Shown piece after piece: positions 1 through 64,000 of a DNA stretch of 64,000 nt (its first letter is position 1; each line of letters opens with the position of its first letter). The translations under genes were made by a program, and so were the position numbers. Source of the stretch: Rhodosorus marinus CCMP1338. Its lineage: Eukaryota; Plantae; Rhodophyta. Where the stretch lies: contig JAMWBK010000001.1 in assembly GCA_029953675.1 (NCBI GenBank), positions 3,410,001 to 3,474,000 of the forward strand, read 5' to 3'. The notes beneath the pieces are model-generated. The model saw only the letters and a program-made list of their open reading frames with translations. It ran no database searches and was not told where the DNA came from.

Positions 1-42
1 TAGGGCTCAGAGCTCCTTTGGCTAATCCGAAACAGACACGTC

Positions 43-501
43 CTAGGCAGCATTCGAGGCGGATGACTCTGGTTGGGCACCACCAAGGAGCTCTTTCAGT
101 AACGCGTTTATGACTGCACATTTGACTTCTGCGTATTGAATGGGCAGGCTCAATTCAACATCAGGGTTTGAGGCTACCAAGTCCGCTGCCTACTGTGCCC
201 CGCCGATAATCTTATTCGTAAGTGGCTGTTGCAAACTACCATAGGCTCGACTTTGCTCGAAATCATAGTGCTTGTCAGGATCCTGGTTGGAACTCCGGCG
301 ACCACTGAATCGCGCACTACTATCTATTGCTTCGACGCTTCCCGTTCTGATCAACAGTTACGACCAATTCCGCGCTACTATATTGGCCAAAGTTCGGCTT
401 CAAGAACGAAGTTTTCACAGTTGTTTGCTCCTCACGGACACGGTTGTCCTAAACGGACGTTCCCAAGCACCGAGCCGAATTCGTTTGGTCTGCCTAGCCA
501 T
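43..501 (-). CDS. Hypothetical spliced small protein (~98 aa), possibly the 3' part of a longer gene
   Basis: Three phase-0 compatible segments on the minus strand (501..436, 323..240, 189..43) with GT/AG borders give MARQTKRIRLGAWERPFRTTVS-IVVRDSVVAGVPTRILTSTMISSKVEPM-AADLVASNPDVELSLPIQYAEVKCAVINALLKELLGG...AA*. No family recognised. Confidence 0.35.
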
Positions 502-1680
502 ACGAATCTAAAACGTCGTGACGTGACTTAGAGAGCCAGCAGCCCTCTCAACGGTTGCACTACCTGGCAATGTTGGAACCCCACGCTTACGTTCATTTGC
601 TACGCATCCTCCAAGCACCAATCAAACTTGAGAGTGAGCGATCAAAACGAGAACCGGTCCGTACCATCTTTTCCTCAGATCGTTAGACGATCAACGACTC
701 CATTCCACTTACCACAAGCGGGTCTGCTACTTCTCACGCAGTCGGTGGCATGGGTAGTCAGGAAATCTCGGAGAATTAGGGTGGGGGAGGGGAAGCGGCT
801 CTTGGTACGTACTCAGCCAAAATTTGCCACATACCTGGACATCCACACCAGAACGCTAGAGCGCATCATGTGCAAAGCGTAAGCTACCGTTGATCCTCCG
901 AGTAGGGAGTTTCAACCTATCTCTGATCAGGGAATGCACATTAACGGACTCCCAACAAAGCCTGCCGTCAGTTACCCTCCCCCCCCGCAAACTAAGTCTA
1001 GCCCAATTTTCTAAATCACCCTCCTAGGACTTGACATCATTTGATACATTCCAATAAACATAATTTTCACACTCCTTATCGATCGAACAACTTCTCCATA
1101 ACCCCCTGATTACATTTATTTTGGAGAGAGGATGGACTTCTCCTTTGCGCCATACTCAGAATCGGGGTGGTAAACACCATTCCATCGTTAAACCGATCAA
1201 CGACAATTCTGATGAAAGTTCTTCATTTGTTTCGTAAAAAAGCTAAATATATCGTCCCAAATAACCTTCTCTGTCGTCTTAACCAATGCATATCATCGTA
1301 TATACAGATACATTACAACAGAAACCCACCCCCCCGAAAAGGGGGGGGTAGCCTGTTTCACCAGTGCAAGCGCATCCCTGGCCAACAAAAAACTTCTAAA
1401 TTTTAATATTCCGCTGGCTTATTGGCCTGACTTATGGACCACGAGCGGAAGGTTTTTTTTGTCCCCATTAGCATTCGAGACAAATGGAATTTTGGCATAC
1501 GAAAATATGGTGAAAATTGTATGATAATATTAGTAAATAATATTTAGTGCTATATACAAGGGGTAGGGCGTAGTTTGGTGTAAGCGGTTTGCGAGTGTTT
1601 GGGCTGATTTTCTTGATGGGGGAAAAAGATGGGAGTTTTTGAGGAGGATGCGGAGGGTAGAAGTGAGGATTGCGAGAGAT

Positions 1681-1813
1681 TGGGGTTGAGGAGGTGGGGA
1701 GGTTGGGAGATGGGGTTGAGGGGGATGGGGAGGTTGGGAGATGGGGTTGAGGGGGATGGGGAGGCTGGGAGATGGGGTTGAGGTGGTGGGGAGGTTGGAA
1801 GATGGGGCTGAGA
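1681..1813 (+). repeat. G-rich minisatellite, ~31-bp unit (GATGGGGTTGAGGGGGATGGGGAGGTTGGGA), about 4 copies
   Basis: Unit read directly in tandem upstream of the CTD phosphatase start. Confidence 0.9.
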
Positions 1814-1970
1814 TAGGATTGAGGTGATCTTTTAGAAGGGTCACCGGGAATTTTTGTTTGGAAAGAATACTTAGGAGTTTTCAAGGAGAGTATTAAATGT
1901 TTTGTTTTGGTGGTGGGAATTGTGAAAGGGGTAAGGGGAGGCTCTATGAGGAATCTTGAGGGTTCGGGAG

Positions 1971-3600
1971 ATGTCTGTGGATGAAAATGGGAGAGGAGGG
2001 CTTCGGTATCGATGGAATAGGAGAAGGGTGAGGAGTACTGGGAAGGTGTTGAAGGAGGATTGGTTGAGTTTGAGTGGAAGTGAGATTAAGAAGAAGTTTG
2101 GGAGGTTAAAGACGGACGGTTTTGCGCCGAGCGAGCACGCCTTTGTGCTGAAGAGGTAGGAAGGGAGCTTTTGGCAAGTGAGAAGTCTCTTTTCTGACTA
2201 CTGTAGCAAGCTAGCAAGCTAGCAAGCTACAGTCATCAGAAAAGAGTGTTTGTGTTTGTGTTGCAGAGGTGTCGACATTGTAACCGCGGAGACGAACTGA
2301 TACGAAAGGGTGTTTTTCGGCTTGTTTGGCTTGTTCGTTTTTTCTGTAGGTGGCTTGAGTCTTGCCTACTACACTTTGTTCAACTTTTTGAATCAATGAG
2401 TAGCGCCATGGAAATAGGAGTACCTAAACTTGGGCCTACGGCTGGTGAGTTAGGCTGGGCTCTTTCGCAGCAAGTGTTTTTGGAATTTTGGAAAGCTAAG
2501 TACAAGTCCCTGCTCCGTCGTCGTTGCAGGTAATAGTACGGGCGAGGAAGAATCCACGTTGAGTCCTCCGTGTTCAAGTTATAAGATCGAAAGTGTGGCA
2601 GAGAACGAGCCGCTTGTTAACTGTAAGTGTTTTCCTGGCTTCGCTTGGTCTGCGTGCTCGGACTAGAGGTGCTAATGCGCGGCCCTCCATTTTTGTTTTC
2701 CTACAGCTTCAACTGATGTTAATGGAATAAGGATTTGGAACGACGTGGATGCGTTGTCGTTTATCGCTTCATTGCCTCCGCTTTCTAGTATACTGAACAG
2801 GCCGAAGGTTAGGAATTTGGAACTTTTTCAGCACCTGAGGGACTCCTTCGTGTTCACCCTACTTGTCGGGGAACATTTTGCAGATTCACTGAGACTTTCT
2901 CTCTCTTTATCCCTAATATCAGGTCTGCATTGCCCCGAAGGCCCCTGGGAGACCGAGAAGCACGCTTGTTTTGGATCTGGACGAAACTTTGGTGCATTGC
3001 TCGACAGAAGCCCTGGAGAACTTTGACCTCACGTTCCCTGTAAAGTTTCGAGACCATGAATATGAAATATTTGTGAGAAGGCGGCCGCACCTGGAGGAAT
3101 TTTTGGCGGAGATTAGCAAGTCGTTCGAGGTTATTGTTTTCACAGCTTCCCATAGAGTCTACGCGGACAGGTTGTTGGACATCCTAGACCCGAAGGATGC
3201 GTATTTTGACCATCGAGTGTTCAGGGAGTCGTGCCTATTTCATGTTGGGAATTACATTAAGGATTTGAGCGTGCTGGGAAGAGAAATCTCTCGGACTGTC
3301 ATTATAGACAACTCTCCACAGGCGTTTGGCTTTCATGTTGACAATGGTACGTACATGCACACCTGCAGGGAAAGATAGTGGTTCACATCGTTCCGGCTCA
3401 GAAAGTTTCGCTCTGTATGATTGCTTCCAACAGGGATACCAATTTCGACTTGGACTGTGGAAGAGGATGACGACGCACTTCTGCGGCTGATCCCCCTGCT
3501 CAAGGATGTGGCAAATGCCCCTGACGTTAGACCTGTCATACGAGAACGGGTTGGCCTGGGGAAGAAGATCACGGAGCTAAGGGAGCTATCCATGGCCTGA
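1971..3600 (+). CDS. CTDSPL2: CTD small phosphatase-like protein (SCP/FCP1 HAD family, CTDSPL2-like), 6 exons, ~354 aa
   Basis: join(1971..2155,2350..2444,2530..2622,2707..2807,2923..3346,3434..3600) is phase-consistent. Motifs: TLVLDLDETLVH (DxDxT), RPHLEEFL, VFTAS, YIKDLSVLGR, IIDNSPQAF. Confidence 0.9.
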
Positions 3601-4692
3601 AAGTACTTATTTACGTTTGCTAACTATTGTTCATCATCATCACCGACTATTCATCAACCGGCGAAAACAAATTTAGCCACCGGGACTCAGATTTCTTGTT
3701 GAGTATTAATTATATAGTAGCATTGCCGACTACGAACACCGCCAAAAAATTGCCCGGGGGGGGAGGGGGGAGAGGGCGGGTGGGAAGAGAGCCCAGTCAG
3801 CAACAGGTCTTATCATATGCACTTGGGCCCAATCTAGTGTTCAAGGTGGTTGTCCCCGTTTACGCTGCATTAAATAAAACTTACCTCCAGGGGCGGATCA
3901 TCAATAACAGCAGAACAGCAAGCATGTCGGCGGTTACTTTGCGAACACCTACTGCAAGCAAGGCTCCGACTTGGGCCGGACCCGGTATATTCCCTGAGGA
4001 ACGGTTTACAGGGTCTAAAGGCGGAGTGGGTAAACCATTACATTACATTCAGTTCTCTCCCAAATCCGTTGACGCTGACAGCAGCTGAGATCGGCAGCAT
4101 TGTCTATTAATAGCTTGCTCTCGGAAGGAACAGCTGCTTACTGTTGAACAAGGTTGCCCCGTCCTGACAAGACAATTCCTGGACCACAATCAGTGGGCTA
4201 TAGCTAGAGGCTCGAGCGTGGTTTGTCACCCTACCATTATCACAAATACAATAGCTATGGCATCTCGTTCAGGGGAGTGAATAAGGGAATGGAAGACAGT
4301 AGACTTGGGACTTTAACCCGGGAAGTATGATGGGGGCGATAAAAGTTGGGCTTCCATAGACGAATTTGGTAACCAGGGTAACCGTCAATTCAGGACGCTT
4401 CAGTTGCTCTCATCGCCACCTCGTATCACAATAATTCCTCCACATCTCGCGCAATATATCCTGCGTGCATCGTGGATGATCTACCCGCCAGCTGTCTCTC
4501 CATCCATGAATGCCAGGTCTCATTCACCCGGGGGGAGGAAGCAAGGCTACGCAGAGGGCCTGCTTATAAAGTCCAACTCGGTTCGTAACACTAAGTCAAT
4601 CCGCTAACGGGCGAGCGTTTCTTAACGGGTGAGCTTTACTTCGCGGGTGAGCAGGCTTGGGAGGCTGAAGGATTCGCCAACAGATATGATGA

Positions 4693-6210
4693 ATGAAGGA
4701 TCTCCTTGCCTATGATTTGGGTGGCAGCAGCCTTCGACTGGGAGTTGTATCCACCAGCCTTCAGCTTAAGAAGCTCGTCCGTTTTCCGCTGAGCATTTCT
4801 GGAAATGAATACGGAGAATACGACGCGGAGCCTTGGACATGGTGGAGGGCGTTTGAGCGGGGCTGTGAAAGGCTTCTCGAGGAGGGCTACGATCTCGGGC
4901 AAGTATCTGCTGTTGTAGGATGCGGGTTCACTCGGACGCAAGTACCTCTCGACGATCAGGGAAATGTTGTTCATCCCGCGATCACGTTCCAGGATTCCAG
5001 AGGAGCCAGGGCGCTGCAGAACTTCCTCGACAGAGCGCCGAGAGGCATTCGTGAGAGACTTCACAACCTCAGTCCGTACCATCCGATTGCTAGGCTGCTA
5101 TGGTTCAAGGAAAGCAAGCCGGAAATCTGGCGCAGGGTTTCCAAGGTGATCGAGCCCAAGGACTACCTCAACCTTCAGCTCACGGGTGTGGTCAGATCGG
5201 ATCAGATTTCGCAGGGTCCGCTTGACAGATTCTTCGATGCTTTGAAGGACGATCAGTCTGTGCTAGATGCCGCAGGGATATCGGCATCGGTATGTCCAGA
5301 GAAAGTCAGTCCATTCTCCCCAGTTGGTGTGGTGAAAGGCGGGCTGTCGACAGTTTTCGATAAGCTTGCCGGCAGGCCCGTCCTGTGCGGTTCAATCGAC
5401 ACATGGACGTGCGTCTTGGGCAGCGGAGGTCTGAACCCAGGTGTTGCTTATGGCATCTCCGGAACCAGCGATGTTGTTGGAGTTATCACCGAAGCACCGG
5501 CTTCCTGTGATGGTCTGATCTCAGTACAATGGGGTCCGAACCTCTGGCAACTTGGTGGGCCATGCCAAGGAGCGGCGTCGCGGTTGGAATGGGCCTCCGA
5601 GCAGTTCTACTCTGGTCAGCCTTTGGAGGACGTGGTTCTGAAGGCCTTGGAGAGCGACGAGGAACCTCCAATCTTTCTGCCTTACTTGGACGGAGAACGT
5701 ACGCCGTTTTGGGACGCGGATCTCCGAGGTGCGTTCGTGGGCGTGAGCGTCAACCACAAGGCCAGGGATTTTGTACGTGCCGTCGCCGAAGGGCTCAACT
5801 TCCTGTCACGGGTTATCCTCGAGAGGGCGGAAGAAGCAGCTGATATCCGAGCCAAGCACGTCTGCTTCTCTGGAGGGCTAGCCAACAGCGTGGGCCTGTG
5901 CCAGCTTAAGGCCGACGTCCTGAACCGTCTGGTCTTTGTCCCCGAGAGCAGAGAGTCGGGTTTGATCGGATCCGCAAGCGTCGCCCTCAACAACTCCGGC
6001 AACATAAGAAACGTCGCAGAGATAATAACGACCACCCGGGGAACGTGGTACTCACCAAACCCTGTCAAGCACGAGGAGTACAATGAACGGTTTGAAGTGT
6101 TTAAGGAGGCCACTCGGGCTTTACGAGACATTTCTCACCGCCTAGCTCGCGGTCAGCGAGGTGGTTTGACTACCGATGGATGTGAAGAGCACCACCTTAA
6201 TCAGCGCTGA
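4693..6210 (+). CDS. FGGY-family carbohydrate kinase (xylulokinase-like), intronless, bacterial type, 505 aa
   Basis: LAYDLGGSSLR phosphate-1 motif, AITFQDSR, GSIDT, ISGTS, FLPYLDGERTPFWDADLRGAFVG, RAVAEG, FSGGLANS...QLKADVL. Substrate cannot be determined from sequence. Confidence 0.9.
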   Translation: MKDLLAYDLGGSSLRLGVVSTSLQLKKLVRFPLSISGNEYGEYDAEPWTWWRAFERGCERLLEEGYDLGQVSAVVGCGFTRTQVPLDDQGNVVHPAITFQDSRGARALQNFLDRAPRGIRERLHNLSPYHPIARLLWFKESKPEIWRRVSKVIEPKDYLNLQLTGVVRSDQISQGPLDRFFDALKDDQSVLDAAGISASVCPEKVSPFSPVGVVKGGLSTVFDKLAGRPVLCGSIDTWTCVLGSGGLNPGVAYGISGTSDVVGVITEAPASCDGLISVQWGPNLWQLGGPCQGAASRLEWASEQFYSGQPLEDVVLKALESDEEPPIFLPYLDGERTPFWDADLRGAFVGVSVNHKARDFVRAVAEGLNFLSRVILERAEEAADIRAKHVCFSGGLANSVGLCQLKADVLNRLVFVPESRESGLIGSASVALNNSGNIRNVAEIITTTRGTWYSPNPVKHEEYNERFEVFKEATRALRDISHRLARGQRGGLTTDGCEEHHLNQR

Positions 6211-6685
6211 ACGTCCAGTGCGAGGTTGAAGAAGCCGAATCATCATCATCTTCGCGAGCTCATGCAGAGTACCTATCCGCGATGACTACCCAGCTGGAAA
6301 AGCTCTGAAGAGCGAAGACTCTGGTGACGTTGTGGGTCCTTCCAGGTACAGGGGCTTTTCCTGAGGAAGACGAGGCCCTCGTCATGATCCTCCGACAACT
6401 GGCCGCTGAGATTACAAAAGCACAGTTTCAAGATTCGACCCAGTGATTCTGAGTGGGCGACGTGGTCATACGGCCTATGTGCTTCTCTTCAGATCACTTG
6501 TCGCCCTCATCGACAATCGAGCGCAGGCTCGAAGAGATATCTCTTCAGGAAGCTTGCCGATGGCTGGTGACGTTGCGAGATGTCCGATCGGCTACTAGTG
6601 TGTACTTAAGCTTGTGAGTAGAGCAGTATATTCAGAGTGAAGAAGAGATAAATAAATCTTGTCAAGCACAAGCACCGCTCGAGAG

Positions 6686-7105
6686 GGGTTTAGAAGTTCG
6701 ACAGAGTCTTAGTGGTCAGGTCTTTTGAGTTTGAGACGAAAGTACTAGGCGTCTGAGGTAGTCCTTCACACAGCGGAACACATAAAGAAAAATTTTGTCA
6801 AGTAACCCTCGAAGGGGTTCGGCGGGAGTTTGACAGAGTATTCCCGGGCCACTTCCGTGCCCACAGCACTCTGCCCTGAGGAGGTGGCCTTTCACACAGA
6901 ACATATAGAAGTCTGCTAAGTAATGGCCGAGGGGGACTAGCGGGAGTTCGACGGAGTCTTGTCCGGTCTTTTGAGTTCCGTGACGAGAGTACGAGGTTTC
7001 TGAGAAGGTCTTTCATCAAGGGGTGTTAGCGGGAGTTTTGACAGAGTCTTGTCCGGTCTTTGAGCTCCGCGACTAGGCGTCTGAGAAGGTCTTTCACAGA
7101 GAAGA
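6686..7105 (+). repeat. Degenerate tandem array, 4 copies of a ~90-130 bp unit
   Basis: Anchor GAC(A/G)GAGT at 6700, 6832, 6950 and 7040, with a shared (A/G)GCGGGAGTT prefix in three copies and GTCTTTTGAG / CTGAGAAGGTCTTTCA motifs recurring. Confidence 0.8.
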
Positions 7106-7754
7106 AAGCCTCTTAGAACATGTTTCAAAAGTACACAGTTCGGTGGGTCTTGTGGACGCTGAAGGAGGTGTTGTACGAGGTAAGATATCCCTCTAGTGAC
7201 AAGGGGGCTTGGAAGGCCTTGGGGCGGGTGAGAGCGGGGAAACATATGTGTAATGGGATTTTGCCACAGAGAATTATGAATTGGTTGGTGCATTCTAAGT
7301 GACTTTTTTCAGAGGGAAGAAGACGTACTCAAGATGTCGTTTTAAGTAAACGTTCTCGCAGGATCTTGTGGAAAGTGAAGGAGGGAGGAGGGGGAGGCGC
7401 TGCACAGTTGAAAGATCTTCAACGGAAGGGGGAGGACGGGTTGGAGGATGGTGAGAAAGGGAACTTTTTGGTGCGGTCCGAATTGACAGAGAAACGATTC
7501 GTTTTTTGGCATTCTGAGTCTGCGTTTCCCAGTGAAGGAAAAACGTATTCTCGCGTGGGTGGTTGTGGAGGGTGAAGGAGAGGTGGAGGGGGAGACTTTT
7601 GCTAAGGAGTTGAGGATTCACTAGTTGGCATTCTGAGGTTTTTATTTTACTTGGTTGAGAGCTATTTTAGTGAGCCCCGAAGGCCTTTGGGAGAGTCGGA
7701 GGGGGTGTTTTGGTTAAGGCCCGAAGCGGGGTTGGTGGATGGGAAGGGGCGGGA

Positions 7755-10044
7755 ATGAACTTTCGAGCTGCGTATTTGAGGAGTTTAGGGTTTGAGCATG
7801 AGAAGATAGCAAAGTCTGAAGTTGGGGCGTTGTTCTCTGAGGATGTTATTCCTGTAAATCAGCTGAGGAAGTTGTGTTTGAGGGTGGGTATCGGATCGAC
7901 GTGGAGGGGGGAGGTGTGGAAGATCATTCTTGGAGTGATTCCTCCGCAGCGAGCTGCTTGGGACTCAACCTCGGAAATTCGGAAGCAGTCTTATGATCAG
8001 CTGTACGAGGCGGCTTCTCTGGTGTTGACTTCAGAGGAACGGACTCGGGAGGATGGGATGTTGGCGGCGTACTCGGTGCACCAGTACTTCCTTCGTCGTG
8101 TATCGAAAGCATCGTCTGCAAAGCTGTATCCGTCTGTTCGGACCGTTCGGAGTTTCTTGCTCAGTGAGGAAGCTGCAGGAGCGCGTTCGGTGCTTCGAAT
8201 CATGCTCCGCGTCTTCAACACAGAGTGGGAGTCATTTTGGTGCGCAGTGAAGTTCATCCAGGCGCAGAGAATAGTAGCGGTCCTCAAACACTCCGGCAAG
8301 CGCCTGCAGTCCTGGGGAGTCGCCTACAGGGTTCGCCTTCTATCCGAGCTACTTGTTCAGAAAGAACCACAGATCGTAAAGACGCTACATGCCACAGGTC
8401 TTCGTGAGGAAGATTTTGCAAAGCTCTGGCTCAGAAACTGCCTCGCTGACGCCCTCCGAGAAGACGACGTCATCGCTTTGTGGGACCACCTTATCGCAGC
8501 ACCGGCAGACTTTGTCTCCCACTTCTCCCTGGAGCTGCTCAAACATCTCGAGCCACAGATCAACGAACTCAAACACGAGGGCAAATCCGAGATTCTTCAA
8601 CTGCTCGCCAACATTCCGCCACTACAAAGCCTGGAAAAGTTCACCCTCCCAGCGGCCGCCGCTACAGCCAGCCTACTGGACAAAAACACAAACCTCGATC
8701 CTCTGCTAACCTTCGACGTGGAATGGCCGCTCCTACGATATGGAGAACGTGGAGGTAAGACTGGATTTCACACACCAAGGGCTATCAAAACAAAAGCTGC
8801 ACTACTCGAAGACGCGGGGCGGAAGACCCGAAACGGACACCAACGATTCGGGATATTTTCTTTCCCCCCACCCACCCACCCACAAGCTCCGCGATGCTCG
8901 AGCTGTTTCTCGCCAAAGAAGTCGGGGAGTAAACAAGAACTGGAGACCAACTCGTCCCAGATGTCTTCCCTTCAAGCTATGGCGCTTGGTCGGAGATTCT
9001 CTGGCCAGACAGGGAACGCCGCAATGACAGAAGAGCGGGGATCGTTGTGCTCGTTGATCACAACGGCCTGATCACCCTATTGCTTCCCTCCATTTGCTAG
9101 TCAAAAGCTTGCGCTGCTGTACTTCGTCAGAACCAGACCAGATCAGGCTCCAAACCCTTCTAGAGGTCGCAAGCGCATCGTTTCAGCTAGGATAGAGAGG
9201 AAACACCCCGTCCTCTTGTTTCGGTTTTCGGGAAAAGGCGAGGTCGTTAATTGAAACCTGTTCTTTTTGTGCTGTCTTCAGTTATTGTGAAGGTAATGCA
9301 GCTGCTGCTGAGGACGAAGGGACTTGGTGGGATGTTCAGCGTTGATAGCTACTACGGCGATCGGACTGAGAATGCGTTGACAAGGTTGAAGAAGCAGATG
9401 TATGAGATTGAGGTCGAAAAGCAGCAGAAGTTGTCGATGCAGTCGGACCCGAATCTCAGGAGTGCTCCAAACGGGGAGCAGCCGATGCGGGTTGGTGGGG
9501 AGCCGACGCGGGTTGGTGGGGAGCCGACGCTGAGAGATAAAAGTGAAGCTTGGAAGGGGGTTCGGCGGACTAGACTACAGGGCTCAATGGATGAGATGAC
9601 GCCGTCTAGCCTGGAAATGGACAACTCGCCTATGGCAAAACACGAACTAGACGCGGATAATATAACTGGCGTGGGAGGCGTGCAGAAAAGTGCCTGGGAC
9701 GGCGAACGAGCGTTTGGCCCCAAGCTATGGCCAACCCTCCTGGAGTCAATATCTGCTGGCTCTAGGGGAGACGACGTCAAGGCGCTTCAAGCGTTGTTGA
9801 TACAGAGGTATGATGCTCAGTTCGTCCGGATGCAAAATAGCTTTTTGATATTCATCTCGACTTAGGTTGACTGCGTTCGTTCGCTCCGTACAGACATGGG
9901 TACTCCAAGGTTCGAGAAGACGGCTACTTCGGTACCCAGACTGTGAACGCCGTCAAGGATTTCCAAGCACACGTGGCCACGCGAGCAATCCCGGTGGATG
10001 GAATAGTCGGCCCAGTAACCTGGATCCACCTCCTCGATTCCTGA
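7755..10044 (+). CDS. TBC1D7-like Rab-GAP-TBC protein fused to two C-terminal peptidoglycan-binding-like (PG_binding_1) domains, 3 exons, ~558 aa
   Basis: join(7755..8754,9282..9807,9894..10044) = 1677 nt, phases 1 and 2 match. The N-terminus MNFRAAYLRSLGF...WRGEVWKIILGVIPP resembles TBC1D7 (NFRSVYYEKVGF...ALVWKVLLGILPP). Splicing reconstitutes WPLLRYGERG|VIVKVMQLLL...VDSYYGDRTENAL, and a second copy GSRGDDVKALQALL...DGYFGTQTVNAVKDFQ...VDGIVGPVTW follows. Confidence 0.75.
9481..9529 (+). repeat. In-frame 21-nt tandem duplication (P[M/T]RVGGE x2) in the linker between the PG-binding domains
   Basis: GCCGA(T/C)GCGGGTTGGTGGGGA repeated about 2.3 times. Confidence 0.85.
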
Positions 10045-10995
10045 GACAAGAACCTTTCAAGAAAGGTCGGGAGAAGCCACGTTGGACCTTCAACTATTTA
10101 TGGAACAAAGTTTCCTCAACAAACACCTTTGAAAGAACAACATTGTACATAGTGTCAGGTGGACTCTGCAAACCACGGTTGCTTCAATGGACAGACTTTC
10201 AGATTTAAAAGGCAATAGAAAATCAAAAGCTTCCAATCCAGATCTGAAGACCTCACAAAGAATCAAGAAAGTTCTCTACACAAAACTCGCCTCTTGCGCA
10301 TCCAAACTGTGGAGAACGCTTTTGAGAAACTCACCGGAACCGAACCATCCGCCATCCGAGTTTTGTTTTTGCACACACGACATTTTCAATCAAAACAAAC
10401 CACAAATTGACTGTAAGGGATCGCCGAACTCGATCTTATAAGTGAAAAATGGTGAAAATATTGATTTAGACGATATTAATAATAGCAAATATTGAAATAT
10501 ATATTGTATATACGTTTTCTACGTCGAGTCAATTTGTTTTTTGCCATTTCATGTTGTTCAGTTTGTGTGGACGATCGAATTTCCTGTAGAAAGAGGTCTT
10601 TTGCAAGGGTTTGTCAATGGCATTGGGGGGGAGGCGCTTGTTGAGCGGCCCCGGGCATTGGGAAGATGAGCACATTTCTTATAAATCATCATCGTTCAGT
10701 CAGAGACAAGGCTACTCTGTGATTCGAGAAAAACTACGCCAAGCAGAGAGAGGATACGCCTCTAAAACTTGGTTGTCAGGTGTCGGATACAGATCGCTTC
10801 GGGGTTCGTTCTTCCATTCGGTGTGCAAAAGGGTTCTGTTCCCATCGCTAGGTTGTGGAGGGGAAGTAGGGTCTGGAGCTCTTGCGGTGATCGCTAAGGA
10901 AAGTTATCTTCGGGTTTCGCTAGTTACATATCTTTTTATTTTTCATTGGCTCTTTAGATATCATAAATCATAAGATGTGCGAGTTTCTCTGCATT

Positions 10996-12576
10996 TCAAG
11001 CGACTATGGGCTGCGCCTGCGTAGTTTCCTTCGCCAGTCGTGGAGGCTGGCTGTCCAGCACAAGCTTCTTCAGGAGAACACTCTTCATAATGATGCTCCT
11101 CAGTCCGTAATATGGAATTTCGAAGAAGATGTTCTGGAGGAGCGCCTTCGAGCCTTGAGTGTCGTACAAGATCCGAAGCGTGTCTACGCTTTTCGCCAGA
11201 GCACTCTTGTTCATATCACGGTGAACGATCACGTCTGTGTTCCACGGGTCGATCTCGACCATCTTGTCCGCATAATGCGCACGGAAGAAGCGGGCATTCG
11301 GCCGTTGATTCGCCATGCAAGCTGAGAACGAGAAAGTCGAGTTCGAGATCGCCAGCACGTCACACTGCGACAGAATGTACCAGTCCGGGAACATTCCTGC
11401 TCCGAGATCGGCAAAGTTCTCCGGCAGCTCAGCTCCCAAGGACTCCGAGGTGACTGGGTTGAATTTCGCAAAGTCCCTCAGGACAGTATCAACTTCGTCC
11501 GATGCAACAAAAAGAACCGGGTTCTCCAGCGTCGGCCAAATCTCCTCCAACCATTCCAAGTACCACTGCGTCGGAGCAACATATCCGAAAGACGATGCAG
11601 CAATGTTCTTGTAGTCACCAAGACGAAGGTGACATCCCACCACTGTCCTCTTGCCGTTTTGCCTCAGCTTGTCGTCAATGACCTTATCAAAATGGTTCTT
11701 TAGCGAGGGCACTGGGGTGAAGATGTCCTGAATGCTCTCCTTGAATTGTCTATACACACTTGTGTGCCACTGGAACCACCCCCAGATGTCCACGTTCACT
11801 GGCAAGTCGTTAGTTTCCGCGCTGAGCTGCGACGGGAGAATCTCTGGCACCGGCATGCCGTCGTTCGACTGGGTGATGTACTGAAGGAATTCGTCCGTAA
11901 AGGTAGAGTTTGCCTTGGTCTCACGGGTCTCAATGACCGCCGGAAGGGCGCGCTGGACGACATCATCCTGCAGTCCAAAGAGATCCTTGCCGACCCAGTA
12001 GGGAACCTGCACCTCCGCATCGACGAGCTTCGCATAGCACCTCAGGAAAGCATATTGCAGCAACTGGTTTCCAAATCGTCCCAGTTCTCCGAAGCCTGTC
12101 ATGGTGATGACTGGTTTACCGTGGTACGGCTCGAAGGGGGCAATATTTGCATTCAAAGGAGGCGTTACGTTTCCCAGGCTGAAAATCCGGCTCAGCGCAA
12201 TCTCAGTTTCCTTCTTGTATTTGGTGCTCTTTCCGCCTTCGACGTTCATTTCCTCTTCATCAGAAATGGAAGAAATGGTCATCGACTCAGATGTGAGAGA
12301 GTCCTTGTCATCCTTCTCGATCATGCTCTGGTAGAAGCGCACGATCAGCTCTGCACCATCATCACCAAGTTTCTCTCGGACATCTGATGCACTGGAAGCA
12401 TGATCCAAACCAGCCTGGGAGAATACCATATCCAGAATACCGATCATCTCACGCGATTTGAGACCCACGTTTCCAACGTCTCCATTCGACTGAGCCAGCT
12501 TTTCCAGAACAGGGATCCAAGTGCCCTTCTCCATCTGATCTCGTTCCAAAGATTCACTAGTGCTTAAAACACCCAT
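10996..12576 (-). CDS. GT11 / alpha-1,2-fucosyltransferase-like glycosyltransferase, cyanobacterial-type domain; 5' end uncertain
   Basis: Long single ORF with GRFGNQLLQYAF, WGWFQ, HLRLGDY, LFVASDE and DWYILSQCDVLAISNSTFSF, the GT11 motif set. First in-frame ATG is at 12576; upstream exons are possible. Confidence 0.8.
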   Translation of the reverse strand: MGVLSTSESLERDQMEKGTWIPVLEKLAQSNGDVGNVGLKSREMIGILDMVFSQAGLDHASSASDVREKLGDDGAELIVRFYQSMIEKDDKDSLTSESMTISSISDEEEMNVEGGKSTKYKKETEIALSRIFSLGNVTPPLNANIAPFEPYHGKPVITMTGFGELGRFGNQLLQYAFLRCYAKLVDAEVQVPYWVGKDLFGLQDDVVQRALPAVIETRETKANSTFTDEFLQYITQSNDGMPVPEILPSQLSAETNDLPVNVDIWGWFQWHTSVYRQFKESIQDIFTPVPSLKNHFDKVIDDKLRQNGKRTVVGCHLRLGDYKNIAASSFGYVAPTQWYLEWLEEIWPTLENPVLFVASDEVDTVLRDFAKFNPVTSESLGAELPENFADLGAGMFPDWYILSQCDVLAISNSTFSFSACMANQRPNARFFRAHYADKMVEIDPWNTDVIVHRDMNKSALAKSVDTLRILYDTQGSKALLQNIFFEIPYYGLRSIIMKSVLLKKLVLDSQPPRLAKETTQAQPIVA

Positions 12577-13012
12577 TCTCAACGTTTTCACAAAAAAAAT
12601 TACACTGTTCAAAAAGACGCGACTGATTCTTCAAGCGATCCCTCCCCCTCCCAAACGGTCAATGCACAGTCGTTCCTCCGTGCACACAAGTATGTCTAAA
12701 GGCGATAGCAGTCAAGCAACCCATTCACGAACACCCACTTTTCACGAACCCCACAAACACATAGCCCAAAACAGATCCACCACCCAAAAAGCCACAAAAA
12801 AAACGCTCCTCTACCACAGAATACACCCAAGTCGTTCAACAGATCCTCTACCCACGATCCTCCCCTCACACCCTCCCAAATCTACAGCCCATCTCACCCT
12901 TTCTTATATAGTAGGAGATGGAGTCTCAAACCTAGAAAACCTTACACCCCCCACTATCACCATCAATATCCAGCTCCCCATTTTTCTTCCCCCTTAACCT
13001 CCTACCCATTCC

Positions 13013-13016
<4 letters not shown>

Positions 13017-13044
<28 letters not shown>

Positions 13045-13051
13045 CACACAC
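13017..13051 (+). repeat. (CT)n microsatellite followed by (CA)n
   Basis: Read directly. Confidence 0.9.
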
Positions 13052-16000
13052 ACAAACACAAACACACCCCCATAAAATAAATATAAAATCCATTAAATCC
13101 TTCTTTCATACGCTCACAAGACATAAAAATCCTTCCAGATTTCCCATCCATCCCCCCCCCCTCAACATCATCTACAAATTTACGCCCATACGTTTCCCCA
13201 TTCTTGATCCAAAGCCCTAGCCTCATCTTCCATTAATTTATTTCAGTTAAAAAACAAAAACAAAAAACAACTTTTTTAAGTAGAAAAAATATTGACCCTC
13301 TCATCCGGGTGTTAGAGTGCGAGGGGGAGGGGGTGTGTGCAGACGGGGGGTGCCTTTTTCTTTTAGTTTTTAAATAGCACTAGTAAGTTTCTACACTGCA
13401 CTACCCCCTCCCTACTTTCTCTCAACTCTAAAAAAGAGTTATATAGTCTTCGAGAACCATCTAAAAATACATATATATCCAGCCTCTATTGGCCACATTT
13501 AGTTGGGATTTCTTAAATTTATGTGTAGTAGTTGTCCCCCCTCTCTTCTTTTTAGTTCTAAGGAACACTTCTTATGAAGTTCTTAAGGGGGGGCTAGTTT
13601 GTAGATTGACCTTCGTCCCAAAATTTGTATAGTCACTGATCGCTTTATAATTATTTAGAAAAACAATATTAAGCGGAACAAAAAAAATGAACAAGAACTT
13701 TGTTGGGTTTTTAAATGAAAAACAAGATCGGCTGAAATCAACAGCATTTTTCTATTAGCTCAACGGACTCGAGAGTTGGGGAGGAAGAATGGAGAGAGGG
13801 GAGAGAGAAGGTGGGAGGGGCTGGGGGGCGGGGGGGGCCAGGGCAAATAATCCAAAAAATAACTAATTTTCTTATTCACGGACTGATTTTTTTAGGTGTT
13901 AAAATTTTGAGGGGATGAGGCCACAGCAGTTTCGAGAAGCCAGTTGGCTCAAGAAAATAAATAATTTTCTGATAAGTTCTTCCGTTCCTTCTATATTTTG
14001 ATTTACCAATGGGAAGCTAGTACGCAGAAATGGGTGTAATTGTATTTTAAAAGCCGAAATACCTGTGGAGGATGTTCTCGAGAAGGAGGGGGTAGATGTT
14101 AATTTTTGGTTCATATTTTCTGCGGAACTGGAGTTGTACAATGTTTTCTACTCTGTGTAACCACTCGATGTTGGTTGCTGTTTATTGGAAGTAAATGATA
14201 GTTTTGTATTTTAATACGGTGGGACTTCCCCGCCCCTCCCCCCCTTCGGGTAGGAGTGCCGCTAGACGATCTTAGAATATTTCCCATAAAATATTGTACA
14301 AACGAAAGTAACCGTAATAGATTAAAAGAATAAAAAAGAGGGATTTTAGGAATGGGTTTTTCAAGTGCCAAGAATTGGGTCTATTCTTGTAAACTTATTT
14401 TGTATTTCTATGTTTTCAAATGGGGGTCGTGAGCCTCTCGCTCCTACGTGTTTGGAGGTTCTCCTTAGAATTTCAGTACAAATATCAATTGGTTACAAAT
14501 GAAGTATCACGTCCATCCAATAGCGCGCAGTGGACCGATTTGGATCCACGAAACTGGCCAGATTCATGTTCGAAAGTGACGGTTGGCGGCCCTCATCGAA
14601 ATCTCATTAATTAAAATATATATTTCATTACTTCAACGGGAAAACTCAATCCATTCGCTAGGAGGTTTGAGGCCCGGGCGAAAATTCTGAATCTAAATAT
14701 GTCCCTGGAGATTCTGGGGGGGGGGTTAATTTGTGTCAGACCGGTTCGCCCCTTTATTTCGATGTTTTTAACTAGTATTTTGGGCACGGATCAAAGTGGC
14801 GGCACACGCGAGTTGCTCAATTGCTGCACCACAGTGTGGATTTGGGGGGTAGGGGGCTGATTCCCTACCCTCGCCTGCTCAGGTGGAATAACATGATTGA
14901 TCAAAATTCCTGTGTGCTGGAGCTCCAGACTCTTCCAAAATCAATCTGAAGCGATAATCTACCAATAGAAAGTTAAATCGGATCTCTAAGATGCCTTTTG
15001 GTACTTGCTTGACGATGGTTCGCTAATACTTCTTTTTCTCCTTTTTCGTTGGTCAACAAAGTACCCGTTTGCCATCCCCATGAAGTTTTTCGTGAGGCCA
15101 AGACGGCAATGTCCATGAACCTTTTCGCAGAAACGACAAAAAAATCTCGTTCCCACCGCTCTTGACCCCCTTCTGAAATTTACAGCCTGATCGTAACCCA
15201 CCCCTCCTCTCCGCGAACAGGCCTATACGATGTCATTATATTGAAATAATCTTTCGTGGCCAGACGAGTGATCTCGGGATTGGCTATGTTCTCTTTCGGC
15301 CTCTGCACTCCGCCACCAACGGAAGACAAATGCTGAATCCTTATTATTTGGTAAAGGAAACCCCTTCCCACAAGTCTCCTCTTTTTCCCCTCGTCCTTGG
15401 CCAAAAAAAAACCGATTGAACACGACGTACAATACGAATACAACAGACTCGATGGAGTTGTCGCGTACAATGTCCGGTTGGGCGGTTGCAATGTATGTTT
15501 TCGCGAAAACCCTATACAGGCACGTGCGGGTGTACTATCGAATGTACGGTCCATTGCATCGGTATGGGAATCCCTCCGGACTCGTGAAGGGAGGGGACCG
15601 AAAACTTTCTCAAATTCACCATACCAAGGATTGTTGAGGGAAACAGAGAGCATTGTCAAATCGACTCGGAACGACAATACCCGATTTCAAATACATTTGA
15701 ACCGGATGGTGACGCGCTCATATTCAAATTGCGGAACGTGGATGAGGAAGCGGGAGGCTTCGGGATTGCTGATTCCTCTTCTCGGGATAATCAACACCCC
15801 CCAGGTTCCACTGGAACGATCTCAGATACCCTCCCTCCCAACAGATAGCGCTACTGCTTTCGGTCCAGAAAGCGAAAGCCGCTGCTCGAATACCCCACAC
15901 CTTGGAATCGAAAATGATTAGCATCGAAACCCTCGATACACACACACCCTCGCTCTGTTAAAACCCCCGCTCCACCTTTCGAGCCTGATGGCGGGCTCTC

Positions 16001-18696
16001 TCTTTAACAGGCAAGAGAGGAAAGAATGCGACAGGACTCTTTATTTCCCATTCTGACGAATAACAACCATGTAATATTGCTTACGCAGAGTGGGGAGCTT
16101 CACCACGAAAAATTCATTTGGTCGACCTCAAACAAGAGACGTGCCCTTCCCGCACTCCCCACCTCACCCCCGCTTTTCTTCCCTTCATTGGACAGAGTCT
16201 CCTCTCCTTGTCAACTAATCCATACTCGAAATGTCATCGATGCTCACGTACTCCAAAAATGAATTAAAAACAACAGTGTTTTCCCAAAAATTCGTTCTGA
16301 ATCTAAATTCAGCTCAATAATATAAATATTTCTGAACGTCCCAGCCAACCACTGAGGAGAAGATTGGCTGGGTACAGATCTAGAATTTTGGGGTTAAATG
16401 TTCTCAATGTTTTTTTAATTTTAAGGGTTGATCTAAATATAGACATATCAAATATTCCAAAGCGATGATTGAGGCGGTTGGCGGGGATTCCTTTGGGAGT
16501 TGGGGAGGTAGGTTTCCGGTTTCGATGCTGGTGGGGATGAGGGACGATGTAGACCGCGCGCTTTGGTAATGCCTGTATCATGTGGTCTGTATCTTCCAAC
16601 ACGAAGCATTTCACCATACTTGACAGAAAAACTGTAGATTTGAACGACATGACTTCATAGCTCAGCACACATCAGTTTACTGTTAATTTCTTGACGAAAT
16701 ACGAACCGAACGTTTGAACGACATGAATTTATAGCTGATAACTCAATTCACAGCAGGCTGGGAAACGATACGATCATCCGACAGCGCGGGGGATATCCGA
16801 TCGTGCTAAACAAACTTGATTCGTGTCGCCTTTTCAGTGAGAAGGAGCGGGCGGATTCGATCTTGAAGGATAAGGCCCCAATTTCTGTGCTTCGATGAGC
16901 AAAGCGCGATATGCGATTGAGCTCTTCAAGAGTTTCTCCATCTGCTGGAGAGGATGGCTCACCTACTGACCCCCCACTCTGCCGCTAGCAAACTCTAGCT
17001 CCTGTCTCTGAGTTCGACCAAGGCATTGTTGTGAGTAATGTAATTAATTACCACTCGCGATAGCGAGTTCGGTCCAGGGTAGGCTATTGCGGTGCGGGAT
17101 AGTGGCTCACCGATTGAACTAATCAAAATGTCAATCGTTAGTTCCCGCCTCGGCTTCTTGAAAGAGGCCGCCTCGATCATCCTCCCCCCGACGCAATTTG
17201 CCCTTACTATCTCTAGCCGCGTAGCCCGTTCGCACCCTGAGGAAAATGCCTATATTCGTCGCGCAGTCATTCTTCCGCAAAACCGGACAGAATTTGCTTA
17301 GTGGTTGCTGGTAATTTCTTGCCATGAGCGTTTGGTGCCAGAGCGGAGCTCTGCAGCTTTTCTGTTTCGCAAGGATTGAACAGCGACATGGATTTGGAGA
17401 AGCCTTCCCAGGACTGGAGCACCAGAAAAACCGTTGTTGCCTTTGAACCTGTCGCCAGCCGTTCGCTGTTTCGCGAAAATCGACATGTCGGGGCGTGTTT
17501 TGCCCTTGCTCTTTGTGGAGCGAAAGATGCAAGGACCGGGTTTGCCTCGCTGGGGCTTCATACAGTTTTAAAAGTCCTCCCATGTACGCCTAATGGGCTT
17601 GATCTCATGCACCCGGATTGGCGGATGAGGGTTGTACCTAGAAGGTTTGGTGTTTTTTTTCACCCTTTACTTCAGCTACTGAGTGTACCGCTTGGTGTCA
17701 ATGCGCCAACTCGTGAGCTTCATTCGAAGCTCCGTGTTGAAAACAAAACGCTTCCCCCCGCGCGGTATTGCAACGATAAGCTCCAGCGAGGCAATCAGAA
17801 ACAAGCCTCTCCTGCATGGGATTTGGATTGGGCATTGGGCCAGTCCAAACTGCGGAATGCGCTGGACCCTGAAAGGAACAAAAGGCTCTTCTACGTTAAT
17901 ACCAACGATGCGCACGTGGGTCGAAAGTGCGAGAGATGTCTGCGCTGATTCGGAGATTGAGATAGTGGGCAGACTTTGAACTCTCCTATAGTCTCTCGAA
18001 TAAAACATAGTTCAACGTTGTCTACTCATTCAGACGTATCAATCTACTGAACCCAGACGATATAGTAAGGCTTCTTCCGTACACATGAACCAACGTTGCC
18101 TTTACGAGGCCGAGGATGAGCTTCCTGCCGCTGGATGTGCTCGCAGCGGGGCTGTCGATGAAAGTGTGAATCAGCTATCGACGCTCAAGTGACGCACAGA
18201 ATGATATTTTTGGCTAAGATCTTGTCAGCCGCTCCAGCGCATTGCTTCTCTTGTGATTCTTTTCAGGTGTAACATTGAAGTATGATCCAAGTTGACGCCG
18301 TGGCCGGGTTGATACTCCTCACTGCTGAAATGGTCCTCCAAGAATGCCTTCCTCCACTGAAACCGTCCAGAGCCCAGCTGAAACAACACATCGTTCAGAG
18401 TAATTTTGTTTTGATATCTTCACTGCTCATTGACCCTCCCACACAAAGATCGCCGAGCTCAGAACCGAATACGGACTGATGAATCACTCACCCTGTTGAT
18501 CCCGGGACAAATGAGTCCCACTACAAAAGCGCAATCGGAAACCTATAAAAATACTCACAAAACAAAAAACACAGCATGCGATTTCGAATTATGCGGGACG
18601 GTTTTGAAGATCATCAGCCTTACTGAATTGAATTTGATTAAATACGTACTAGTAGGGTTTTGGTCATATCTGCCGGGGAAAAAGTCCTATATACAT

Positions 18697-19412
18697 TTAT
18701 CGGACTTTAATTACATAATAATTAGATGTTTTATTTTCAGTCTCCTGTCGGATATAAGCTTACTACATCTGAACTAGAAATAAAAAAAGTCGGTTCGTCC
18801 GATTATGGCCGATTCATGCGGTGGCAATCTTCAATCAACAACAATATTTGATTTCCCTATTCGGGACAAGCTGTCCGGGTTCTTTTACTTTTTTAGAAAC
18901 TTTTCGGGTTCTCGCAGTAAGCATTCTGAAAAACCATTAGATTGCACAAGACAGCCTGTTAAATCAGAAATAATCATGATTCAATACATGAGCTGGCTTA
19001 CGGTTTGTTGACCGTTTGTTGACATCGTTTGACCACGGCGAGGAGTACTCATGGTTCAATATCTGGACCGGAGATGATTACCCATTTCACGGGCGTTTGA
19101 TTGAATATCAGATGTCTCGTCTTATCGGACAAGGTTTTTAGAAGCATCTCAACAGGTTACCCCTTAGTTTTCTACATTTATTCAAAAGCGTATCTGTCCG
19201 AGAGAGAATTTTATCGGACGGTTTATGACTGCCATGATCAATCACTATGGGGCCGTCGTGTCCAGTCAAAGAAGTTAGTTGACACGCGTCATGCCTTCAT
19301 TAGCCAAATTTTAGATACATTTTCAATCGGAGATTGTCCAATCCACATCGTCAGATGTTAATCTCAAAAAAGGAAGAAAAAACGAATGTTTTAAGTTCAG
19401 CCATTTATCGGG
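18697..19412. repeat. Cluster of the short motif TTATCGGAC / ATCGGAC in both orientations
   Basis: TTATCGGAC at 18697, 19122 and 19211; reverse GTCCGATTA at 18797; variants near 18746, 19195, 19326 and 19405. Confidence 0.6.
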
Positions 19413-20009
19413 TGATCAAAGTAGAAAAGCTACTTTGTATTATTAATATTTTATGGTATGCAAACAATTTACCCCTCCTTATCCATCTGGGAAATTCCTG
19501 CAAATACTTGTAAAAAAATTAGTTTAACAACATTTCGGCTCGGATTAGAGCAAGAAGTACAGGGGGTGGTGGTAGAGTGGTGATGATTTGTTCGGTTGTG
19601 TTTTGGAAAATATTTTGGGGGTCATGCCCCGATGGGGTGGAAGTAGAATTTTTACTTTAAAAATTTGAGGGCGGAAGTCTGAGGCAGTGAAAGGTGAGTT
19701 CCATGTCATGTAGTGATGGCAGGCGCGAGGATGAGATGGAAGTATTAAAACGGCAGATTTCCGGAGGAGCTTGGAGTGAGGGAGGGGGAGGGGAGGATAA
19801 GAGGTTGGGGCTGTGTGAGAGCTGTGGGATGTTTAAGAGGAGTGTTAATGGTGGAAGGAATATACTCTGTTGCGAGCATTCGTTTTTTTTTTGGCTTGGG
19901 TTGACTTTCTGGAGCCGGTTCTGATGCTCCCGCGGAGGTGAGAGAGTTGTGACCTTGGTACAGGGCAGTTGCGTTGGAATCCTTTTTTCATTTTGTTTTT
20001 TTTAGTTCC

Positions 20010-21152
20010 ATGGCGGCGTTTGTGTCGTATCTCTGTCCGATGGGATTGGTGGGAGGGAGGGTCCCCCTGATATCGAAGGGCAGGACGAAGCGGATGAGGG
20101 AGAGGGTGGTGATGCATGGAGACGAGGGGAGTATGGAGGACATGCTTGAGTGGAACAACAAACTTTATGAGGAACTGCGGGTGAAAGGAGCAGTTTGGGG
20201 AGCAGATAGTCCGGAGGTCCCGGTGAACGGCGAGGGGATTGTGAGACAGGTGCTTGACGCGTATGGCGAGGATTCTGATGCGGGTTCAAGTGTGCTCCTC
20301 AAATATGCCTCAAGAGATCTTTTAGATACATACGAGAGAGTTGCCATCCATAGCGGGGCATGGGAAGCGCTACACCCAGGGGCCCTTACGAAACTGCTCG
20401 AAGCGAGTGGGGACTTGGGCCTGATCCTGAACCATAAAGGGTTTCGTATAAAATCCAGCTCTGAGGAAAAAGTCGTTGCGCTTATTCTGTCGAGCAATGG
20501 ATTCTTCTTCGACTTCGAGTTTGATATGACGTCTGAGGGAGGCTCGCTACGTATTAACCATTTGGCGGTACATATGGCCGTGGGAGACGATGAATTTATG
20601 ACTGGCAACGAGATTCACGTGGTCAAGCAGAACCTCAGCAGTCTGAAGAACTTGAAGGAACTTATTGACGCCTCTTCGCCACCGTTTGCAACAATTGTGC
20701 TCTTCATACGGGCTATTCGGTTCTATGATTTTCCAACGGAAGGGAGTGGTTTTGCGCGAGCGATCAAGCTATTTTCGGAGAACTATATTAATCAACTCAA
20801 GCGCATTCTAAAAACAGGTACAGCCCAACTCCCCGAAACGGATCCAACAATTTTCCGCCTCTTCGCTTTCGCTAACGACGATCCCCTCGCTCACACTCGG
20901 TCAGGAGGAGTTGTGAATTTGAACGAAACGTCGTTGAAGCAGTACCTGTGTGCGAATAGTACGCTGCATCATTTCTTGGAATTAAACGACTTTGCATTTG
21001 CCACGGAGCCGAACCCGAAAGCACTAGGGGTTGTTGAACAGGACATCTATCTCTTCACCCCTGAGGAGGGCACGATTCGATTGAAGATGACTCTTTCAAA
21101 GAATCCGGCCTCCCCGTTCTTGATCGATGATATCGTGAAGGTGCAGAGTTGA
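20010..21152 (+). CDS. Predicted plastid-targeted protein with two NTF2-like (DUF4864-like) repeats, 380 aa
   Basis: The N-terminus MAAFVSYLCPMGLVGGRVPLISKGRTKRMRERVVM is typical of red-algal transit peptides. Two repeats carry the pattern 'xxVxxxLxAx...Dx(P)xxxxG...xFxS' (GIVRQVLDAY...AGSSVLLKYAS; TIVLFIRAIRFYDFPTEGSGFARAIKLFS), each ending in beta strands (..LRINHLAV; ..FLIDDIVKV). Confidence 0.65.
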   Translation: MAAFVSYLCPMGLVGGRVPLISKGRTKRMRERVVMHGDEGSMEDMLEWNNKLYEELRVKGAVWGADSPEVPVNGEGIVRQVLDAYGEDSDAGSSVLLKYASRDLLDTYERVAIHSGAWEALHPGALTKLLEASGDLGLILNHKGFRIKSSSEEKVVALILSSNGFFFDFEFDMTSEGGSLRINHLAVHMAVGDDEFMTGNEIHVVKQNLSSLKNLKELIDASSPPFATIVLFIRAIRFYDFPTEGSGFARAIKLFSENYINQLKRILKTGTAQLPETDPTIFRLFAFANDDPLAHTRSGGVVNLNETSLKQYLCANSTLHHFLELNDFAFATEPNPKALGVVEQDIYLFTPEEGTIRLKMTLSKNPASPFLIDDIVKVQS

Positions 21153-23572
21153 CGCGATGTCTTCAGCGTTACACGCCTTCTCCTAAGTAGTGCGACCACC
21201 CCGTATGTGTATATATAGTAATAGAGTGTTTAAATCTGTCTGCAAACGTTGATTAACTTAAAAGGTTGACTGGGAAGTTATGAAGCCTCAAGCGAGAATA
21301 CCATCGGACTGAGGAGCGAACCGTGAGGCCCTGCTCTCCAAGTGAGCCTGGCTCTCAGTGCCAACCCTCTTTGCATGGTGTTTGGGTGTCCGTGATACAA
21401 CTGCCAAGGAACTTGGAAGCGGCTGAAGGTTACTTTATATCGTACTTTCTTACTTCATCTCTCTGATCTCCACCCATCCTAATCGAAGGCGGATAGAGGG
21501 AGTAAAGCTCTCACTGTCTTCCCGAAAGTGCCACGATAAGTTTTTGGCGAAGGAGCCCATCACGCGTCATATGTGAGATTGCGTAGTGGAATCTGGTGTT
21601 AGCCCTTCCTCTACCCCTGCCAGAGCAGACCCTGTCAGGAAGCTTCTCCGTTCCTACGTTTTCACAGGAAACATCCTGGCAAGATGATCCACCGGGACGC
21701 GCACGAACCCTTGAATACAGTCCCTCTGAAAACACCAGAAGAAGATCCGAAGCCGTGAGGTCTACCGAACCTCAAATCTGCCATTGCCAAAACCTTTACC
21801 TCAACCCCAAGCCAACCCAGCAGAAACAAAACCACCGAAGAGCAACTATCAAAATCGCCATCGGGCGCTTCTTATCCAACGGATTTTTGCTTATCACACG
21901 AATCACAGCTTCACTCACTTCATGTTTTGTTTTTTCCCACCCCGCCCGTTCCAATCCAGGCCATGACCCTGGTTCTCCCTCCCTACTCCACCAACGCCTT
22001 CTCCCTCCGAAACTCATCCAAGATCTTCAGTTCAGTCAACAAAAAATGCATTGAATTAAAGATTGAATATTTTCTAGTATGCCAAAATGTTTACTAAGAT
22101 ATTGATGTTTGACAAACTTGGACTTCAGTTCAAGGATCTGGAGGCACCGTTCCAAGATTCCTTCCTAGCGTATCTGATATTCCTTAACTAAAAGCCTATC
22201 CGGTAGAATCCACCCCTCTCCCCGGTCGTGAGCCTCCCCGCGCGACGGATTCCCTGACGAAGAAGACCAACAAGCCGTTTTCGTAAGAGCAAAACAAAGA
22301 AGGGAGAAAGTTGCCACCACAAAACCTTCAAATCAAATGGAATTAAGAACCTGCCCAAAATCTTATTTTAAACGGAAAGTCATGACTGTGAGGAGGCGGA
22401 TCCATTGAAATCAATCGAAAACTATTTGATGAGGATGACGGCTTTGTTGCGGAAAACCCTAACGGACACCTCGGACAGGGCTATTCAAGGACCGTAAAGA
22501 GAGAACGCTTGCGCTGTCTGGGTTGCGTTAATGAGGCTGCGGGAAAGGTGTTCGCAAACGGAACCCTGAGAGTGTAACCCGACAGAACCAGCCGCATTGC
22601 AGTTTTGGGCTTGTCGCACGTCAAGGCGGTCCCTTTCCTAGCGTAGGTCTCCGCCGGTCTCCCAGTTGGCGCCGACATGTTTCCGCCACTTTTTGGGCCC
22701 TGGAGGACGTCAGCTGGATGTGTGTGCGCTGCCTCCTTGTCAAGCAAATACTGCTGGTGAGTCTTCGTCAAAGGCATATGGGAAGCGTCGTCCGCACCAG
22801 GCTCTTAGTCCTGCTGTAGAAATCTGGTTTAACAGCAGAGCCGCCAGGAGCGATGGAGGGAAGACCACCTGCAAACTCGTAGTTCCGGATAGCGAGAGAC
22901 CGAAGAATACCTCAGTAGTCCAGGTTGGATCTTGGACCGGGCTCCGAGATGTAGTAGGCTTTGATCAACTGTCTGCGCTCTCTCTTCTCTCCTCAGCCGT
23001 TAAGCCTACTGCCGCTAAGAGCGAGTCTGGTCGACTGTAGTTTAGATCTCATTCGGAACTCGTCGACGATGAGTTCTGAAGAGCCAGGGCTGAATTGATA
23101 TGATCTATCGCGACGTACTGTACCGGTCATGTCATTCCCGGCCATCGACAAGTACATCTTTCAAGTCTCTACATGGCTCTGCCGCTACCACTTTCCCCGC
23201 CGCCTCACCAGCCGGACCCCACACAGAGCAAGTGTTCTCTCTGTACATTCCTTGCCTAGCTCCGTTGTAGACAACGGTTAGGCCTTTCCACGACAAAAAA
23301 ACTCGTCATCCTTATCAAACAGTTTTCGATTGGTTTTATCGGATCCTCATCCTCGCGATGACAGGATATTTTGTGTCAAAGAAGACTTTATGTGCTTAAT
23401 TCCTTCGATTTTGCAGGATTTGGCTGGCAACTTTCTCTTTTTTTGCTCTTGGAGACTGCGCTTGGTGGTCTTCTTGGTCATGGAATCTGTCAGGTAGGGG
23501 AGGCTCAGGACGGGGGAGTTGGGAAATTTTTTTTGGGTGGTCCTTTTGTTAGTTTTTGTTCTGGCTCAAGGA

Positions 23573-24823
23573 ATGTCATTGAGTGTGGGGTTTATAGTTA
23601 GAATAGTAGCGAGACCTAACCCAGTGACAGTTCGACCGATGTCTAGTCTTTGGCAGAAACAGACAGCAAGTTTGAATTTGGGCAGGGGCCATCCGAAGCT
23701 GAGCCTTCTCGACGTGGAAACGATCAGCGCGGCGGTTCAGGATATCGCCAAGGATGGATCAGAGGCGCCCTGGACGATGCAGTACGGGAGCGGGAGGGGC
23801 CCTACGCCTATGTTGGATGCGGCGACGATGTGGATGTCAGAATGGGGGAGGTCGAGGGACCTGAGCTCGGATCGAATTCTGGTGACAGCTGGTGCTTCAG
23901 CAGCGCTGAACATGATCTGTGCCATCTTCACCAAGCCCGGTGATGTGGTAGTCGTGGAAAAGCCGTCTTACTTCCTCGCATACGGGATTTTCAAAGAGCA
24001 CAATTTAAAGATCGTCGAGGTTGATACCGACGAGGATGGCATGGACCTGGACAAGTTTGAGGAGCTTCTTGAAGACGGGCTAAAACCCTCCCTAGTTTAC
24101 ACAGTTCCAATCTGTAGCAACCCAAAAGGAACGAGCATGAGCGCTGAGAGGGGAGCCAGGCTAGTTCACATGAGCAGACACTACGGTTTCAAAATCGCAT
24201 CCGATGAGGTCTACTTCCTTCTTCAGTTTGAGGACCCGAAGATGGAGAAATCTCTCGCCGAAGAAGACGATCCAACGAATCCAACCGTCCTGGCAATGCA
24301 CAGTATGAGCAAGACTCTCGGGCCAGGCGTAAGGGTCGGCTGGATAGATGCACATCCAACGCTTATAGACAAGCTTACGACGTTTGGACCGGTAGTCTCC
24401 GGAGGATGTCAGAGCCACTTCATGGCATCTGTCGTCGCGCAAATCCTACTTGAAGGAAGGAAGCCGTTGCTTGACAAGTTCCGAACTGCCTATCAAGCTG
24501 GAGCGGTGGCCCTGACAACCGCTCTGGATAAGTACCTCCCGAGTGTGCTCGGCGGTGCGAGCTTCAGATATTATAAGCCTCGGGGAGGGTATTTTGTATG
24601 GGTGGAACTGCCCAAGGAGATCAACACGAACGAGCTTGTGAAGCTCGCCGATGAGAAACACGGCGTGTTTTTCTACAAAGGATCTGCGTTTTGTGTGGAT
24701 GGGAAAACCTTCACCAGCTGCCTCAGGCTCTGCTTCGCGTTCTTAGAGCCTGACGAGATTGATCAGGGCGTCAAAAGATTGGCGAACGCGGTCGAGGATT
24801 ACTCCAGCCGCAATGTCTCGTGA
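23573..24823 (+). CDS. PLP-dependent aminotransferase class I/II (2-aminoadipate/aromatic aminotransferase-like), intronless, probable organellar presequence
   Basis: MQYGSGRG, ILVTAGASAAL, VVVEKPSY, VYTVPICSNPKG, IASDEVY, SMSKTLGPGVRVGW (PLP lysine), GGYFVWV, LRLCFAF. Start could also be the ATG at 23639. Confidence 0.9.
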   Translation: MSLSVGFIVRIVARPNPVTVRPMSSLWQKQTASLNLGRGHPKLSLLDVETISAAVQDIAKDGSEAPWTMQYGSGRGPTPMLDAATMWMSEWGRSRDLSSDRILVTAGASAALNMICAIFTKPGDVVVVEKPSYFLAYGIFKEHNLKIVEVDTDEDGMDLDKFEELLEDGLKPSLVYTVPICSNPKGTSMSAERGARLVHMSRHYGFKIASDEVYFLLQFEDPKMEKSLAEEDDPTNPTVLAMHSMSKTLGPGVRVGWIDAHPTLIDKLTTFGPVVSGGCQSHFMASVVAQILLEGRKPLLDKFRTAYQAGAVALTTALDKYLPSVLGGASFRYYKPRGGYFVWVELPKEINTNELVKLADEKHGVFFYKGSAFCVDGKTFTSCLRLCFAFLEPDEIDQGVKRLANAVEDYSSRNVS

Positions 24824-24912
24824 CCGTGAACGCTTTGCCCATCTCCGGCCCCGCCCTCCTCTCCTTCTCCTTCTTGGGATGTAAAGCAGTTCTTATCTCC
24901 ATCGCGCAGCTT

Positions 24913-25647
24913 TCATAGCAAATCTTCGAGGGGTACAGAGCCAAGCGTAGGTGTGGATTTTTCGATCTGAGCTACGTCCTCATCGGTCGTCTGCTGGTCG
25001 TCAACATCAGCGCTGTCTGAAATCAAATTTGTGGAGAAGTCGACCACTGTCGGCTTCTTTTTAATTTCTCTGGCTTCCGTTCCTCCACTGGACTTCTGCA
25101 GATCCGCAATTTTTCGTTTCTTTGCGTTCAAAACCTCACAGAATCGGACCAACATCCTCTCCTCCAGTTCATCCTTTGCCTGGGTGCAAGCTTCTAAAGC
25201 CTTTTCCAGCTTCTCACACTTTGATCTCAGTTCCTTCAAGTCGTCTTCCAACTTAACCCTTTTCGACCTCTCTAAGTTCACTTGTGAAACCAAGTGATCA
25301 CCGAAACCCACACCAAGCGACAGCGTTATCCTCGCCGCCACCACTGTCCCATTCCCAAACGGAACATCAAGGCAGACTTCACCCTCCTCATCAACACGGA
25401 GTGACCCTAAAGCCTTCTCAGAGAGCACATTTCTGAGCCTCTCAGCTGCTCCTCCGATCACCTTCGCACGCGTCTCGATATCCTCCTCACTCCCAACAAA
25501 ACGCCAGCTTCTTCCACTTCCATCCACCCCGAATACGCGAACAGACTTGTCCCCAGAAACGCTCACAGAAAGCATCCATCCGTCCTCACCTACCTTCCCA
25601 AACCAGGAGCTCGAAGACTTCCCCACGTCATTTGAGCTTTCAGCCAT
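24913..25647 (-). CDS. XRCC4: DNA repair protein XRCC4 (NHEJ), 244 aa
   Basis: Beta-sandwich-like head, then a coiled coil ending KDELEERMLVRFCEVLNAKKRKIADL (the XRCC4 ligase IV-binding signature LExxLYxxFxxVLNxKKxKI), then an acidic tail. Confidence 0.85.
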   Translation of the reverse strand: MAESSNDVGKSSSSWFGKVGEDGWMLSVSVSGDKSVRVFGVDGSGRSWRFVGSEEDIETRAKVIGGAAERLRNVLSEKALGSLRVDEEGEVCLDVPFGNGTVVAARITLSLGVGFGDHLVSQVNLERSKRVKLEDDLKELRSKCEKLEKALEACTQAKDELEERMLVRFCEVLNAKKRKIADLQKSSGGTEAREIKKKPTVVDFSTNLISDSADVDDQQTTDEDVAQIEKSTPTLGSVPLEDLL

Positions 25648-26769
25648 TCTGTCCTATCGGCCAAGTCCATTCGCCTCACAGCTCCCATCGAACAGTCAGC
25701 TCAATGAACAATCCTCCCGCTAAGCCGTAGGTCACATCTGATCTATCGAACAAGTGCAAGCAGTCCCCGCCCTCCCCGGAAGACAGCTCAATCTGATTTG
25801 CTCCAAGCATTGCCAATCGACGTCGTGCTCCTTCCCAAGCGTCTGCTCAACGCCCATCTCAGCCCACCCGAGCTGTGAACGTTGTGAACTCATCTGTAAA
25901 CGAACTACAGCGGTCCCTAGGACAGGTTCGCGGACGCGTAGCCGTCCACCAAAACCTCAACAGCCCGGAAAGGTTAACTCAACCGTCTTGTTCGTGGTCG
26001 TCAACAACGAGCTCCTGTTCGAAGGTCAAATCGACCCTTCAGCTCAACGAAAAGTTGCTCCGTAAACGTAAAGACCATCTTTTCGCCTGGATCGCTCTGG
26101 CGGAGAACGGGGTATCTCCGAACCTAAGACTTTGCAAAGTGGACAGGTTGGCATTGACGAACTCAAAAGCAGCCCATGTGCGAACCGGGTCTTGGACTGA
26201 GCAACTTGAGGCCTACAGAAACGCCGTGCTGTTAACCACATGAGGCCAACTACGTTTAGAGGGTTTCTGAAAATACGTCGGATTTACATGGAACGTGTCG
26301 AAGTCAAAACTTGCCTTACAGACTGGACACCACGGCTGACCTTCCACTAGATGTTTATGTCTTCAAACTTCAGCAACTTGAGCAAAACAAAAGCTGACAG
26401 TCTCTTGATCTGATACTGACACTAGTCCTGGTGGAAGCTCGTGCTAAGTTTGCGCTTCCAGTACTACTAACCTGCTGGAGGCGTCGGGACGGTGGCGTTC
26501 CTTCGATTGTTACAGGCGACCAGAACAAAAACGTTGTTCCCCCGTGCACTAGTGCTGGCGATGATTATCACGTGCACAGATCTCCTTCTCAGTGTCTGCT
26601 CAACGCGTCAAAAAAAATTTATGATATTGACGAGGAGACCTAAAACGACGTCGTGTGCTTCCAAAGCCTGTCTCACAAGGCCCGCACCGAACACAAAGAC
26701 GGCCATCGATACTGACGTACGCTAACTCTATTCCAATTCAATGACCTCGAGCCTCTGTCAACAACTCAC

Positions 26770-27345
26770 AGGGGAGGTTCCCAGAGGGCCGGGAACGGAA
26801 GACAGGCAGCACTAACATAACGATCGAACAATCACATCGATTCAATCGACGAACGCATCTCTTAGGAGCACTAGAACGGCCAGTCCAGCACCGAGAGCAC
26901 ACAGAAAGGTTCCCATCGGGTGGGGAAGGATGGGTTGGGGTGGAAGACAGACATTCACTACAGCACTAACAGAACGACCTAACAATCACATCCATTCAAA
27001 CGTTCACACCTCCCTTGACTGGCCATGCTGGTATGGCCAGTCGCGCGGCCCTTACAGGGCTCGCAGGGAGATTCCCAGGAAGGGGGGGGAGGAAGTATGA
27101 GTTGGGTGGAAAGCAGGCTTTCACCAACCCACTGAAACAAGCGGATCCAAGCAATCACATCCTGTCGAACAGTAGATACACCCCTTAGCATTAGCGGTGC
27201 GTTGAGTGTACCCTTAGAGCGTTCGAGCAGAGATTCCCAGAGAGGGGGAAGGGAAGGATGAGTTGTATGACAGCAGGCATTCACTGCCTGACTAACATAA
27301 GGGGATCCAAAACAATCACGTCCAGCGCTAAACGCCGCACACCTC
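26770..27345 (+). repeat. Degenerate tandem array, 4 copies of a ~155-170 bp unit
   Basis: Anchor CAATCAC(A/G)TC near 26829, 26983, 27151 and 27313; (G/A)TTCCCA anchor near 26777, 26909, 27071 and 27232, followed by purine-rich GGAAGGATG...GTTG motifs. Confidence 0.8.
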
Positions 27346-28371
27346 CCCCCTTTAGTGGCACGGGCACAGCCAGTCGAGTGTCCCCTTCTGCGCCATCCTA
27401 AGCACAAAGTCCATGCCAAACCAATCTCTTCTAAAAAACAAGACAAAAGCGCAGAGATTTATTAACAACTCGAAGAATTTACCAATATGGAACCCCTCTT
27501 ATAGATTAACCTCATTCACTTCAAAACAAGTCCATAAATTTATAAAAACAATATATATATATCTGTTTTTACTGCTTTGTCAACCCCCTCTTAACGACGT
27601 TGACCAACCTCCAGCAGTGAATTCGACCGAATCCCATCTCATATATTGTTTTATAAAAAATATTTAATAGAATCAGTTCCCCTGCTGTCCCGCAGACCAT
27701 TTTTTACTATTTCTATTGATATAAAACCGACCCGGCTCATAAATTGTTTTTTCTTTCTTTTCAACTACATTTCTGTATGGAGGGCAAAAAACTTATATAA
27801 TAGTACAATACAAAGTTTTCCCCTGTATTATGTTCATATTTAAGAAGATATTTTTCGCGGGGTGTTGTCCTTTGTAATTTTATTATCTTTTCGGGAATAT
27901 TGAAGTTAGCGGATATTAACGATACATATAACGTATTAAGTAATTTGTATTTGTTTAAGAAAATAAAATATAGCGTCTATTTGGTATAGGAATGATAATT
28001 AGGGTTTCTATTGGAATGTGTTTTTGGGGAATTTTTAGTTGGGATGAATGGATTGGGTGGAATTGGATGGAAAATGGTTGAGAATGCGTTTAGGAAAAAG
28101 GGGTTTGGGGGGGGGAGGGGGGAAGATTTGGTAATGATGATGATTGGAATGAGATGGAAGGGCGGGCTGTGTTAAATGGTATTGGATCTTCTGGGAGATC
28201 TGGAGGTGAGAGGATAAAAGGGTGGGATATAATGAAGGGAGATTATGTGAAACTGCTAGGACAAGGGGCAGTGTATTGGAGGTGTGTGGAAGTGAACTGA
28301 GGTTTTTTGGAAGAGAAGAGGGGTCTGTGAAGGTGTTCGAGAGAGGGAGTTAGAGAGAGAAGTGTTTCACG

Positions 28372-29104
28372 ATGTCAGATGGACGATACGAGAGAGTTAA
28401 CACCGAGGAGAATGATCCGGTGATAAGCAGCGTGAGGGGAAGTTATGCTGTTGCGCGTGTTGAGGAGGTGCCGTATGAAGCTCGAGCAGGGCGGCAGGAG
28501 GAGGTCCCTGAAAAGCAACCGGAGCGATTGGTCGTACTCGGGGTGGATGTTGAGCATGTGAAGGGTCAGGTACAGCGGCTTTTTAGCTGGATATCCGCCA
28601 GAGCGCGTCCGCTTGCTGAGTTTCTCAAATTTGAGAATCTGAGCGTGCCCAACCCGGTTGTTGCGGTTGAGAGGATCCGAATAAATCTCCAGAAGTTTTA
28701 CTACAACTACGTCGGTCTGTTCGTTGGTGGAGCAGCAGTATGCGTTCTGTACCATCCGTTCTCAACCGCGATTTTCGCGTTCGTCGCGTACCGGATATAT
28801 GGCAAGAAGAAGCGGCCAGGTAAGAACCCGGAAAGTGGATCGTGCATTCTCTTCAGCAACCTCAGAAACTATCAGGAGTCTAACAAGTAATAATGGTTTT
28901 CTCCTACCCCCAGTTGCCAGCGGTTACACAGTTCCAGTCATTATTGTTGGACTCATGACTGGATTCTTGGGTCATGTTCTCTCAGCGGTTGCTCTGTGCA
29001 GTGCAGCGAGCCTTACCCACGCAGCTCTGATGGTCCCGTCAGTCGAAGATATCCCCCCTCAACCGCAACCACAACGCGCCACCCCTGTGGAGCAGGTTGA
29101 CTAG
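28372..29104 (+). CDS. PRA1 (prenylated Rab acceptor) family protein, 2 exons, 212 aa
   Basis: join(28372..28819,28914..29104). ARPLAEFL, RIRINLQKFYYNYV, two hydrophobic hairpins and the ..LTHAAL motif typical of PRA1. Confidence 0.85.
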
Positions 29105-32100
29105 GAGAAACAAAACAACACCAGGATTCACGCTGGCCCCCTTGTAAAGTATGTGATTAGTTGGAGTGCAAGTTGCTGACTGAAGTGGAGGAGCGAAATG
29201 TATCCTCGTTGACTGCTGGCTCCGATGACGGATCTAATCGGTCTGCAATGTCAAGGAACATATTCGTCACACCTTGACCCTGTAAGAGTAGTGTCGACGA
29301 GCTGCTAGAGTACATCACAATCGAAAAAGGCGAGTGGGAACACTAGCATGCGCTTGTATTACGAGCCTAGAAAAAGCCGGTCAGCTTAGAGCTGAGCTTG
29401 AAGGAAGTTGAGAAATAAATTTCAGCGTTGAAGAAAACATCAAAGTGAGCGAATGCCAGAGTGGTAGACGGTCGCAACTCGCCGCAGCGTTGCGTTCTGA
29501 ACGCGGCACCGACGTGATGAAAGTGTCCGGCAGTCCACACTTTCCTTTCCTCCAGATCGTTGGCACGGCATAGGACATGCCTGATTGAGTAGAGCTAAGC
29601 ATTACCCTGGCGGTGAACACTCGGAATCAGCTACATGGACTCTTGTTCAGCAGGGTATTCCACTCCATCCTCTACGGCAGGGTCGGAGATGGCCTGCTTG
29701 TAGGATATCCGGGCAGCTCACCGGGAAGTGAAAGCCACTTCGTCAAAAGACGTGCTTTTGATCCAGCCTCAAGAGCAGTTAAGAAACACCTGCAACTAGG
29801 CTACGGAAAAGGAAACTAGAAAACAAGACAGAGCAACTGAGGGCGTCTTGCTAGCTGACAATCGGACTGGAAGGAAAGTACAACTATAGAAGGCAGTGGC
29901 ACCCGCCCAGCCCAAAAAGCAACGTCACGAGGCAACTCGAAAACCGCCTCCGTTCTAGTTTAATATTGAAATAAAAACCCATAAAAGATGGAATATACAT
30001 ACACGTGTTCTTATGCCAATCAAAATTAACTAGTACGTACTTAATTCGTTTTCACGGTGGAGGCTTTCTTTTATTTGTGAAATTAAATGGAAACCGGTCC
30101 GCTACAGAACGGGACGAATTTTGGTAGTTTGGCTTCAGGGTGACCATATGTTGTGATGTAGTTACTTTTCGTCTTCAACTTTTGGTTCGTGGCACTGTCT
30201 ACGTACCCACATCTGGGTCGACTCTATTGTCCTTGCACTCTTCCTTGTCGTTGTAAACGACCCAAAACACCTAAAGGCGGGCACCTCTTCCGCCACCTCC
30301 GCAACGAAGGGACAGTCGGGAGAGGGCGGAGGTTTGGCGAGCGAGTCGCTACCCACTTAGGGTTACTGCTGCTGAATTTTTTACTACTACATCCGTTGAG
30401 TGCCGTGAGTACAGCAAGGAAACTAGGATTCGAAGCACGCACAACCGTTATAAACCGGAGGTGCCCCAGCGGGGAAAACAAAGCTGACGATTGACCTCAC
30501 AGCTGGTTGCTCGTGGTGTTGCGAAGACGGTGCAATCGATAGTACTGTCTCCTGGGATAAATTGAGACTGGTATGGGCTGATTGCTATTTTGGACACTGG
30601 TGGGTGACGCTGTGAGTTAATCGTATTTTTGTGTGATGAACTACATCATGAACGAGGTGGACTGATTCCGATATTTGGACAAGCGGATATTTATCCTTGC
30701 ATCATGATGGAGTTGAATCAGACCGAGAGAGCAGCGGCTATGCCTCACCCTGCAAAGTAAAGGCGGCGCCGAACAGTGGCCGTCCATCTAGACAGCACGA
30801 GAAGAGGCAACCCTCTAGTACGGCTGTGAAAAGCTACAGGAAGCAAAAAACGCATAGCATACACTTCGACCAAAGAATAATCCAGGGACCCAATGTGCCA
30901 ATGCCTCCACCAGCCAGTTCTGGACGTGCAAACTGAATCTTAAGAGTTCTGGACAGGAAAAGAAGAGGGAAGAAGAAACATCGAGCCCTGAGGATAGAAA
31001 AAAGCTCAAAAATTCATACAGAGTATTCAGAAATACCACAAGAGACTTGCAACTCATCTTAAGCTGCCCCGGAGATGCCCCACTATCCACCCAATCCTTC
31101 CCATCTTATCCCCTTCAATGAAAACCTGATCGATGGAAACTTCACCGCTGACACCTACTCGACAGCACACGAATTCTTGAAAAACCAATAAAACAATTTT
31201 ACACGAATACCAGGGGTATTTTATTCTCATGCCATTTCAGACTGCCTTTTTTATTACAACAAAAACAAGAATATCGGCTCCACAATGAAAACCAATTAGG
31301 GGGAAAAAGTTGGAAGGAAAAATTATCCTTTCTTTTGATCGAGTATCTTGAAGTTGATTGATCAAACATGCTATGCTTTTTACCAGCCCCTTGGACTGAG
31401 TCCTCACATGTCATTTTATTTCATATAACAAAATAATAACGGAAATTATTCAACATACTTCACACCCCAAGACTAAATCAAAGGGTTGGATTGGATGGTT
31501 GCAAAAAAATGGAGAAAGATTTTCCGAAGGAGCAAAAACGAGGATTCCCCCCTCGCCCTTGGACCTTTAACGAAAAATGATCGATTGGGGGTAAAAATAA
31601 TTAAAAAGCCAAATATAATCCATTGGTCGGGATTAATCAGAAGGGGTAGCAACGGACGAACAAAAACATCTTGGACCATAATGATTGATATCTACTTGAA
31701 TATTTCTAAAATCTTCCCTCGACACCCATTCGCCAAAAAAGAGCGGGTGAATATTTCTTATCATTTTTTGTGGAAGAAAATCATGTCAAAAATACCGTTG
31801 ACGGATGACACTACCCATCATGAGGGGCCGCAAGGCGAAAAGGCGCGATTTGAAATGAATATATAGCTTCAACTGTCATCTCCATTAACAATCAATATTA
31901 TAGTGGAAGGTTATGAATTGTATAAAGAAAATGATTTTGATGGGTATAGATTGATTTATGTGGATGACACTTTGAAGTGGTTGTGAAGCGGAAAACGTAT
32001 AGGGAGTGGTTTGAGGACTATTTGCTGGGAAATCTGCCATGGGAAGGAGTTGGGAGAGGGAAGGGTTCGGGAGGGAAGGCAGTGGGAAAAAGGATTTGGA

Positions 32101-32181
32101 TCGGTAGTGTGAAGGAGGATCTGCTCGATCGCGTGGGTTTTTGTGTTTGGTTTTTTGGAAGTGTTTTGGGAGCATCAGACC

Positions 32182-32836
32182 ATGACGACTGAGTATCAGC
32201 CTCTGGGTGGAGACAAGGAGTCCGGGACGCCGAGCGGAACACCCAGTACTTTTCAGGAGATTACGGGCAAGTTGAAAACCGCGTGGGCCACTGCCAACGA
32301 TGAGAAAAGGCCATGGGGTGAGTTCTTTGCGTTTTCGCAAATGGCGGTTCCCACTTTGGGAGACGTGGAGACTTGGGGATGGAACAACTTGAAGGAATTC
32401 AAGGGCAACTTCTTCCTGATCTTCTATGTTGTCTGGTTGATCATGGTTGTGCTTAATCCGGTGGGTACACTGTTCATGTGCCTTTTCCTGTACCTGTCCC
32501 GGTATCTAGTCTCTTCTCCGGGTAAGTACTGCAAGCTTTCTTTTTCTCTGGCTGACTCGGTTAATTGCTCCGCCATGCTTGATTCGAGGGATCTAAAGTT
32601 TGTCTCTCTGGGTTCCACCAGATACCAGCGGCCTGCCGTTGTTCGCAAGCAAGGTCTTGATGGTGCTATGCGTCCTATACTTTTCCTCGAAAGCCATTCT
32701 TGCGGCAACTGTTATCAGCTTTTTAGTAGCCTTAAGGTTATTTTTTTTCAAGCCAGTCTCTGATTTCTAATCCTTGTAAGCCCTTGTGTTCCGTCGGATG
32801 CATGAATGTACATCCTTTTGCCAGCACATTCTGTAA
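32182..32836 (+). CDS. Second PRA1 family protein; 3' end uncertain
   Basis: KRPWGEFF...WNNLKEFKGNF...hydrophobic hairpin. Exon 1 is 32182..32521; exon 2 starts at 32622 (DTSGLPLFASKVLMVLCVLYFSSKAILAATVISFL). The last exon boundary was not resolved. Confidence 0.7.
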
Positions 32837-32888
32837 AACACTGTTTCTCCCATCTCAATCTGGTTTCAGGCGGTCGGATTGGTGTGAT

Positions 32889-33552
32889 TCAGGGCTTCTT
32901 GGATAGCTCAACGGGAAGCCCGTCAATGCAAACTGCCATAATGAAATCATTGTCCGTCAAGCCATCCAAAGCATGCGTCATAAGATCGATTTGAACGTAC
33001 TGGTAGCCTTTTTGTTTGCCGAAAAGTGCCATGCGCGTTTCGTGTGAGTCCATGGTCACGATTGGCGAGCTTTCCTCACATCCACACAAAGACTGCAGAA
33101 GCCAGAACAACAAGCCGCTTACCGGTTATATGAAGGTCGGGATGGTGTCCCTGTCCTTCTGCGACTTGACCAATTCGATTGATGTAATCCAAAGCAGATA
33201 CAAAGTTCTTCAGTTTCAGCTTCTTCGTGATGCTCTTGGAGTCGTCAGAAATTGACCATCCCTTTACGAGCTTCATTTTCTCTGTAGCCTCCTCACCACT
33301 GAGAGCCGCTACGCACCATGCACCAAGCAATCCCAAGAAGAAGGTAAGAATTTTCAACTGATGGCCAGACCAGTAAGACAAAAAAAACGTAGTTTGGGGT
33401 AACAGGAAAACCGGCCAAGAAAAGTTCCCATTGGAGACCCAGTTCCATTCATTGCGAGCTGTCCCCGGGATGATATTCATCCCAAACATCTCACCTCCAA
33501 TACCTTCACAAGGCACACACTTCGAGTCCTGATTAATCTCAGACATTTCCAT
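32889..33552 (-). CDS. PCD: Pterin-4-alpha-carbinolamine dehydratase (PCD/DCoH family), 3 exons, ~120 aa
   Basis: join(33552..33495,33308..33123,33007..32889). CVPCEG, GW, KNFVSALDYIN, AEGQGHHPDLH, LMTHALDGLTDNDFIMA. An upstream targeting exon is possible. Confidence 0.9.
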
Positions 33553-35667
33553 CTTGGCAGCGGCTGTCGTGAAATACCTACAAGCACTTTTTTTGCAACA
33601 GGCATCCCCCACAAACCCCGCCGCGTTCAACCCCGGCCACCCGGACCATAGCACACAAGAAAGCACTCAACGTCAGGAAGAAGGCCGACGCCTCAAAACG
33701 CGAGTCAAAGGCAAAAAGAAACGACAATGTTCTATCACCTGGTTGAGAACCCGCGACGAGCTAGGAGCCCAGTACGCAAAGCGACGAATGAAGTCATGGC
33801 TTCGACACAAAAACGGAGTTCCACCAAAGGCTCTTCAACAAGATAACATTCAAGCAGAGAACCAAAGCTATCCCCGAGACACTAGCTGCACTTCACGCCA
33901 AACTGGATTGGTAGTCTCTCCAACAGGCTTGTTAGACACTTATGTCAGCGGAAAAGATGAACGTGCTTTACTAATCATACCGGTGTACTCACACGTTCTG
34001 AGAACGCTTTCTCGGTGTCCATGTCTTGGCTGACGGTATCTCTTTCTATTGCAATGGAATGTGAGCCTGGAACCTAAGAGAGCGCATCAATCCAGTAGCA
34101 AGGATTGAGTTTGGAGGAGGGGCCGGGGGTGGGGCTCATTGAATTTCAGCTTGGTTTTGTTTTTGGTTCCAAGACGCCTCTGCCTTCATTAACATAGAAT
34201 ACATGCTACAGAAACACAAACCCGAGTGGGAAGAGACCATCTCCGCCCTCACAGACCCAAACAGACCTGGTGCTTTTTAAGCAAAAACAGCGGATGCGGG
34301 GAAGGGGGGAGGCGGCCGGGTGCTAACAACCCCCAGCTGGAAGAAAAAGGAAAAAAGGAAACGTCCGTCCTTCTTGGAAACCAAAAGAGCAAAGATTGCT
34401 TCTGGTTCAAGTCGTCAGAAATACAATTATCCACTCTACATCAATGCAAAAAGTCAATCCCATCGCCTGCCCCACTACGAAAACCCTTCCACCAATCCAT
34501 GGCATGGAATCGGATATCGCCTAATCAAAAAGAGTATCGTCAATCAATATATGGAATAAAACGACTAGCTTCAATCAGAAATAGAAAACGACCGTATTCA
34601 ATCAATTTGGTTTCAGGATGATTAGTCCCGGTTGCTGGAGTCGCCACTACGAAGGGATCACGAGGCTGTTTTACGAACTTGAGCACCCTTAAAGCCTTGG
34701 GCTTTACCGAGCGATCTGCTCCTTTTGCGCCCTCAGCCACCAGTTTTCAGTAGGCCGACGCAGGTGACCTCTCCGCCCGGAGCTGTCCGTGTGCGCAATA
34801 ATGCGGATCTCATATGCGCGGCAGGGTTACCGCTTCTGTTTGCTCTACTCCTAGACAGCTATCACCATCAACTTAAAACATGCTGTCCTTTGCCCCGGCG
34901 TTGGGACGCTGGTGACATGCTGTCTCGGTCTACTGTTTATCCACGACAGGATAATGTAGTTGCACTGCCTTTTGCGCCAACTAGTGGAGTTGATCGCGGA
35001 AATTCTTCTAATGGTTAAGACTCCCCTTCGTAAGCTACCGTGCCAAAAGATCTCTCCGGCAGTCCCAAATCCTGACGCAGGCTAAGGACAAACTAAGCGT
35101 CTGTTCAGACAACACCCTTGAGGCTAGGCGAAACAGGGGGAACGGGCTCTACTGCTAAGGCAAAAGTAGAATGCCACAAGCATAACACTCAGCGAAGAGA
35201 GGAAAACCCGAGTGATTCTCATCGCGATCGCGAAAACGGTCCCGAAGGCATACTGCGACTGGACTTTGAATGAACCGATCCCCAACTAACCCTGCCAATG
35301 TTCAACAGTCCGTGAGGCGAGGTTGCGGTCTGCTTTGACCCCGAAGAAATGCTTTGCTGCTGACTTCTATTGTATCTTCGTGAAGCTGCCTTGGAGTCAT
35401 GAGCGTGAGAGACAATCCTTCTGGAAGACTTGCTCCCCCTCTGACGCATAACGAGCGCAACCGGGAAAACCGACATCAGCTCTCACAGGCTTTGGGGTTC
35501 GGTTCGGTTCGGAGTAGACATGTTGCCGGCCACGAACTGACTTGGTTTCTATTGAGGACATCGAAAGGGACAGTCCAACAGCTAGAAACGGCAGTGTCAA
35601 GTACAAGCCGGTCCTAATCTTCCGTAGATGGACGCGTCTTGATGGGGGTTTCGCCTCTACCGCGTGG

Positions 35668-36711
35668 ATGAGCACCTATCAAAGCCTTCGAGCTGCTCTC
35701 GAACAGATTGTTTCTTGCAAACTGTTTGTTGAAGGTAAGTGGCGATCCGGTTTAGAGGTTTGGAGAGGTATAGATTGGCACTTGTTGGTATCTGAAAAGT
35801 GTTTCGCTATTTTTTTGGCTTTTCCCTCGTTCGATCTTTGGGTCGCGTAGATGTTCTCTTCATTGCTCTTGGCTTGAAGCCGGTGGTAAGCACGAAAGCT
35901 GTCCCCTCCGCCTGGTAGCGAAAGGTCGGCTGAGAATCGTCATCTCACAGCTTCCCTTCACTTTTCAAACAGCTGCTCCTCTCACCGAATCATAGAGTAT
36001 CTGACGGACAGGTTCAGCGAGTCACAGAAGTTCTGCGCGAGCGAGCGGTCAGATGCGTTTCTCTGGACGGTTTTACGACATGCGTAGTGAACGTTGACCT
36101 AGTTTCCGCCAAGCTCTCTGCGCTGGAGAGCATATCGGACCTGTCCAAAGCACACGGGCTTGTGTGTCCCAGAGTTGTAGATGTCAGGCGTGCGCTTAGA
36201 TCTCCGCAGCTAGTGAATTCAGACGATCGCTTCGCGCTGTTCCATTCGGTCAAAGCTCACATCAAAAGTTTGCTAACCGGAGAACAGGTTGATGTGGATC
36301 CTAGCGTCGCTTGCGTGACCGCGGGCTGGCTTCTGGACTATCCTAGCCTGTACTATCCAAGCTACGACGGGAACTGTTTGAGTGAAGTAGCTTTGAGGTT
36401 GTACCGGTGTTACACTACAAGCAACGGGTAAGAGGCCTGGATTGCTCTCCCTCCTTTTTCAAATATCACGCGAAACACGCGTGAAAACTAGTTGTTAACC
36501 TCCGTGGCCCTCTATCAGGCGTACAGACACGATCATTTGTAGCTTCTCCACACCATCAGATGGCTCCAGTACAGAGGATGAGGATGAGGCGCTCATGGAG
36601 GAATACTGGAAACAGTTCCGCTACCGGGTAGAAAAGAAGAACCTTCAGACGATCTTCCCCAAACAGCACCATACGAGGTCGGAAGTCTGTTTGAGTCATG
36701 TCGCGCTGTGA
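35668..36711 (+). CDS. UPF0739 / C1orf74-like protein (DUF4504), 4 exons, 249 aa
   Basis: join(35668..35734,35851..35885,35973..36427,36519..36711) is phase-consistent. IALGLKPV, GWLLDYP..Y...NCLS...L, ICSFSTP and the C-terminus ..LSHVAL* match the C1orf74 pattern. Confidence 0.75.
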
Positions 36712-37567
36712 TGGGACGCCATGAGGAGACGATGTATTGGTGTCGTTCAGTTTAGGTCATCCACGTGATCACCCTATGGCTTCTCAGAGGCTTTGGACTA
36801 TCCTATCCAGTCGCTGACGCACAACTGAGAACACGATGTGGAGTAGTTGCATGGGGATAATGACCAAAGTACAACGCGTCGTCCGCTGCAAGGTTCGAGT
36901 ACCCAGCTTCGTGATGTTTGGAGATGTATAATACTCACCGCGACCCCCTAATTTAGGCAGCTGACGAACGGAGCGAAGCCCACGTGTACGTGCCCAGAAC
37001 GAGCGGATTTCGGATAGATTTGCTCTTTATCCCTGTCTAACCATGTCCGTGGGAACACAGAGTCATCTACTGAAAAGGACTGTCGCTCGGCTTCAGGGCC
37101 ACGGGAGCGCTTGGGAAGGAACGCTCGTCTAGCACGACTCCTCCCGACGAAAAGTGGTGCGTGGTCACGTTGGGAAGCTTCCAGCTACATGGAAAAACAA
37201 CTAAAACTATGTAGATGTTTCTCACCAGATGTGATAAGGCCACGAGACACGACGACCACCAGCACCGTCCTCCCTCCATCCCCTTTCTCTTCCAGATGGC
37301 AATCCGCCGCCAAACCCTTCGTTTTTCCTCCCATTTAACAGTGTTTCATTTTATGATAATATGAAACCGCCACCCTAAAACATCCCAAAATATAATCACA
37401 AGCCCTATCCATAAATTCGTTTTATAAGAAAACTTACAAACTCCCGCGCAATGTCTATTAATATTACCACTATAAGAAAATATTCGTAAATATTTAAAAT
37501 AGAAGATTTAAGGCGGTTGCGTAATTATTTAAATTATAGGATATACAAATACGAGATATTTGTAATT

Positions 37568-37893
37568 CTAGATGATAAATGGGGATGAAGGAATTGTATT
37601 TGTTTTTGTGAATGTTTGACGTATGACGGATGAGCGGAGGTCTGCGGGATGGTGGGGAGGGTATGGATTGAAGGCGTCTGGCCTGGTGTTCATGGTGACT
37701 AGGACTTTGTTTTTGAGCTCTGTCTTGGTCTTAGGGTGGTGCTTGATTTGGGCTTCGTCGTGTAGCGCAGAGGGTTTGAGTTTTTGTTTCGTCGCGATGA
37801 GGAGTTCTGGCATTGTGCTCTTGCTCTTCCTAGAAGCGTCGTAAGCTGCGAGGAGTTTTTTTCCCTTCTGGAAACCACCTCTCTGTCCCGACA
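37568..37893 (-). CDS. Hypothetical basic protein (MSGQRGGFQKGKK...); may be the last exon of a longer gene
   Basis: Open frame of more than 105 codons from the ATG near 37893, and further upstream without an ATG. No family recognised. Confidence 0.3.
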
Positions 37894-38653
37894 TCTTCGC
37901 CGCATTGAGTCTCTGATCTGAGACATAGTGGCAATAAATGCTCTGTTGTGAAATCAAGAAGACGAGTCTCCTTAACTTCAACGACCAGGATTGGCCTACA
38001 AAAGGCCCGGCTCTAGTGATGATTCCAGCGACGGCACACCGCGGTTTGGGTGAGGTGGAGTGGAGTGGAATGGAGTGGACTCCTCACAGTTTCCGGCAAT
38101 CCCCCCCCCTCCCCGCCCTCATAAACCTCCATTCACCCGAAACCAAACTCATCAATTCGTCTCTTCAACAAGGCGATTCGTATTCAAACAGTCAGTAAAA
38201 AAAATCGTTTCAAAAAGATCTCAAACTGAAACGTCGCAAAAACCCCCAAATCAGCTTTTCACATCCTTTCCCGGGGCTTCTCAGATTTACTTTTTTGGAA
38301 ATAAAACCGACCATTCGAAAATCTAATCCTTCAGATTGATTGTTTTTCAGTTAAATTCACTCCGCAATTGTTTGGAAGTGAACCTTCGGCTTCTGCGCGA
38401 CATGGACAGCTCGCTTCTGAGTCGTCTGAGGTGTGTTACAGGCTGTCCTCTACGATCGGGGTCGGGTTGGAGGGATGACGAATGAGCTAAGGTCGCCCAC
38501 CTGGGCGAGAGGGGGTACTTGCTTTTGGTTTTTGGGGAAAAATAATGTTATTGGATTTTTAAATAAATATTGAATAAGGCTTACATAGTGCAGCAAAAGG
38601 GGTACTAGCTGATGTGGTGCTTTCGGTGCAGCATGAATAAAATATTACGTGGG

Positions 38654-39584
38654 TTATGAAGGAGAACTTCCATCTTCGTGGAAGGAGCATGGCGAGGATG
38701 AGAGCAGGACCTCGTTATGCAACGGCCGCCTGCGTTTGCAGTGGTCGGGTTCCAAAGCGTTGCTGTACTGCTTTTGCACGCGCTTCCTCGGTTGCTGCTT
38801 CGGAAGATCGAGTTGAAAGCGTTCCAGAGCAAAACCAACAGTATCTTCAAGAAGCTCGGTGTCCATCTCCACGTCCAAAAGAATGGAGCGAAAGATCTCC
38901 ATCTGGGATTCATCACATGCGATCAGAAGGATGGCTGCGGCGACGGAGGAGGGGACGAAGTCGAGGGTCCAGCAGTTCGTAACAGCCATCTCCCCCAGAG
39001 CGTAAAGCTTCTCCTTGATTTTGTCCTCCGACCCGATGCTCAGGTAGAACAGCGTCAGGTACTCTGTCACTGTTGGATGATTGAGTTTCCATTCCAATAT
39101 CTGAAGGACCTCTACCTCCAGCCGATAGATCTTCTCAAGATCTGGTCCACGTGTTCCGCTATGGGAACACAGATCTTGCAAGCTGACCGTCTTCGTCTCT
39201 GTAAACTTGATTGACACGAAAAGGCACACCAGGGCCAAGTTGTACAGCTTGTTCCTTCCCACATGGGTCTTCGAGACCACTTTGTCAAAATAGATCATGG
39301 CGAGCTCAACGCACTTGATGGACAGTCCCAGACACTTCCTCAACTGTAGATGTTCAAGTTAGAAGGGAGAAGACTTGTCAGAAGACCTGACTCAAGAGAA
39401 TACTCAAACAACTGAAAGTTGAATAAAAGAGAGTACTCACCCCGCTGTACCAGTCCATAACTAGCGGCCGCATAGCGAGGCCCGATTTCTTACCGCACTG
39501 ATCAGCGCAGCCATACACGTCCTCCAATCTCAGCAGATTCCTCAGTCTCTCTATCGAAGCGCCAGATCCTCCTTTTTTCTCCAT
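38654..39584 (-). CDS. Cyclin (A/B/D-like cyclin box), 2 exons, ~277 aa
   Basis: join(39584..39441,39343..38654). MRPLVMDW, AMIYFDK, LALVCLFVSIKFTE, LEVEVLQILEWKLNHPT and DFVPSSVAAA are cyclin N/C box hallmarks. Confidence 0.88.
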
Positions 39585-42500
39585 AATAGTTAACATCCAC
39601 CCCTACCCCTCCCAAACCCCCCACCACCTTCGTAGACCAAACAACAGAAAAAAAGCCAAACCAGTAAAACCAGATACGACCTCCGCCTTCACTTCCTCGA
39701 TCAAATGCTACAAAGCTCTCATCGATCCCCTTTATATTCTCCACCCCTTCAATCGGAGCAGAAAAAAAAGAAGAAGACGGGAAATCCCAAAAGGAAAATT
39801 ACATGAATATGTCCCAACTGCTTCACCCCCCTTCTCCCCCACCTTCCCCCGACGAGGCCCCCGGGGCACCACTTACACATCAAAGCTCTTCCGGGCTCTT
39901 TAAAAAAGAAAAAAAACAAAAACAAAAACAAAACAAACAAAACAAAATATTTCCGCTGCGAATAAAACCCTTTCAAATCGGTACAGAAATGACCGTTTTT
40001 TCTCCCCTCCCTCTCTCTCTCTCCCCCCCCGCCCAATTCTTTTTTCTCGAGAATAAGTTTCCAGCAGAAAAAGGGAAAGGAGAACAGTGGCCAAGTTTCG
40101 CAAGAATTTTGGAAAGGAAGGAAACGAAAAAAAAAGAAAAAAAAGAACATTGGTTTGCAAAGTTGTTTTTTTCTTGGCCCCCGAGGCAGACGAGAACGAA
40201 ATTGTTTTCCTTGGGTTATCTGCGTTCTATCCTATCCCTTACTCGGCAACCACAACGCTTTTGGGGTAAGCACTCTCGAATCCACAAAAGGGGGGGTGGG
40301 TAGTTGACTATTCGGAGTTTTTATTTGGTTTTACCCACCCTTTGATATTCTATACTTATAACCTATTTATTTAATAATACAGGAATAAATTTGCAGTGGG
40401 GTTAGGGATGAACTAGATTTGATTTTTTCCATTGTAGGTTTAGGGCTTGGAAGATTTGTCAAACAATCGCATGTGGGAAGGCGAAACTAGTCACAAGATT
40501 TCTTTTTTTTTTTGTTTACTGGTGTTCGGAGTCGTCAGTTTTCCAAAAATGAATAATTTGTTTAAAAAAATTGAAAACGCGAAAATATTGGCCAATGGTT
40601 TTCTGGGATTACCTTTCATTTCCCCCGTTTGGGACATATTCGTAATTTGCACAATGACACAAGCCGAAAAGAAGAGATAGTTTCTCAGCCAGTGCTTTGA
40701 GCCCCCTAAGTATCAGGGACAAAATTTCTGCCGTCTAAGATAAGATATGAATAAAAAAAGTAAAAAGCACTACACTTTGGGGTGGGCTAGAACCTGATGA
40801 ACGGAAGGGGGGGGGAGGGGGAAGCAGCTGTTGGACGGTTTGCTGGAAAATTCAGTCGCAAATTCTGTTCTCATGAAAATTGAGTTGACTGAGTTTTTGA
40901 TCGAAAAATATATTCGAAAAGCATATTTTACTCGTGAGTGGAACATCTATTATGGAGGAAAGCGTTGGTTACCCTTCCAAAATACTACGAAAACGACCGT
41001 TTTTGATATTTTGGCCATGAACTGGTTTGGCCAGGCGTAGGGTTTTTCTTCGCATCTGCTTTGGAAGTTGTAGTAATATGATTGGATGGTGAACGAGTAA
41101 ACAATCTTATCGAAGAAAAAACGAGGGAGAATCTGGCCCGGCAGGGTTGTCACCAGAAACGTGAAAAAAAATTAGAAATATTGACACTTTCGCTCCGCAT
41201 CGGCAATCTCTCCTTTAGGACACATCGCGGGAAAGCAGGGGATTTTGTCTTGAGATTTTTGCTCTTTTTTTAATGCATGCACAGTAAATAGTTGACCAAT
41301 GAACTTCCTGTACCTCTTCTGTTAGCACTCCTCCAGTAATCGAGCGGCTGTTGAAAATAATTTCGCCCTGATTGGTGTTTCTTCCAACTGATCTTCACTG
41401 TTAGCCCAATCAGTGCTCTTCATTCTTGCTCAAGAAGGCGGGGAAATCGGCATATTTTTTTATGAAGGACTGTTTCAACTAGCACCTTTTCGCTTGTTCA
41501 AAAGTCATTTGTGGAGCAGCCCGATCCTCACGCCGAATCACTAGGCTCGAATTTTTCCCTCGATCAGTGTGCTAGTGGGAGTTTGGAACGCTTCCCTCCC
41601 ATTGATGCGCTCGATTTCCACAGCTAGCCGCCTTAAAAAAAAGGAGGGTAATCTACGCATCCATTCTTGCTTCGTCAATGTGAAACTAATCACTACTTAT
41701 TCCCGTATTTGGAGCTTTTGTCCCGAATGAAAATTTTTTTTGTTGGGGGGGGAGGGACGATCGCGATCACATGACAATCTAGTTGCGCGCGTCCCAATGG
41801 AACATCGAAGGAACCAACAGTCGCGCAGTACCAACATCGCCCTCTGTATGGAGTCATTCTTGAGGTGCACATTCCACATGTGGTCCGGATCGGGTCTTCT
41901 TCGTGGAGAAGATGCGCTCATCCTTTCGGGAACGTCTGGAGTTTTTCTTTTGCATGCAGGCGTCTTGATGATTCAACAGGCTTTGCTGAAGCCATTTTTC
42001 ACTCTCGCCGTTCCTGGAATCCAAGCTCCAACGCGATGAGAGCGGGCAAGCTGTGTAGACAGACGCCCCTACCCGTTTCCTACGAATCGAGAGAAGTGGG
42101 TTTCAAGTCGACTACGAGCAGGTGAGAAAACGACTGAAAATAACAAACGAATCTGAACCTGATTGTATTGACACTTCGTCGGAGAAGCGAATCAGTATAC
42201 ATCCACACCATACCTGCATGACCGCTACAAGGCCAACAAGGACTTGACAACGGCGTTGAACCAAAGAAAAAAAAAAGAGGATTGGTAAGGAACAACAGCT
42301 CGAGCCCCAAGAAAACAACTTCCCTCACTTTTTCAAATAAGGGTGGAGGTTCTAATCAATGATTCGTAAGCTGATCAAAGAACTTGCCGGGACTTGCTCC
42401 AACTCACGCATTGGAGACGGAACAGAATGGCTCCCTAGTCGGAGGCAGAGGGGATTCCTTCTTCACCAATCGATCCCCTCTTAAAACCCTGCCTGATCTT

Positions 42501-43694
42501 TCGATGTCCTCAGAAGGGGGAGGGGCGAACTGGCTTAGGATCGTTGTTCTTGGTTTCAACGAAAAATCTTTGCGACTTATATCTCCGATGGTGAGGCTAG
42601 CTGATTGCACCAACCAGGACAACTCCGCACTCCTTGCCTCTTACTAAATCTCCACCCCGCACCATTTAAAACTTAAAATTTTATACAGTCTCCTCTCCCG
42701 CCCCCTCCCGACTAGTCTTCCCCCACATCCCCTTCGTTGATTGGAGGCGAGAACATGTCAGGGCATCTATCAAAATTTACCATTTGGGACGATTTCAGAG
42801 ACTGCCCCCCTTTTTTTCTCCTTTTATTAATGGGTTTTATGTCCTGATCCCTTGAGCACTGTTTAGGGTAGAGTCATAGGACGGCAACCCCATATACAAT
42901 CTAAAACCGCTTTCCTGACGGTGCTAGGCGGCTTGGGACAAAAACCCATAAATATTTAATATTTTCTGAGCAACAATTTGAGAGAGAGAGACAGGGAGGG
43001 ACGGTGAGAGTTTTTTATATTTTACTGATGGTTTTCAGAAGGGAGTGACAAACTTTTGGGGTTCCTGTGTTTAGAAATACAAAATCATATCAAAATAATA
43101 TAATATTTAAGTTATTTTTGTTGAAATTATGGAAGACTTAGTTTGGGGGGGTTGGTGAGGAATAGAAAAATCCGGGAATTTTCCTCTTTTCATTTTTTGA
43201 ACAGGTTTAGACCCACACCCTCATCATCTTAACCCCCCCTAAAAACATAGATGAAAACGGTTGAAATAAAGGACGGCTTTCATCCAAAATGAAGTCGATG
43301 AGTTTTCTAAAACGGCTATATCTAATATTTCCTATTTCGCGACGATTCGAAATCGTTCACCATATCTTGGAAAAAAATCATAGCGGAGGAGCCAATAGGC
43401 AATTATGGAGGTGCTTCATGTGATAAAAAACAAGCATAAATCAAAAACTCTTCGTGTTTTTTTTTGGGACACCGGTTCCTTGGTTTTCAATTTGAAAACA
43501 AGGTCGACCTTGAACTTCGTTTGTTCGATATATATTTCAAGGATTACCGCCCGTGAGGGCGTTGCTTATGGTTTGCTATGATGTTTCGGTGAGGCAGAGG
43601 GTGGAGGATGTGGTATTGTCCCCCTCCATCCAGTTGTTAAAATTTTGTAAGCGTTCTACTGATTTGAAATGGTCTGCTGCCTAAGTTGTGTGCT

Positions 43695-43769
43695 TGTGTT
43701 GAGGGGGGTAGGTAGGGAGGGGGGGTAGGTAGATACCTACCCCCCTCAACGCCTACCCCCCTCAACACA
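43695..43769. repeat. Compound palindrome / hairpin, 75 bp
   Basis: TGTGTTGAGGGGGGTAGG (43695-43712) is the exact reverse complement of 43752-43769. The inner GGGGGGTAGGTA pairs with TACCTACCCCCC around a 2-nt centre. Confidence 0.9.
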
Positions 43770-44187
43770 GATGCTGAGTGGGGCTGGTAGCTTTGGACCT
43801 TGTTCAGTGAGCTCGGCTGTAGTCAACGTTGAGCTGTTTCGGACTGTACTGACTTGTGTTGCAGGCCACTTCTCATCCGACAAAGTGAGACCTGGAATAT
43901 GAAAGAGAAGAGAGGAGAATGTTTTAGCAAGGCAGAGATTCTTACAACAGCATTGAGGTTGTCACATGCTCCACAATTTGCTGTTCCATTGCAGCCAACA
44001 CGGCTTCCCTTCGTCATCAGGTTTCCATCTGCATGAACATAGGAAAGTCTCAAACAGTGATGCTTCTCAGGTCTCCTAGCCAGGGGCCGCGTTAGACCAA
44101 TACAAAAAAGCAAGGTGTTCCTGTTTTTACGCAAGCCGTCTGACGCCAGTAGCACTGAATCTGTGTTCCAAACCAGCTCGGCTTGTG

Positions 44188-44312
44188 CAGGAAGTCAATT
44201 CGCCTACCAATGACTTTCACATCCTGCCGCAGGTTTTAGTCCCCAACTAGTACGTTTTTGCAAACACGCCCTGCTTGGCCAGGAAATCAGTCCGTCTACC
44301 AGTGACTTCCAC
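44188..44312 (+). repeat. Diverged tandem duplication, 92-bp period
   Basis: CAGGAAGTCAATTCGCCTACCAATGACTTTCAC (44188) vs CAGGAAATCAGTCCGTCTACCAGTGACTTCCAC (44280): 27/33 identical, and all differences are transitions. Confidence 0.8.
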
Positions 44313-47211
44313 GACCTACCACAATATTCAGTACCTAAATCAGCACCACGTTACAATGTCCCATCGGAAGTGGGACAGGGACCATGACTCGGCCTGACTA
44401 AGAAAAAGGAGGATTGGAGACCACCTTTAGGCCTCCTAAATATCTACGCCGCGGCTATCCTTTCGAGTGCATAATCTGAGAGAGTCAATCATTACGAAGA
44501 ATTGAAAATATGTAATATCTAAACTCAGTATTATACTTCAAAAATAGTAAGGAATGGATGCATATTCAGCGTTTTATTGGCGAAAAGAAAGCACTATTTA
44601 GTTAAAAAAGAAAGATTTATTTGTTTATACATTGTTTAATGGCTAATAAGTTCGAGGGAAGAGTAAATGAAAATAGATTATTTTTAAGGAAAACCTGTCC
44701 CACATAGTGTTGCGCACTTGAGTACTTCCTTCTCAGTGCACGTTTGTCGGTCATTGATAGTAATGATGGTTCGAAACGTAGGAGATCAACTCATCCCACG
44801 CAGAAGTATCTGCCCTGTTAGTCACCCCCAAAATATTGAAATTGGTGAATAATTTAACAGCTCGGAGTTGAGTAAAGCGTTTTGCGGAGGTTGAGCTCGA
44901 ACCAACGTTCGAGCTCAGAATTCAACTTATACGATTGCAAGTGTGCTTGGGGACGAGGTTAGCCTTATGCGATCAGGTCATGTTTCCTGCTCTGTGTCGG
45001 GGGTCAGCCCCTTGGCACTCAGGCTCCTGGACAAAAGCGCTGATCTCGAGCGGGTTTTGTGTCTAGAATGTGTGGGTAGGAGTGTTTCGCTGTGAGGTAT
45101 CAGTGCTTTGTCTGGTTTCGAGATCAATGCGTAATAGATTCCTCTCTTTCCGCCTGTGTTTGACGAATCGTCTTCTTCATCGATAAATTCACAAGTCTGA
45201 CTAATTCTTCACCACTTACATCCCCGGGCCCTTCAACTGGGGACAGAGAGACAGGGTGTGAGCTCGCCAACGTGTAGTTCATCACTGAAAGTAGACTCGT
45301 TCTTAGTTTGCGCTCAATTCTTTCAACAACCACTTGCAATAGGTCTTCATAGAAGTCAGTTTAACCTCCGAAACATTTACCGTTCTTCAAAAGCAGTTGG
45401 AACGTTCACTCCTCGGACCCTCCCATTTTTGGCCAAACATACCCAAAGAAAACATTCCACACCCCTGCTGATGCTCTTATTGAGAAATCTGGAACATCTA
45501 CGCAAGAATGTGCTGGTTGTGTATGACGCGTGGTAAAGCCTTGACTTTCGTACGAGAATGTGTACCTGCTGAACTTCATCTTCAACTACCGGGGCTTGAA
45601 GTCATCCCATACGTAGGTACAAGTGCTCATGATCCTTTCGATGACTTTATGAATGGCAGGAGGTTTTCTCGAGGCGCCAACACCAGCTGAGGAGCGCAAT
45701 GTTTCTTTAAGTAGTCTTGTTGGGATAGGACTACTGCATATGAGCGGGTTAGTGTGCAAAGAATTGGACCAAAGGATGGGGATAAAACGTACGGAAGAGT
45801 AGGGCCCTATCCCAAACCTTCAACGTGCGATTCGTGCGGCCCAATCGGTTGCATACAAACATACTAGTCCAGGTCCATCACCAGATGACAGCCTTGAGCT
45901 GGTTATAGTTCCTGCACAAGCTCACACACACGTCGCACTAGAGCAAAAACAGCACGGCGATGTGAAACGATGCTGCGGAAAGGTGGAAGAAGGAAACGGG
46001 TAATCTGACGTAGATGCGTTGGTACCTGCAACGCTCTTTTGATAATCACGAAAGATATTTCAGGGAAATGTTCCCACAGCGTTCGTATTCGGCTGCTCTG
46101 CCAAGGAATACGGACCCATCAGCTTTCTGCATTGTATCCATACGCTAGTCTAGGTCCAGGAGGATCATGTTAAACAAACTGGGGCTGAGGAGGGTAGCTG
46201 CTTGGGAGTTTACTTCGCAAGGTTGGCTGGTTGATGGATTTCTTTGAAAAACAACGCAGTTCTAGTTCATTATCGCTTCTCGCGAAGATAGAACCGGCTT
46301 CGTTGGGTTCGATTTGAGGCCGTGACCAGAGGCCCATGCAGGTACCACCCTTCGACTTGCTATGGTGCTCAGGGCGACGGAGAGAGCTCTTTCGCTGTGT
46401 CTCATAGCCTAGACTGTAAATTTCAGACTCTCTCTGACAAATAACAAGGAAATTGACCTAGAGCGGGATGAAACCACGCTACAAGGTCATGAATTGGAGA
46501 ATCTGGGAAGATACAGCAAGCTACAAAGTCAACCTTGCAGCCGAATTGATGGCCCTGAGTGATGACGCTAGCGTAGAGTACCCAGTTCTGTCCCCAAATC
46601 CGAGTCGGAGACAACAGAACAAGGTGGCCTTCTGGTCAAAGCTGTTGAGTACCTTACTCAAAGTCCTCAGCGTACCAGCTCTATCTTGGCCATGGGGATA
46701 ATGCCGAGTAACCAACAAATGGCTCCCTATCCCAAAAGCCCCAGTCGCCAACAGTGCGCTGCTCCACCCACCCTCCGGACTACCGTAGCAGCGCCGCCAT
46801 GCAGAGACTATGGCCAAATCGTCCTCTGGGAATGCATACCACTATCTTAGCCTCCGCTTAGCCCTCCGAGTTCGGCCTTCCTCAAGCTAGTTTCGCTTGC
46901 CAATGGCTCGTTATCGATTCCTTGGCCCTTACTGTGGAAGCTAGTCCATATTAATAGCTCTGAAGCCTAGCTGCGGCGCTTCAGGCCGAGCTTATGACGT
47001 GACGTGCCATCCAAACGAGATTCCCACTCTACATCCAATTCCATTAATGCCCGTCGTCGTCAATTCCCAAATCATGAAAAATGGAATAAAAATGATCGGT
47101 TTACGGGGTCTGATTACTAAGGGGGAAGAAGACGGCAGGCAATGTTGTAGTTTCTGGAGTTGGGAATCGAATGGATCTTTACCGGTTTTTCTTATTTGAG
47201 GAAAGGAAAAG

Positions 47212-50200
47212 ATGTCAACCTCATTTGCGAGAAGAGATCAGCTGCTGGATATCCAGCGGCGAGCACAATCGTTGTGGGAATCGTTGAAGGTATTTGAGCT
47301 GGATGCTCCGGTTGGGGATGCTGCGGCTGTGCCCAAGTTCATCTGCAGCTTTCCGTATCCTTATATGAACGGATTTCTGCACGTGGGACATGCGTTTACC
47401 TTTTCCAAAACCGAGTTTGCTACGGGGTATGAACGTCTGAAGGGAAAGAATGCCCTATTTCCGTTCGGATTCCACTGCACCGGAATGCCCATTCAGGCAT
47501 GTGCGAACAAGCTCAAGGCTGAGCTTGAGCAATATGGAAATCCACCCAACTTTCCCGTAGAGGAAGAATCTAGTGAACGTAAGCTAAAGGCGGAGGAAAC
47601 TTTTCAATCGCGCTCTGTTTCTTTCCCACGTGCTCACGCCTCCCTCGGGTTCAAATCGATCAGATACCGCGATGAAGTCCAAGGTTGCCGCGAAGACTGG
47701 GAAAGCGAAGAGACAGTGGGATATTCTGGTGCAGAGCGGGATCAGCGAGTCGGAGATTCACAAGTTTGCCAGCGCCCTGGAATGGCTTCGTTTCTTCCCG
47801 ACAGAGGGGCTCAAGGACGTCACAGCCTTTGGCGCAAAAGTGGACTGGAGAAGAAGCTTCATCACCACGAGCGTCAACCCTTTCTATGATTCTTTCATCA
47901 GATGGCAGTTCAACCTTCTTAAGAGCATCGAAAAAGTGAAGTTTGGTCATAGGTAAGTCATTCCACGTGTGTCCTCGTCAAGGAGACCGCAACCATAAAG
48001 GCGACGACTAGAAGGGGATGAAAGTGTTGGAAAGGAGAGCAGCTTTTTTCTCCGACTAGAAGACCGCCACGTTCATGCATGGAAAAAAGTCAGCTCGCTG
48101 AAAATAACGCTTCTGGTTTCTTTAGATATACGGTCTGGTCCCCACTAGATGGACAGGCGTGTGCTGATCATGACCGAGCCAGTGGCGAAGGAGTAGGACC
48201 GCAGGAGTATACTCTGATCAAGATGAAAGTTAAAGAGCCGTTCCCTGAGGTTTTGAGCCCACTCGCCGGTAAAGAGGTACTGTCTACTGTTTCGTGGTTC
48301 GGTTTGGTCCTCTCCAAGATGTGTTTGGATCACTACGGCTTAACGCCCGTACCTTTTTTTTGGCCGTGACTAGGTATTCTTGGCGGCGGCGACTCTTCGA
48401 CCAGAGACCATGTACGGACAGACCAACTGCTGGATCCTTCCCGACGGAGACTACGGCGCGTACGAGTTAAAAAATGGCGATGTCTTCGTAATGACCGATC
48501 GAGCGGCGAGAAACATGGCCTTCCAAGAGTTCTTCCCGGAATTTGGCAAGTACTCGGCGCTCCTGACCGTCAAAGGAAAGGATCTCATCGGGCTTCCGCT
48601 CAAAGCCCCCAACGCTATCCACGACCCCATCTATGTTCTGCCCTTGACAACTGTGTCGACAACGAAAGGAACAGGGGTCGTCACTTCAGTGCCTAGCGAC
48701 GCTCCAGATGACTACAGAGGCCTTCAAGATCTGAAGGAAAAGGAGAAACTCAGGTTCGTGCGTCCCTACCAAGAAAAACGTATCAACCGCAGCCCGGCCG
48801 ACCGCATGGGGCTATCTTGCCGCCCTTGGGTGAAAAATTGTTTTTGTTGACTATGACCAGCGGAATTCAGAAACCGTAGCCGGGGGGCTACGGTTTCGAG
48901 CACCATACTCTGAACTCTGTCACTGCTTTATTTGTGAAGTGCTTGGTGCGTGGCATAGGCCAAAGCTCTTCACGACTAACACCCAGTCAGCTCCCCACCC
49001 TCACGAAACGAGAAAAGTTTTGCTAATTTTCAAAAATAATTAGATACACTGTCCAAGTTGTCCTTAGAAATATATACAAGACAATTATTAGTTTTATGAA
49101 TAGAAGGTGAATTTGAACCATGCGTTCGTAAGATGTTTAATTATTTACTCAAAATTGGTTTTTGGTTTGTGAATAGGAATGATTTTGATTTGAAAGAGGA
49201 ATGGGTAGTACCTTTCGATCCCGTGCCGATAATAGAGATTGCGGATCTTGGGAATTTGGCTGCGGTGAAGGCGTGTGAGATCTACAAAGTGAAGAGCCAG
49301 AAGGACAAGGAAGGACTGGCGAAGGCGAAGGAGGAGGTATATAAGAAGGGATTTTACGGGGGTACGATGATTATCGGGGAGTTCAGTGGCCAGTCTGTGG
49401 AGTACGCGAAGAACAGGATCAAGACGCAGATGGTGGAGAGCGGTGATGCGGTTGTTTACAACGAGACGGAGAAGGTGGTAATCTCGAGGACTGGCGATGA
49501 GTGTGTGGTCGCCTTGACGGATCAGTGGTACCTGGACTACGGCGAGGCGGAGTGGAGAGCATTGGCGGAGGAGTGCCTCGAGTCCATGGAGACGTACGCG
49601 CCAGAAACTCGGCATGGATTTGAGGGAACGCTCAAGTGGCTCCATGAATGGGCGTGCACAAGGACGTTTGGACTTGGGACCAAGCTACCTTGGGATCCGC
49701 AGTGGGTGATCGAGTCCCTTTCAGATTCAACGATTTACATGGCCTACTATACTGTCGCCCACTTGCTGCAGGGAGCTGACAACCTGGAAGGATCCAGGCC
49801 AGGCCCGCTGAACATCCAGCCCGCAGAGCTCACCGACCCGGTTTGGTCGTATATCCTGCTAGGAAAGGAGCTCACCGAGCAACAACTATCGGCGTCAGGT
49901 ATTGCCAAGGACTCCATGGAGAAGCTCAGGAACGAGTTTACGTACTGGTAAGTTCAACGCAAGCATCTAGTTTTCCCAACCAAAGAGGAGGAGGCTCACC
50001 TGTCCCTGTAATTGTGAATTAGGTACCCCCTTGACTTGAGAGTATCCGGAAAAGATCTGGTCCCAAACCATCTGACGTTCTGGATCTACAATCACGTGGC
50101 CATATTCCCACGTGAGATGTGGCCAAAGGCCGTGCGAGCCAACGGACACATTCTGATAAACGCGGAGAAGATGTCCAAGCAGACGGGTAATTTCATCACG

Positions 50201-51241
50201 CTTAGGGATGCCATCGAGCAGTACTCAGCAGATGCGGTGAGGCTCACGCTTGCGGACGCTGGAGATACCGTGGAGGATGCCAACTTTTCTACGAAGACGG
50301 TATCAGATACGGCGATCTTGAAGCTCACGACTCTGCTAGCGCTTGCGAACGAGGGCCTCGCCGTCCTTGAATCCATGCGCACCGGACCGCTGGAGCTGTT
50401 CGCAGATCGTGCGTTTGCCTCACAGCTGAATGACGCCGTGGAACGGGCCGACGCGGCATATGGGCAGATGATGTACCGCGATGCTCTGAAGGTATGTTTC
50501 TTTGAGCTTCAGTACGCACTCGGGAGCTACAGAGTGGCAGTAGGGGCAGATAAGACCCAAGCTTCTCTCTCGAAGATGCACAAGGATCTCTTCACGAGAT
50601 TCTTGGAGGCGCAAGCGATCATGCTTTCACCTATTTGTCCGCATACTTGCGAGCATATTTACGGCATGATGCATCCCGGCGAAACCATTATGAACGCCAA
50701 CTGGCCTGCTTCTGAGCCGGTTGATGAAGGGCTGCTAGAAGGCGCGAAGTACCTCGACGACGTCATGCATCGATTGCGTGTTAGCAAACAGAATCAGAAG
50801 GGTTCAAAGAGGGAGACAGACAAACCCAACGCGGTGCGTATGTATATTTGTGAGGACCTGCCGGAATGGCAGAAGATTTCCATGTCTGTCCTCAGGGAGA
50901 ACTTCGACGCCGAATCCAGGACTTTTCCGAACGATTTGGCCAAGAGAGTAACGGCGGCTATGCCAGCGGAGCTCAAGAAGAAGATGAAAAAGATCATGCC
51001 GTTTGTCGGGATGGTACGCGACGCCGCCAAGGAGCAAGGGGAACCCGCACTCGACAGGACCCTTCGGTACGACGAGAAGGAAGTTCTAACCGAGAATATG
51101 GAGTTGATCAGAGAACAGCTGGGACTTGTACAACTCAATATACGTTCTTCAACGGATACGGGAGCAGAGGACGCCACGCTCGCTGGCGATGCTCTCCCTG
51201 GGCGACCAACGTTCGCCTTTCACGTGACGGAATCCTCGTAG
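47212..51241 (+). CDS. LARS1: Leucyl-tRNA synthetase, cytosolic (eukaryote/archaeal type), 6 exons, 1058 aa
   Basis: join(47212..47578,47664..47952,48126..48276,48374..48753,49177..49947,50023..51241) = 3177 nt. [55 protein letters not shown] (CP1 editing domain), [26 protein letters not shown]. Confidence 0.97.
48870..48897. other. Perfect 12-bp stem hairpin inside LeuRS intron 4
   Basis: GAAACCGTAGCC-GGGG-GGCTACGGTTTC. Confidence 0.85.
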
Positions 51242-51654
51242 ACGAATCAGGCATCTGAAATTTGGGACTAGTCCCCTGGACGTGCAGATATGTAATCGCC
51301 GCCTGAAGAGCCCGCCGGGACGCCCGCGACCGGTGAGCAACTCGAAGATGAAAGAAAGGCAACTGTTTCATTCCCACACTACCTGAAGCACTTGGCTCCG
51401 GGCTGACTTGATGCGTACTCGAAACGAGCGCTCAACAAATTTGAATAAGGTTTCTCCTTTTTTATCCGACTTGTTGCTCATCTACAGCAACCCCTCCTTA
51501 ATGGGTTTAGTCATAAGTGCATGCGACAAACTTAAGCTCTTTTTTGAAATAAGGGATTTTTTTGGATTAAGATGATAAACAGCCATTCCCTTCCAACCAG
51601 AGCTTCAGTCCCGATCTGGAGCATCATCTGTTGGCATCGCCTTCTGTATGTAAA

Positions 51655-54600
51655 TTATGCGTTCATCCCCGCAGCAGCTGCTGCAGCGGCACGCCGCTGC
51701 TCCTTCTTCTTCTTCAACTTGTTCATTCTTACTGCAGTAAGTATGGCCGCCATGTCATCGGCGGTGCAGGCCTTCTGAATCCAAGGGTGCTGCAGTAATC
51801 GCGAAGCGGGTGCGCGCCTCGCAGCGTTCTTAACCAAGCACTGGGAGAGGAAGTCCCGGAAGTCTGCTGACCACGTCTTACCTTCCTTCAGGCGCGGGGG
51901 ATCGCTGGTGGCAATAAGATACATCGCTTTCATGGGCTTGGTATGGAGCAAGGGCGGTTCCCACTCTGCACACTCGATCGCAACGATGCCCAGACTCCAG
52001 ATGTCCACCTGAAACGTTCGTGGTATATGCGAAAAACTTGGTCAGCGGTAAGCACTTACTCTCACCCAACCGTGAGCAAAACATGCAGTTCATGACCGCG
52101 CCTACCTTGTAGTCATAGTCAGTACTCTTAATTAGTTCTGGTGCCATCCAGTACGGCGTACCAACACAGCTGTGACGCTTGGTGCGCTCGTCTGTGAGCT
52201 CAACACTGAATCCAAAATCCGCTAATTTGACGCCACCCTTGAGCGACAACAACACATTATCCGATTTAATGTCTCGGTGAAGTCGTCGGAGGGCGTGCAT
52301 ATACTCTAGCCCTTGCAAGCACTGCAGGAAAAGAGGTACAGCAAAAGGGCTCTCGTCAGCTTGCGTTATCAACGGTCCACATCAGCCGTTGCAAAACAAA
52401 GACGGTTTTACGCACCTCCCGAACTAGATAGGCAATGTGCTCTTCGTGGAAATGTACTTTTCGCTGCATCAAAAACTCCAGCACATCTGTCAACGATCCC
52501 CCGTCCATGTAGTCCATGCTGATCCAGGCCTGTCGGAGAAGGAGAATGCGAATTTTTAGCTACGACCTTCAGATTTTCTCGGATGGTCTGGACAGTGGAC
52601 TAGTTGCCCTACGCAACATTCATCAGGAAGCACCTAGCTTACCATGTTCTTCCAAAGGTAGGTCTCCCGGCACTTGATCAAGTTCGGGTGTCTGGTGCAA
52701 GCCATCATGCGAATTTCCATCTCCAACGATTCCAATTCCTGCTTGGTCTGGGGACGAACTTGCTTCAACGCTATCTTCTGCTTTTTCTTATCCGTTGCAA
52801 CGAAAACGGACCCCGAGGCGCCGTGCCCGATCTCTCTCATATCCTGCACATGGCAAGCATTGGTGGTGAGGGGACAGACAAAGAGTGAAGGACGAAAGTA
52901 CTAACAACATGGTCGATGAAGTTTCACGCAAAGGACCTGACTCGATCTAGCTGCATCTGTAATTTTCAAGTCTTGACTAAATCTCGTACCTGGAAAACTT
53001 CCTCAGGGTCGGTATTGATAAATATTGGGTCCCTGGGTGCAACTGATTCTCTGATCGTAGGGACCTTGGGCTATTCACGAAAAGCTGAAAAGTGAGAGGC
53101 CGATCTGCTCCAGTACCATTGTGACAACAGTCTCACCTCGTGCTGCTCCCTTCTTGTACGTGTTCGTGCTTCGACAGTTCCATCTCGTGGTGAATTGGTC
53201 GCTGCTGCTTGAATCTTTTCGGGCCCTCTCTGTTTCGTTTCATGTGGAATCCGATCGATTCTATTCTTCGGCTTGGGGGGAGCTCCAGCCTGGTATAAAA
53301 GGTAGGCATTCATTGCAGCGTCGGTGTTGATCTCGTCATGCTTCAGACCGCTCTTCAAGAGCTCCTCCTCCATCTCGGCGGGAAGTCCTATTGAACAATG
53401 AACGGCTTGTCATCTTCACGAAAAGGGAAGCTCAGCGGATTGCGTGCCGAGCTTTGTTCTATGGACTCACCTACGAATCCGGTTGCACTGGACAAGTCTG
53501 CTTTCACATGGACTGTGCGCTCAACGAGGACCGGTCCAGTTACCGCCGTTTTCTTCCCTCCTCTCTTGAAGGGTGCAGCGATTTTCGACATCTATTTTCA
53601 AGTTCCGGTGACGAAAAGCGGTGACTGGTGAGACATAATTTTTTCTGACGGCTTCTTCCCCGTACGGTTCCACTTACGCTCCTCGAGACTACGTCTTCCA
53701 AGTGTTCCGTTCGTGACTTCTCCGTTGGGCTGTTCGATTGCTCGATTGCCTTGGCAATCTCTTCTGGAGAAACGCCGTTCAACGCGTGTGGGGAAACTGA
53801 TGTCGGCGGCAGCGACGTATCTACCTTTGTCTGCGCAGTCGGCGACGCCTTGATGCCGCTAATTTCGTTGAAGCTCTTCGCCTGACCAACGTCCATTGAT
53901 GCTACCGCGGGCTTTGATTTTCCCATCCCCTTCCGGATTCTGGTAAAACTTTTCTCCAAATCTTTGAGTCCAGTTTTCGGGCTGGTCTGCTCTTGTTCAG
54001 GTATCGTATCGGCTGCTCTTTTCGGACTTCGTTTTTTGACTGTTCTCAACTTCAGTTGCGACTGCTGCTGAACCAATGTCGGTGTGTCCTTCCCCGCCTG
54101 ATATTGCTTCGCAGGTGAAAGGGATGAGGAGTCCGGGCTTACGAAAGATACGTCTACTTTCCCGTTGATCGTAGGCTGAGCACCACTGGGCTTTGAAGAC
54201 TGCCCATGGCCTATGTTCTCTGTCCCCATGCCCGTCGACGCTTCTTGGCCGAAGCCTTCCCTCGTGGGAATTCCCCGCCGTGCCGATGGAGCGCTTGGAG
54301 CTACTTCTCCATTTCGTGCAGAGTACTCCAAATTCTTCTTGGAGGACGATTTCTCATAGTCCCACTTCGCAGTAGGTCCCGAGGGGGCAACCGTGGCTTC
54401 TGCAGGCATGATCGGCTTCTGCAATGCGTCGTAGCGCTTCATCCTGTCCGCTATAGATGGGAATGGGACACTGTCGTCTAGGATCTTGGTCTTCTCCACA
54501 GTTCTCTCTACCGTTTGCCTGCATAACCAAAGGCAACAGTTAGTGCTGGGAAACCTTGGATAGGCCTGTTTTTTGTGCTAAATTTGTCCTCCGCGTCGGT

Positions 54601-55012
54601 CTACCGGATTTTTGAGGATGACGTACGGCGATTCTTGTTCAGGTATAATATCGCCGTTCATCGGCATATTCTCACTGTTTTCTCTTACTCGGATAGATCG
54701 CTTGTCCGTTGAAATGGAAGCCTGCTCAAAATCTTTTGCAATCGTGGATGGAGCCTGAGCATAGCCAGCCTCTTGAACTTCGCGACTAGACATCTGACGA
54801 AGCTGAGCGGGTCTGTTCAAAGAGCTCCTTGCCCTGCGAGCAAGTGCACTCCTGGAGTCCTTTCGAAAGATAAACAGCCGTCGGTCCATGATTAGCAGCA
54901 AAAATGTAGATCTGGAACTGAGGCGGTCAATCGGATGAGCAAGTCCGTCGCGAGGCCGCTTAACTTCCCGTGTAGCAAGGAGTCGTGTTGGAATGAACCA
55001 AGCCCTGTTCAA
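51655..55012 (-). CDS. PAK/STE20-family p21-activated kinase with PH-like domain, long linker, CRIB/PBD and C-terminal kinase; multi-exon, 5' exons probably extend to ~55450
   Basis: Kinase exons give EIGHGASGSVF, IALK, HRDIKSDN, DFGFS, VGTPYWMAPE and DIWSLGIVAIE. The CRIB/PBD reads VTGPVLVERTVHVKADLSSATGFV|GLPAEMEEELLKSG. A PH-like segment (RAWF...RSTFLLLIMDRRLFIF) lies at 54578-55012. Confidence 0.88.
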
Positions 55013-58000
55013 GTACTGTCCTATTTACCTGCACTGCAATGCGTACCTGATACATAGTGACAAGCGCACGAGAAATCGGTGATCAGAGTTTCCTCGTATT
55101 CTCAGGTACGCTTGTCCGTCCTCACGACGGGTAGGAGCTTCAAAGTTGGTTCCGTCTGCACTCCAGCCGCCCCACTACGAAGCCAAATTCAGAACGCACA
55201 GTTTCAATTAGCATCGAGTATCCAGACTACGCACACTCTCGTTCAGGCTGGCAACTGAAGAACTGGGAAAATCTCAAGAGAACACATTCAACGAGTCTGC
55301 GTTCTTGATCGGTCACTTCTCCTGCCCCATCTCCTCCTCAACAACCTCCTCACAGTTCAGTATTCTTCCCCAGTCCCCCTCTCCTTCCTGCCTCCCCGCA
55401 CAGGTGCTACCCGTTTTGCATCTGCCTCGGGATGGGTCCAGAAAAACTATAATCAAACAAAAGGGTCATGGCTGCCCCATGTTACCGCATTTGGCAGGGA
55501 AGCCTTACTGCACAAATACTCCCCCTCAAATACTTTGAACAACTACAAAAGTCCCCAATTCCATATCGTCGGTTAGCATTTAACGCTAGTACACAGTCCA
55601 TAACAACCCCCCCTTAACAAGATTGGTCTTCGATGCCACTGACTTAGAGGAACATTGTCCAAAAACCATGGGCCGGCAAAAAAATTCCGCGCTTCACAAA
55701 ACAAAAGCCAAATCCCTCTTTCAGAATTTCAAATAAAATTGATTAACTCAAATGTTCAAATTTTGAACCCGAACAAGCGCCCCACCTTCCACTTTTCACG
55801 TTTGCAGGATAAAATGAGTTAATCTCGGCGTTACTTTTTTGTGCAGCCTACGGGCATATCTTCTATTTGTTTTTGGAGTATCAATCCTTCAACAGATATT
55901 CAATCAAATAAAATTGTAGATCTGCTCTTGAAGGCTTCCACAGCATTATCAATCAATGTATCAATCAATAAACAGAGGAGAAATGGTACCGGGCCAGCTG
56001 TATCTCGTAGCCTGTAATTGCAGATATTAACACATAGGATAAGAGCGATGATTGGATATATACTCTTATTTTTCTAAACTTATCGATATTATAGGGATAT
56101 ATGGGCTTCTGATTCGATAGTATAGGCAAGTAAAGTTGGGAACGAGAAGATGATTGGATAAAGTCCTTAGTTGGGTTCTTATTGATTTGTCGGGAAGACT
56201 TACGAGGCCTCGCAAGGTGGTAGCTTTTGCGGGAGGGCGGGAAGAAGAATTGCAGGCTATGATCACAACGCGCCATGCCGACCAACAACTCAGTTCGGTG
56301 TGAGACGGGGACCATATTGCGGTTCTATGACGAGCTCCTACCACTTGATAAGATCTCCGAGGCTGGTGTCATCCTTCACGTCGTGATAACAAACGGCCAC
56401 AAAGTTGCGGGGCAGTCTTGCGGCACTCGGTTGGTACGTCTATTGCGAGAGCCAAATTGATCACCATTCACTGGGCGAACGGACAGGCATGTTTTTCAGC
56501 TCTTTTGGGTTTCTAACTTGCAAGCCACCCTGTCTCGGTCCTCACAGTACATATCAGACAGTCTCCACAAATCGTTGCCTTTTGCTTACAACAACAAACC
56601 ATTGCCTATAAAACAGACTTTCCTGACGTGGCCAAGAATCAATTGACGAGCTTCGCAACGGCATTGATGATCGCGAGGTGCAAGTGCAGACTAAAGTTAC
56701 CCACTGTCCCCAAAAGAGCATGCATTCTAGAATCTTTTGAGGGTGGTTTCATATGTGGTACCAAACCAAATTCGTTGCCCTTACAAGTTCAAAAGGTTCT
56801 CTTGGCGCTTGAACAACCATCCTCGTGGGCACTACATTAGCTGTAAAATATTTCAGTCAGTTCCTTCGAGACAAAAACGACGGCTAGTTATATCTGGCCT
56901 TGTATCGAATGAGTTTACTTAAAATTCGCCAACTTAGCATCTTACTCGCTCCCTCAGCCGGGGTCATGGGGTCATACTGATAGCGTGTCATTGGAATCAT
57001 CCCCCACGGCTGGGGCTAGAATCCGCAGTCTAGGTGGAGACCACGGCGACAGCTGCCTCCTTACAATTCCTGCTCATACAGGTCTAACGAGGACCGGACC
57101 TCCACCTTCTTCACCTTCTATTCCGCGACAATAACCCTGAGGGGAAGATGGATAGGCTAAACCAAAGGAAGCGGGCTCAAAGACCAAGGCCGCATTAGAA
57201 CGCCACTGCATACTGCTCAACGAAGAGAGTAAATGCGAGTCTGCGTCTCGTTGCGATCGCGAAAACAGTCCCAAACCCAGGTCGCCCCTGAGCACACGAT
57301 GAATCCAAACACCTCAATAACATGCTGAACGAACACAGCCGTCTGCAGCGTTCGTAGGGGGGCCTCCTGGTACACAACCTCCTTGTAGTGGCGCATAAAG
57401 TGAGCAGCCGCACCGCGCTGGCGAATCGTTAAAAGCCGACCTCGTCAAGACGCCCCGAGCCGTTGCCATCACTTTACGCCGCCCTAAGCAGAGCTTTTTA
57501 CTCCGAAGCGCTACCAACGCGAGGGTACCTCAATCAGCCCTCGAGCATAGCTTCGTTCCGCCTGTCGTTTAAGCGCTTTGGGTTTGTGGACAGTGCTGGA
57601 GTCCTCTGGTTAAGAAAGTCCTTTTGGGGTCAACCCCCACAACTAGGGCGCACTTCCAATTTCTCAGTCTTGTGGTGGACTTCGGCCGCCCTTATTATTG
57701 AGGCTCGTTCTTTGCGTCGAGTGCATTACTCCCTTCATGGGGGGTGCTAGCCTTGCAATAGAGTCGCCGTTGATTGAGTTTTTGCTGCGCTGTGGTAGGT
57801 AGGTAGCTCCCGAATAAAGGCTATGAGGTCACCGATACGAACATCGCCGTCGTGTCACGAAAGCTACTCGAAAGCTGCTTACAGCCAAAAATTCAAAACA
57901 ATACCTCTTTCCTTCCGAAAACAATCATTCCATGCGTTTCACAAATTGGAAAAGAAAAAACCCAACGCTTCTTAGGACAAAGAGAACAAAACAACAACAG

Positions 58001-58633
58001 TTTGATGTACGGAAAACTAAAAATATAAAACAAATTAGATCAAATATTGTAGATAGGAAAAAAAGCCGCGGAAGTTGATGTTTATTTCGACTACCAAGAA
58101 CTTGAAATAGTGAAAACAAAATCACAATAAAGTTGTTTGAAATCACGTAGTAAATTGATATGTGATTGTAATTATTCAGATAGATTGAAAAAAGATCCTT
58201 GGAATTTTCTTGAATAGTTAAACTTTTTAGTACGAAGAATTTAAAGCTTGCCTATTGGAGCAAAATGGGAGGGGAGCGGAGAAGGCTTGTACAAGGAGTT
58301 TGCCGGACAGGATTTTCGGGCATGCGGAGGCACGCGTTGGGAGGCCATTAGAATCTTGGCGAGCCGATTGGAATCGCCGATATGGCTTATGATACACCCC
58401 CTGCCAAGGGGGGTATCATCACCGTTGAAATCTGCTCCATTTCCGGTAGGCGGGGGGCCATGCGTGGCCCTTCGTAAAGCTGCCAATTGAAGATCAAAAA
58501 TTTCAGTAATTCTTCTTCTAGCCCCTGTTTTTGTGATTTTGCATGTACTTGAAACCCTGGGGTAGCGGGCCACGATCCATTCAAGGGATCATCCAAATGT
58601 GATAATGACAAAATACAGGATGGTTAAATAGTA

Positions 58634-58689
58634 GTGTTTAGCCCATATAATTTCGATATGGATAAAGTTGATTATTCTGAATGACTGAC
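58634..58689 (+). repeat. Dispersed direct repeat, copy 1 (~56 bp)
   Basis: Core ATGGATAAAGTTGATTATTCTGAATGACTGAC matches 60238-60269 at 31/32, with an upstream GTGTT.AGC.CATATAA shared. Confidence 0.85.
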
Positions 58690-59320
58690 ATTGGCCTGCA
58701 CAGTTTGGGGCATTACATGTGCAAGCCCGCTTTAAATTTATTTAGTATATTCATAAAAAATTGTCCCATTATTATGTGCTTCTATACGACTAGAGTACAA
58801 TATATCGAGGCGCATTCGTATCATCTAAATAAATTGTGAAAAAACAAATTATTGTGACAACGTTCAGTACAGAGATGGACCGGCTTCTTCAAAAGCAGCA
58901 GCTTTTCACACAAGCCTGCATCACGAGCTAATCACCTTCCCCCTTGCAACCAACCAAATCCCCCACAGCAAGCGTTAGGGCAATGATTGGGACATCAGAA
59001 TCTAGACGAACCGGTTGGAATTGCCTATATGGCTAGCTCCGTGGGGTAATAGAACATGACGCCAGTTTATTACTTGGAAACCGGCTGGTCGTTCTCCTTC
59101 TCCTTTACCGCTGCTTACCTATTGTCGATCGGAGAAGGAGTACGTTGGTGACGCCAAAATTTCGGATGTGTGCCAACGAAAAGGGGGCCTGCTGTGTTCC
59201 CATCGGATGTACTTATGTACATTCGTGGAGGCTTTTAGCTTCACCGCCGTCAACGGAACACCCCGCCCAGAAAACCGGGCTCGCCCGTTTTTCCACGACG
59301 CGGCCCCTCGGCCCGGCAAA

Positions 59321-59446
59321 GCCGGAACACAACATCGTTTCAACTAGCTTCTCCCCGTGAGGCTCCGAGGTACATCCACGTTTGCCGGAACACACCAGCG
59401 TTTCACCTAACTTCTCCCCTGCAGGCTCCGAGGTACATCCACGTTT
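59321..59446 (+). repeat. Tandem duplication, 63-bp unit x2
   Basis: GCCGGAACAC...CTTCTCCCC...AGGCTCCGAGGTACATCCACGTTT begins at 59321 and again at 59384. Confidence 0.9.
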
Positions 59447-60211
59447 GGTGATCCTCCTCTATTCACTGGAATCGGCCAATTATTATCCAAAAAAACTTTT
59501 GCATTTTAGGTACGCCTTCCCGATTCTTCTATAGGGCCCAGTGAAATTTGCAACTCCACCGCGAGTTGATAAATTATCTATAATTTATCGGGGTTTTTTC
59601 GTCGACTATCCAAACCCTCGAGTCCCCTCAAAAGACAAAGAGATACTTAACCGCTTGGACAAACCTCGTTTTTCTTAACAAAAAAGAACAGAAATCCATT
59701 TTTGTTTGTTCTGTGCTCATTACTTTCCCGCCACGTGTCAATAGGAATCAACTAATTTTTTAAATTAGTGTAAAAATTAAAAATTAGTAAAAATGATGTT
59801 TTTATTCTAATATATTGAGCCTCTAATTATTTTTAAAAACATACTGTTTGATTTGAAAAAAGTTACGAATTTCTACGAGACTCACTGAGCAAAAAATGCA
59901 GAGATCATTCATTTTTTGGCCCACCTTTTGGAATACATCTCGATTCCCACGAAACGGGGGCGGGAATAGGGTATGGACCAGACGTTAAAAACGCAAGAAT
60001 TAAAAGGTAACGCGCGGTGCAGGAAGAGAAGGTGCGCTCAAACGCCGCGGAAGTGGGAATGTTGGTTTTTTAAAAGGAAAAATACAGTTTCCATACGATA
60101 GTGTCAGCCAAAAACCCACCCCTGGATTTCAAAAAAGAGACCAAAAAGGTGGGTCCAAGACAATCGTCGGCTAAGCAACCCCGCTCGGGGGGGTTTAAGT
60201 GTGGCAAAGTC

Positions 60212-60269
60212 GTGTTGAGCTCATATAAACTAGAAACATGGATAAAGTTGATTCTTCTGAATGACTGAC
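60212..60269 (+). repeat. Dispersed direct repeat, copy 2 (~58 bp)
   Basis: Partner of 58634-58689, 1580 bp downstream. Confidence 0.85.
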
Positions 60270-63200
60270 GGATCAGTCGTGAAACGTTTGGTGGACATAT
60301 CCCAACGTATTAAACCTCAAGTCCTTCGACCAGGTCCAATAGCTCGCGGTGCTGTGTGGCGGGAAAGCCTTGTCAACTTTTGCTGTCCGGATAGAGCCTC
60401 AAACGAGTCCCTCCACTTCAGCACAAAGAAAACAAGTGCGATTGCTCCCAGACCTCCCCGCTCATGGCGGACAGGTGTGTTCAGTCCAATGGAGAGGAGG
60501 TGCTGCGGACTGCCGAGACACGGAAGGTATCCCCATCGGCTACCATCAAGAGACCACTCGAAGGCCGATACCACTCAGTAGGCGGTCGGTTGAACCAATC
60601 GGCTACGGAACAGAGACTGCCGGTCACACTCACATCACCAGGGCGCAAAACATCCCGCCCGTGGGAGCGCTGATGGAAATGCACTTGTATTGAACCGGTT
60701 GGGTAGTGGCCGATTGAAGCACGTAGTCGTGCTCGTGATTGCGCCAATGCCATTGTCTTGTCTTTACTTTTAGGGAGTCAGCATTCCCGATTGTCTTGTC
60801 CTGACGCCACTCACTAGTCGGTCGGTTGAGAACCGAGCCTGCGCTCACATACAAGATATTCCAATAGAGAAGGTTGCACGCACATGAAGTAGATATACAC
60901 TCTCATCTAGCTTGATCACACAGGACGATTGGAACCTTGTCAAGCAGGCTAACGGGATCTGGTCCAAAAGGACACTAGGGCTTTCGAATATCAGCAGCTC
61001 CGGGGATGCACATAGCTAAGAGGACAAGCGTGTGCCTCTAACAAAGCAAAACAGCACACAGCCAACCAAATGAGATTCAACGACCTCGGGCAAAAGAGGG
61101 ACGTGGATGGGAAGGGAAACGAATTCTCTCCACAAGGCTAAGTAGCGCGGAGAGGCCAAATGTAATTCGTCTATCTAACCTCGGGGAAGAGTGCGAGTGC
61201 CCGGCAATGATCCTCCACATGCACCCCCCTGCGGACAGAAAAGTTTATCATCCCAGAATGTTTATTTTTCAGACCTTTACTCCTCCAGCGTCGTGAGAAT
61301 CAGAAACTGGCGGGCTCACCGCCTCTTTTTGAGTTCCAAGGACTATATAATTCTCTCTGTCAGCGCGGAGGACGTGAGTAAAGCGCCCAAACTCGGAAGG
61401 CTTACTTCCAGACAACCTGTAGTTAATTTTACAGAATTCTATAAAAGAGACGACCTTCCCATGTATTGCAAAGATTTGCCCTTCTCGTCTTGCAAACCGT
61501 TATAACCAAAATAAATACAATGTATGTCTCCGAGCAATCCCTTGATCCGGTCTTGGCAAGTAAATATTAAACAAATTATGATGATCTCTTATCTCCATTT
61601 GTCCCCTGAAATTTAGCTCAAGAGAGAGAATGCACAAGAAGAAGTCTTCCACACCCCCACCCCCCTTCGTATTTGCCTTACAAACTAAAGCATTTAAGTA
61701 GGAGTTACTGTACTTTCAATAGATAGATCTCAAGTAAACGTCATACACCACACCCCTGTAGAGAATCCCTTTGTTTTAGAGAAATTGAGTAAACACGTTT
61801 TTATCAATTTTCGAGCCTTGCCTCAATCCCGCCAGACAATAAAACTTGGCTTGAAGTTTTATTGTCTTGCGGGCATCATTGTGGATATCAACTTGAGGGC
61901 CAAAAAGAGAAGAGAATCCGCCCCCTACAAAGCGCATGGACATGTGACTCAAAGTGGAAAAAATAGGATCTCGCACTCATAGGGTCGCCTCGGTCAGCAA
62001 GGCTAATTATATTCTCCCGAACACCCCCCCCTTTCCCTTTCCATTTTCCCCTGGAATGTGCATCATCATGAATTGTCACCCGTTCTTCCTTAGGAAGCGG
62101 GGTTCTGTCAGTCAAAATTTTGACATCGTTGATCCCTTTGCAACAATCTACGTCAAAATCATTCTTATTTTTGGTGAAAATAATAACACCCATTTTGTCA
62201 AAGATTGCGAGATATGTACCCCCTCTCTGATAATCTACTCGATAGTTCCTTCTTAAGTTTTTGCTAATTAAGTAGGGCTTTGGTTCCGAGCTGTATTTCC
62301 GGAAGCTGTATTCTGGATAAGGCGTACTCTCTATTTTCCAAAAAACTTGAGCACCAAAACAAAGGAAAACTTGTGGTTGGCTCAATGTTGGCCTAGGAAA
62401 GTAGAGGGAAGGGGGGGGGAAGCTCCGCTTTCATTTAGCTTTCACTTAAAAATAGTGGAAACGGAACAACCAATGATATCTTCACAAAACAAAGGGGGGG
62501 TTGGGTTGGACCCAATAGACCATTTTATCATTCATTTTGTAAGGAACGTCGAATTTTTCAAGAAAAATGTATGCATGATTCTGCCTAATTACTGAAAAAT
62601 GAAAAACCAACCGTGGGAAAAAGCTTACGGGTTGGGAAGCAGGAAAATAATCCCTCCCCCCCCTCCCTCCAACCCCATTCAAGGAGGGGGAGGGGGTGGA
62701 AGACTACCTCTTCACCTCAATTCCTTTCTTTTTGGCAATAAAAAAACACCTTATCGTCAATAAAATAAAACATAGTCGTAATTACTTCTACTTTTCAAGC
62801 ATGGGCAAACCCCGACTGAGTCAAGGGGTGGCGGGGTTCAATTTACCTAAGGGGTCGGACGTGTTCGACAAAAAAAAAATCTATTTTCCCTTGAACAGAA
62901 GATGAAAGTGTAAAAAAGATCGGATGCATTTACAAACAGCGAAAGGGGTGGGGTGTGTGTGTGTGTTTGGGGGGGAGCGGGGCTGCGGGGTTGGGAAGAG
63001 ACGGAGAGACTGGTGTCCTTTTTTTTCTTTTTTTTGCGGGGAGGAAGGGGGTGGGATAAACCTTTTTTTAGGCAATGTTTTTTGTGTTGTTTTTTGGAAT
63101 TTTTACAGCGGGCAAGGTTTTCAGGTCCAATGTTCCTTCTAGTTTTGTTTGTTTGTTTTTTTCTCGCTTGGGGTGGGAAGTTCAACCATTTGTCAGGTCG

Positions 63201-63533
63201 GTGTGCCCCTCTCTTTCCTCGGAGGGTTTTTTTGTTTGGACATGTGTCCTTTGAAAATAGTAAGAGTTTTGATGGTTTTGAGAGGGAAGGTGTTTGAAGG
63301 GTTAAAACTAGTTTTGGAAAACTAGTTTTTTTGGTGCGTGAGGGTGAAGTGGATGTAGGTGGTTTGTGGTGGTGGGGGGGTTGAGATGTTCGGGGGATGT
63401 ACTGGCAGAGGATGGGATGTAGAGGGAGCTTGTGTGTGTGGGAGGGAGGGAGGGAGGTCTGCGAAGGTATGTATGGAGTTGAGAGGTGGGAGATGGATCA
63501 GGTGGGACGCGGGGGGGTCTGTTTGAGGACCTA

Positions 63534-64000
63534 ATGGGTGGACTGGAGGGTGGAGCAGCAGCTTCAAGTGGGCCTCGGGAGAAGATGGAGAGTTTAGAGA
63601 CCTTTTTGGTGGCGGAGTCGCTGGATTGGCGGCCTCAAGTTAACTCGAAGGTGGCTCTGGTGAATTCTGAGAGTTTTCTGATGAGCTGGTTTGCTAACCG
63701 TATGGGATCGTCAAAGTCCAGTGTAGAGTTGGAGAGGGGACTTCACGTGTGTGCAGTGGTGGCCGGTACAAATAAGGATTTTGGGAGGGTTTTTGTTGAT
63801 GTTGTAACTGTTCCAAAGACTGTAGAGCTTGTGCACAAGCACAAGAATGATGGCGCTATTCAGAAGAAGCTCATGTTTTTAATTTCCTTGTTGGCTTCGG
63901 ATGAGACGCTTCGGGAGAAACTCTGCGAGGGCGGTATGGGGGAGGCAGTGCTGGCTGTGATGAACAGGCACTTCACCTCAAACGTCACCGTGTTGGAGAG
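63534..64000 (+). CDS. Armadillo-repeat-like helical protein, 5' part (runs off the window end; an upstream exon is possible)
   Basis: Open frame of more than 155 codons to the window end that is absent from the ORF track: MESLETFLVAESLDW...VELVHKHKNDGAIQKKLMFLISLLASDETLREKLCEGGMGEAVLAVMNRH, an ARM-like 'L..GG...vl..M..h' pattern. Confidence 0.65.
   Translation, partial: MGGLEGGAAASSGPREKMESLETFLVAESLDWRPQVNSKVALVNSESFLMSWFANRMGSSKSSVELERGLHVCAVVAGTNKDFGRVFVDVVTVPKTVELVHKHKNDGAIQKKLMFLISLLASDETLREKLCEGGMGEAVLAVMNRHFTSNVTVLE

Follow-up and report, generated by a model that had tools for sequence, protein, structure and literature searches.

Skewed AT-rich islands as probable transcription-unit boundaries in the nuclear genome of a red alga, Rhodosorus marinus

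Yeasts and unicellular fungi carry 'opposite GC skews at gene ends', with a C-biased 5' end and a G-biased 3' end. At human CpG-island promoters, GC skew lies downstream of start sites and is linked to R-loops (Ginno et al., 2013, PMC3787257; Kellner et al., 2015, PMC4617957), and in Trypanosoma brucei the GT-rich tracts of transcription start regions are nucleosome-depleted and drive orientation-dependent transcription (Wedel et al., 2017, PMC5579346).

The stretch analysed here (the window, 64 kb) belongs to the nuclear genome of a red alga, Rhodosorus marinus, whose assembly of 31.19 Mb holds 8392 genes, or 3.7 kb per gene (PMC10250338). It spans positions 3410001-3474000 of JAMWBK010000001.1 (GCA_029953675.1), a contig that encodes an aminotransferase and an FGGY kinase protein. 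Public gene calls covered the left 55% of the window, up to 34.8 kb, and none were obtained for 34.8-64 kb. The gene set used for orientation comprised 14 genes, 12 of them public calls, with LeuRS and the right-edge gene being homology- or model-based. A Pfam search gave no match across ~25 kb of the window.

The skew switch at AT-rich cores

A sequence-only reading had described recurrent AT-rich cores with C/A-rich DNA to the left and G/T-rich DNA to the right on the + strand. The order C-rich, AT-rich, G-rich was confirmed far above chance: right-minus-left GC skew was positive in 19 of 20 AT-rich islands (GC<0.38 per 200 bp in the 64-kb window), and all 11 cores listed in that reading showed positive GC-skew jumps (+0.15 to +1.17). 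At the 19 objective cores in the 64 kb, which were selected solely by GC<=0.335 in 150 bp, the jump ran from minus to plus on the + strand in 18. The mean jump at these cores was +0.41 vs 0.006±0.063 at random, and none of 2000 random-position sets reached the observed mean. Strongly skewed 150-bp windows (absolute GC skew >0.45) numbered 5393 against a shuffle mean of 11 and a shuffle maximum of 121, and made up 8.3% of the sequence vs a median of 2.6% (~3-fold) in 46 unrelated, mostly eukaryote-like control contigs. The A/T half of the description turned out to be weak (AT-skew jump in 11/19 cores, mean +0.06), the asymmetry being chiefly one of G versus C.

The skew was local, with the averaged core-centred profile back to zero by ~±600-700 bp, and one-sided islands were frequent (19452, 22113, 31921, and 49088). 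Cores were spaced at ~3.4 kb vs 3.7 kb for genes, which amounts to about one core per gene. Comparing the cores revealed no common motif beyond AT-richness, and comparing the skewed tracts gave no indication of a repeat-family origin, as they were not copies of one another. G-quadruplex potential, suggested earlier for the G-rich flanks, was modestly supported (13 canonical motifs in tracts vs 2.3 expected from shuffles), but at about one motif per two tracts it is not a defining property. Tract GC was 0.41-0.52 with 368 CpG observed vs 431 expected, and CpG observed/expected for the window was 0.87. Table 1 lists the features.

Table 1. Skewed tracts, cores, and switches, in coordinates of the 64-kb window
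Feature	Position	Strand	Details
Left flank, island 1	910..1131	−	C-rich on + (G-rich on −); no annotated gene start adjoining; nearest − gene, HAD hydrolase, starts ~2 kb leftward, outside the window
AT-rich core, island 1	1400..1550	.	TATATACAAG at right edge
G-rich, nearly C-free tract	1447..2211	+	G 307, C 55; skew +0.70, +0.9 over 1600-1800; 31-nt G-rich tandem repeat (1676-1812) and two G4 motifs
NIF-phosphatase gene	1971-3600 (annotated CDS)	+	entered by tract 1447..2211
G-rich tract	7113..7963	+	skew +0.48; spans RabGAP-TBC start (ATG 7755); no preceding AT-rich core
Convergent 3'/3' spacer	10046..10995	.	RabGAP (+, stop 10044) vs GT11 glycosyltransferase (−, stop 10996); A/C-rich, then AT core 10440-10560, then G/T-rich; skew weak (−0.16/+0.24)
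Tract upstream of GT11 (ATG 12576)	12516..13503	−	G-rich, C-poor on −; sense skew +0.5 to +0.86; contains (TC)14 repeat (13017-13044)
AT-rich core	13250..13700	.	right flank 13665-14216 G-rich on +, without annotated gene
C-rich to G-rich switch	16096..16571	.	C-rich 16096-16311, G-rich 16353-16571; within 7.5-kb stretch without annotated gene
G-rich tract	19488..20284	+	skew +0.49; across gene E start (annotated CDS 20112-21152); one-sided, core near 19452
C-rich-on-+ flank	21761..22088	−	left of core 22113; 600-900 nt past gene E stop; no annotated − gene start
XRCC4-like start tract	25119..25726	−	G-rich on −; first ~530 nt of CDS (ATG 25647) plus 80 nt upstream; CDS third-position skew +0.34
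Full island	27393..28505	.	C-rich 27393-27662, AT core 27640-28020, G-rich 27855-28505 (G 236, C 48, skew +0.66) into first PRA1 gene (ATG 28372)
Island	31027..32227	.	weakly C-rich 31027-31236, AT core 31200-31960, G-rich 31855-32227 leading to second PRA1 gene (ATG 32182)
Two neighbouring switches	37232..38673	.	first: C-rich 37232-37511, core 37400-37570, G-rich 37453-37806; second: C-rich 38071-38275, then G-rich 38451-38673, just past 3' end of − strand ORF 38657-39358 (sense skew there −0.46)
Island	39467..40929	.	C-rich 39467-40078, core 40320-40400, G-rich 40738-40929; C-rich part covers a second − strand coding ORF (39505-39798), upstream of 38657-39358, and reaches farther upstream
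LeuRS-internal island	48848..49578	+	intron ~48848-49201, 3' part AT-rich
Island	55248..56265	.	C-rich 55248-55468, core near 56090, G-rich 56035-56265; region for which no gene calls were obtained
G-rich tract	62823..63818	+	G 368, C 115, T>A; from core 62700-62940 across + gene start
Right-edge gene		+	first in-frame ATG 63534; runs off the window

Strand composition along genes

Read on the sense strand, GC skew was positive in the first 300 nt of all 14 genes. In the 400 nt 5' of start codons it averaged +0.36 and reached up to +0.9, being positive in 12 of 14 cases and above 0.3 in 7 of 14; in the 400 nt 3' of stop codons the mean was −0.04 (negative in 7/12). Third-position GC skew fell from +0.38 in the first 300 nt of the CDS to +0.10 in the remainder and +0.06 in the last 300 nt, and third-position T-over-A skew from +0.29 to +0.11 and +0.12. 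The shift along the CDS was greatest at third codon positions, as it should be where a force on the nucleotides works against protein constraint. Third-position skew was sense-positive for genes in both orientations and, in this window, was never inverted at 3' ends. Where an island had a gene start on one side only, that side was the stronger one in 7 of 8 islands; island sides differed 2- to 3-fold, and the strongest tracts all ran into gene starts.

Relative to the window average, tracts changed by −13 points in C, +10 in G, +4 in T, and −1 in A, a spectrum unlike the one that plain C-to-T deamination on the non-template strand would leave. Upstream ATGs were not depleted over the 600 nt 5' of start codons (chance number), and the ATG-free stretch comprised only the final 80-145 nt before the start codon, in 5 genes, so that much of each tract may precede the real start site or sit in a spliced leader, and not in a 5' UTR that ribosomes scan.

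The 5'-to-3' gradient recurs at orthologous genes of two related algae without sequence conservation, and is far steeper in one of them. In this relative (L068), where the aminotransferase is 61% identical and the XRCC4-like gene is kept as its convergent neighbour, third-position skew of the aminotransferase ortholog per 300 nt from the start codon was +0.95, +0.36, +0.02, −0.08, and −0.22, and that of the XRCC4 ortholog +0.84 and +0.53; skew of the pterin dehydratase ortholog ran from +0.29 at the 5' side through −0.42 to −0.59. The L068 XRCC4 gene start carries the C/G switch without any AT-rich core. A third relative (L070, 56% identical) showed a gradient of the same sign at lower amplitude. 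Composition, its orientation with respect to gene calls, the silent-site gradient, and the recurrence in relatives are all direct observations.

Transcription starts, replication origins, and other sources of the skew

The sequence-only reading had taken the polarity to be independent of gene orientation, with transcription-coupled skew insufficient to explain it, and had put forward dense bidirectional replication origins as its first option; a polarity tracking transcription direction was named there as evidence to the contrary. The dominant signal does follow transcription, both upstream of start codons and over the opening 300 nt of all 14 genes. The apparent independence is partly a logical slip, because islands upstream of + and − genes mirror one transcription-oriented feature: a + gene has its G-rich zone to the right of the core and a − gene its C-rich zone to the left, so every boundary reads C-rich, AT-rich, G-rich on the + strand.

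That each core is a fixed bidirectional origin, with skew arising from leading/lagging mutational asymmetry, is highly improbable, even though the minus-to-plus polarity common to 18/19 cores is of the origin type, and the switch also appears at one convergent 3'/3' spacer and at silent sites inside LeuRS. In other eukaryotes, origins can be found at AT-rich islands between genes and at promoters prone to R-loops, an overlap discussed for human CpG-island promoters (PMC4412123). Against origins, the skew is gone by ~600 bp and does not reach toward the next core, core spacing matches gene spacing, island sides are unequal with the gene-start side dominating, third positions stay sense-positive in both gene orientations without inverting at 3' ends, cores have no consensus element, and the L068 XRCC4 start switches without a core. 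The amplitude of 0.5-0.9 also argues against them, as replication-associated nuclear skews are not known to approach such values. The polarity proposed for convergent 3' ends was present, at low amplitude, at 10.0-10.9 kb, but the other three of four convergent junctions (24.8, 32.8, and 51.4 kb) had no switch. Skew that follows transcription and recurs in relatives makes it probable that the islands are transcription-unit boundaries, not dense replication origins.

The C-left/G-right islands are probably a by-product of a gradient along each transcription unit, with a G-rich, C-poor coding strand at gene starts, and a strong form of the known gene-start effect fits better than replication origins. 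From the AT-rich core on the start side, the coding strand would be strongly G-enriched and C-depleted with some T-runs, over a zone of 300-900 bp that extends through the start codon and dies away within the initial 300-500 nt of the CDS, while 3' ends would be neutral or weakly C-biased. The cores, at about one per gene, are most likely promoter or terminator gaps, poor in nucleosomes, that separate transcription units, and not likely replication origins. The proximate cause would be a nucleotide-level force tied to transcription start and not selection on proteins; it may be strand-asymmetric mutation or repair near initiation, or selection on DNA or RNA. I infer that the skew is tied to the sites where transcription really begins. 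As likely effects, the non-template strand and the nascent RNA would be rich in G, may be prone to R-loops or G-quadruplexes and may wrap nucleosomes poorly, and transcript 5' ends would be C-poor and weakly base-paired. R-loops are favoured by G-rich RNA over a C-rich template.

Selection on the transcript would have C-poor 5' ends avoid stable G:C stems and thereby keep the stretch from cap to start codon and the early CDS unstructured, or would tune elongation via CTP demand, as in the adaptive proposal of McLean and Tirosh but with the sign reversed. The skew does run through the start codon into the CDS, covering its first 300-500 nt, and is maximal at silent sites, C is swapped mainly for G at about constant GC content (constraint-like and less deamination-like), and the pattern is kept in three species at 56-61% protein identity. 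Nevertheless, this explanation is unlikely: tracts reach 400-800 bp 5' of start codons with a chance number of upstream ATGs, which is odd for ribosome-scanned sequence, skewed flanks exist without a coding gene start, and translation initiation does not explain the 3'-end C-bias in L068.

Such flanks without an annotated gene start lie at 910-1131, 13665-14216, 21761-22088, and 27393-27662, to either side in the convergent spacer at 10.5 kb, and 3' of the HAD gene that lies immediately outside the left edge of the window. Under the transcription-start explanation, the best reading takes them for transcripts from the same cores that are unannotated, antisense, or divergent. They are also compatible with the fallback offered earlier, a strand-asymmetric process on nucleosome-depleted DNA, and so is LeuRS. 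In that gene the core listed at 49020-49190 lies inside an intron: third-position skew was −0.12 and −0.30 in the exon before the intron and +0.50, +0.38, and +0.10 in the exon after it. This restart within a single + strand gene is not predicted by a simple one-gradient-per-gene rule, and would suit a core-centred process independent of gene orientation and productive transcription, for example repair or chromatin asymmetry at nucleosome-free AT-rich patches. Weak skew at 3' ends (RabGAP/GT11 spacer, the − strand ORF ending near 38650, and the HAD gene) points the same way, as do jumps >+0.15 in 11 of 13 cores without an adjoining confident gene start. As the general source of the skew this process is nonetheless distinctly improbable, given that the strongest tracts all enter gene starts, that island sides are unequal, that G-rich tracts occur without an AT-rich core at RabGAP (7113-7963) and in L068, and that 3' flanks are unskewed on gene average.

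Comparison with known systems

Like the skew jumps at replication origins (bacterial oriC and human skew N-domains), the islands show an upward jump on the + strand where synthesis would diverge; they differ in range, amplitude, spacing, gene-start dependence, and silent-site behaviour. Fungi resemble this locus in several respects: GC skew varies along each gene and reaches promoters and 3' UTRs, shows up at fourfold-degenerate sites or third positions, shifts the choice of amino acids at gene ends, and gives all intergenic regions one polarity regardless of gene orientation. A and T are little affected in both, so simple deamination is not the explanation in either. In contrast to fungi, the sign is reversed, with 5' ends G-biased and 3' ends neutral in R. 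marinus or C-biased in L068, the amplitude greatly exceeds theirs (up to +0.9 upstream and +0.95 at third positions in L068), and the kingdom is a different one (red algae).

Human CpG-island promoters, as far as the accounts named at the outset describe them, share with this locus a G-rich non-template strand from the promoter on, of the same sign, and mirrored skew at head-to-head promoters, whereas the tracts here, by their GC and CpG content, are not CpG islands. The human skew study reportedly finds positive skew at 3' ends too, unlike the neutral or negative 3' ends seen here, where R-loops are a predicted property. T. brucei start regions resemble the tracts in their G-over-C and T-over-A skew and in the mirroring of divergent start regions, and the words enriched on the sense strand here (TTTTT, GTTTT, GGGGG, and GGGAGG) are like those of the GT-rich tracts. 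Trypanosomes transcribe long polycistronic units that lack regulated promoters, whereas the genes described here are monocistronic and intron-containing, with an AT-rich core.

Strand-skew switch at AT-rich cores

The sequence-only reading had described AT-rich islands that recur along the window, each with C-rich DNA on its left and G-rich DNA on its right on the + strand, and this switch was confirmed. Cores picked solely by a GC content of at most 0.335 in 150 bp showed a positive GC-skew jump in 18/19 cases, with a mean of +0.41, and all 11 cores named in that reading jumped in the same direction (+0.15 to +1.17). In 19/20 islands defined more loosely, at GC below 0.38 per 200 bp, the right flank exceeded the left in GC skew. 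Random positions gave a jump of 0.006 ± 0.063, and none of 2000 random sets reached the mean seen at cores. Windows of extreme skew numbered 5393, compared to a mean of 11 in shuffled sequence, and were ~3 times more common here than in 46 unrelated control contigs.

Averaged around cores, skew ran at −0.1 to −0.2 between positions −600 and −200, at +0.3 falling to +0.07 between 0 and +600, and was back to about 0 by ±700 bp, with a mean core spacing of 3.4 kb. The T/A component of the switch was weak (11/19 cores, mean +0.06). The skewed flanks, hereafter tracts, can be nearly free of C: 1447-2211 contains 307 G and 55 C, and 27855-28505 contains 236 G and 48 C. I found no motif common to the cores, and no Rfam family, tRNA or repeat family linking the islands. 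Short palindromes of C-runs and G-runs lie in or beside AT-rich cores at 1326-1350, 14222-14258, 43695-43769, and 62653-62700, such as C7-GAAAA-G8 and an inverted repeat of 30 nt (87% complementarity); they resemble miniature C-to-G switch points and could fold into hairpins.

Gene orientation, silent sites and related algae

The window is eukaryotic nuclear DNA of 48% GC with few introns per gene. Its aminotransferase (23.6 kb) and FGGY kinase (4.7 kb) match JAMWBK010000001.1 (GCA_029953675.1) residue for residue, and the window spans 3410001-3474000 of this contig. The assembly, of R. marinus CCMP1338 (Stylonematophyceae), comprises 31.19 Mb, 8392 genes, and 24,821 introns (PMC10250338). Public gene calls were used for the window up to 34.8 kb and for 5.3 kb to its left, and genes in the right half were derived from homology and coding models. 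A codon-usage model and a 3-periodic Markov model identified the right frame in 15/15 confident ORFs; when retrained on their own predictions, these models called G-rich tracts coding, and they were therefore not relied on for unannotated regions. Splice-site motifs were uninformative as a guide to strand, and reconstructing exons from annotated gene length gave a unique structure for gene E only, with at least 65 possible models for NIF and over 50 for RabGAP. Two pooled Pfam searches of six-frame ORFs from regions without known genes (~13,000 residues) returned nothing beyond NIF, pterin dehydratase, and a weak match to DUF4504.

Genes in the window and just to its left (+ strand coordinates of the window; negative values lie outside it)
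Feature	Position	Strand	Source
Rad21	ends at −3101 (start codon), outside window	−	public gene call
HAD hydrolase	−1976 to −1167, outside window	−	public gene call
NIF phosphatase	1971-3600	+	public gene call
FGGY kinase	4693-6210	+	public gene call
RabGAP-TBC with PG_binding_1 domain	7755-10044	+	public gene call
GT11 glycosyltransferase	10996-12576	−	public gene call
Gene E	20112-21152	+	public gene call
Aminotransferase	23639-24823	+	public gene call
XRCC4-like	24913-25647	−	public gene call
PRA1, first copy	28372-29104	+	public gene call
PRA1, second copy	32182-32770	+	public gene call
Pterin-4a-carbinolamine dehydratase	32889-33797	−	public gene call
ORF	38657-39358	−	coding models
Further coding ORF	39505-39798	−	coding models
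LeuRS, at least 5 exons	47212-51241	+	homology/coding models
Protein kinase	about 51655-52381	−	homology/coding models
Gene running off window edge	from about 63534	+	coding models

Several of these genes merit a remark of their own. The LeuRS gene is of the cytosolic type and looks complete; neither protein search nor exact look-ups returned a LeuRS product of the R. marinus genome, although the neighbouring aminotransferase was returned, and the gene may be absent from, or differently modelled in, the public annotation. Part of the protein kinase ORF shares up to 75% identity with numerous eukaryotic Ser/Thr kinases. At its 3' end the RabGAP-TBC gene encodes a peptidoglycan-binding domain (PG_binding_1), according to both the public call and a reading of 9865-10044, a combination that seems unusual for a eukaryotic RabGAP. 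The two PRA1-family genes stand in tandem, 3 kb apart, each with an AT-rich core and a G-rich leader, and the aminotransferase and XRCC4-like genes converge with 90 bp between their stop codons.

The polarity of the islands had been read as independent of gene orientation, but the dominant signal follows the genes. Sense GC skew in the 400 nt upstream of start codons averaged +0.36 and was positive in 12/14 genes, reaching +0.46 to +0.82 for NIF, RabGAP, GT11, gene E, both PRA1 genes, and the gene at the right edge, and over the first 300 nt of the gene it was positive in 14/14. The 400 nt downstream of stop codons showed no general effect (mean −0.04, negative in 7/12), 3' flanks at −0.14 to −0.46 being found in only four to five genes. 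Where just one side of an island faced a gene start, that side was the stronger in 7/8 islands, e.g., +0.82 vs −0.32 at 1472, +0.73 vs −0.32 at 27950, and +0.59 vs +0.01 at 19452. The same polarity appears upstream of + and − genes because the G-rich coding strand of a − gene is C-rich on the + strand and lies left of the core; equal polarity is therefore what a transcription-oriented feature predicts.

Silent sites behaved accordingly. In ten CDSs with known starts, third-position sense GC skew was +0.38 in the first 300 nt, +0.10 in the remaining CDS, and +0.06 in the last 300 nt, and the corresponding T-over-A skews were +0.29, +0.11, and +0.12. Third-position skew was sense-positive in + and − genes alike, peaking at the 5' end and close to 0 by the 3' end. 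Between the opening 300 nt and the remainder, the shift was largest at third positions (+0.28, compared to +0.20 at second and +0.18 at first positions). The force at work therefore acts on nucleotides rather than on proteins, is oriented by transcription, and decays from the 5' end. The lack of inversion at 3' ends in the window counts against a sawtooth that is blind to gene orientation.

These results also bear on the proposal that the AT-rich cores are densely spaced bidirectional replication origins. A minus-to-plus switch on the + strand at nearly every core is what such origins would leave, but the skew does not persist from one core to the next, vanishing well within the core spacing, and it depends on transcription direction at silent sites, with the side facing a gene start being the stronger in 7/8 islands and a single exception in LeuRS. 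Replication origins are thus not supported as the explanation. Instead, what is seen is a red-algal variant, strong and reversed in sign, of the GC skew at gene starts and gene ends, and the AT-rich cores mark the boundaries of transcription units.

Contigs from two related algae carry the same signal. L068 (a Logan contig from run SRR22824282) encodes a 61% identical aminotransferase followed by a convergent XRCC4-like gene, as in R. marinus; L070, a JGI transcript-type contig, encodes a 56% identical one. The gene pair is equally close or overlapping in both (325-2276 in L068, 130-2060 in L070), at 56-61% protein identity. On the + strand of L068, the leader plus the initial ~475 nt of the aminotransferase gene had skews of +0.74, +0.58, and +0.53, after which the value fell to about 0; nearing the 5' end of XRCC4, which is encoded on the − strand, it ran through −0.29, −0.48, −0.70, and −0.75. 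Third-position skew per 300 nt was +0.95, +0.36, +0.02, −0.08, and −0.22 in the aminotransferase ortholog and +0.84 and +0.53 in the XRCC4 ortholog. The next gene, a − strand pterin dehydratase ortholog, had exons at +0.29, −0.42, and −0.59 from 5' to 3', and the 3' ends in L068 were clearly C-biased. Between the XRCC4 start and the 3' end of the dehydratase gene, L068 switches from C to G without an AT-rich core (GC 0.52-0.60). Two + strand ORFs of this contig (2498-2749 and 2834-3187) are artefacts: the strand they occupy is the G-rich antisense of the dehydratase gene, over its 3' half. L070 showed the same sign as R. marinus at lower amplitude. Since the skew is common to orthologous genes that have diverged well past silent-site conservation, something maintains it actively. 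A protein search and a metagenome scan for close relatives, made with LeuRS, yielded nothing above 45% identity; these contigs served as composition controls only, and the contig of the best LeuRS match lacked such a skew pattern.

Composition of the tracts and cases away from gene starts

Relative to the window, the tracts have lost 13 percentage points of C and 1 of A and gained 10 of G and 4 of T. As C is mostly replaced by G, simple C-to-T deamination of an exposed strand is a poor fit, an argument that McLean and Tirosh made for yeasts as well (PMC3315797). On the sense strand of the tracts, TTTTT occurs 106 times vs 32 for AAAAA, and 17-22 of 24 tracts show enrichment of GGGGG, GGGAGG, and GTTTT. 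G-quadruplex motifs (at least 4 runs of at least 3 G, loops up to 7 nt) number 13 in 26 tracts vs 2.3 ± 1.4 in shuffles, and the majority of the 19 in the whole window lie in tracts and are directed away from a core. The suggestion that the G-rich flanks could form G-quadruplexes thus holds in so far as their potential exceeds what composition predicts, but about half of the tracts have no such motif, and it is not the whole explanation.

Other identities were considered for the tracts and rejected. CpG islands are ruled out by a tract GC of 0.34-0.52 and by 368 CpG vs 431 expected, and methylation-driven CpG decay by a CpG observed/expected ratio of 0.87 in the window. The tracts are not copies of a repeat, which dismisses a transposon or repeat origin, and they are not coding sequence. 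Nearly C-free sequence is rich in stop codons, hence the short ORFs in the tracts, and the annotated N-terminus of NIF, which lies inside a G-rich tract, is perhaps a spurious call. Local tandem repeats occur in the NIF leader (a 31-nt G-rich unit ×4.5 at 1676-1812) and at 59321-59447 (a 63-nt unit ×2), and the GT11 leader contains a (TC)14 repeat at 13017-13044.

Over the 600 nt preceding start codons, upstream ATGs occur at chance frequency; in five genes, just the final 80-145 nt lack them. Much of each tract is therefore probably outside the scanned 5' UTR: it may precede the start site or belong to a spliced leader, or the alga may tolerate upstream ORFs.

The interesting residue is the few cases that are independent of gene orientation. 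Skewed flanks without an adjacent annotated gene start were found at 910-1131, 13665-14216, 21761-22088, and 27393-27662. The convergent spacer at 10.5 kb is skewed on either side (−0.16/+0.24), and so are the 3' sides of a − strand ORF ending near 38650 (sense −0.46) and of the HAD gene immediately beyond the window edge; the convergent 400-bp spacer between LeuRS and the kinase shows no switch. The 7.5 kb between the divergent GT11 and gene E (12577-20111) have no annotated gene or Pfam match and contain four AT-rich cores, with a switch at 13504, 16380, and 19452 and no jump at 14347; this stretch likely harbours unannotated transcripts or decayed genes.

LeuRS is the clearest of the leftover cases. 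Its third-position skew runs +0.40, −0.03, −0.06, +0.29, −0.12, and −0.30 over the first three exons and then, after an AT-rich intron (about 48848-49201), +0.50, +0.38, and +0.10. Besides a perfect 12-bp hairpin at 48872-48898, GAAACCGTAGCC GGGG GGCTACGGTTTC, the intron carries TATATACAAG at 49070-49079, a word that also edges the NIF promoter core (1551-1560). Rfam gave no match; an internal promoter, or else some element of the intron, may be marked here.

The simplest reading of these cases is that AT-rich cores would fire transcripts both ways, antisense and internal ones included, and that any transcript would turn G-rich over its initial few hundred bases. A core-centred process other than transcription, or replication initiation, is possible for the same cases. 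A bolder version, which I regard as unlikely, is suggested by the restart of silent-site skew across the LeuRS intron and by the skewed 3' flanks: cores would be sites from which a very strong one-stranded loss of C sets out anew both ways, regardless of where genes begin and end, either through pervasive two-way transcription initiation with a new near-start mutation spectrum, or because, in a compact red-algal genome, promoter gaps also serve as replication start sites. If true, Rhodosorus and its relatives would be a natural system for tracing the cause of gene-end skews, which has been sought since the work on yeast.

Relation to known skews

Gene-start GC skew, and skews of opposite sign at the two gene ends, are known from mammals, plants, and yeasts. 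The red-algal version has the mammalian sign at the 5' end, mirrors what yeasts show, and reaches a very large amplitude, with nearly C-free runs of several hundred bases and silent-site skew of up to +0.95 in L068. A literature search found no report of skew in Rhodosorus nuclear DNA. A lineage with a signal this strong could separate mutation from selection, and its tracts allow testing whether skewed sequence sets promoter direction or forms R-loops. In these genomes, skew is also a cheap predictor of gene starts and orientation, and when strong, it misleads ORF-based gene finders.

The closest match in kind is the opposite skew at the two gene ends of single-celled fungi, where a GC-skew gradient runs along genes and into promoters and UTRs, is present at fourfold sites with A and T flat, and automatically gives each intergenic region one polarity (PMC3315797). 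The monotonic 5'-to-3' change is shared by the window and L068, and so is a synonymous-site signal that affects A and T little. In contrast, the fungal sign, where the coding strand favours C at the 5' end and G at the 3' end, is opposite in all three red-algal sequences, and the amplitude here is much larger. As for extension beyond the CDS, it is pronounced upstream in R. marinus and averages close to zero in the 3' flanks.

At human CpG-island promoters, a G-rich non-template strand is reported to favour R-loops (PMC3787257, PMC4617957). The 5' sign is the same, here measured from start codons, with upstream ATGs suggesting that part of the tract precedes the start site; the R. marinus tracts differ from these promoters in not being CpG islands and in the behaviour of 3' ends. 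The nearest functionally tested analogue is a promoter of T. brucei that is GT-rich on the coding strand, directs transcription in an orientation-dependent manner, and excludes nucleosomes (PMC5579346); similar words are enriched on the sense strand of R. marinus.

Follow-up and report, generated by a model that had tools for sequence, protein, structure and literature searches.

A red-algal gene that joins a TBC1D7-type domain to two peptidoglycan-binding-like units, described from Rhodosorus marinus

Here we describe a gene of the red alga Rhodosorus marinus in which a TBC domain of the TBC1D7 type is followed by two units related to the PG_binding_1 family (Pfam PF01471). The gene lies in a window of 64,000 nucleotides (strain CCMP1338, contig JAMWBK010000001.1, positions 3,410,001 to 3,474,000), whose own numbering is used throughout, and it is confirmed as a real three-exon gene at the coordinates that an earlier, sequence-only reading had proposed. 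With somewhat more confidence than doubt, we regard the locus as the R. marinus copy of a gene found throughout the red algae, which would encode a cytosolic two-part adaptor made of a TBC1D7-type scaffold and two PG-like units. Such a protein would be a TBC1D7-type protein remodelled by fusion with bacterial-type modules across one whole eukaryotic phylum, with the fused modules apparently more tightly constrained than the TBC domain they are attached to. TBC1D7 has been described as "vertebrate specific" in a review of TOR (PMC5745459); contrary to this, our data point to an old family that also occurs in red algae.

Gene structure and transcripts

All features lie on the forward strand. The earliest in-frame ATG lies at 7755, and the orthologues likewise begin with MNFR. 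The coding part of exon 1 (7755–8754) specifies residues 1–333 and the first base of codon 334, and holds the apparently non-catalytic, TBC1D7-like TBC domain (residues 1 to ~313) together with the start of the first PG-like unit, D1 (from residue ~321, nucleotide 8715). Directly after 8754, a GTAAGA donor in phase 1 opens intron 1 (8755–9281; 527 nt, phase 1), which runs to CAG at the acceptor TCTTCAG/TT (9281/9282) and also harbours a (CCCA)4 microsatellite at 8867–8883. Exon 2 (9282–9807) encodes the remainder of D1 (residues 334–375, to ~9406), a linker predicted to be disordered (residues ~376–478) and the first helix of the second unit, D2, which begins at residue 479 (nucleotide 9716). 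A GTATGA donor directly after 9807 and the acceptor GTACAG/A at 9893/9894 delimit intron 2 (9808–9893; 86 nt, phase 2, GTATGA...ACAG), which splits the complete PG_binding_1 domain, and exon 3 (9894–10044) supplies helices 2 and 3 of D2 (residues 509–558) and the TGA stop codon at 10042–10044. Joined in frame, the three coding segments amount to 1677 nt and 558 residues, a 100% match to GenBank entry KAJ8909145.1 (NDN08_005839, Rhodosorus marinus, "hypothetical protein"). The alignment of a transcript contig from a related strain (L001) begins at 7405 and extends to 10202, giving minimum extents of 7405–7754 for the 5' UTR and 10045–10202 for the 3' UTR.

That the TBC and PG parts belong to one spliced gene, as the sequence-only reading had held, is borne out by this contig. 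It is free of introns, and its alignment to the window falls into three blocks, 7405–8757, 9280–9807 and 9892–10202, whose ends lie at most 2–3 bases from the proposed junctions, and the intron-free sister-strain transcripts thus join 8754 to 9282 and 9807 to 9894 within that margin. Two MMETSP proteins, one from R. marinus (P0007) and one from Bangiopsis (P0003), cross both junctions without interruption, so that intron 1 is missing from them as it is from L001, and in a third genomic relative (L002) introns interrupt the gene at these same two sites. Partly spliced forms occur as well: a transcript contig of a sister strain (L004) retains intron 1 while intron 2 has been removed, and an MMETSP isoform (P0002) retains intron 2. 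Retention of intron 1 would yield an isoform consisting of the TBC part only.

Compared with L004, intron 1 shows the divergence pattern of non-coding sequence. Identity to L004 is 94.3% in exon 1, with no gaps and with mismatches mainly at third codon positions, whereas identity in intron 1 is 77.7%, eight of its nine gap runs would break the frame, and the differences show no third-position excess. Exon 2 (87.9% identity) has a single 21-nt gap, which corresponds to a tandem duplication in the linker (9480–9530; 2.4 copies of a 21-nt unit) and adds 7 residues relative to other strains (558 versus 551).

These data also bear on whether the locus could instead comprise two genes, or be an annotation artefact, with the TBC reading frame ending at the in-frame stop at 9069–9071 and the PG part being independent. 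A mechanical list of reading frames does hold separate ORFs (7710–9071 and 9251–9865), gene callers unaware of introns split the gene (P0004, P0005), and L004 keeps intron 1. However, both parts lie on the one L004 RNA, which is thus no evidence of a second transcription start; fully spliced transcripts are known from two genera; the read-through tail is unconserved and does not evolve in a coding-like manner; and D1, conserved in all orthologues, is complete in its own extent only after the exons are joined. Moreover, orthologues of the Cyanidioschyzon merolae type are called as single proteins of 740–744 residues in JGI/IMG metagenome records, and if these are taken as uninterrupted ORFs, splicing would not be needed to produce the fusion. 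The two-gene explanation is effectively already refuted, and we grant it next to no probability.

The N-terminal TBC domain

According to sequence profiles and the predicted fold, the N-terminal 313 residues are a TBC domain of the TBC1D7 (TBC-J) type, an assignment of orthology that derives from best-hit and fold ranking rather than from a phylogeny. Pfam RabGAP-TBC matches residues 144–269 (7.6e-13). Already in a single-sequence search of the PDB, TBC1D7 ranks best at 9e-10, the next TBC family following at 8e-4, and our profile A2 extends this match to 3.4e-24 (profile positions 2–292, residues 9–272 of the 294-residue chain), with TBC1D22A next (1.4e-15) and TBC1D23 far lower (1.2e-11). 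The predicted structure gives the same ranking: Foldseek places TBC1D7 at ranks 1–5 (TMt 0.77–0.81, rmsd ~5 Å), and other TBC domains reach at most 0.66 (TBC1D15, Gyp1 and TBC1D22, 0.55–0.66). In this domain the model has a pLDDT of ~80, while the full-length model, computed from an 11-sequence alignment, is moderate at 68. The TBC1D7-like domain read earlier from the sequence is thus upheld by both profile and fold.

Its best counterpart by both measures is human TBC1D7 (TBC-J), which serves animals as a scaffold in growth control and is the third subunit of the TSC1–TSC2 complex (PDB 3QWL, 5EJC, 4Z6Y, 9CE3), with which it shares the N-terminal NFR..Y...GF start. Identity in the structural alignment is only ~16–17%, however, and the human protein is a stand-alone chain of 293 residues, whereas the red-algal one carries a C-terminal extension of ~245 residues containing 1.7 PG_binding_1 units. 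At 558 residues with its D1–linker–D2 extension, the R. marinus protein is therefore not the single-domain protein of ~290 residues by which TBC1D7 may be recognised. The best matches outside the red algae, such as one from Polysphondylium, are TBC1D7-type proteins that stand alone.

A regular-expression scan, as distinct from structure-based residue mapping, found neither the IxxDxxR nor the YxQG finger motif in the window protein. Of the seven further red-algal orthologues examined in this way, six likewise have neither, and the remaining one, from a cyanidiophyte, has two chance IxxDxxR patterns and no YxQG. The same Arg and Gln fingers are absent from human TBC1D7 (PMC12245910), and TBC-J/TBC1D7 has been published as lacking them (PMC3655817, PMC12245910). 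Because both fingers are missing, the red-algal domain appears to be non-catalytic and to act as a binding scaffold rather than as a RabGAP; an active RabGAP was rejected at the level of these motifs.

The C-terminal units and their linker

D2 (residues ~479–556) can be assigned with confidence, from profile and model, as a complete PG_binding_1 domain of bacterial type, and the C-terminal domain of the sequence-only reading thereby proves genuine. It scores 63.3 bits against PF01471 (cutoff 23; E 2.4e-17; residues 495–553), covering profile positions 1–55 of 57, and is modelled as three helices with a pLDDT of ~85, residues 537–542 falling below 50. Its Foldseek match to the N-terminal domain of SleB has a TMt of 0.77 (rmsd 2.1 Å, 34% identity), and its identity to the repeats of the top-ranked PG-repeat proteins is 43–52%. 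In its full three-helix form D2 resembles the PF01471-repeat wall enzymes (the lysozyme-type hydrolase P0014, phiKZ gp144, SleB, AP3 endolysin), and the repeat start WP.L..G..G..V..LQ.LL...G is shared by the red-algal protein and bacterial PG-repeat proteins.

D1 (residues ~321–375) had been read as an intact domain of this family, rebuilt by splicing across intron 1. Its homology to PG_binding_1 stands, but its intactness does not. With 14.8 bits against PF01471 (profile positions 4–39 of 57) it stays below the cutoff of 23, which the Bangiopsis copy nearly reaches at 22.8 bits, so that of the profile assignments expected for the 558-residue product those of the TBC domain and D2 were obtained while that of D1 was not. 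More sensitive comparisons nevertheless place D1 in the family. It aligns to D2 in hhalign with 97.8% probability (E 7.8e-13) over 47 columns, stopping ~20 residues short of where D2 ends; all 11 matches of its profile in the PDB are PG-binding proteins (best 6e-4); and its model superposes on helices 1–2 of the PG-binding domains of bacterial and phage enzymes at ~1 Å over 43–48 residues. The top nine Foldseek matches are all PG-binding-type domains, at E values (0.36–2.8) that are not significant alone. The model shows only two helices, the second one extended, and in every orthologue conservation ends after helix 2, the third helix being missing throughout. On this evidence D1 is a truncated PG_binding_1 homologue that has two of the three helices.

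Between the two units lies a linker of ~100 residues that is predicted to be disordered, evolves fast, and separates D1 from D2: its pLDDT is below 50 at residues 388–470, with 10-residue block means of 23–37 across residues 391–470. Between orthologues, identity amounts to 42–74% in D2, 34–60% in D1, 24–57% in the TBC domain and 2–15% in the linker, by which conservation of both units exceeds that of the TBC domain and is highest in D2. In nearly all of the red-algal orthologues, a motif D-G-(hydrophobic)2-G-x-x-T occurs in D1, and D2 has it twice.

Distribution among red algae

The same fusion turned up in Bangiopsis, Porphyridium, Timspurckia, Hildenbrandia and Cyanidioschyzon merolae (XP_005538176.1), and hence in each red-algal class that a named sequence represents in this search (four classes). 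Among 181 retrieved proteins, both parts occur together only in the red-algal group, that is, in named red algae and close relatives. An exhaustive HMMER search of 1.84 billion representative proteins yielded no fusion outside this group, and score arithmetic indicates that any other fusion would rank within the top ~25 of that search. Word-indexed protein searches returned nothing beyond the Rhodosorus/Bangiopsis group and a single TBC protein of a fungus; the other orthologues come from the exhaustive HMMER search alone.

The sequence-only reading had not recognised the architecture. A search of other algae recovered it across the red algae, and it is therefore no singleton but present in the databases for four red-algal classes; on the other hand, our literature search found no paper describing TBC1D7 combined with PG_binding_1, nothing pertinent on peptidoglycan-binding domains in Rhodophyta, and no relevant precedent in the literature on PG_binding_1 in eukaryotes. 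The fusion thus appears to be undescribed, even though its sequences are already public, and would be a variant of the known TBC1D7 family. As judged from similarity ranking, the PG-like units may have come from bacteria, entering the stem lineage of the red algae and being fused there to a resident TBC1D7 gene.

Location and ligand of the PG-like units

No transmembrane segment is predicted (the highest 19-residue Kyte–Doolittle mean is 1.12), and since homology to TBC1D7 begins at residue 2, an N-terminal targeting peptide would find no space. For these two reasons the protein is probably cytosolic; a plastid or secreted location was rejected, homology starting at residue 2 and no hydrophobic segment being present. 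In this it would differ from the bacterial and phage wall enzymes, which are secreted or periplasmic and carry the domain on a hydrolase, whereas the red algae carry it on a eukaryotic scaffold, with a D1 that has no third helix and with no catalytic wall-degrading domain (a Pfam scan of the window protein found no hydrolase domain).

One might suppose that D2, with or without D1, binds wall fragments (muropeptides or peptidoglycan) in the cytosol and signals through the TBC1D7-like scaffold to Rheb/TOR. The high score of D2 as a bacterial-type PG_binding_1 domain, its similarity to PG-repeat proteins that include one lysozyme-type bacterial wall hydrolase, its rank as the best conserved part of the protein, and the DG..G..T motifs in D1 and D2 all speak for this. 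Yet these motifs also form the structural core of the fold, and their conservation does not show ligand binding; a protein with neither a transmembrane segment nor room for a signal peptide would not meet wall peptidoglycan; and red algae are not known to synthesise it. We therefore hold such a sensor to be quite improbable, and real peptidoglycan binding by the red-algal protein to be unlikely.

A protein seems the more likely ligand of D1 and D2, given the probable cytosolic location and the fact that peptidoglycan synthesis is not known from red algae. According to its Pfam description, PG_binding_1 also forms the prodomain of matrix metalloproteinases (matrixins), which makes a protein-binding role at least as likely as glycan sensing. 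These prodomains provide a non-glycan precedent, namely a eukaryotic three-helix bundle used for contact between proteins; they differ in being extracellular and autoinhibitory. None of them occurs among the matches of D2, the closest of which are bacterial and phage domains.

The units could also bind a cytosolic glucan, thereby coupling the scaffold to carbon status or to the division of organelles, the candidates being floridean starch granules and the polyglucan filaments of the plastid-dividing ring. Red algae store their starch in the cytosol, and the restriction of the fusion to red algae in this search, with its retention in all four classes, would fit circumstantially. However, we know of no PG_binding_1 domain that binds alpha-glucans, Pfam and profile searches found no carbohydrate-binding-module signature, and the proposal is pure inference; we consider it very improbable. 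Our preferred reading remains an adaptor in which D1 and D2 would together form a second, lineage-specific binding site.

Relation to the TSC complex and TOR

The only known partner of TBC1D7 is TSC1. Human TBC1D7 docks on the C-terminal coiled coil of TSC1 via helices 4 and 6, through D87, V88 and L114 (PMC12245910), for which the window protein has Q82, L83 and V108. Whereas the window protein has Q at the position equivalent to D87, the seven orthologues with which it was compared have an acidic residue there, and the position equivalent to V88 is Leu in six of eight, so that most red-algal orthologues combine an acidic residue with Leu. Conservation does not extend to R96 and R110, two further contact residues of the human protein, which are L91 and A104 in the window protein. 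In C. merolae, Rheb and the GAP domain of TSC2 have been found, whereas neither TSC1 nor the TSC1-binding tuberin domain of TSC2 was (PMC3236823). The label of "TSC-complex subunit" given by the sequence-only reading was an extrapolation, and with TSC1 and the tuberin domain undetected in C. merolae the link to TOR may not apply. Nor is the absence of TSC1 itself secure, since this protein is notorious for escaping sequence-based detection (PMC5745459).

The protein could accordingly be thought of as independent of TOR, a non-catalytic adaptor in Rab or membrane traffic whose PG-like bundles dimerise or bind cargo, with no involvement of a TSC complex, an assembly that red algae may not form at all. 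The undetected TSC1 and tuberin domain, the RabGAP-TBC match at residues 144–269 and the extra C-terminal domains of other finger-less TBC proteins would agree with this. Among the latter, TBC1D23/TBC-I with its rhodanese domain (PMC3655817) is likewise a catalytically dead TBC adaptor with a second binding domain, although it belongs to another TBC subclass, ranks far below TBC1D7 in our profile search and bears another accessory domain. Against it, the nearest relative by sequence and fold is specifically TBC1D7, in which a key helix of the Rab-binding groove is missing (reviewed in PMC12245910), the TSC1-contact helix is conserved in part, and the absence of TSC1 is insecure. We regard a TOR-independent adaptor as rather unlikely.

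Under the reading that we prefer, the TBC1D7-like domain would dock via helix α4 on a coiled-coil partner, possibly within the Rheb/TSC2-GAP branch kept by red algae. With Rheb and a TSC2-type GAP kept and TSC1 unrecognisable, the phylum-specific fusion becomes a candidate organiser or regulator of the Rheb/TSC branch. A bolder proposal, to which we attach little probability, is that all red algae have wired a cytosolic glycan or muropeptide input into Rheb/TOR through a captured bacterial module on TBC1D7. If true, the missing TSC1 would have its place taken, or its function supplemented, by a wall-binding module whose capture dates back over a billion years, and TOR would respond to bacterial wall fragments, floridean starch or dividing-ring glucan. 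Whether the fusion takes part in TOR control is directly testable, as C. merolae carries an orthologue and gene targeting is established in this alga.

Finally, the databases name the red-algal orthologues "TBC1 domain family member 7", "hypothetical protein" or "peptidoglycan binding-like domain-containing protein", and metagenome pipelines mislabel cyanidiophyte orthologues as "lysozyme family protein" or "peptidoglycan hydrolase-like". A "peptidoglycan-binding" label alone does not imply peptidoglycan biology.

Gene model and splicing

The gene encodes one polypeptide in which a TBC1D7-type domain lacking the finger motifs occurs together with 1.7 PG_binding_1 units and a flexible linker. 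Its three-exon model, read from the sequence alone, agrees exactly with the deposited one. Translation starts at the first in-frame ATG of the raw window sequence (position 7755). Exon 1 ends at 8754 (...GGA GAA CGT GGA G) and is followed by the donor GTAAGA; intron 1 (8755-9281) closes with a pyrimidine-rich tract and CAG directly 5' of 9282, and intron 2 (9808-9893) is delimited by GTATGA directly after 9807 and ACAG directly before 9894. The resulting plus-strand CDS (7755-8754, 9282-9807 and 9894-10044) is in frame over 1677 nt (558 codons plus TGA), and the 558-aa product is identical, letter for letter, to GenBank KAJ8909145.1 (locus NDN08_005839, Rhodosorus marinus, "hypothetical protein"), which is labelled "TBC1 domain family member 7" in UniRef. 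This identity marks the window as nuclear DNA of R. marinus.

A single spliced gene is also supported by comparison with relatives. An intronless 2354-nt transcript contig of a related strain (L001, 82-88% nucleotide identity to the window) aligns in three blocks, 7405-8757, 9280-9807 and 9892-10202, whose ends lie at most 2-3 bases from the proposed junctions. Both junctions are crossed uninterrupted in the MMETSP proteins P0007 (R. marinus, transcript-derived, 551 aa) and P0003 (Bangiopsis sp. CCMP1999, 567 aa, 51% identity), and a genomic contig of a third relative (L002, 61% identity in the first exon) shows a GT...AG intron at each of these codon positions.

Transcripts reading through the first donor, with an independent start of the peptidoglycan-binding part, had been named as the case against a fusion. 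Intron-1 retention does occur: L004, a sister-strain transcript contig from JGI that aligns to the window at 7536-9807 and 9892-12762, retains intron 1 with intron 2 removed, and translating it would yield only the TBC part, with a tail that is not conserved. Both halves lie on this one molecule, which thus gives no sign of a second promoter. Partly spliced RNAs do exist, P0002 being a second example in which intron 2 is retained. We rejected reading through 8755 to the stop at 9071 as coding, because this 105-codon tail diverges from L004 unlike coding DNA: in intron 1 (77.7% identical) eight of nine gap runs break the frame and a third-position excess is absent. Exon 1 is 94.3% identical with zero gaps, differences at codon positions 1, 2 and 3 amounting to 2.1%, 0.6% and 14.4%, and exon 2 is 87.9% identical with a single 21-nt gap.

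L004 also continues into sequence antisense to the downstream gene, which is convergent; either the 3' ends of the two genes overlap or the contig is a chimeric assembly. At its other end, L004 1-162 matches window 6737-6893 and the match resumes at L004 379 / window 7536, leaving ~640 nt of the window opposite 216 nt of L004; this unmatched stretch 5' of the gene may reflect an intron in the 5' UTR or a large insertion or deletion.

The TBC1D7-type N-terminal domain

The proposed TBC1D7-like domain is confirmed by sequence and predicted fold. Pfam places RabGAP-TBC at residues 144-269 of the window protein (7.6e-13), and among all PDB sequences its top matches are the five entries for human TBC1D7 (9e-10), to which it aligns from residue 2 onward, starting with a common NFR..Y...GF motif. 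A profile of 11 red-algal orthologues matches TBC1D7 in the PDB at 3.4e-24 across the whole TBC1D7 chain and places it ahead of the next family, TBC1D22A, by nine orders of magnitude. In the AlphaFold2 model (mean pLDDT 68, ~80 in the TBC part), the five best PDB structural neighbours are all TBC1D7 (TMt 0.77-0.81), whereas other TBC domains reach at most 0.66. A motif scan found neither finger motif, IxxDxxR or YxQG, in the window protein, and both were likewise missing in six of seven further red-algal orthologues that were scanned; the catalytic finger motifs have been described as missing in TBC1D7/TBC-J (PMC3655817, PMC12245910). Taken together, profile, fold and missing fingers identify the first 313 residues as a non-catalytic TBC fold of the TBC1D7 type, and best hits suggest strict orthology to TBC1D7. 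Human TBC1D7, however, is a single-domain protein, whereas the algal protein adds a C-terminal module, linker and second module.

PG_binding_1 modules and linker

The sequence-only reading had expected splicing across intron 1 to rebuild one intact PG_binding_1 domain, with a second one downstream. The second, D2, is a complete three-helix domain and a full member of PF01471 (residues 495-553, 2.4e-17, 63.3 bits against a cutoff of 23). The first, D1 (residues ~321-375), is real, conserved and homologous but not intact: alone it scores 14.8 bits, under the cutoff of 23, over profile positions 4-39 of 57, and its Bangiopsis copy reaches 22.8. Its homology is evident from profile-profile comparison of D1 with D2 over nine orthologues (97.8% probability, E 7.8e-13, 47 columns), an alignment that ends ~20 residues before the end of D2, and from the D1 profile matching exclusively peptidoglycan-binding proteins in the PDB (best 6e-4). 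The nine best structural neighbours of a D1-only model are all of the PG-binding type (~1 A rmsd over 43-48 residues), with E-values that fall short of significance, the query being so short. As this model has two helices, conservation stops past helix 2 in every orthologue and the score lies below the cutoff, D1 is what remains of a PG_binding_1 repeat, reduced to two helices.

Between the modules, disorder is predicted for linker residues 388-470 (pLDDT <50; 10-residue block means 23-37 across residues 391-470), which can hardly be aligned between species. Inside the linker lies a 21-nt tandem duplication (9480-9530, plus strand, 2.4 copies, 96% match), which adds seven residues (GGEPTRV) relative to two other Rhodosorus strains and explains the length of 558 versus 551 aa.

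Distribution and conservation

An exhaustive HMMER search of 1.84 billion representative proteins, followed by cluster look-ups, revealed the same architecture in Stylonematophyceae (Rhodosorus, Bangiopsis), Porphyridiophyceae (Porphyridium purpureum, KAA8498930.1; Timspurckia oligopyrenoides), Florideophyceae (Hildenbrandia rubra), Cyanidioschyzon merolae (XP_005538176.1 / BAM82140.1, 743 aa) and a second cyanidiophyte. In JGI/IMG metagenome records, each cyanidiophyte version is one predicted protein of 740-744 aa; we take these to be uninterrupted ORFs, which makes the fusion independent of any splice prediction. In a local re-scan of 181 retrieved proteins, both parts were present solely in the red-algal set (named red algae and close relatives); non-red TBC1D7-type matches (a 292-aa protein and Polysphondylium TBC1D7) have no C-terminal extension. 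With ~90 bits from the TBC1D7-type domain alone and ~60 bits or more from D2, any other fusion would rank in the first ~25 matches. Given this distribution, the fusion looks ancestral to and restricted to Rhodophyta. More distant TBC1D7-like proteins of 366-383 aa (P0071 and P0099, JGI/IMG and Logan) have models ending inside D1 ("...LLRARGLGSIFFVGMS") and probably represent additional red-algal orthologues, truncated at an intron whose position differs from that in Rhodosorus.

Compared with seven orthologues, identity is 42-74% in D2, 34-60% in D1, 24-57% in the TBC domain and 2-15% in the linker, and the PG-like modules are thus the most constrained part of the protein. Their closest non-red relatives are multi-repeat PG_binding_1 proteins, including one lysozyme-type bacterial wall hydrolase whose repeats share the "WP.L..G..G..V..LQ.LL" start, consistent with an ancient bacterial origin.

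Two clusters of Cyanidioschyzon type (P0015 and P0018, JGI/IMG metagenomes) are labelled "lysozyme family protein" or "peptidoglycan hydrolase-like protein". Since no hydrolase domain was seen in these fusion proteins, such prokaryote-style functional names are misleading and will propagate on eukaryotic TBC1D7-PG fusions. The gene itself was already deposited and automatically named; our literature search found no paper describing the architecture, and one review calls TBC1D7 vertebrate-specific (PMC5745459). We consider the fusion of moderate interest, as it is kept across the whole phylum and is directly testable in C. merolae.

Proposed function and link to TOR

A cytosolic location is probable for the window protein: no transmembrane segment is predicted, and with homology already starting at residue 2 there is no space for a targeting peptide at the N-terminus. 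The protein would most likely act as a two-site adaptor. Mammalian TBC1D7 clamps the TSC1 coiled coil via L114 and helix 4 (residues 70-95), the helix that carries D87 and V88 (PMC12245910). Human D87, V88 and L114 align to Q82, L83 and V108; position 82 is acidic in all seven other orthologues compared but Q in the window protein, and position 83 is Leu in six of eight. Human R96 and R110 are not conserved. Rheb and a TSC2-type GAP domain are retained in red algae, whereas neither TSC1 nor the tuberin domain that binds it was detected in C. merolae (PMC3236823), though TSC1 is difficult to detect by sequence, as noted by Tatebe & Shiozaki (PMC5745459). A link to TOR is thus plausible, perhaps through another coiled-coil partner.

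A second binding surface, specific to the phylum, is the most likely contribution of the PG-like bundles. Binding of muropeptides or a cytosolic glucan would be the more exciting reading; we hold it as a minority view. A protein ligand is our conservative guess, because the protein would have no cell-wall contact, peptidoglycan synthesis is not known from red algae, and matrixins use this fold as a prodomain that binds protein.

Other genes in the window

The gene is flanked upstream by an FGGY-family carbohydrate kinase (4693-6210, plus strand) and is convergent with a GT11-family (fucosyltransferase-like) glycosyltransferase (10996-12612, minus strand); the order TBC gene to GT11 gene is kept in L004. 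An ORF at 50036-51241 (plus strand) matches a leucyl-tRNA-ligase anticodon-binding domain with PF24810 RBD_LARS1 ("RagD-binding domain", 4e-14) and probably belongs, as a single exon, to a gene for cytosolic LeuRS, giving the window a further module that is TOR-linked in animals; Rag GTPases are retained in red algae. ORFs matching an XRCC4 coiled-coil (24913-25647, minus strand, 1.1e-06) and a class I/II aminotransferase (23519-24823, plus strand, 1.6e-33) look like ordinary nuclear genes.
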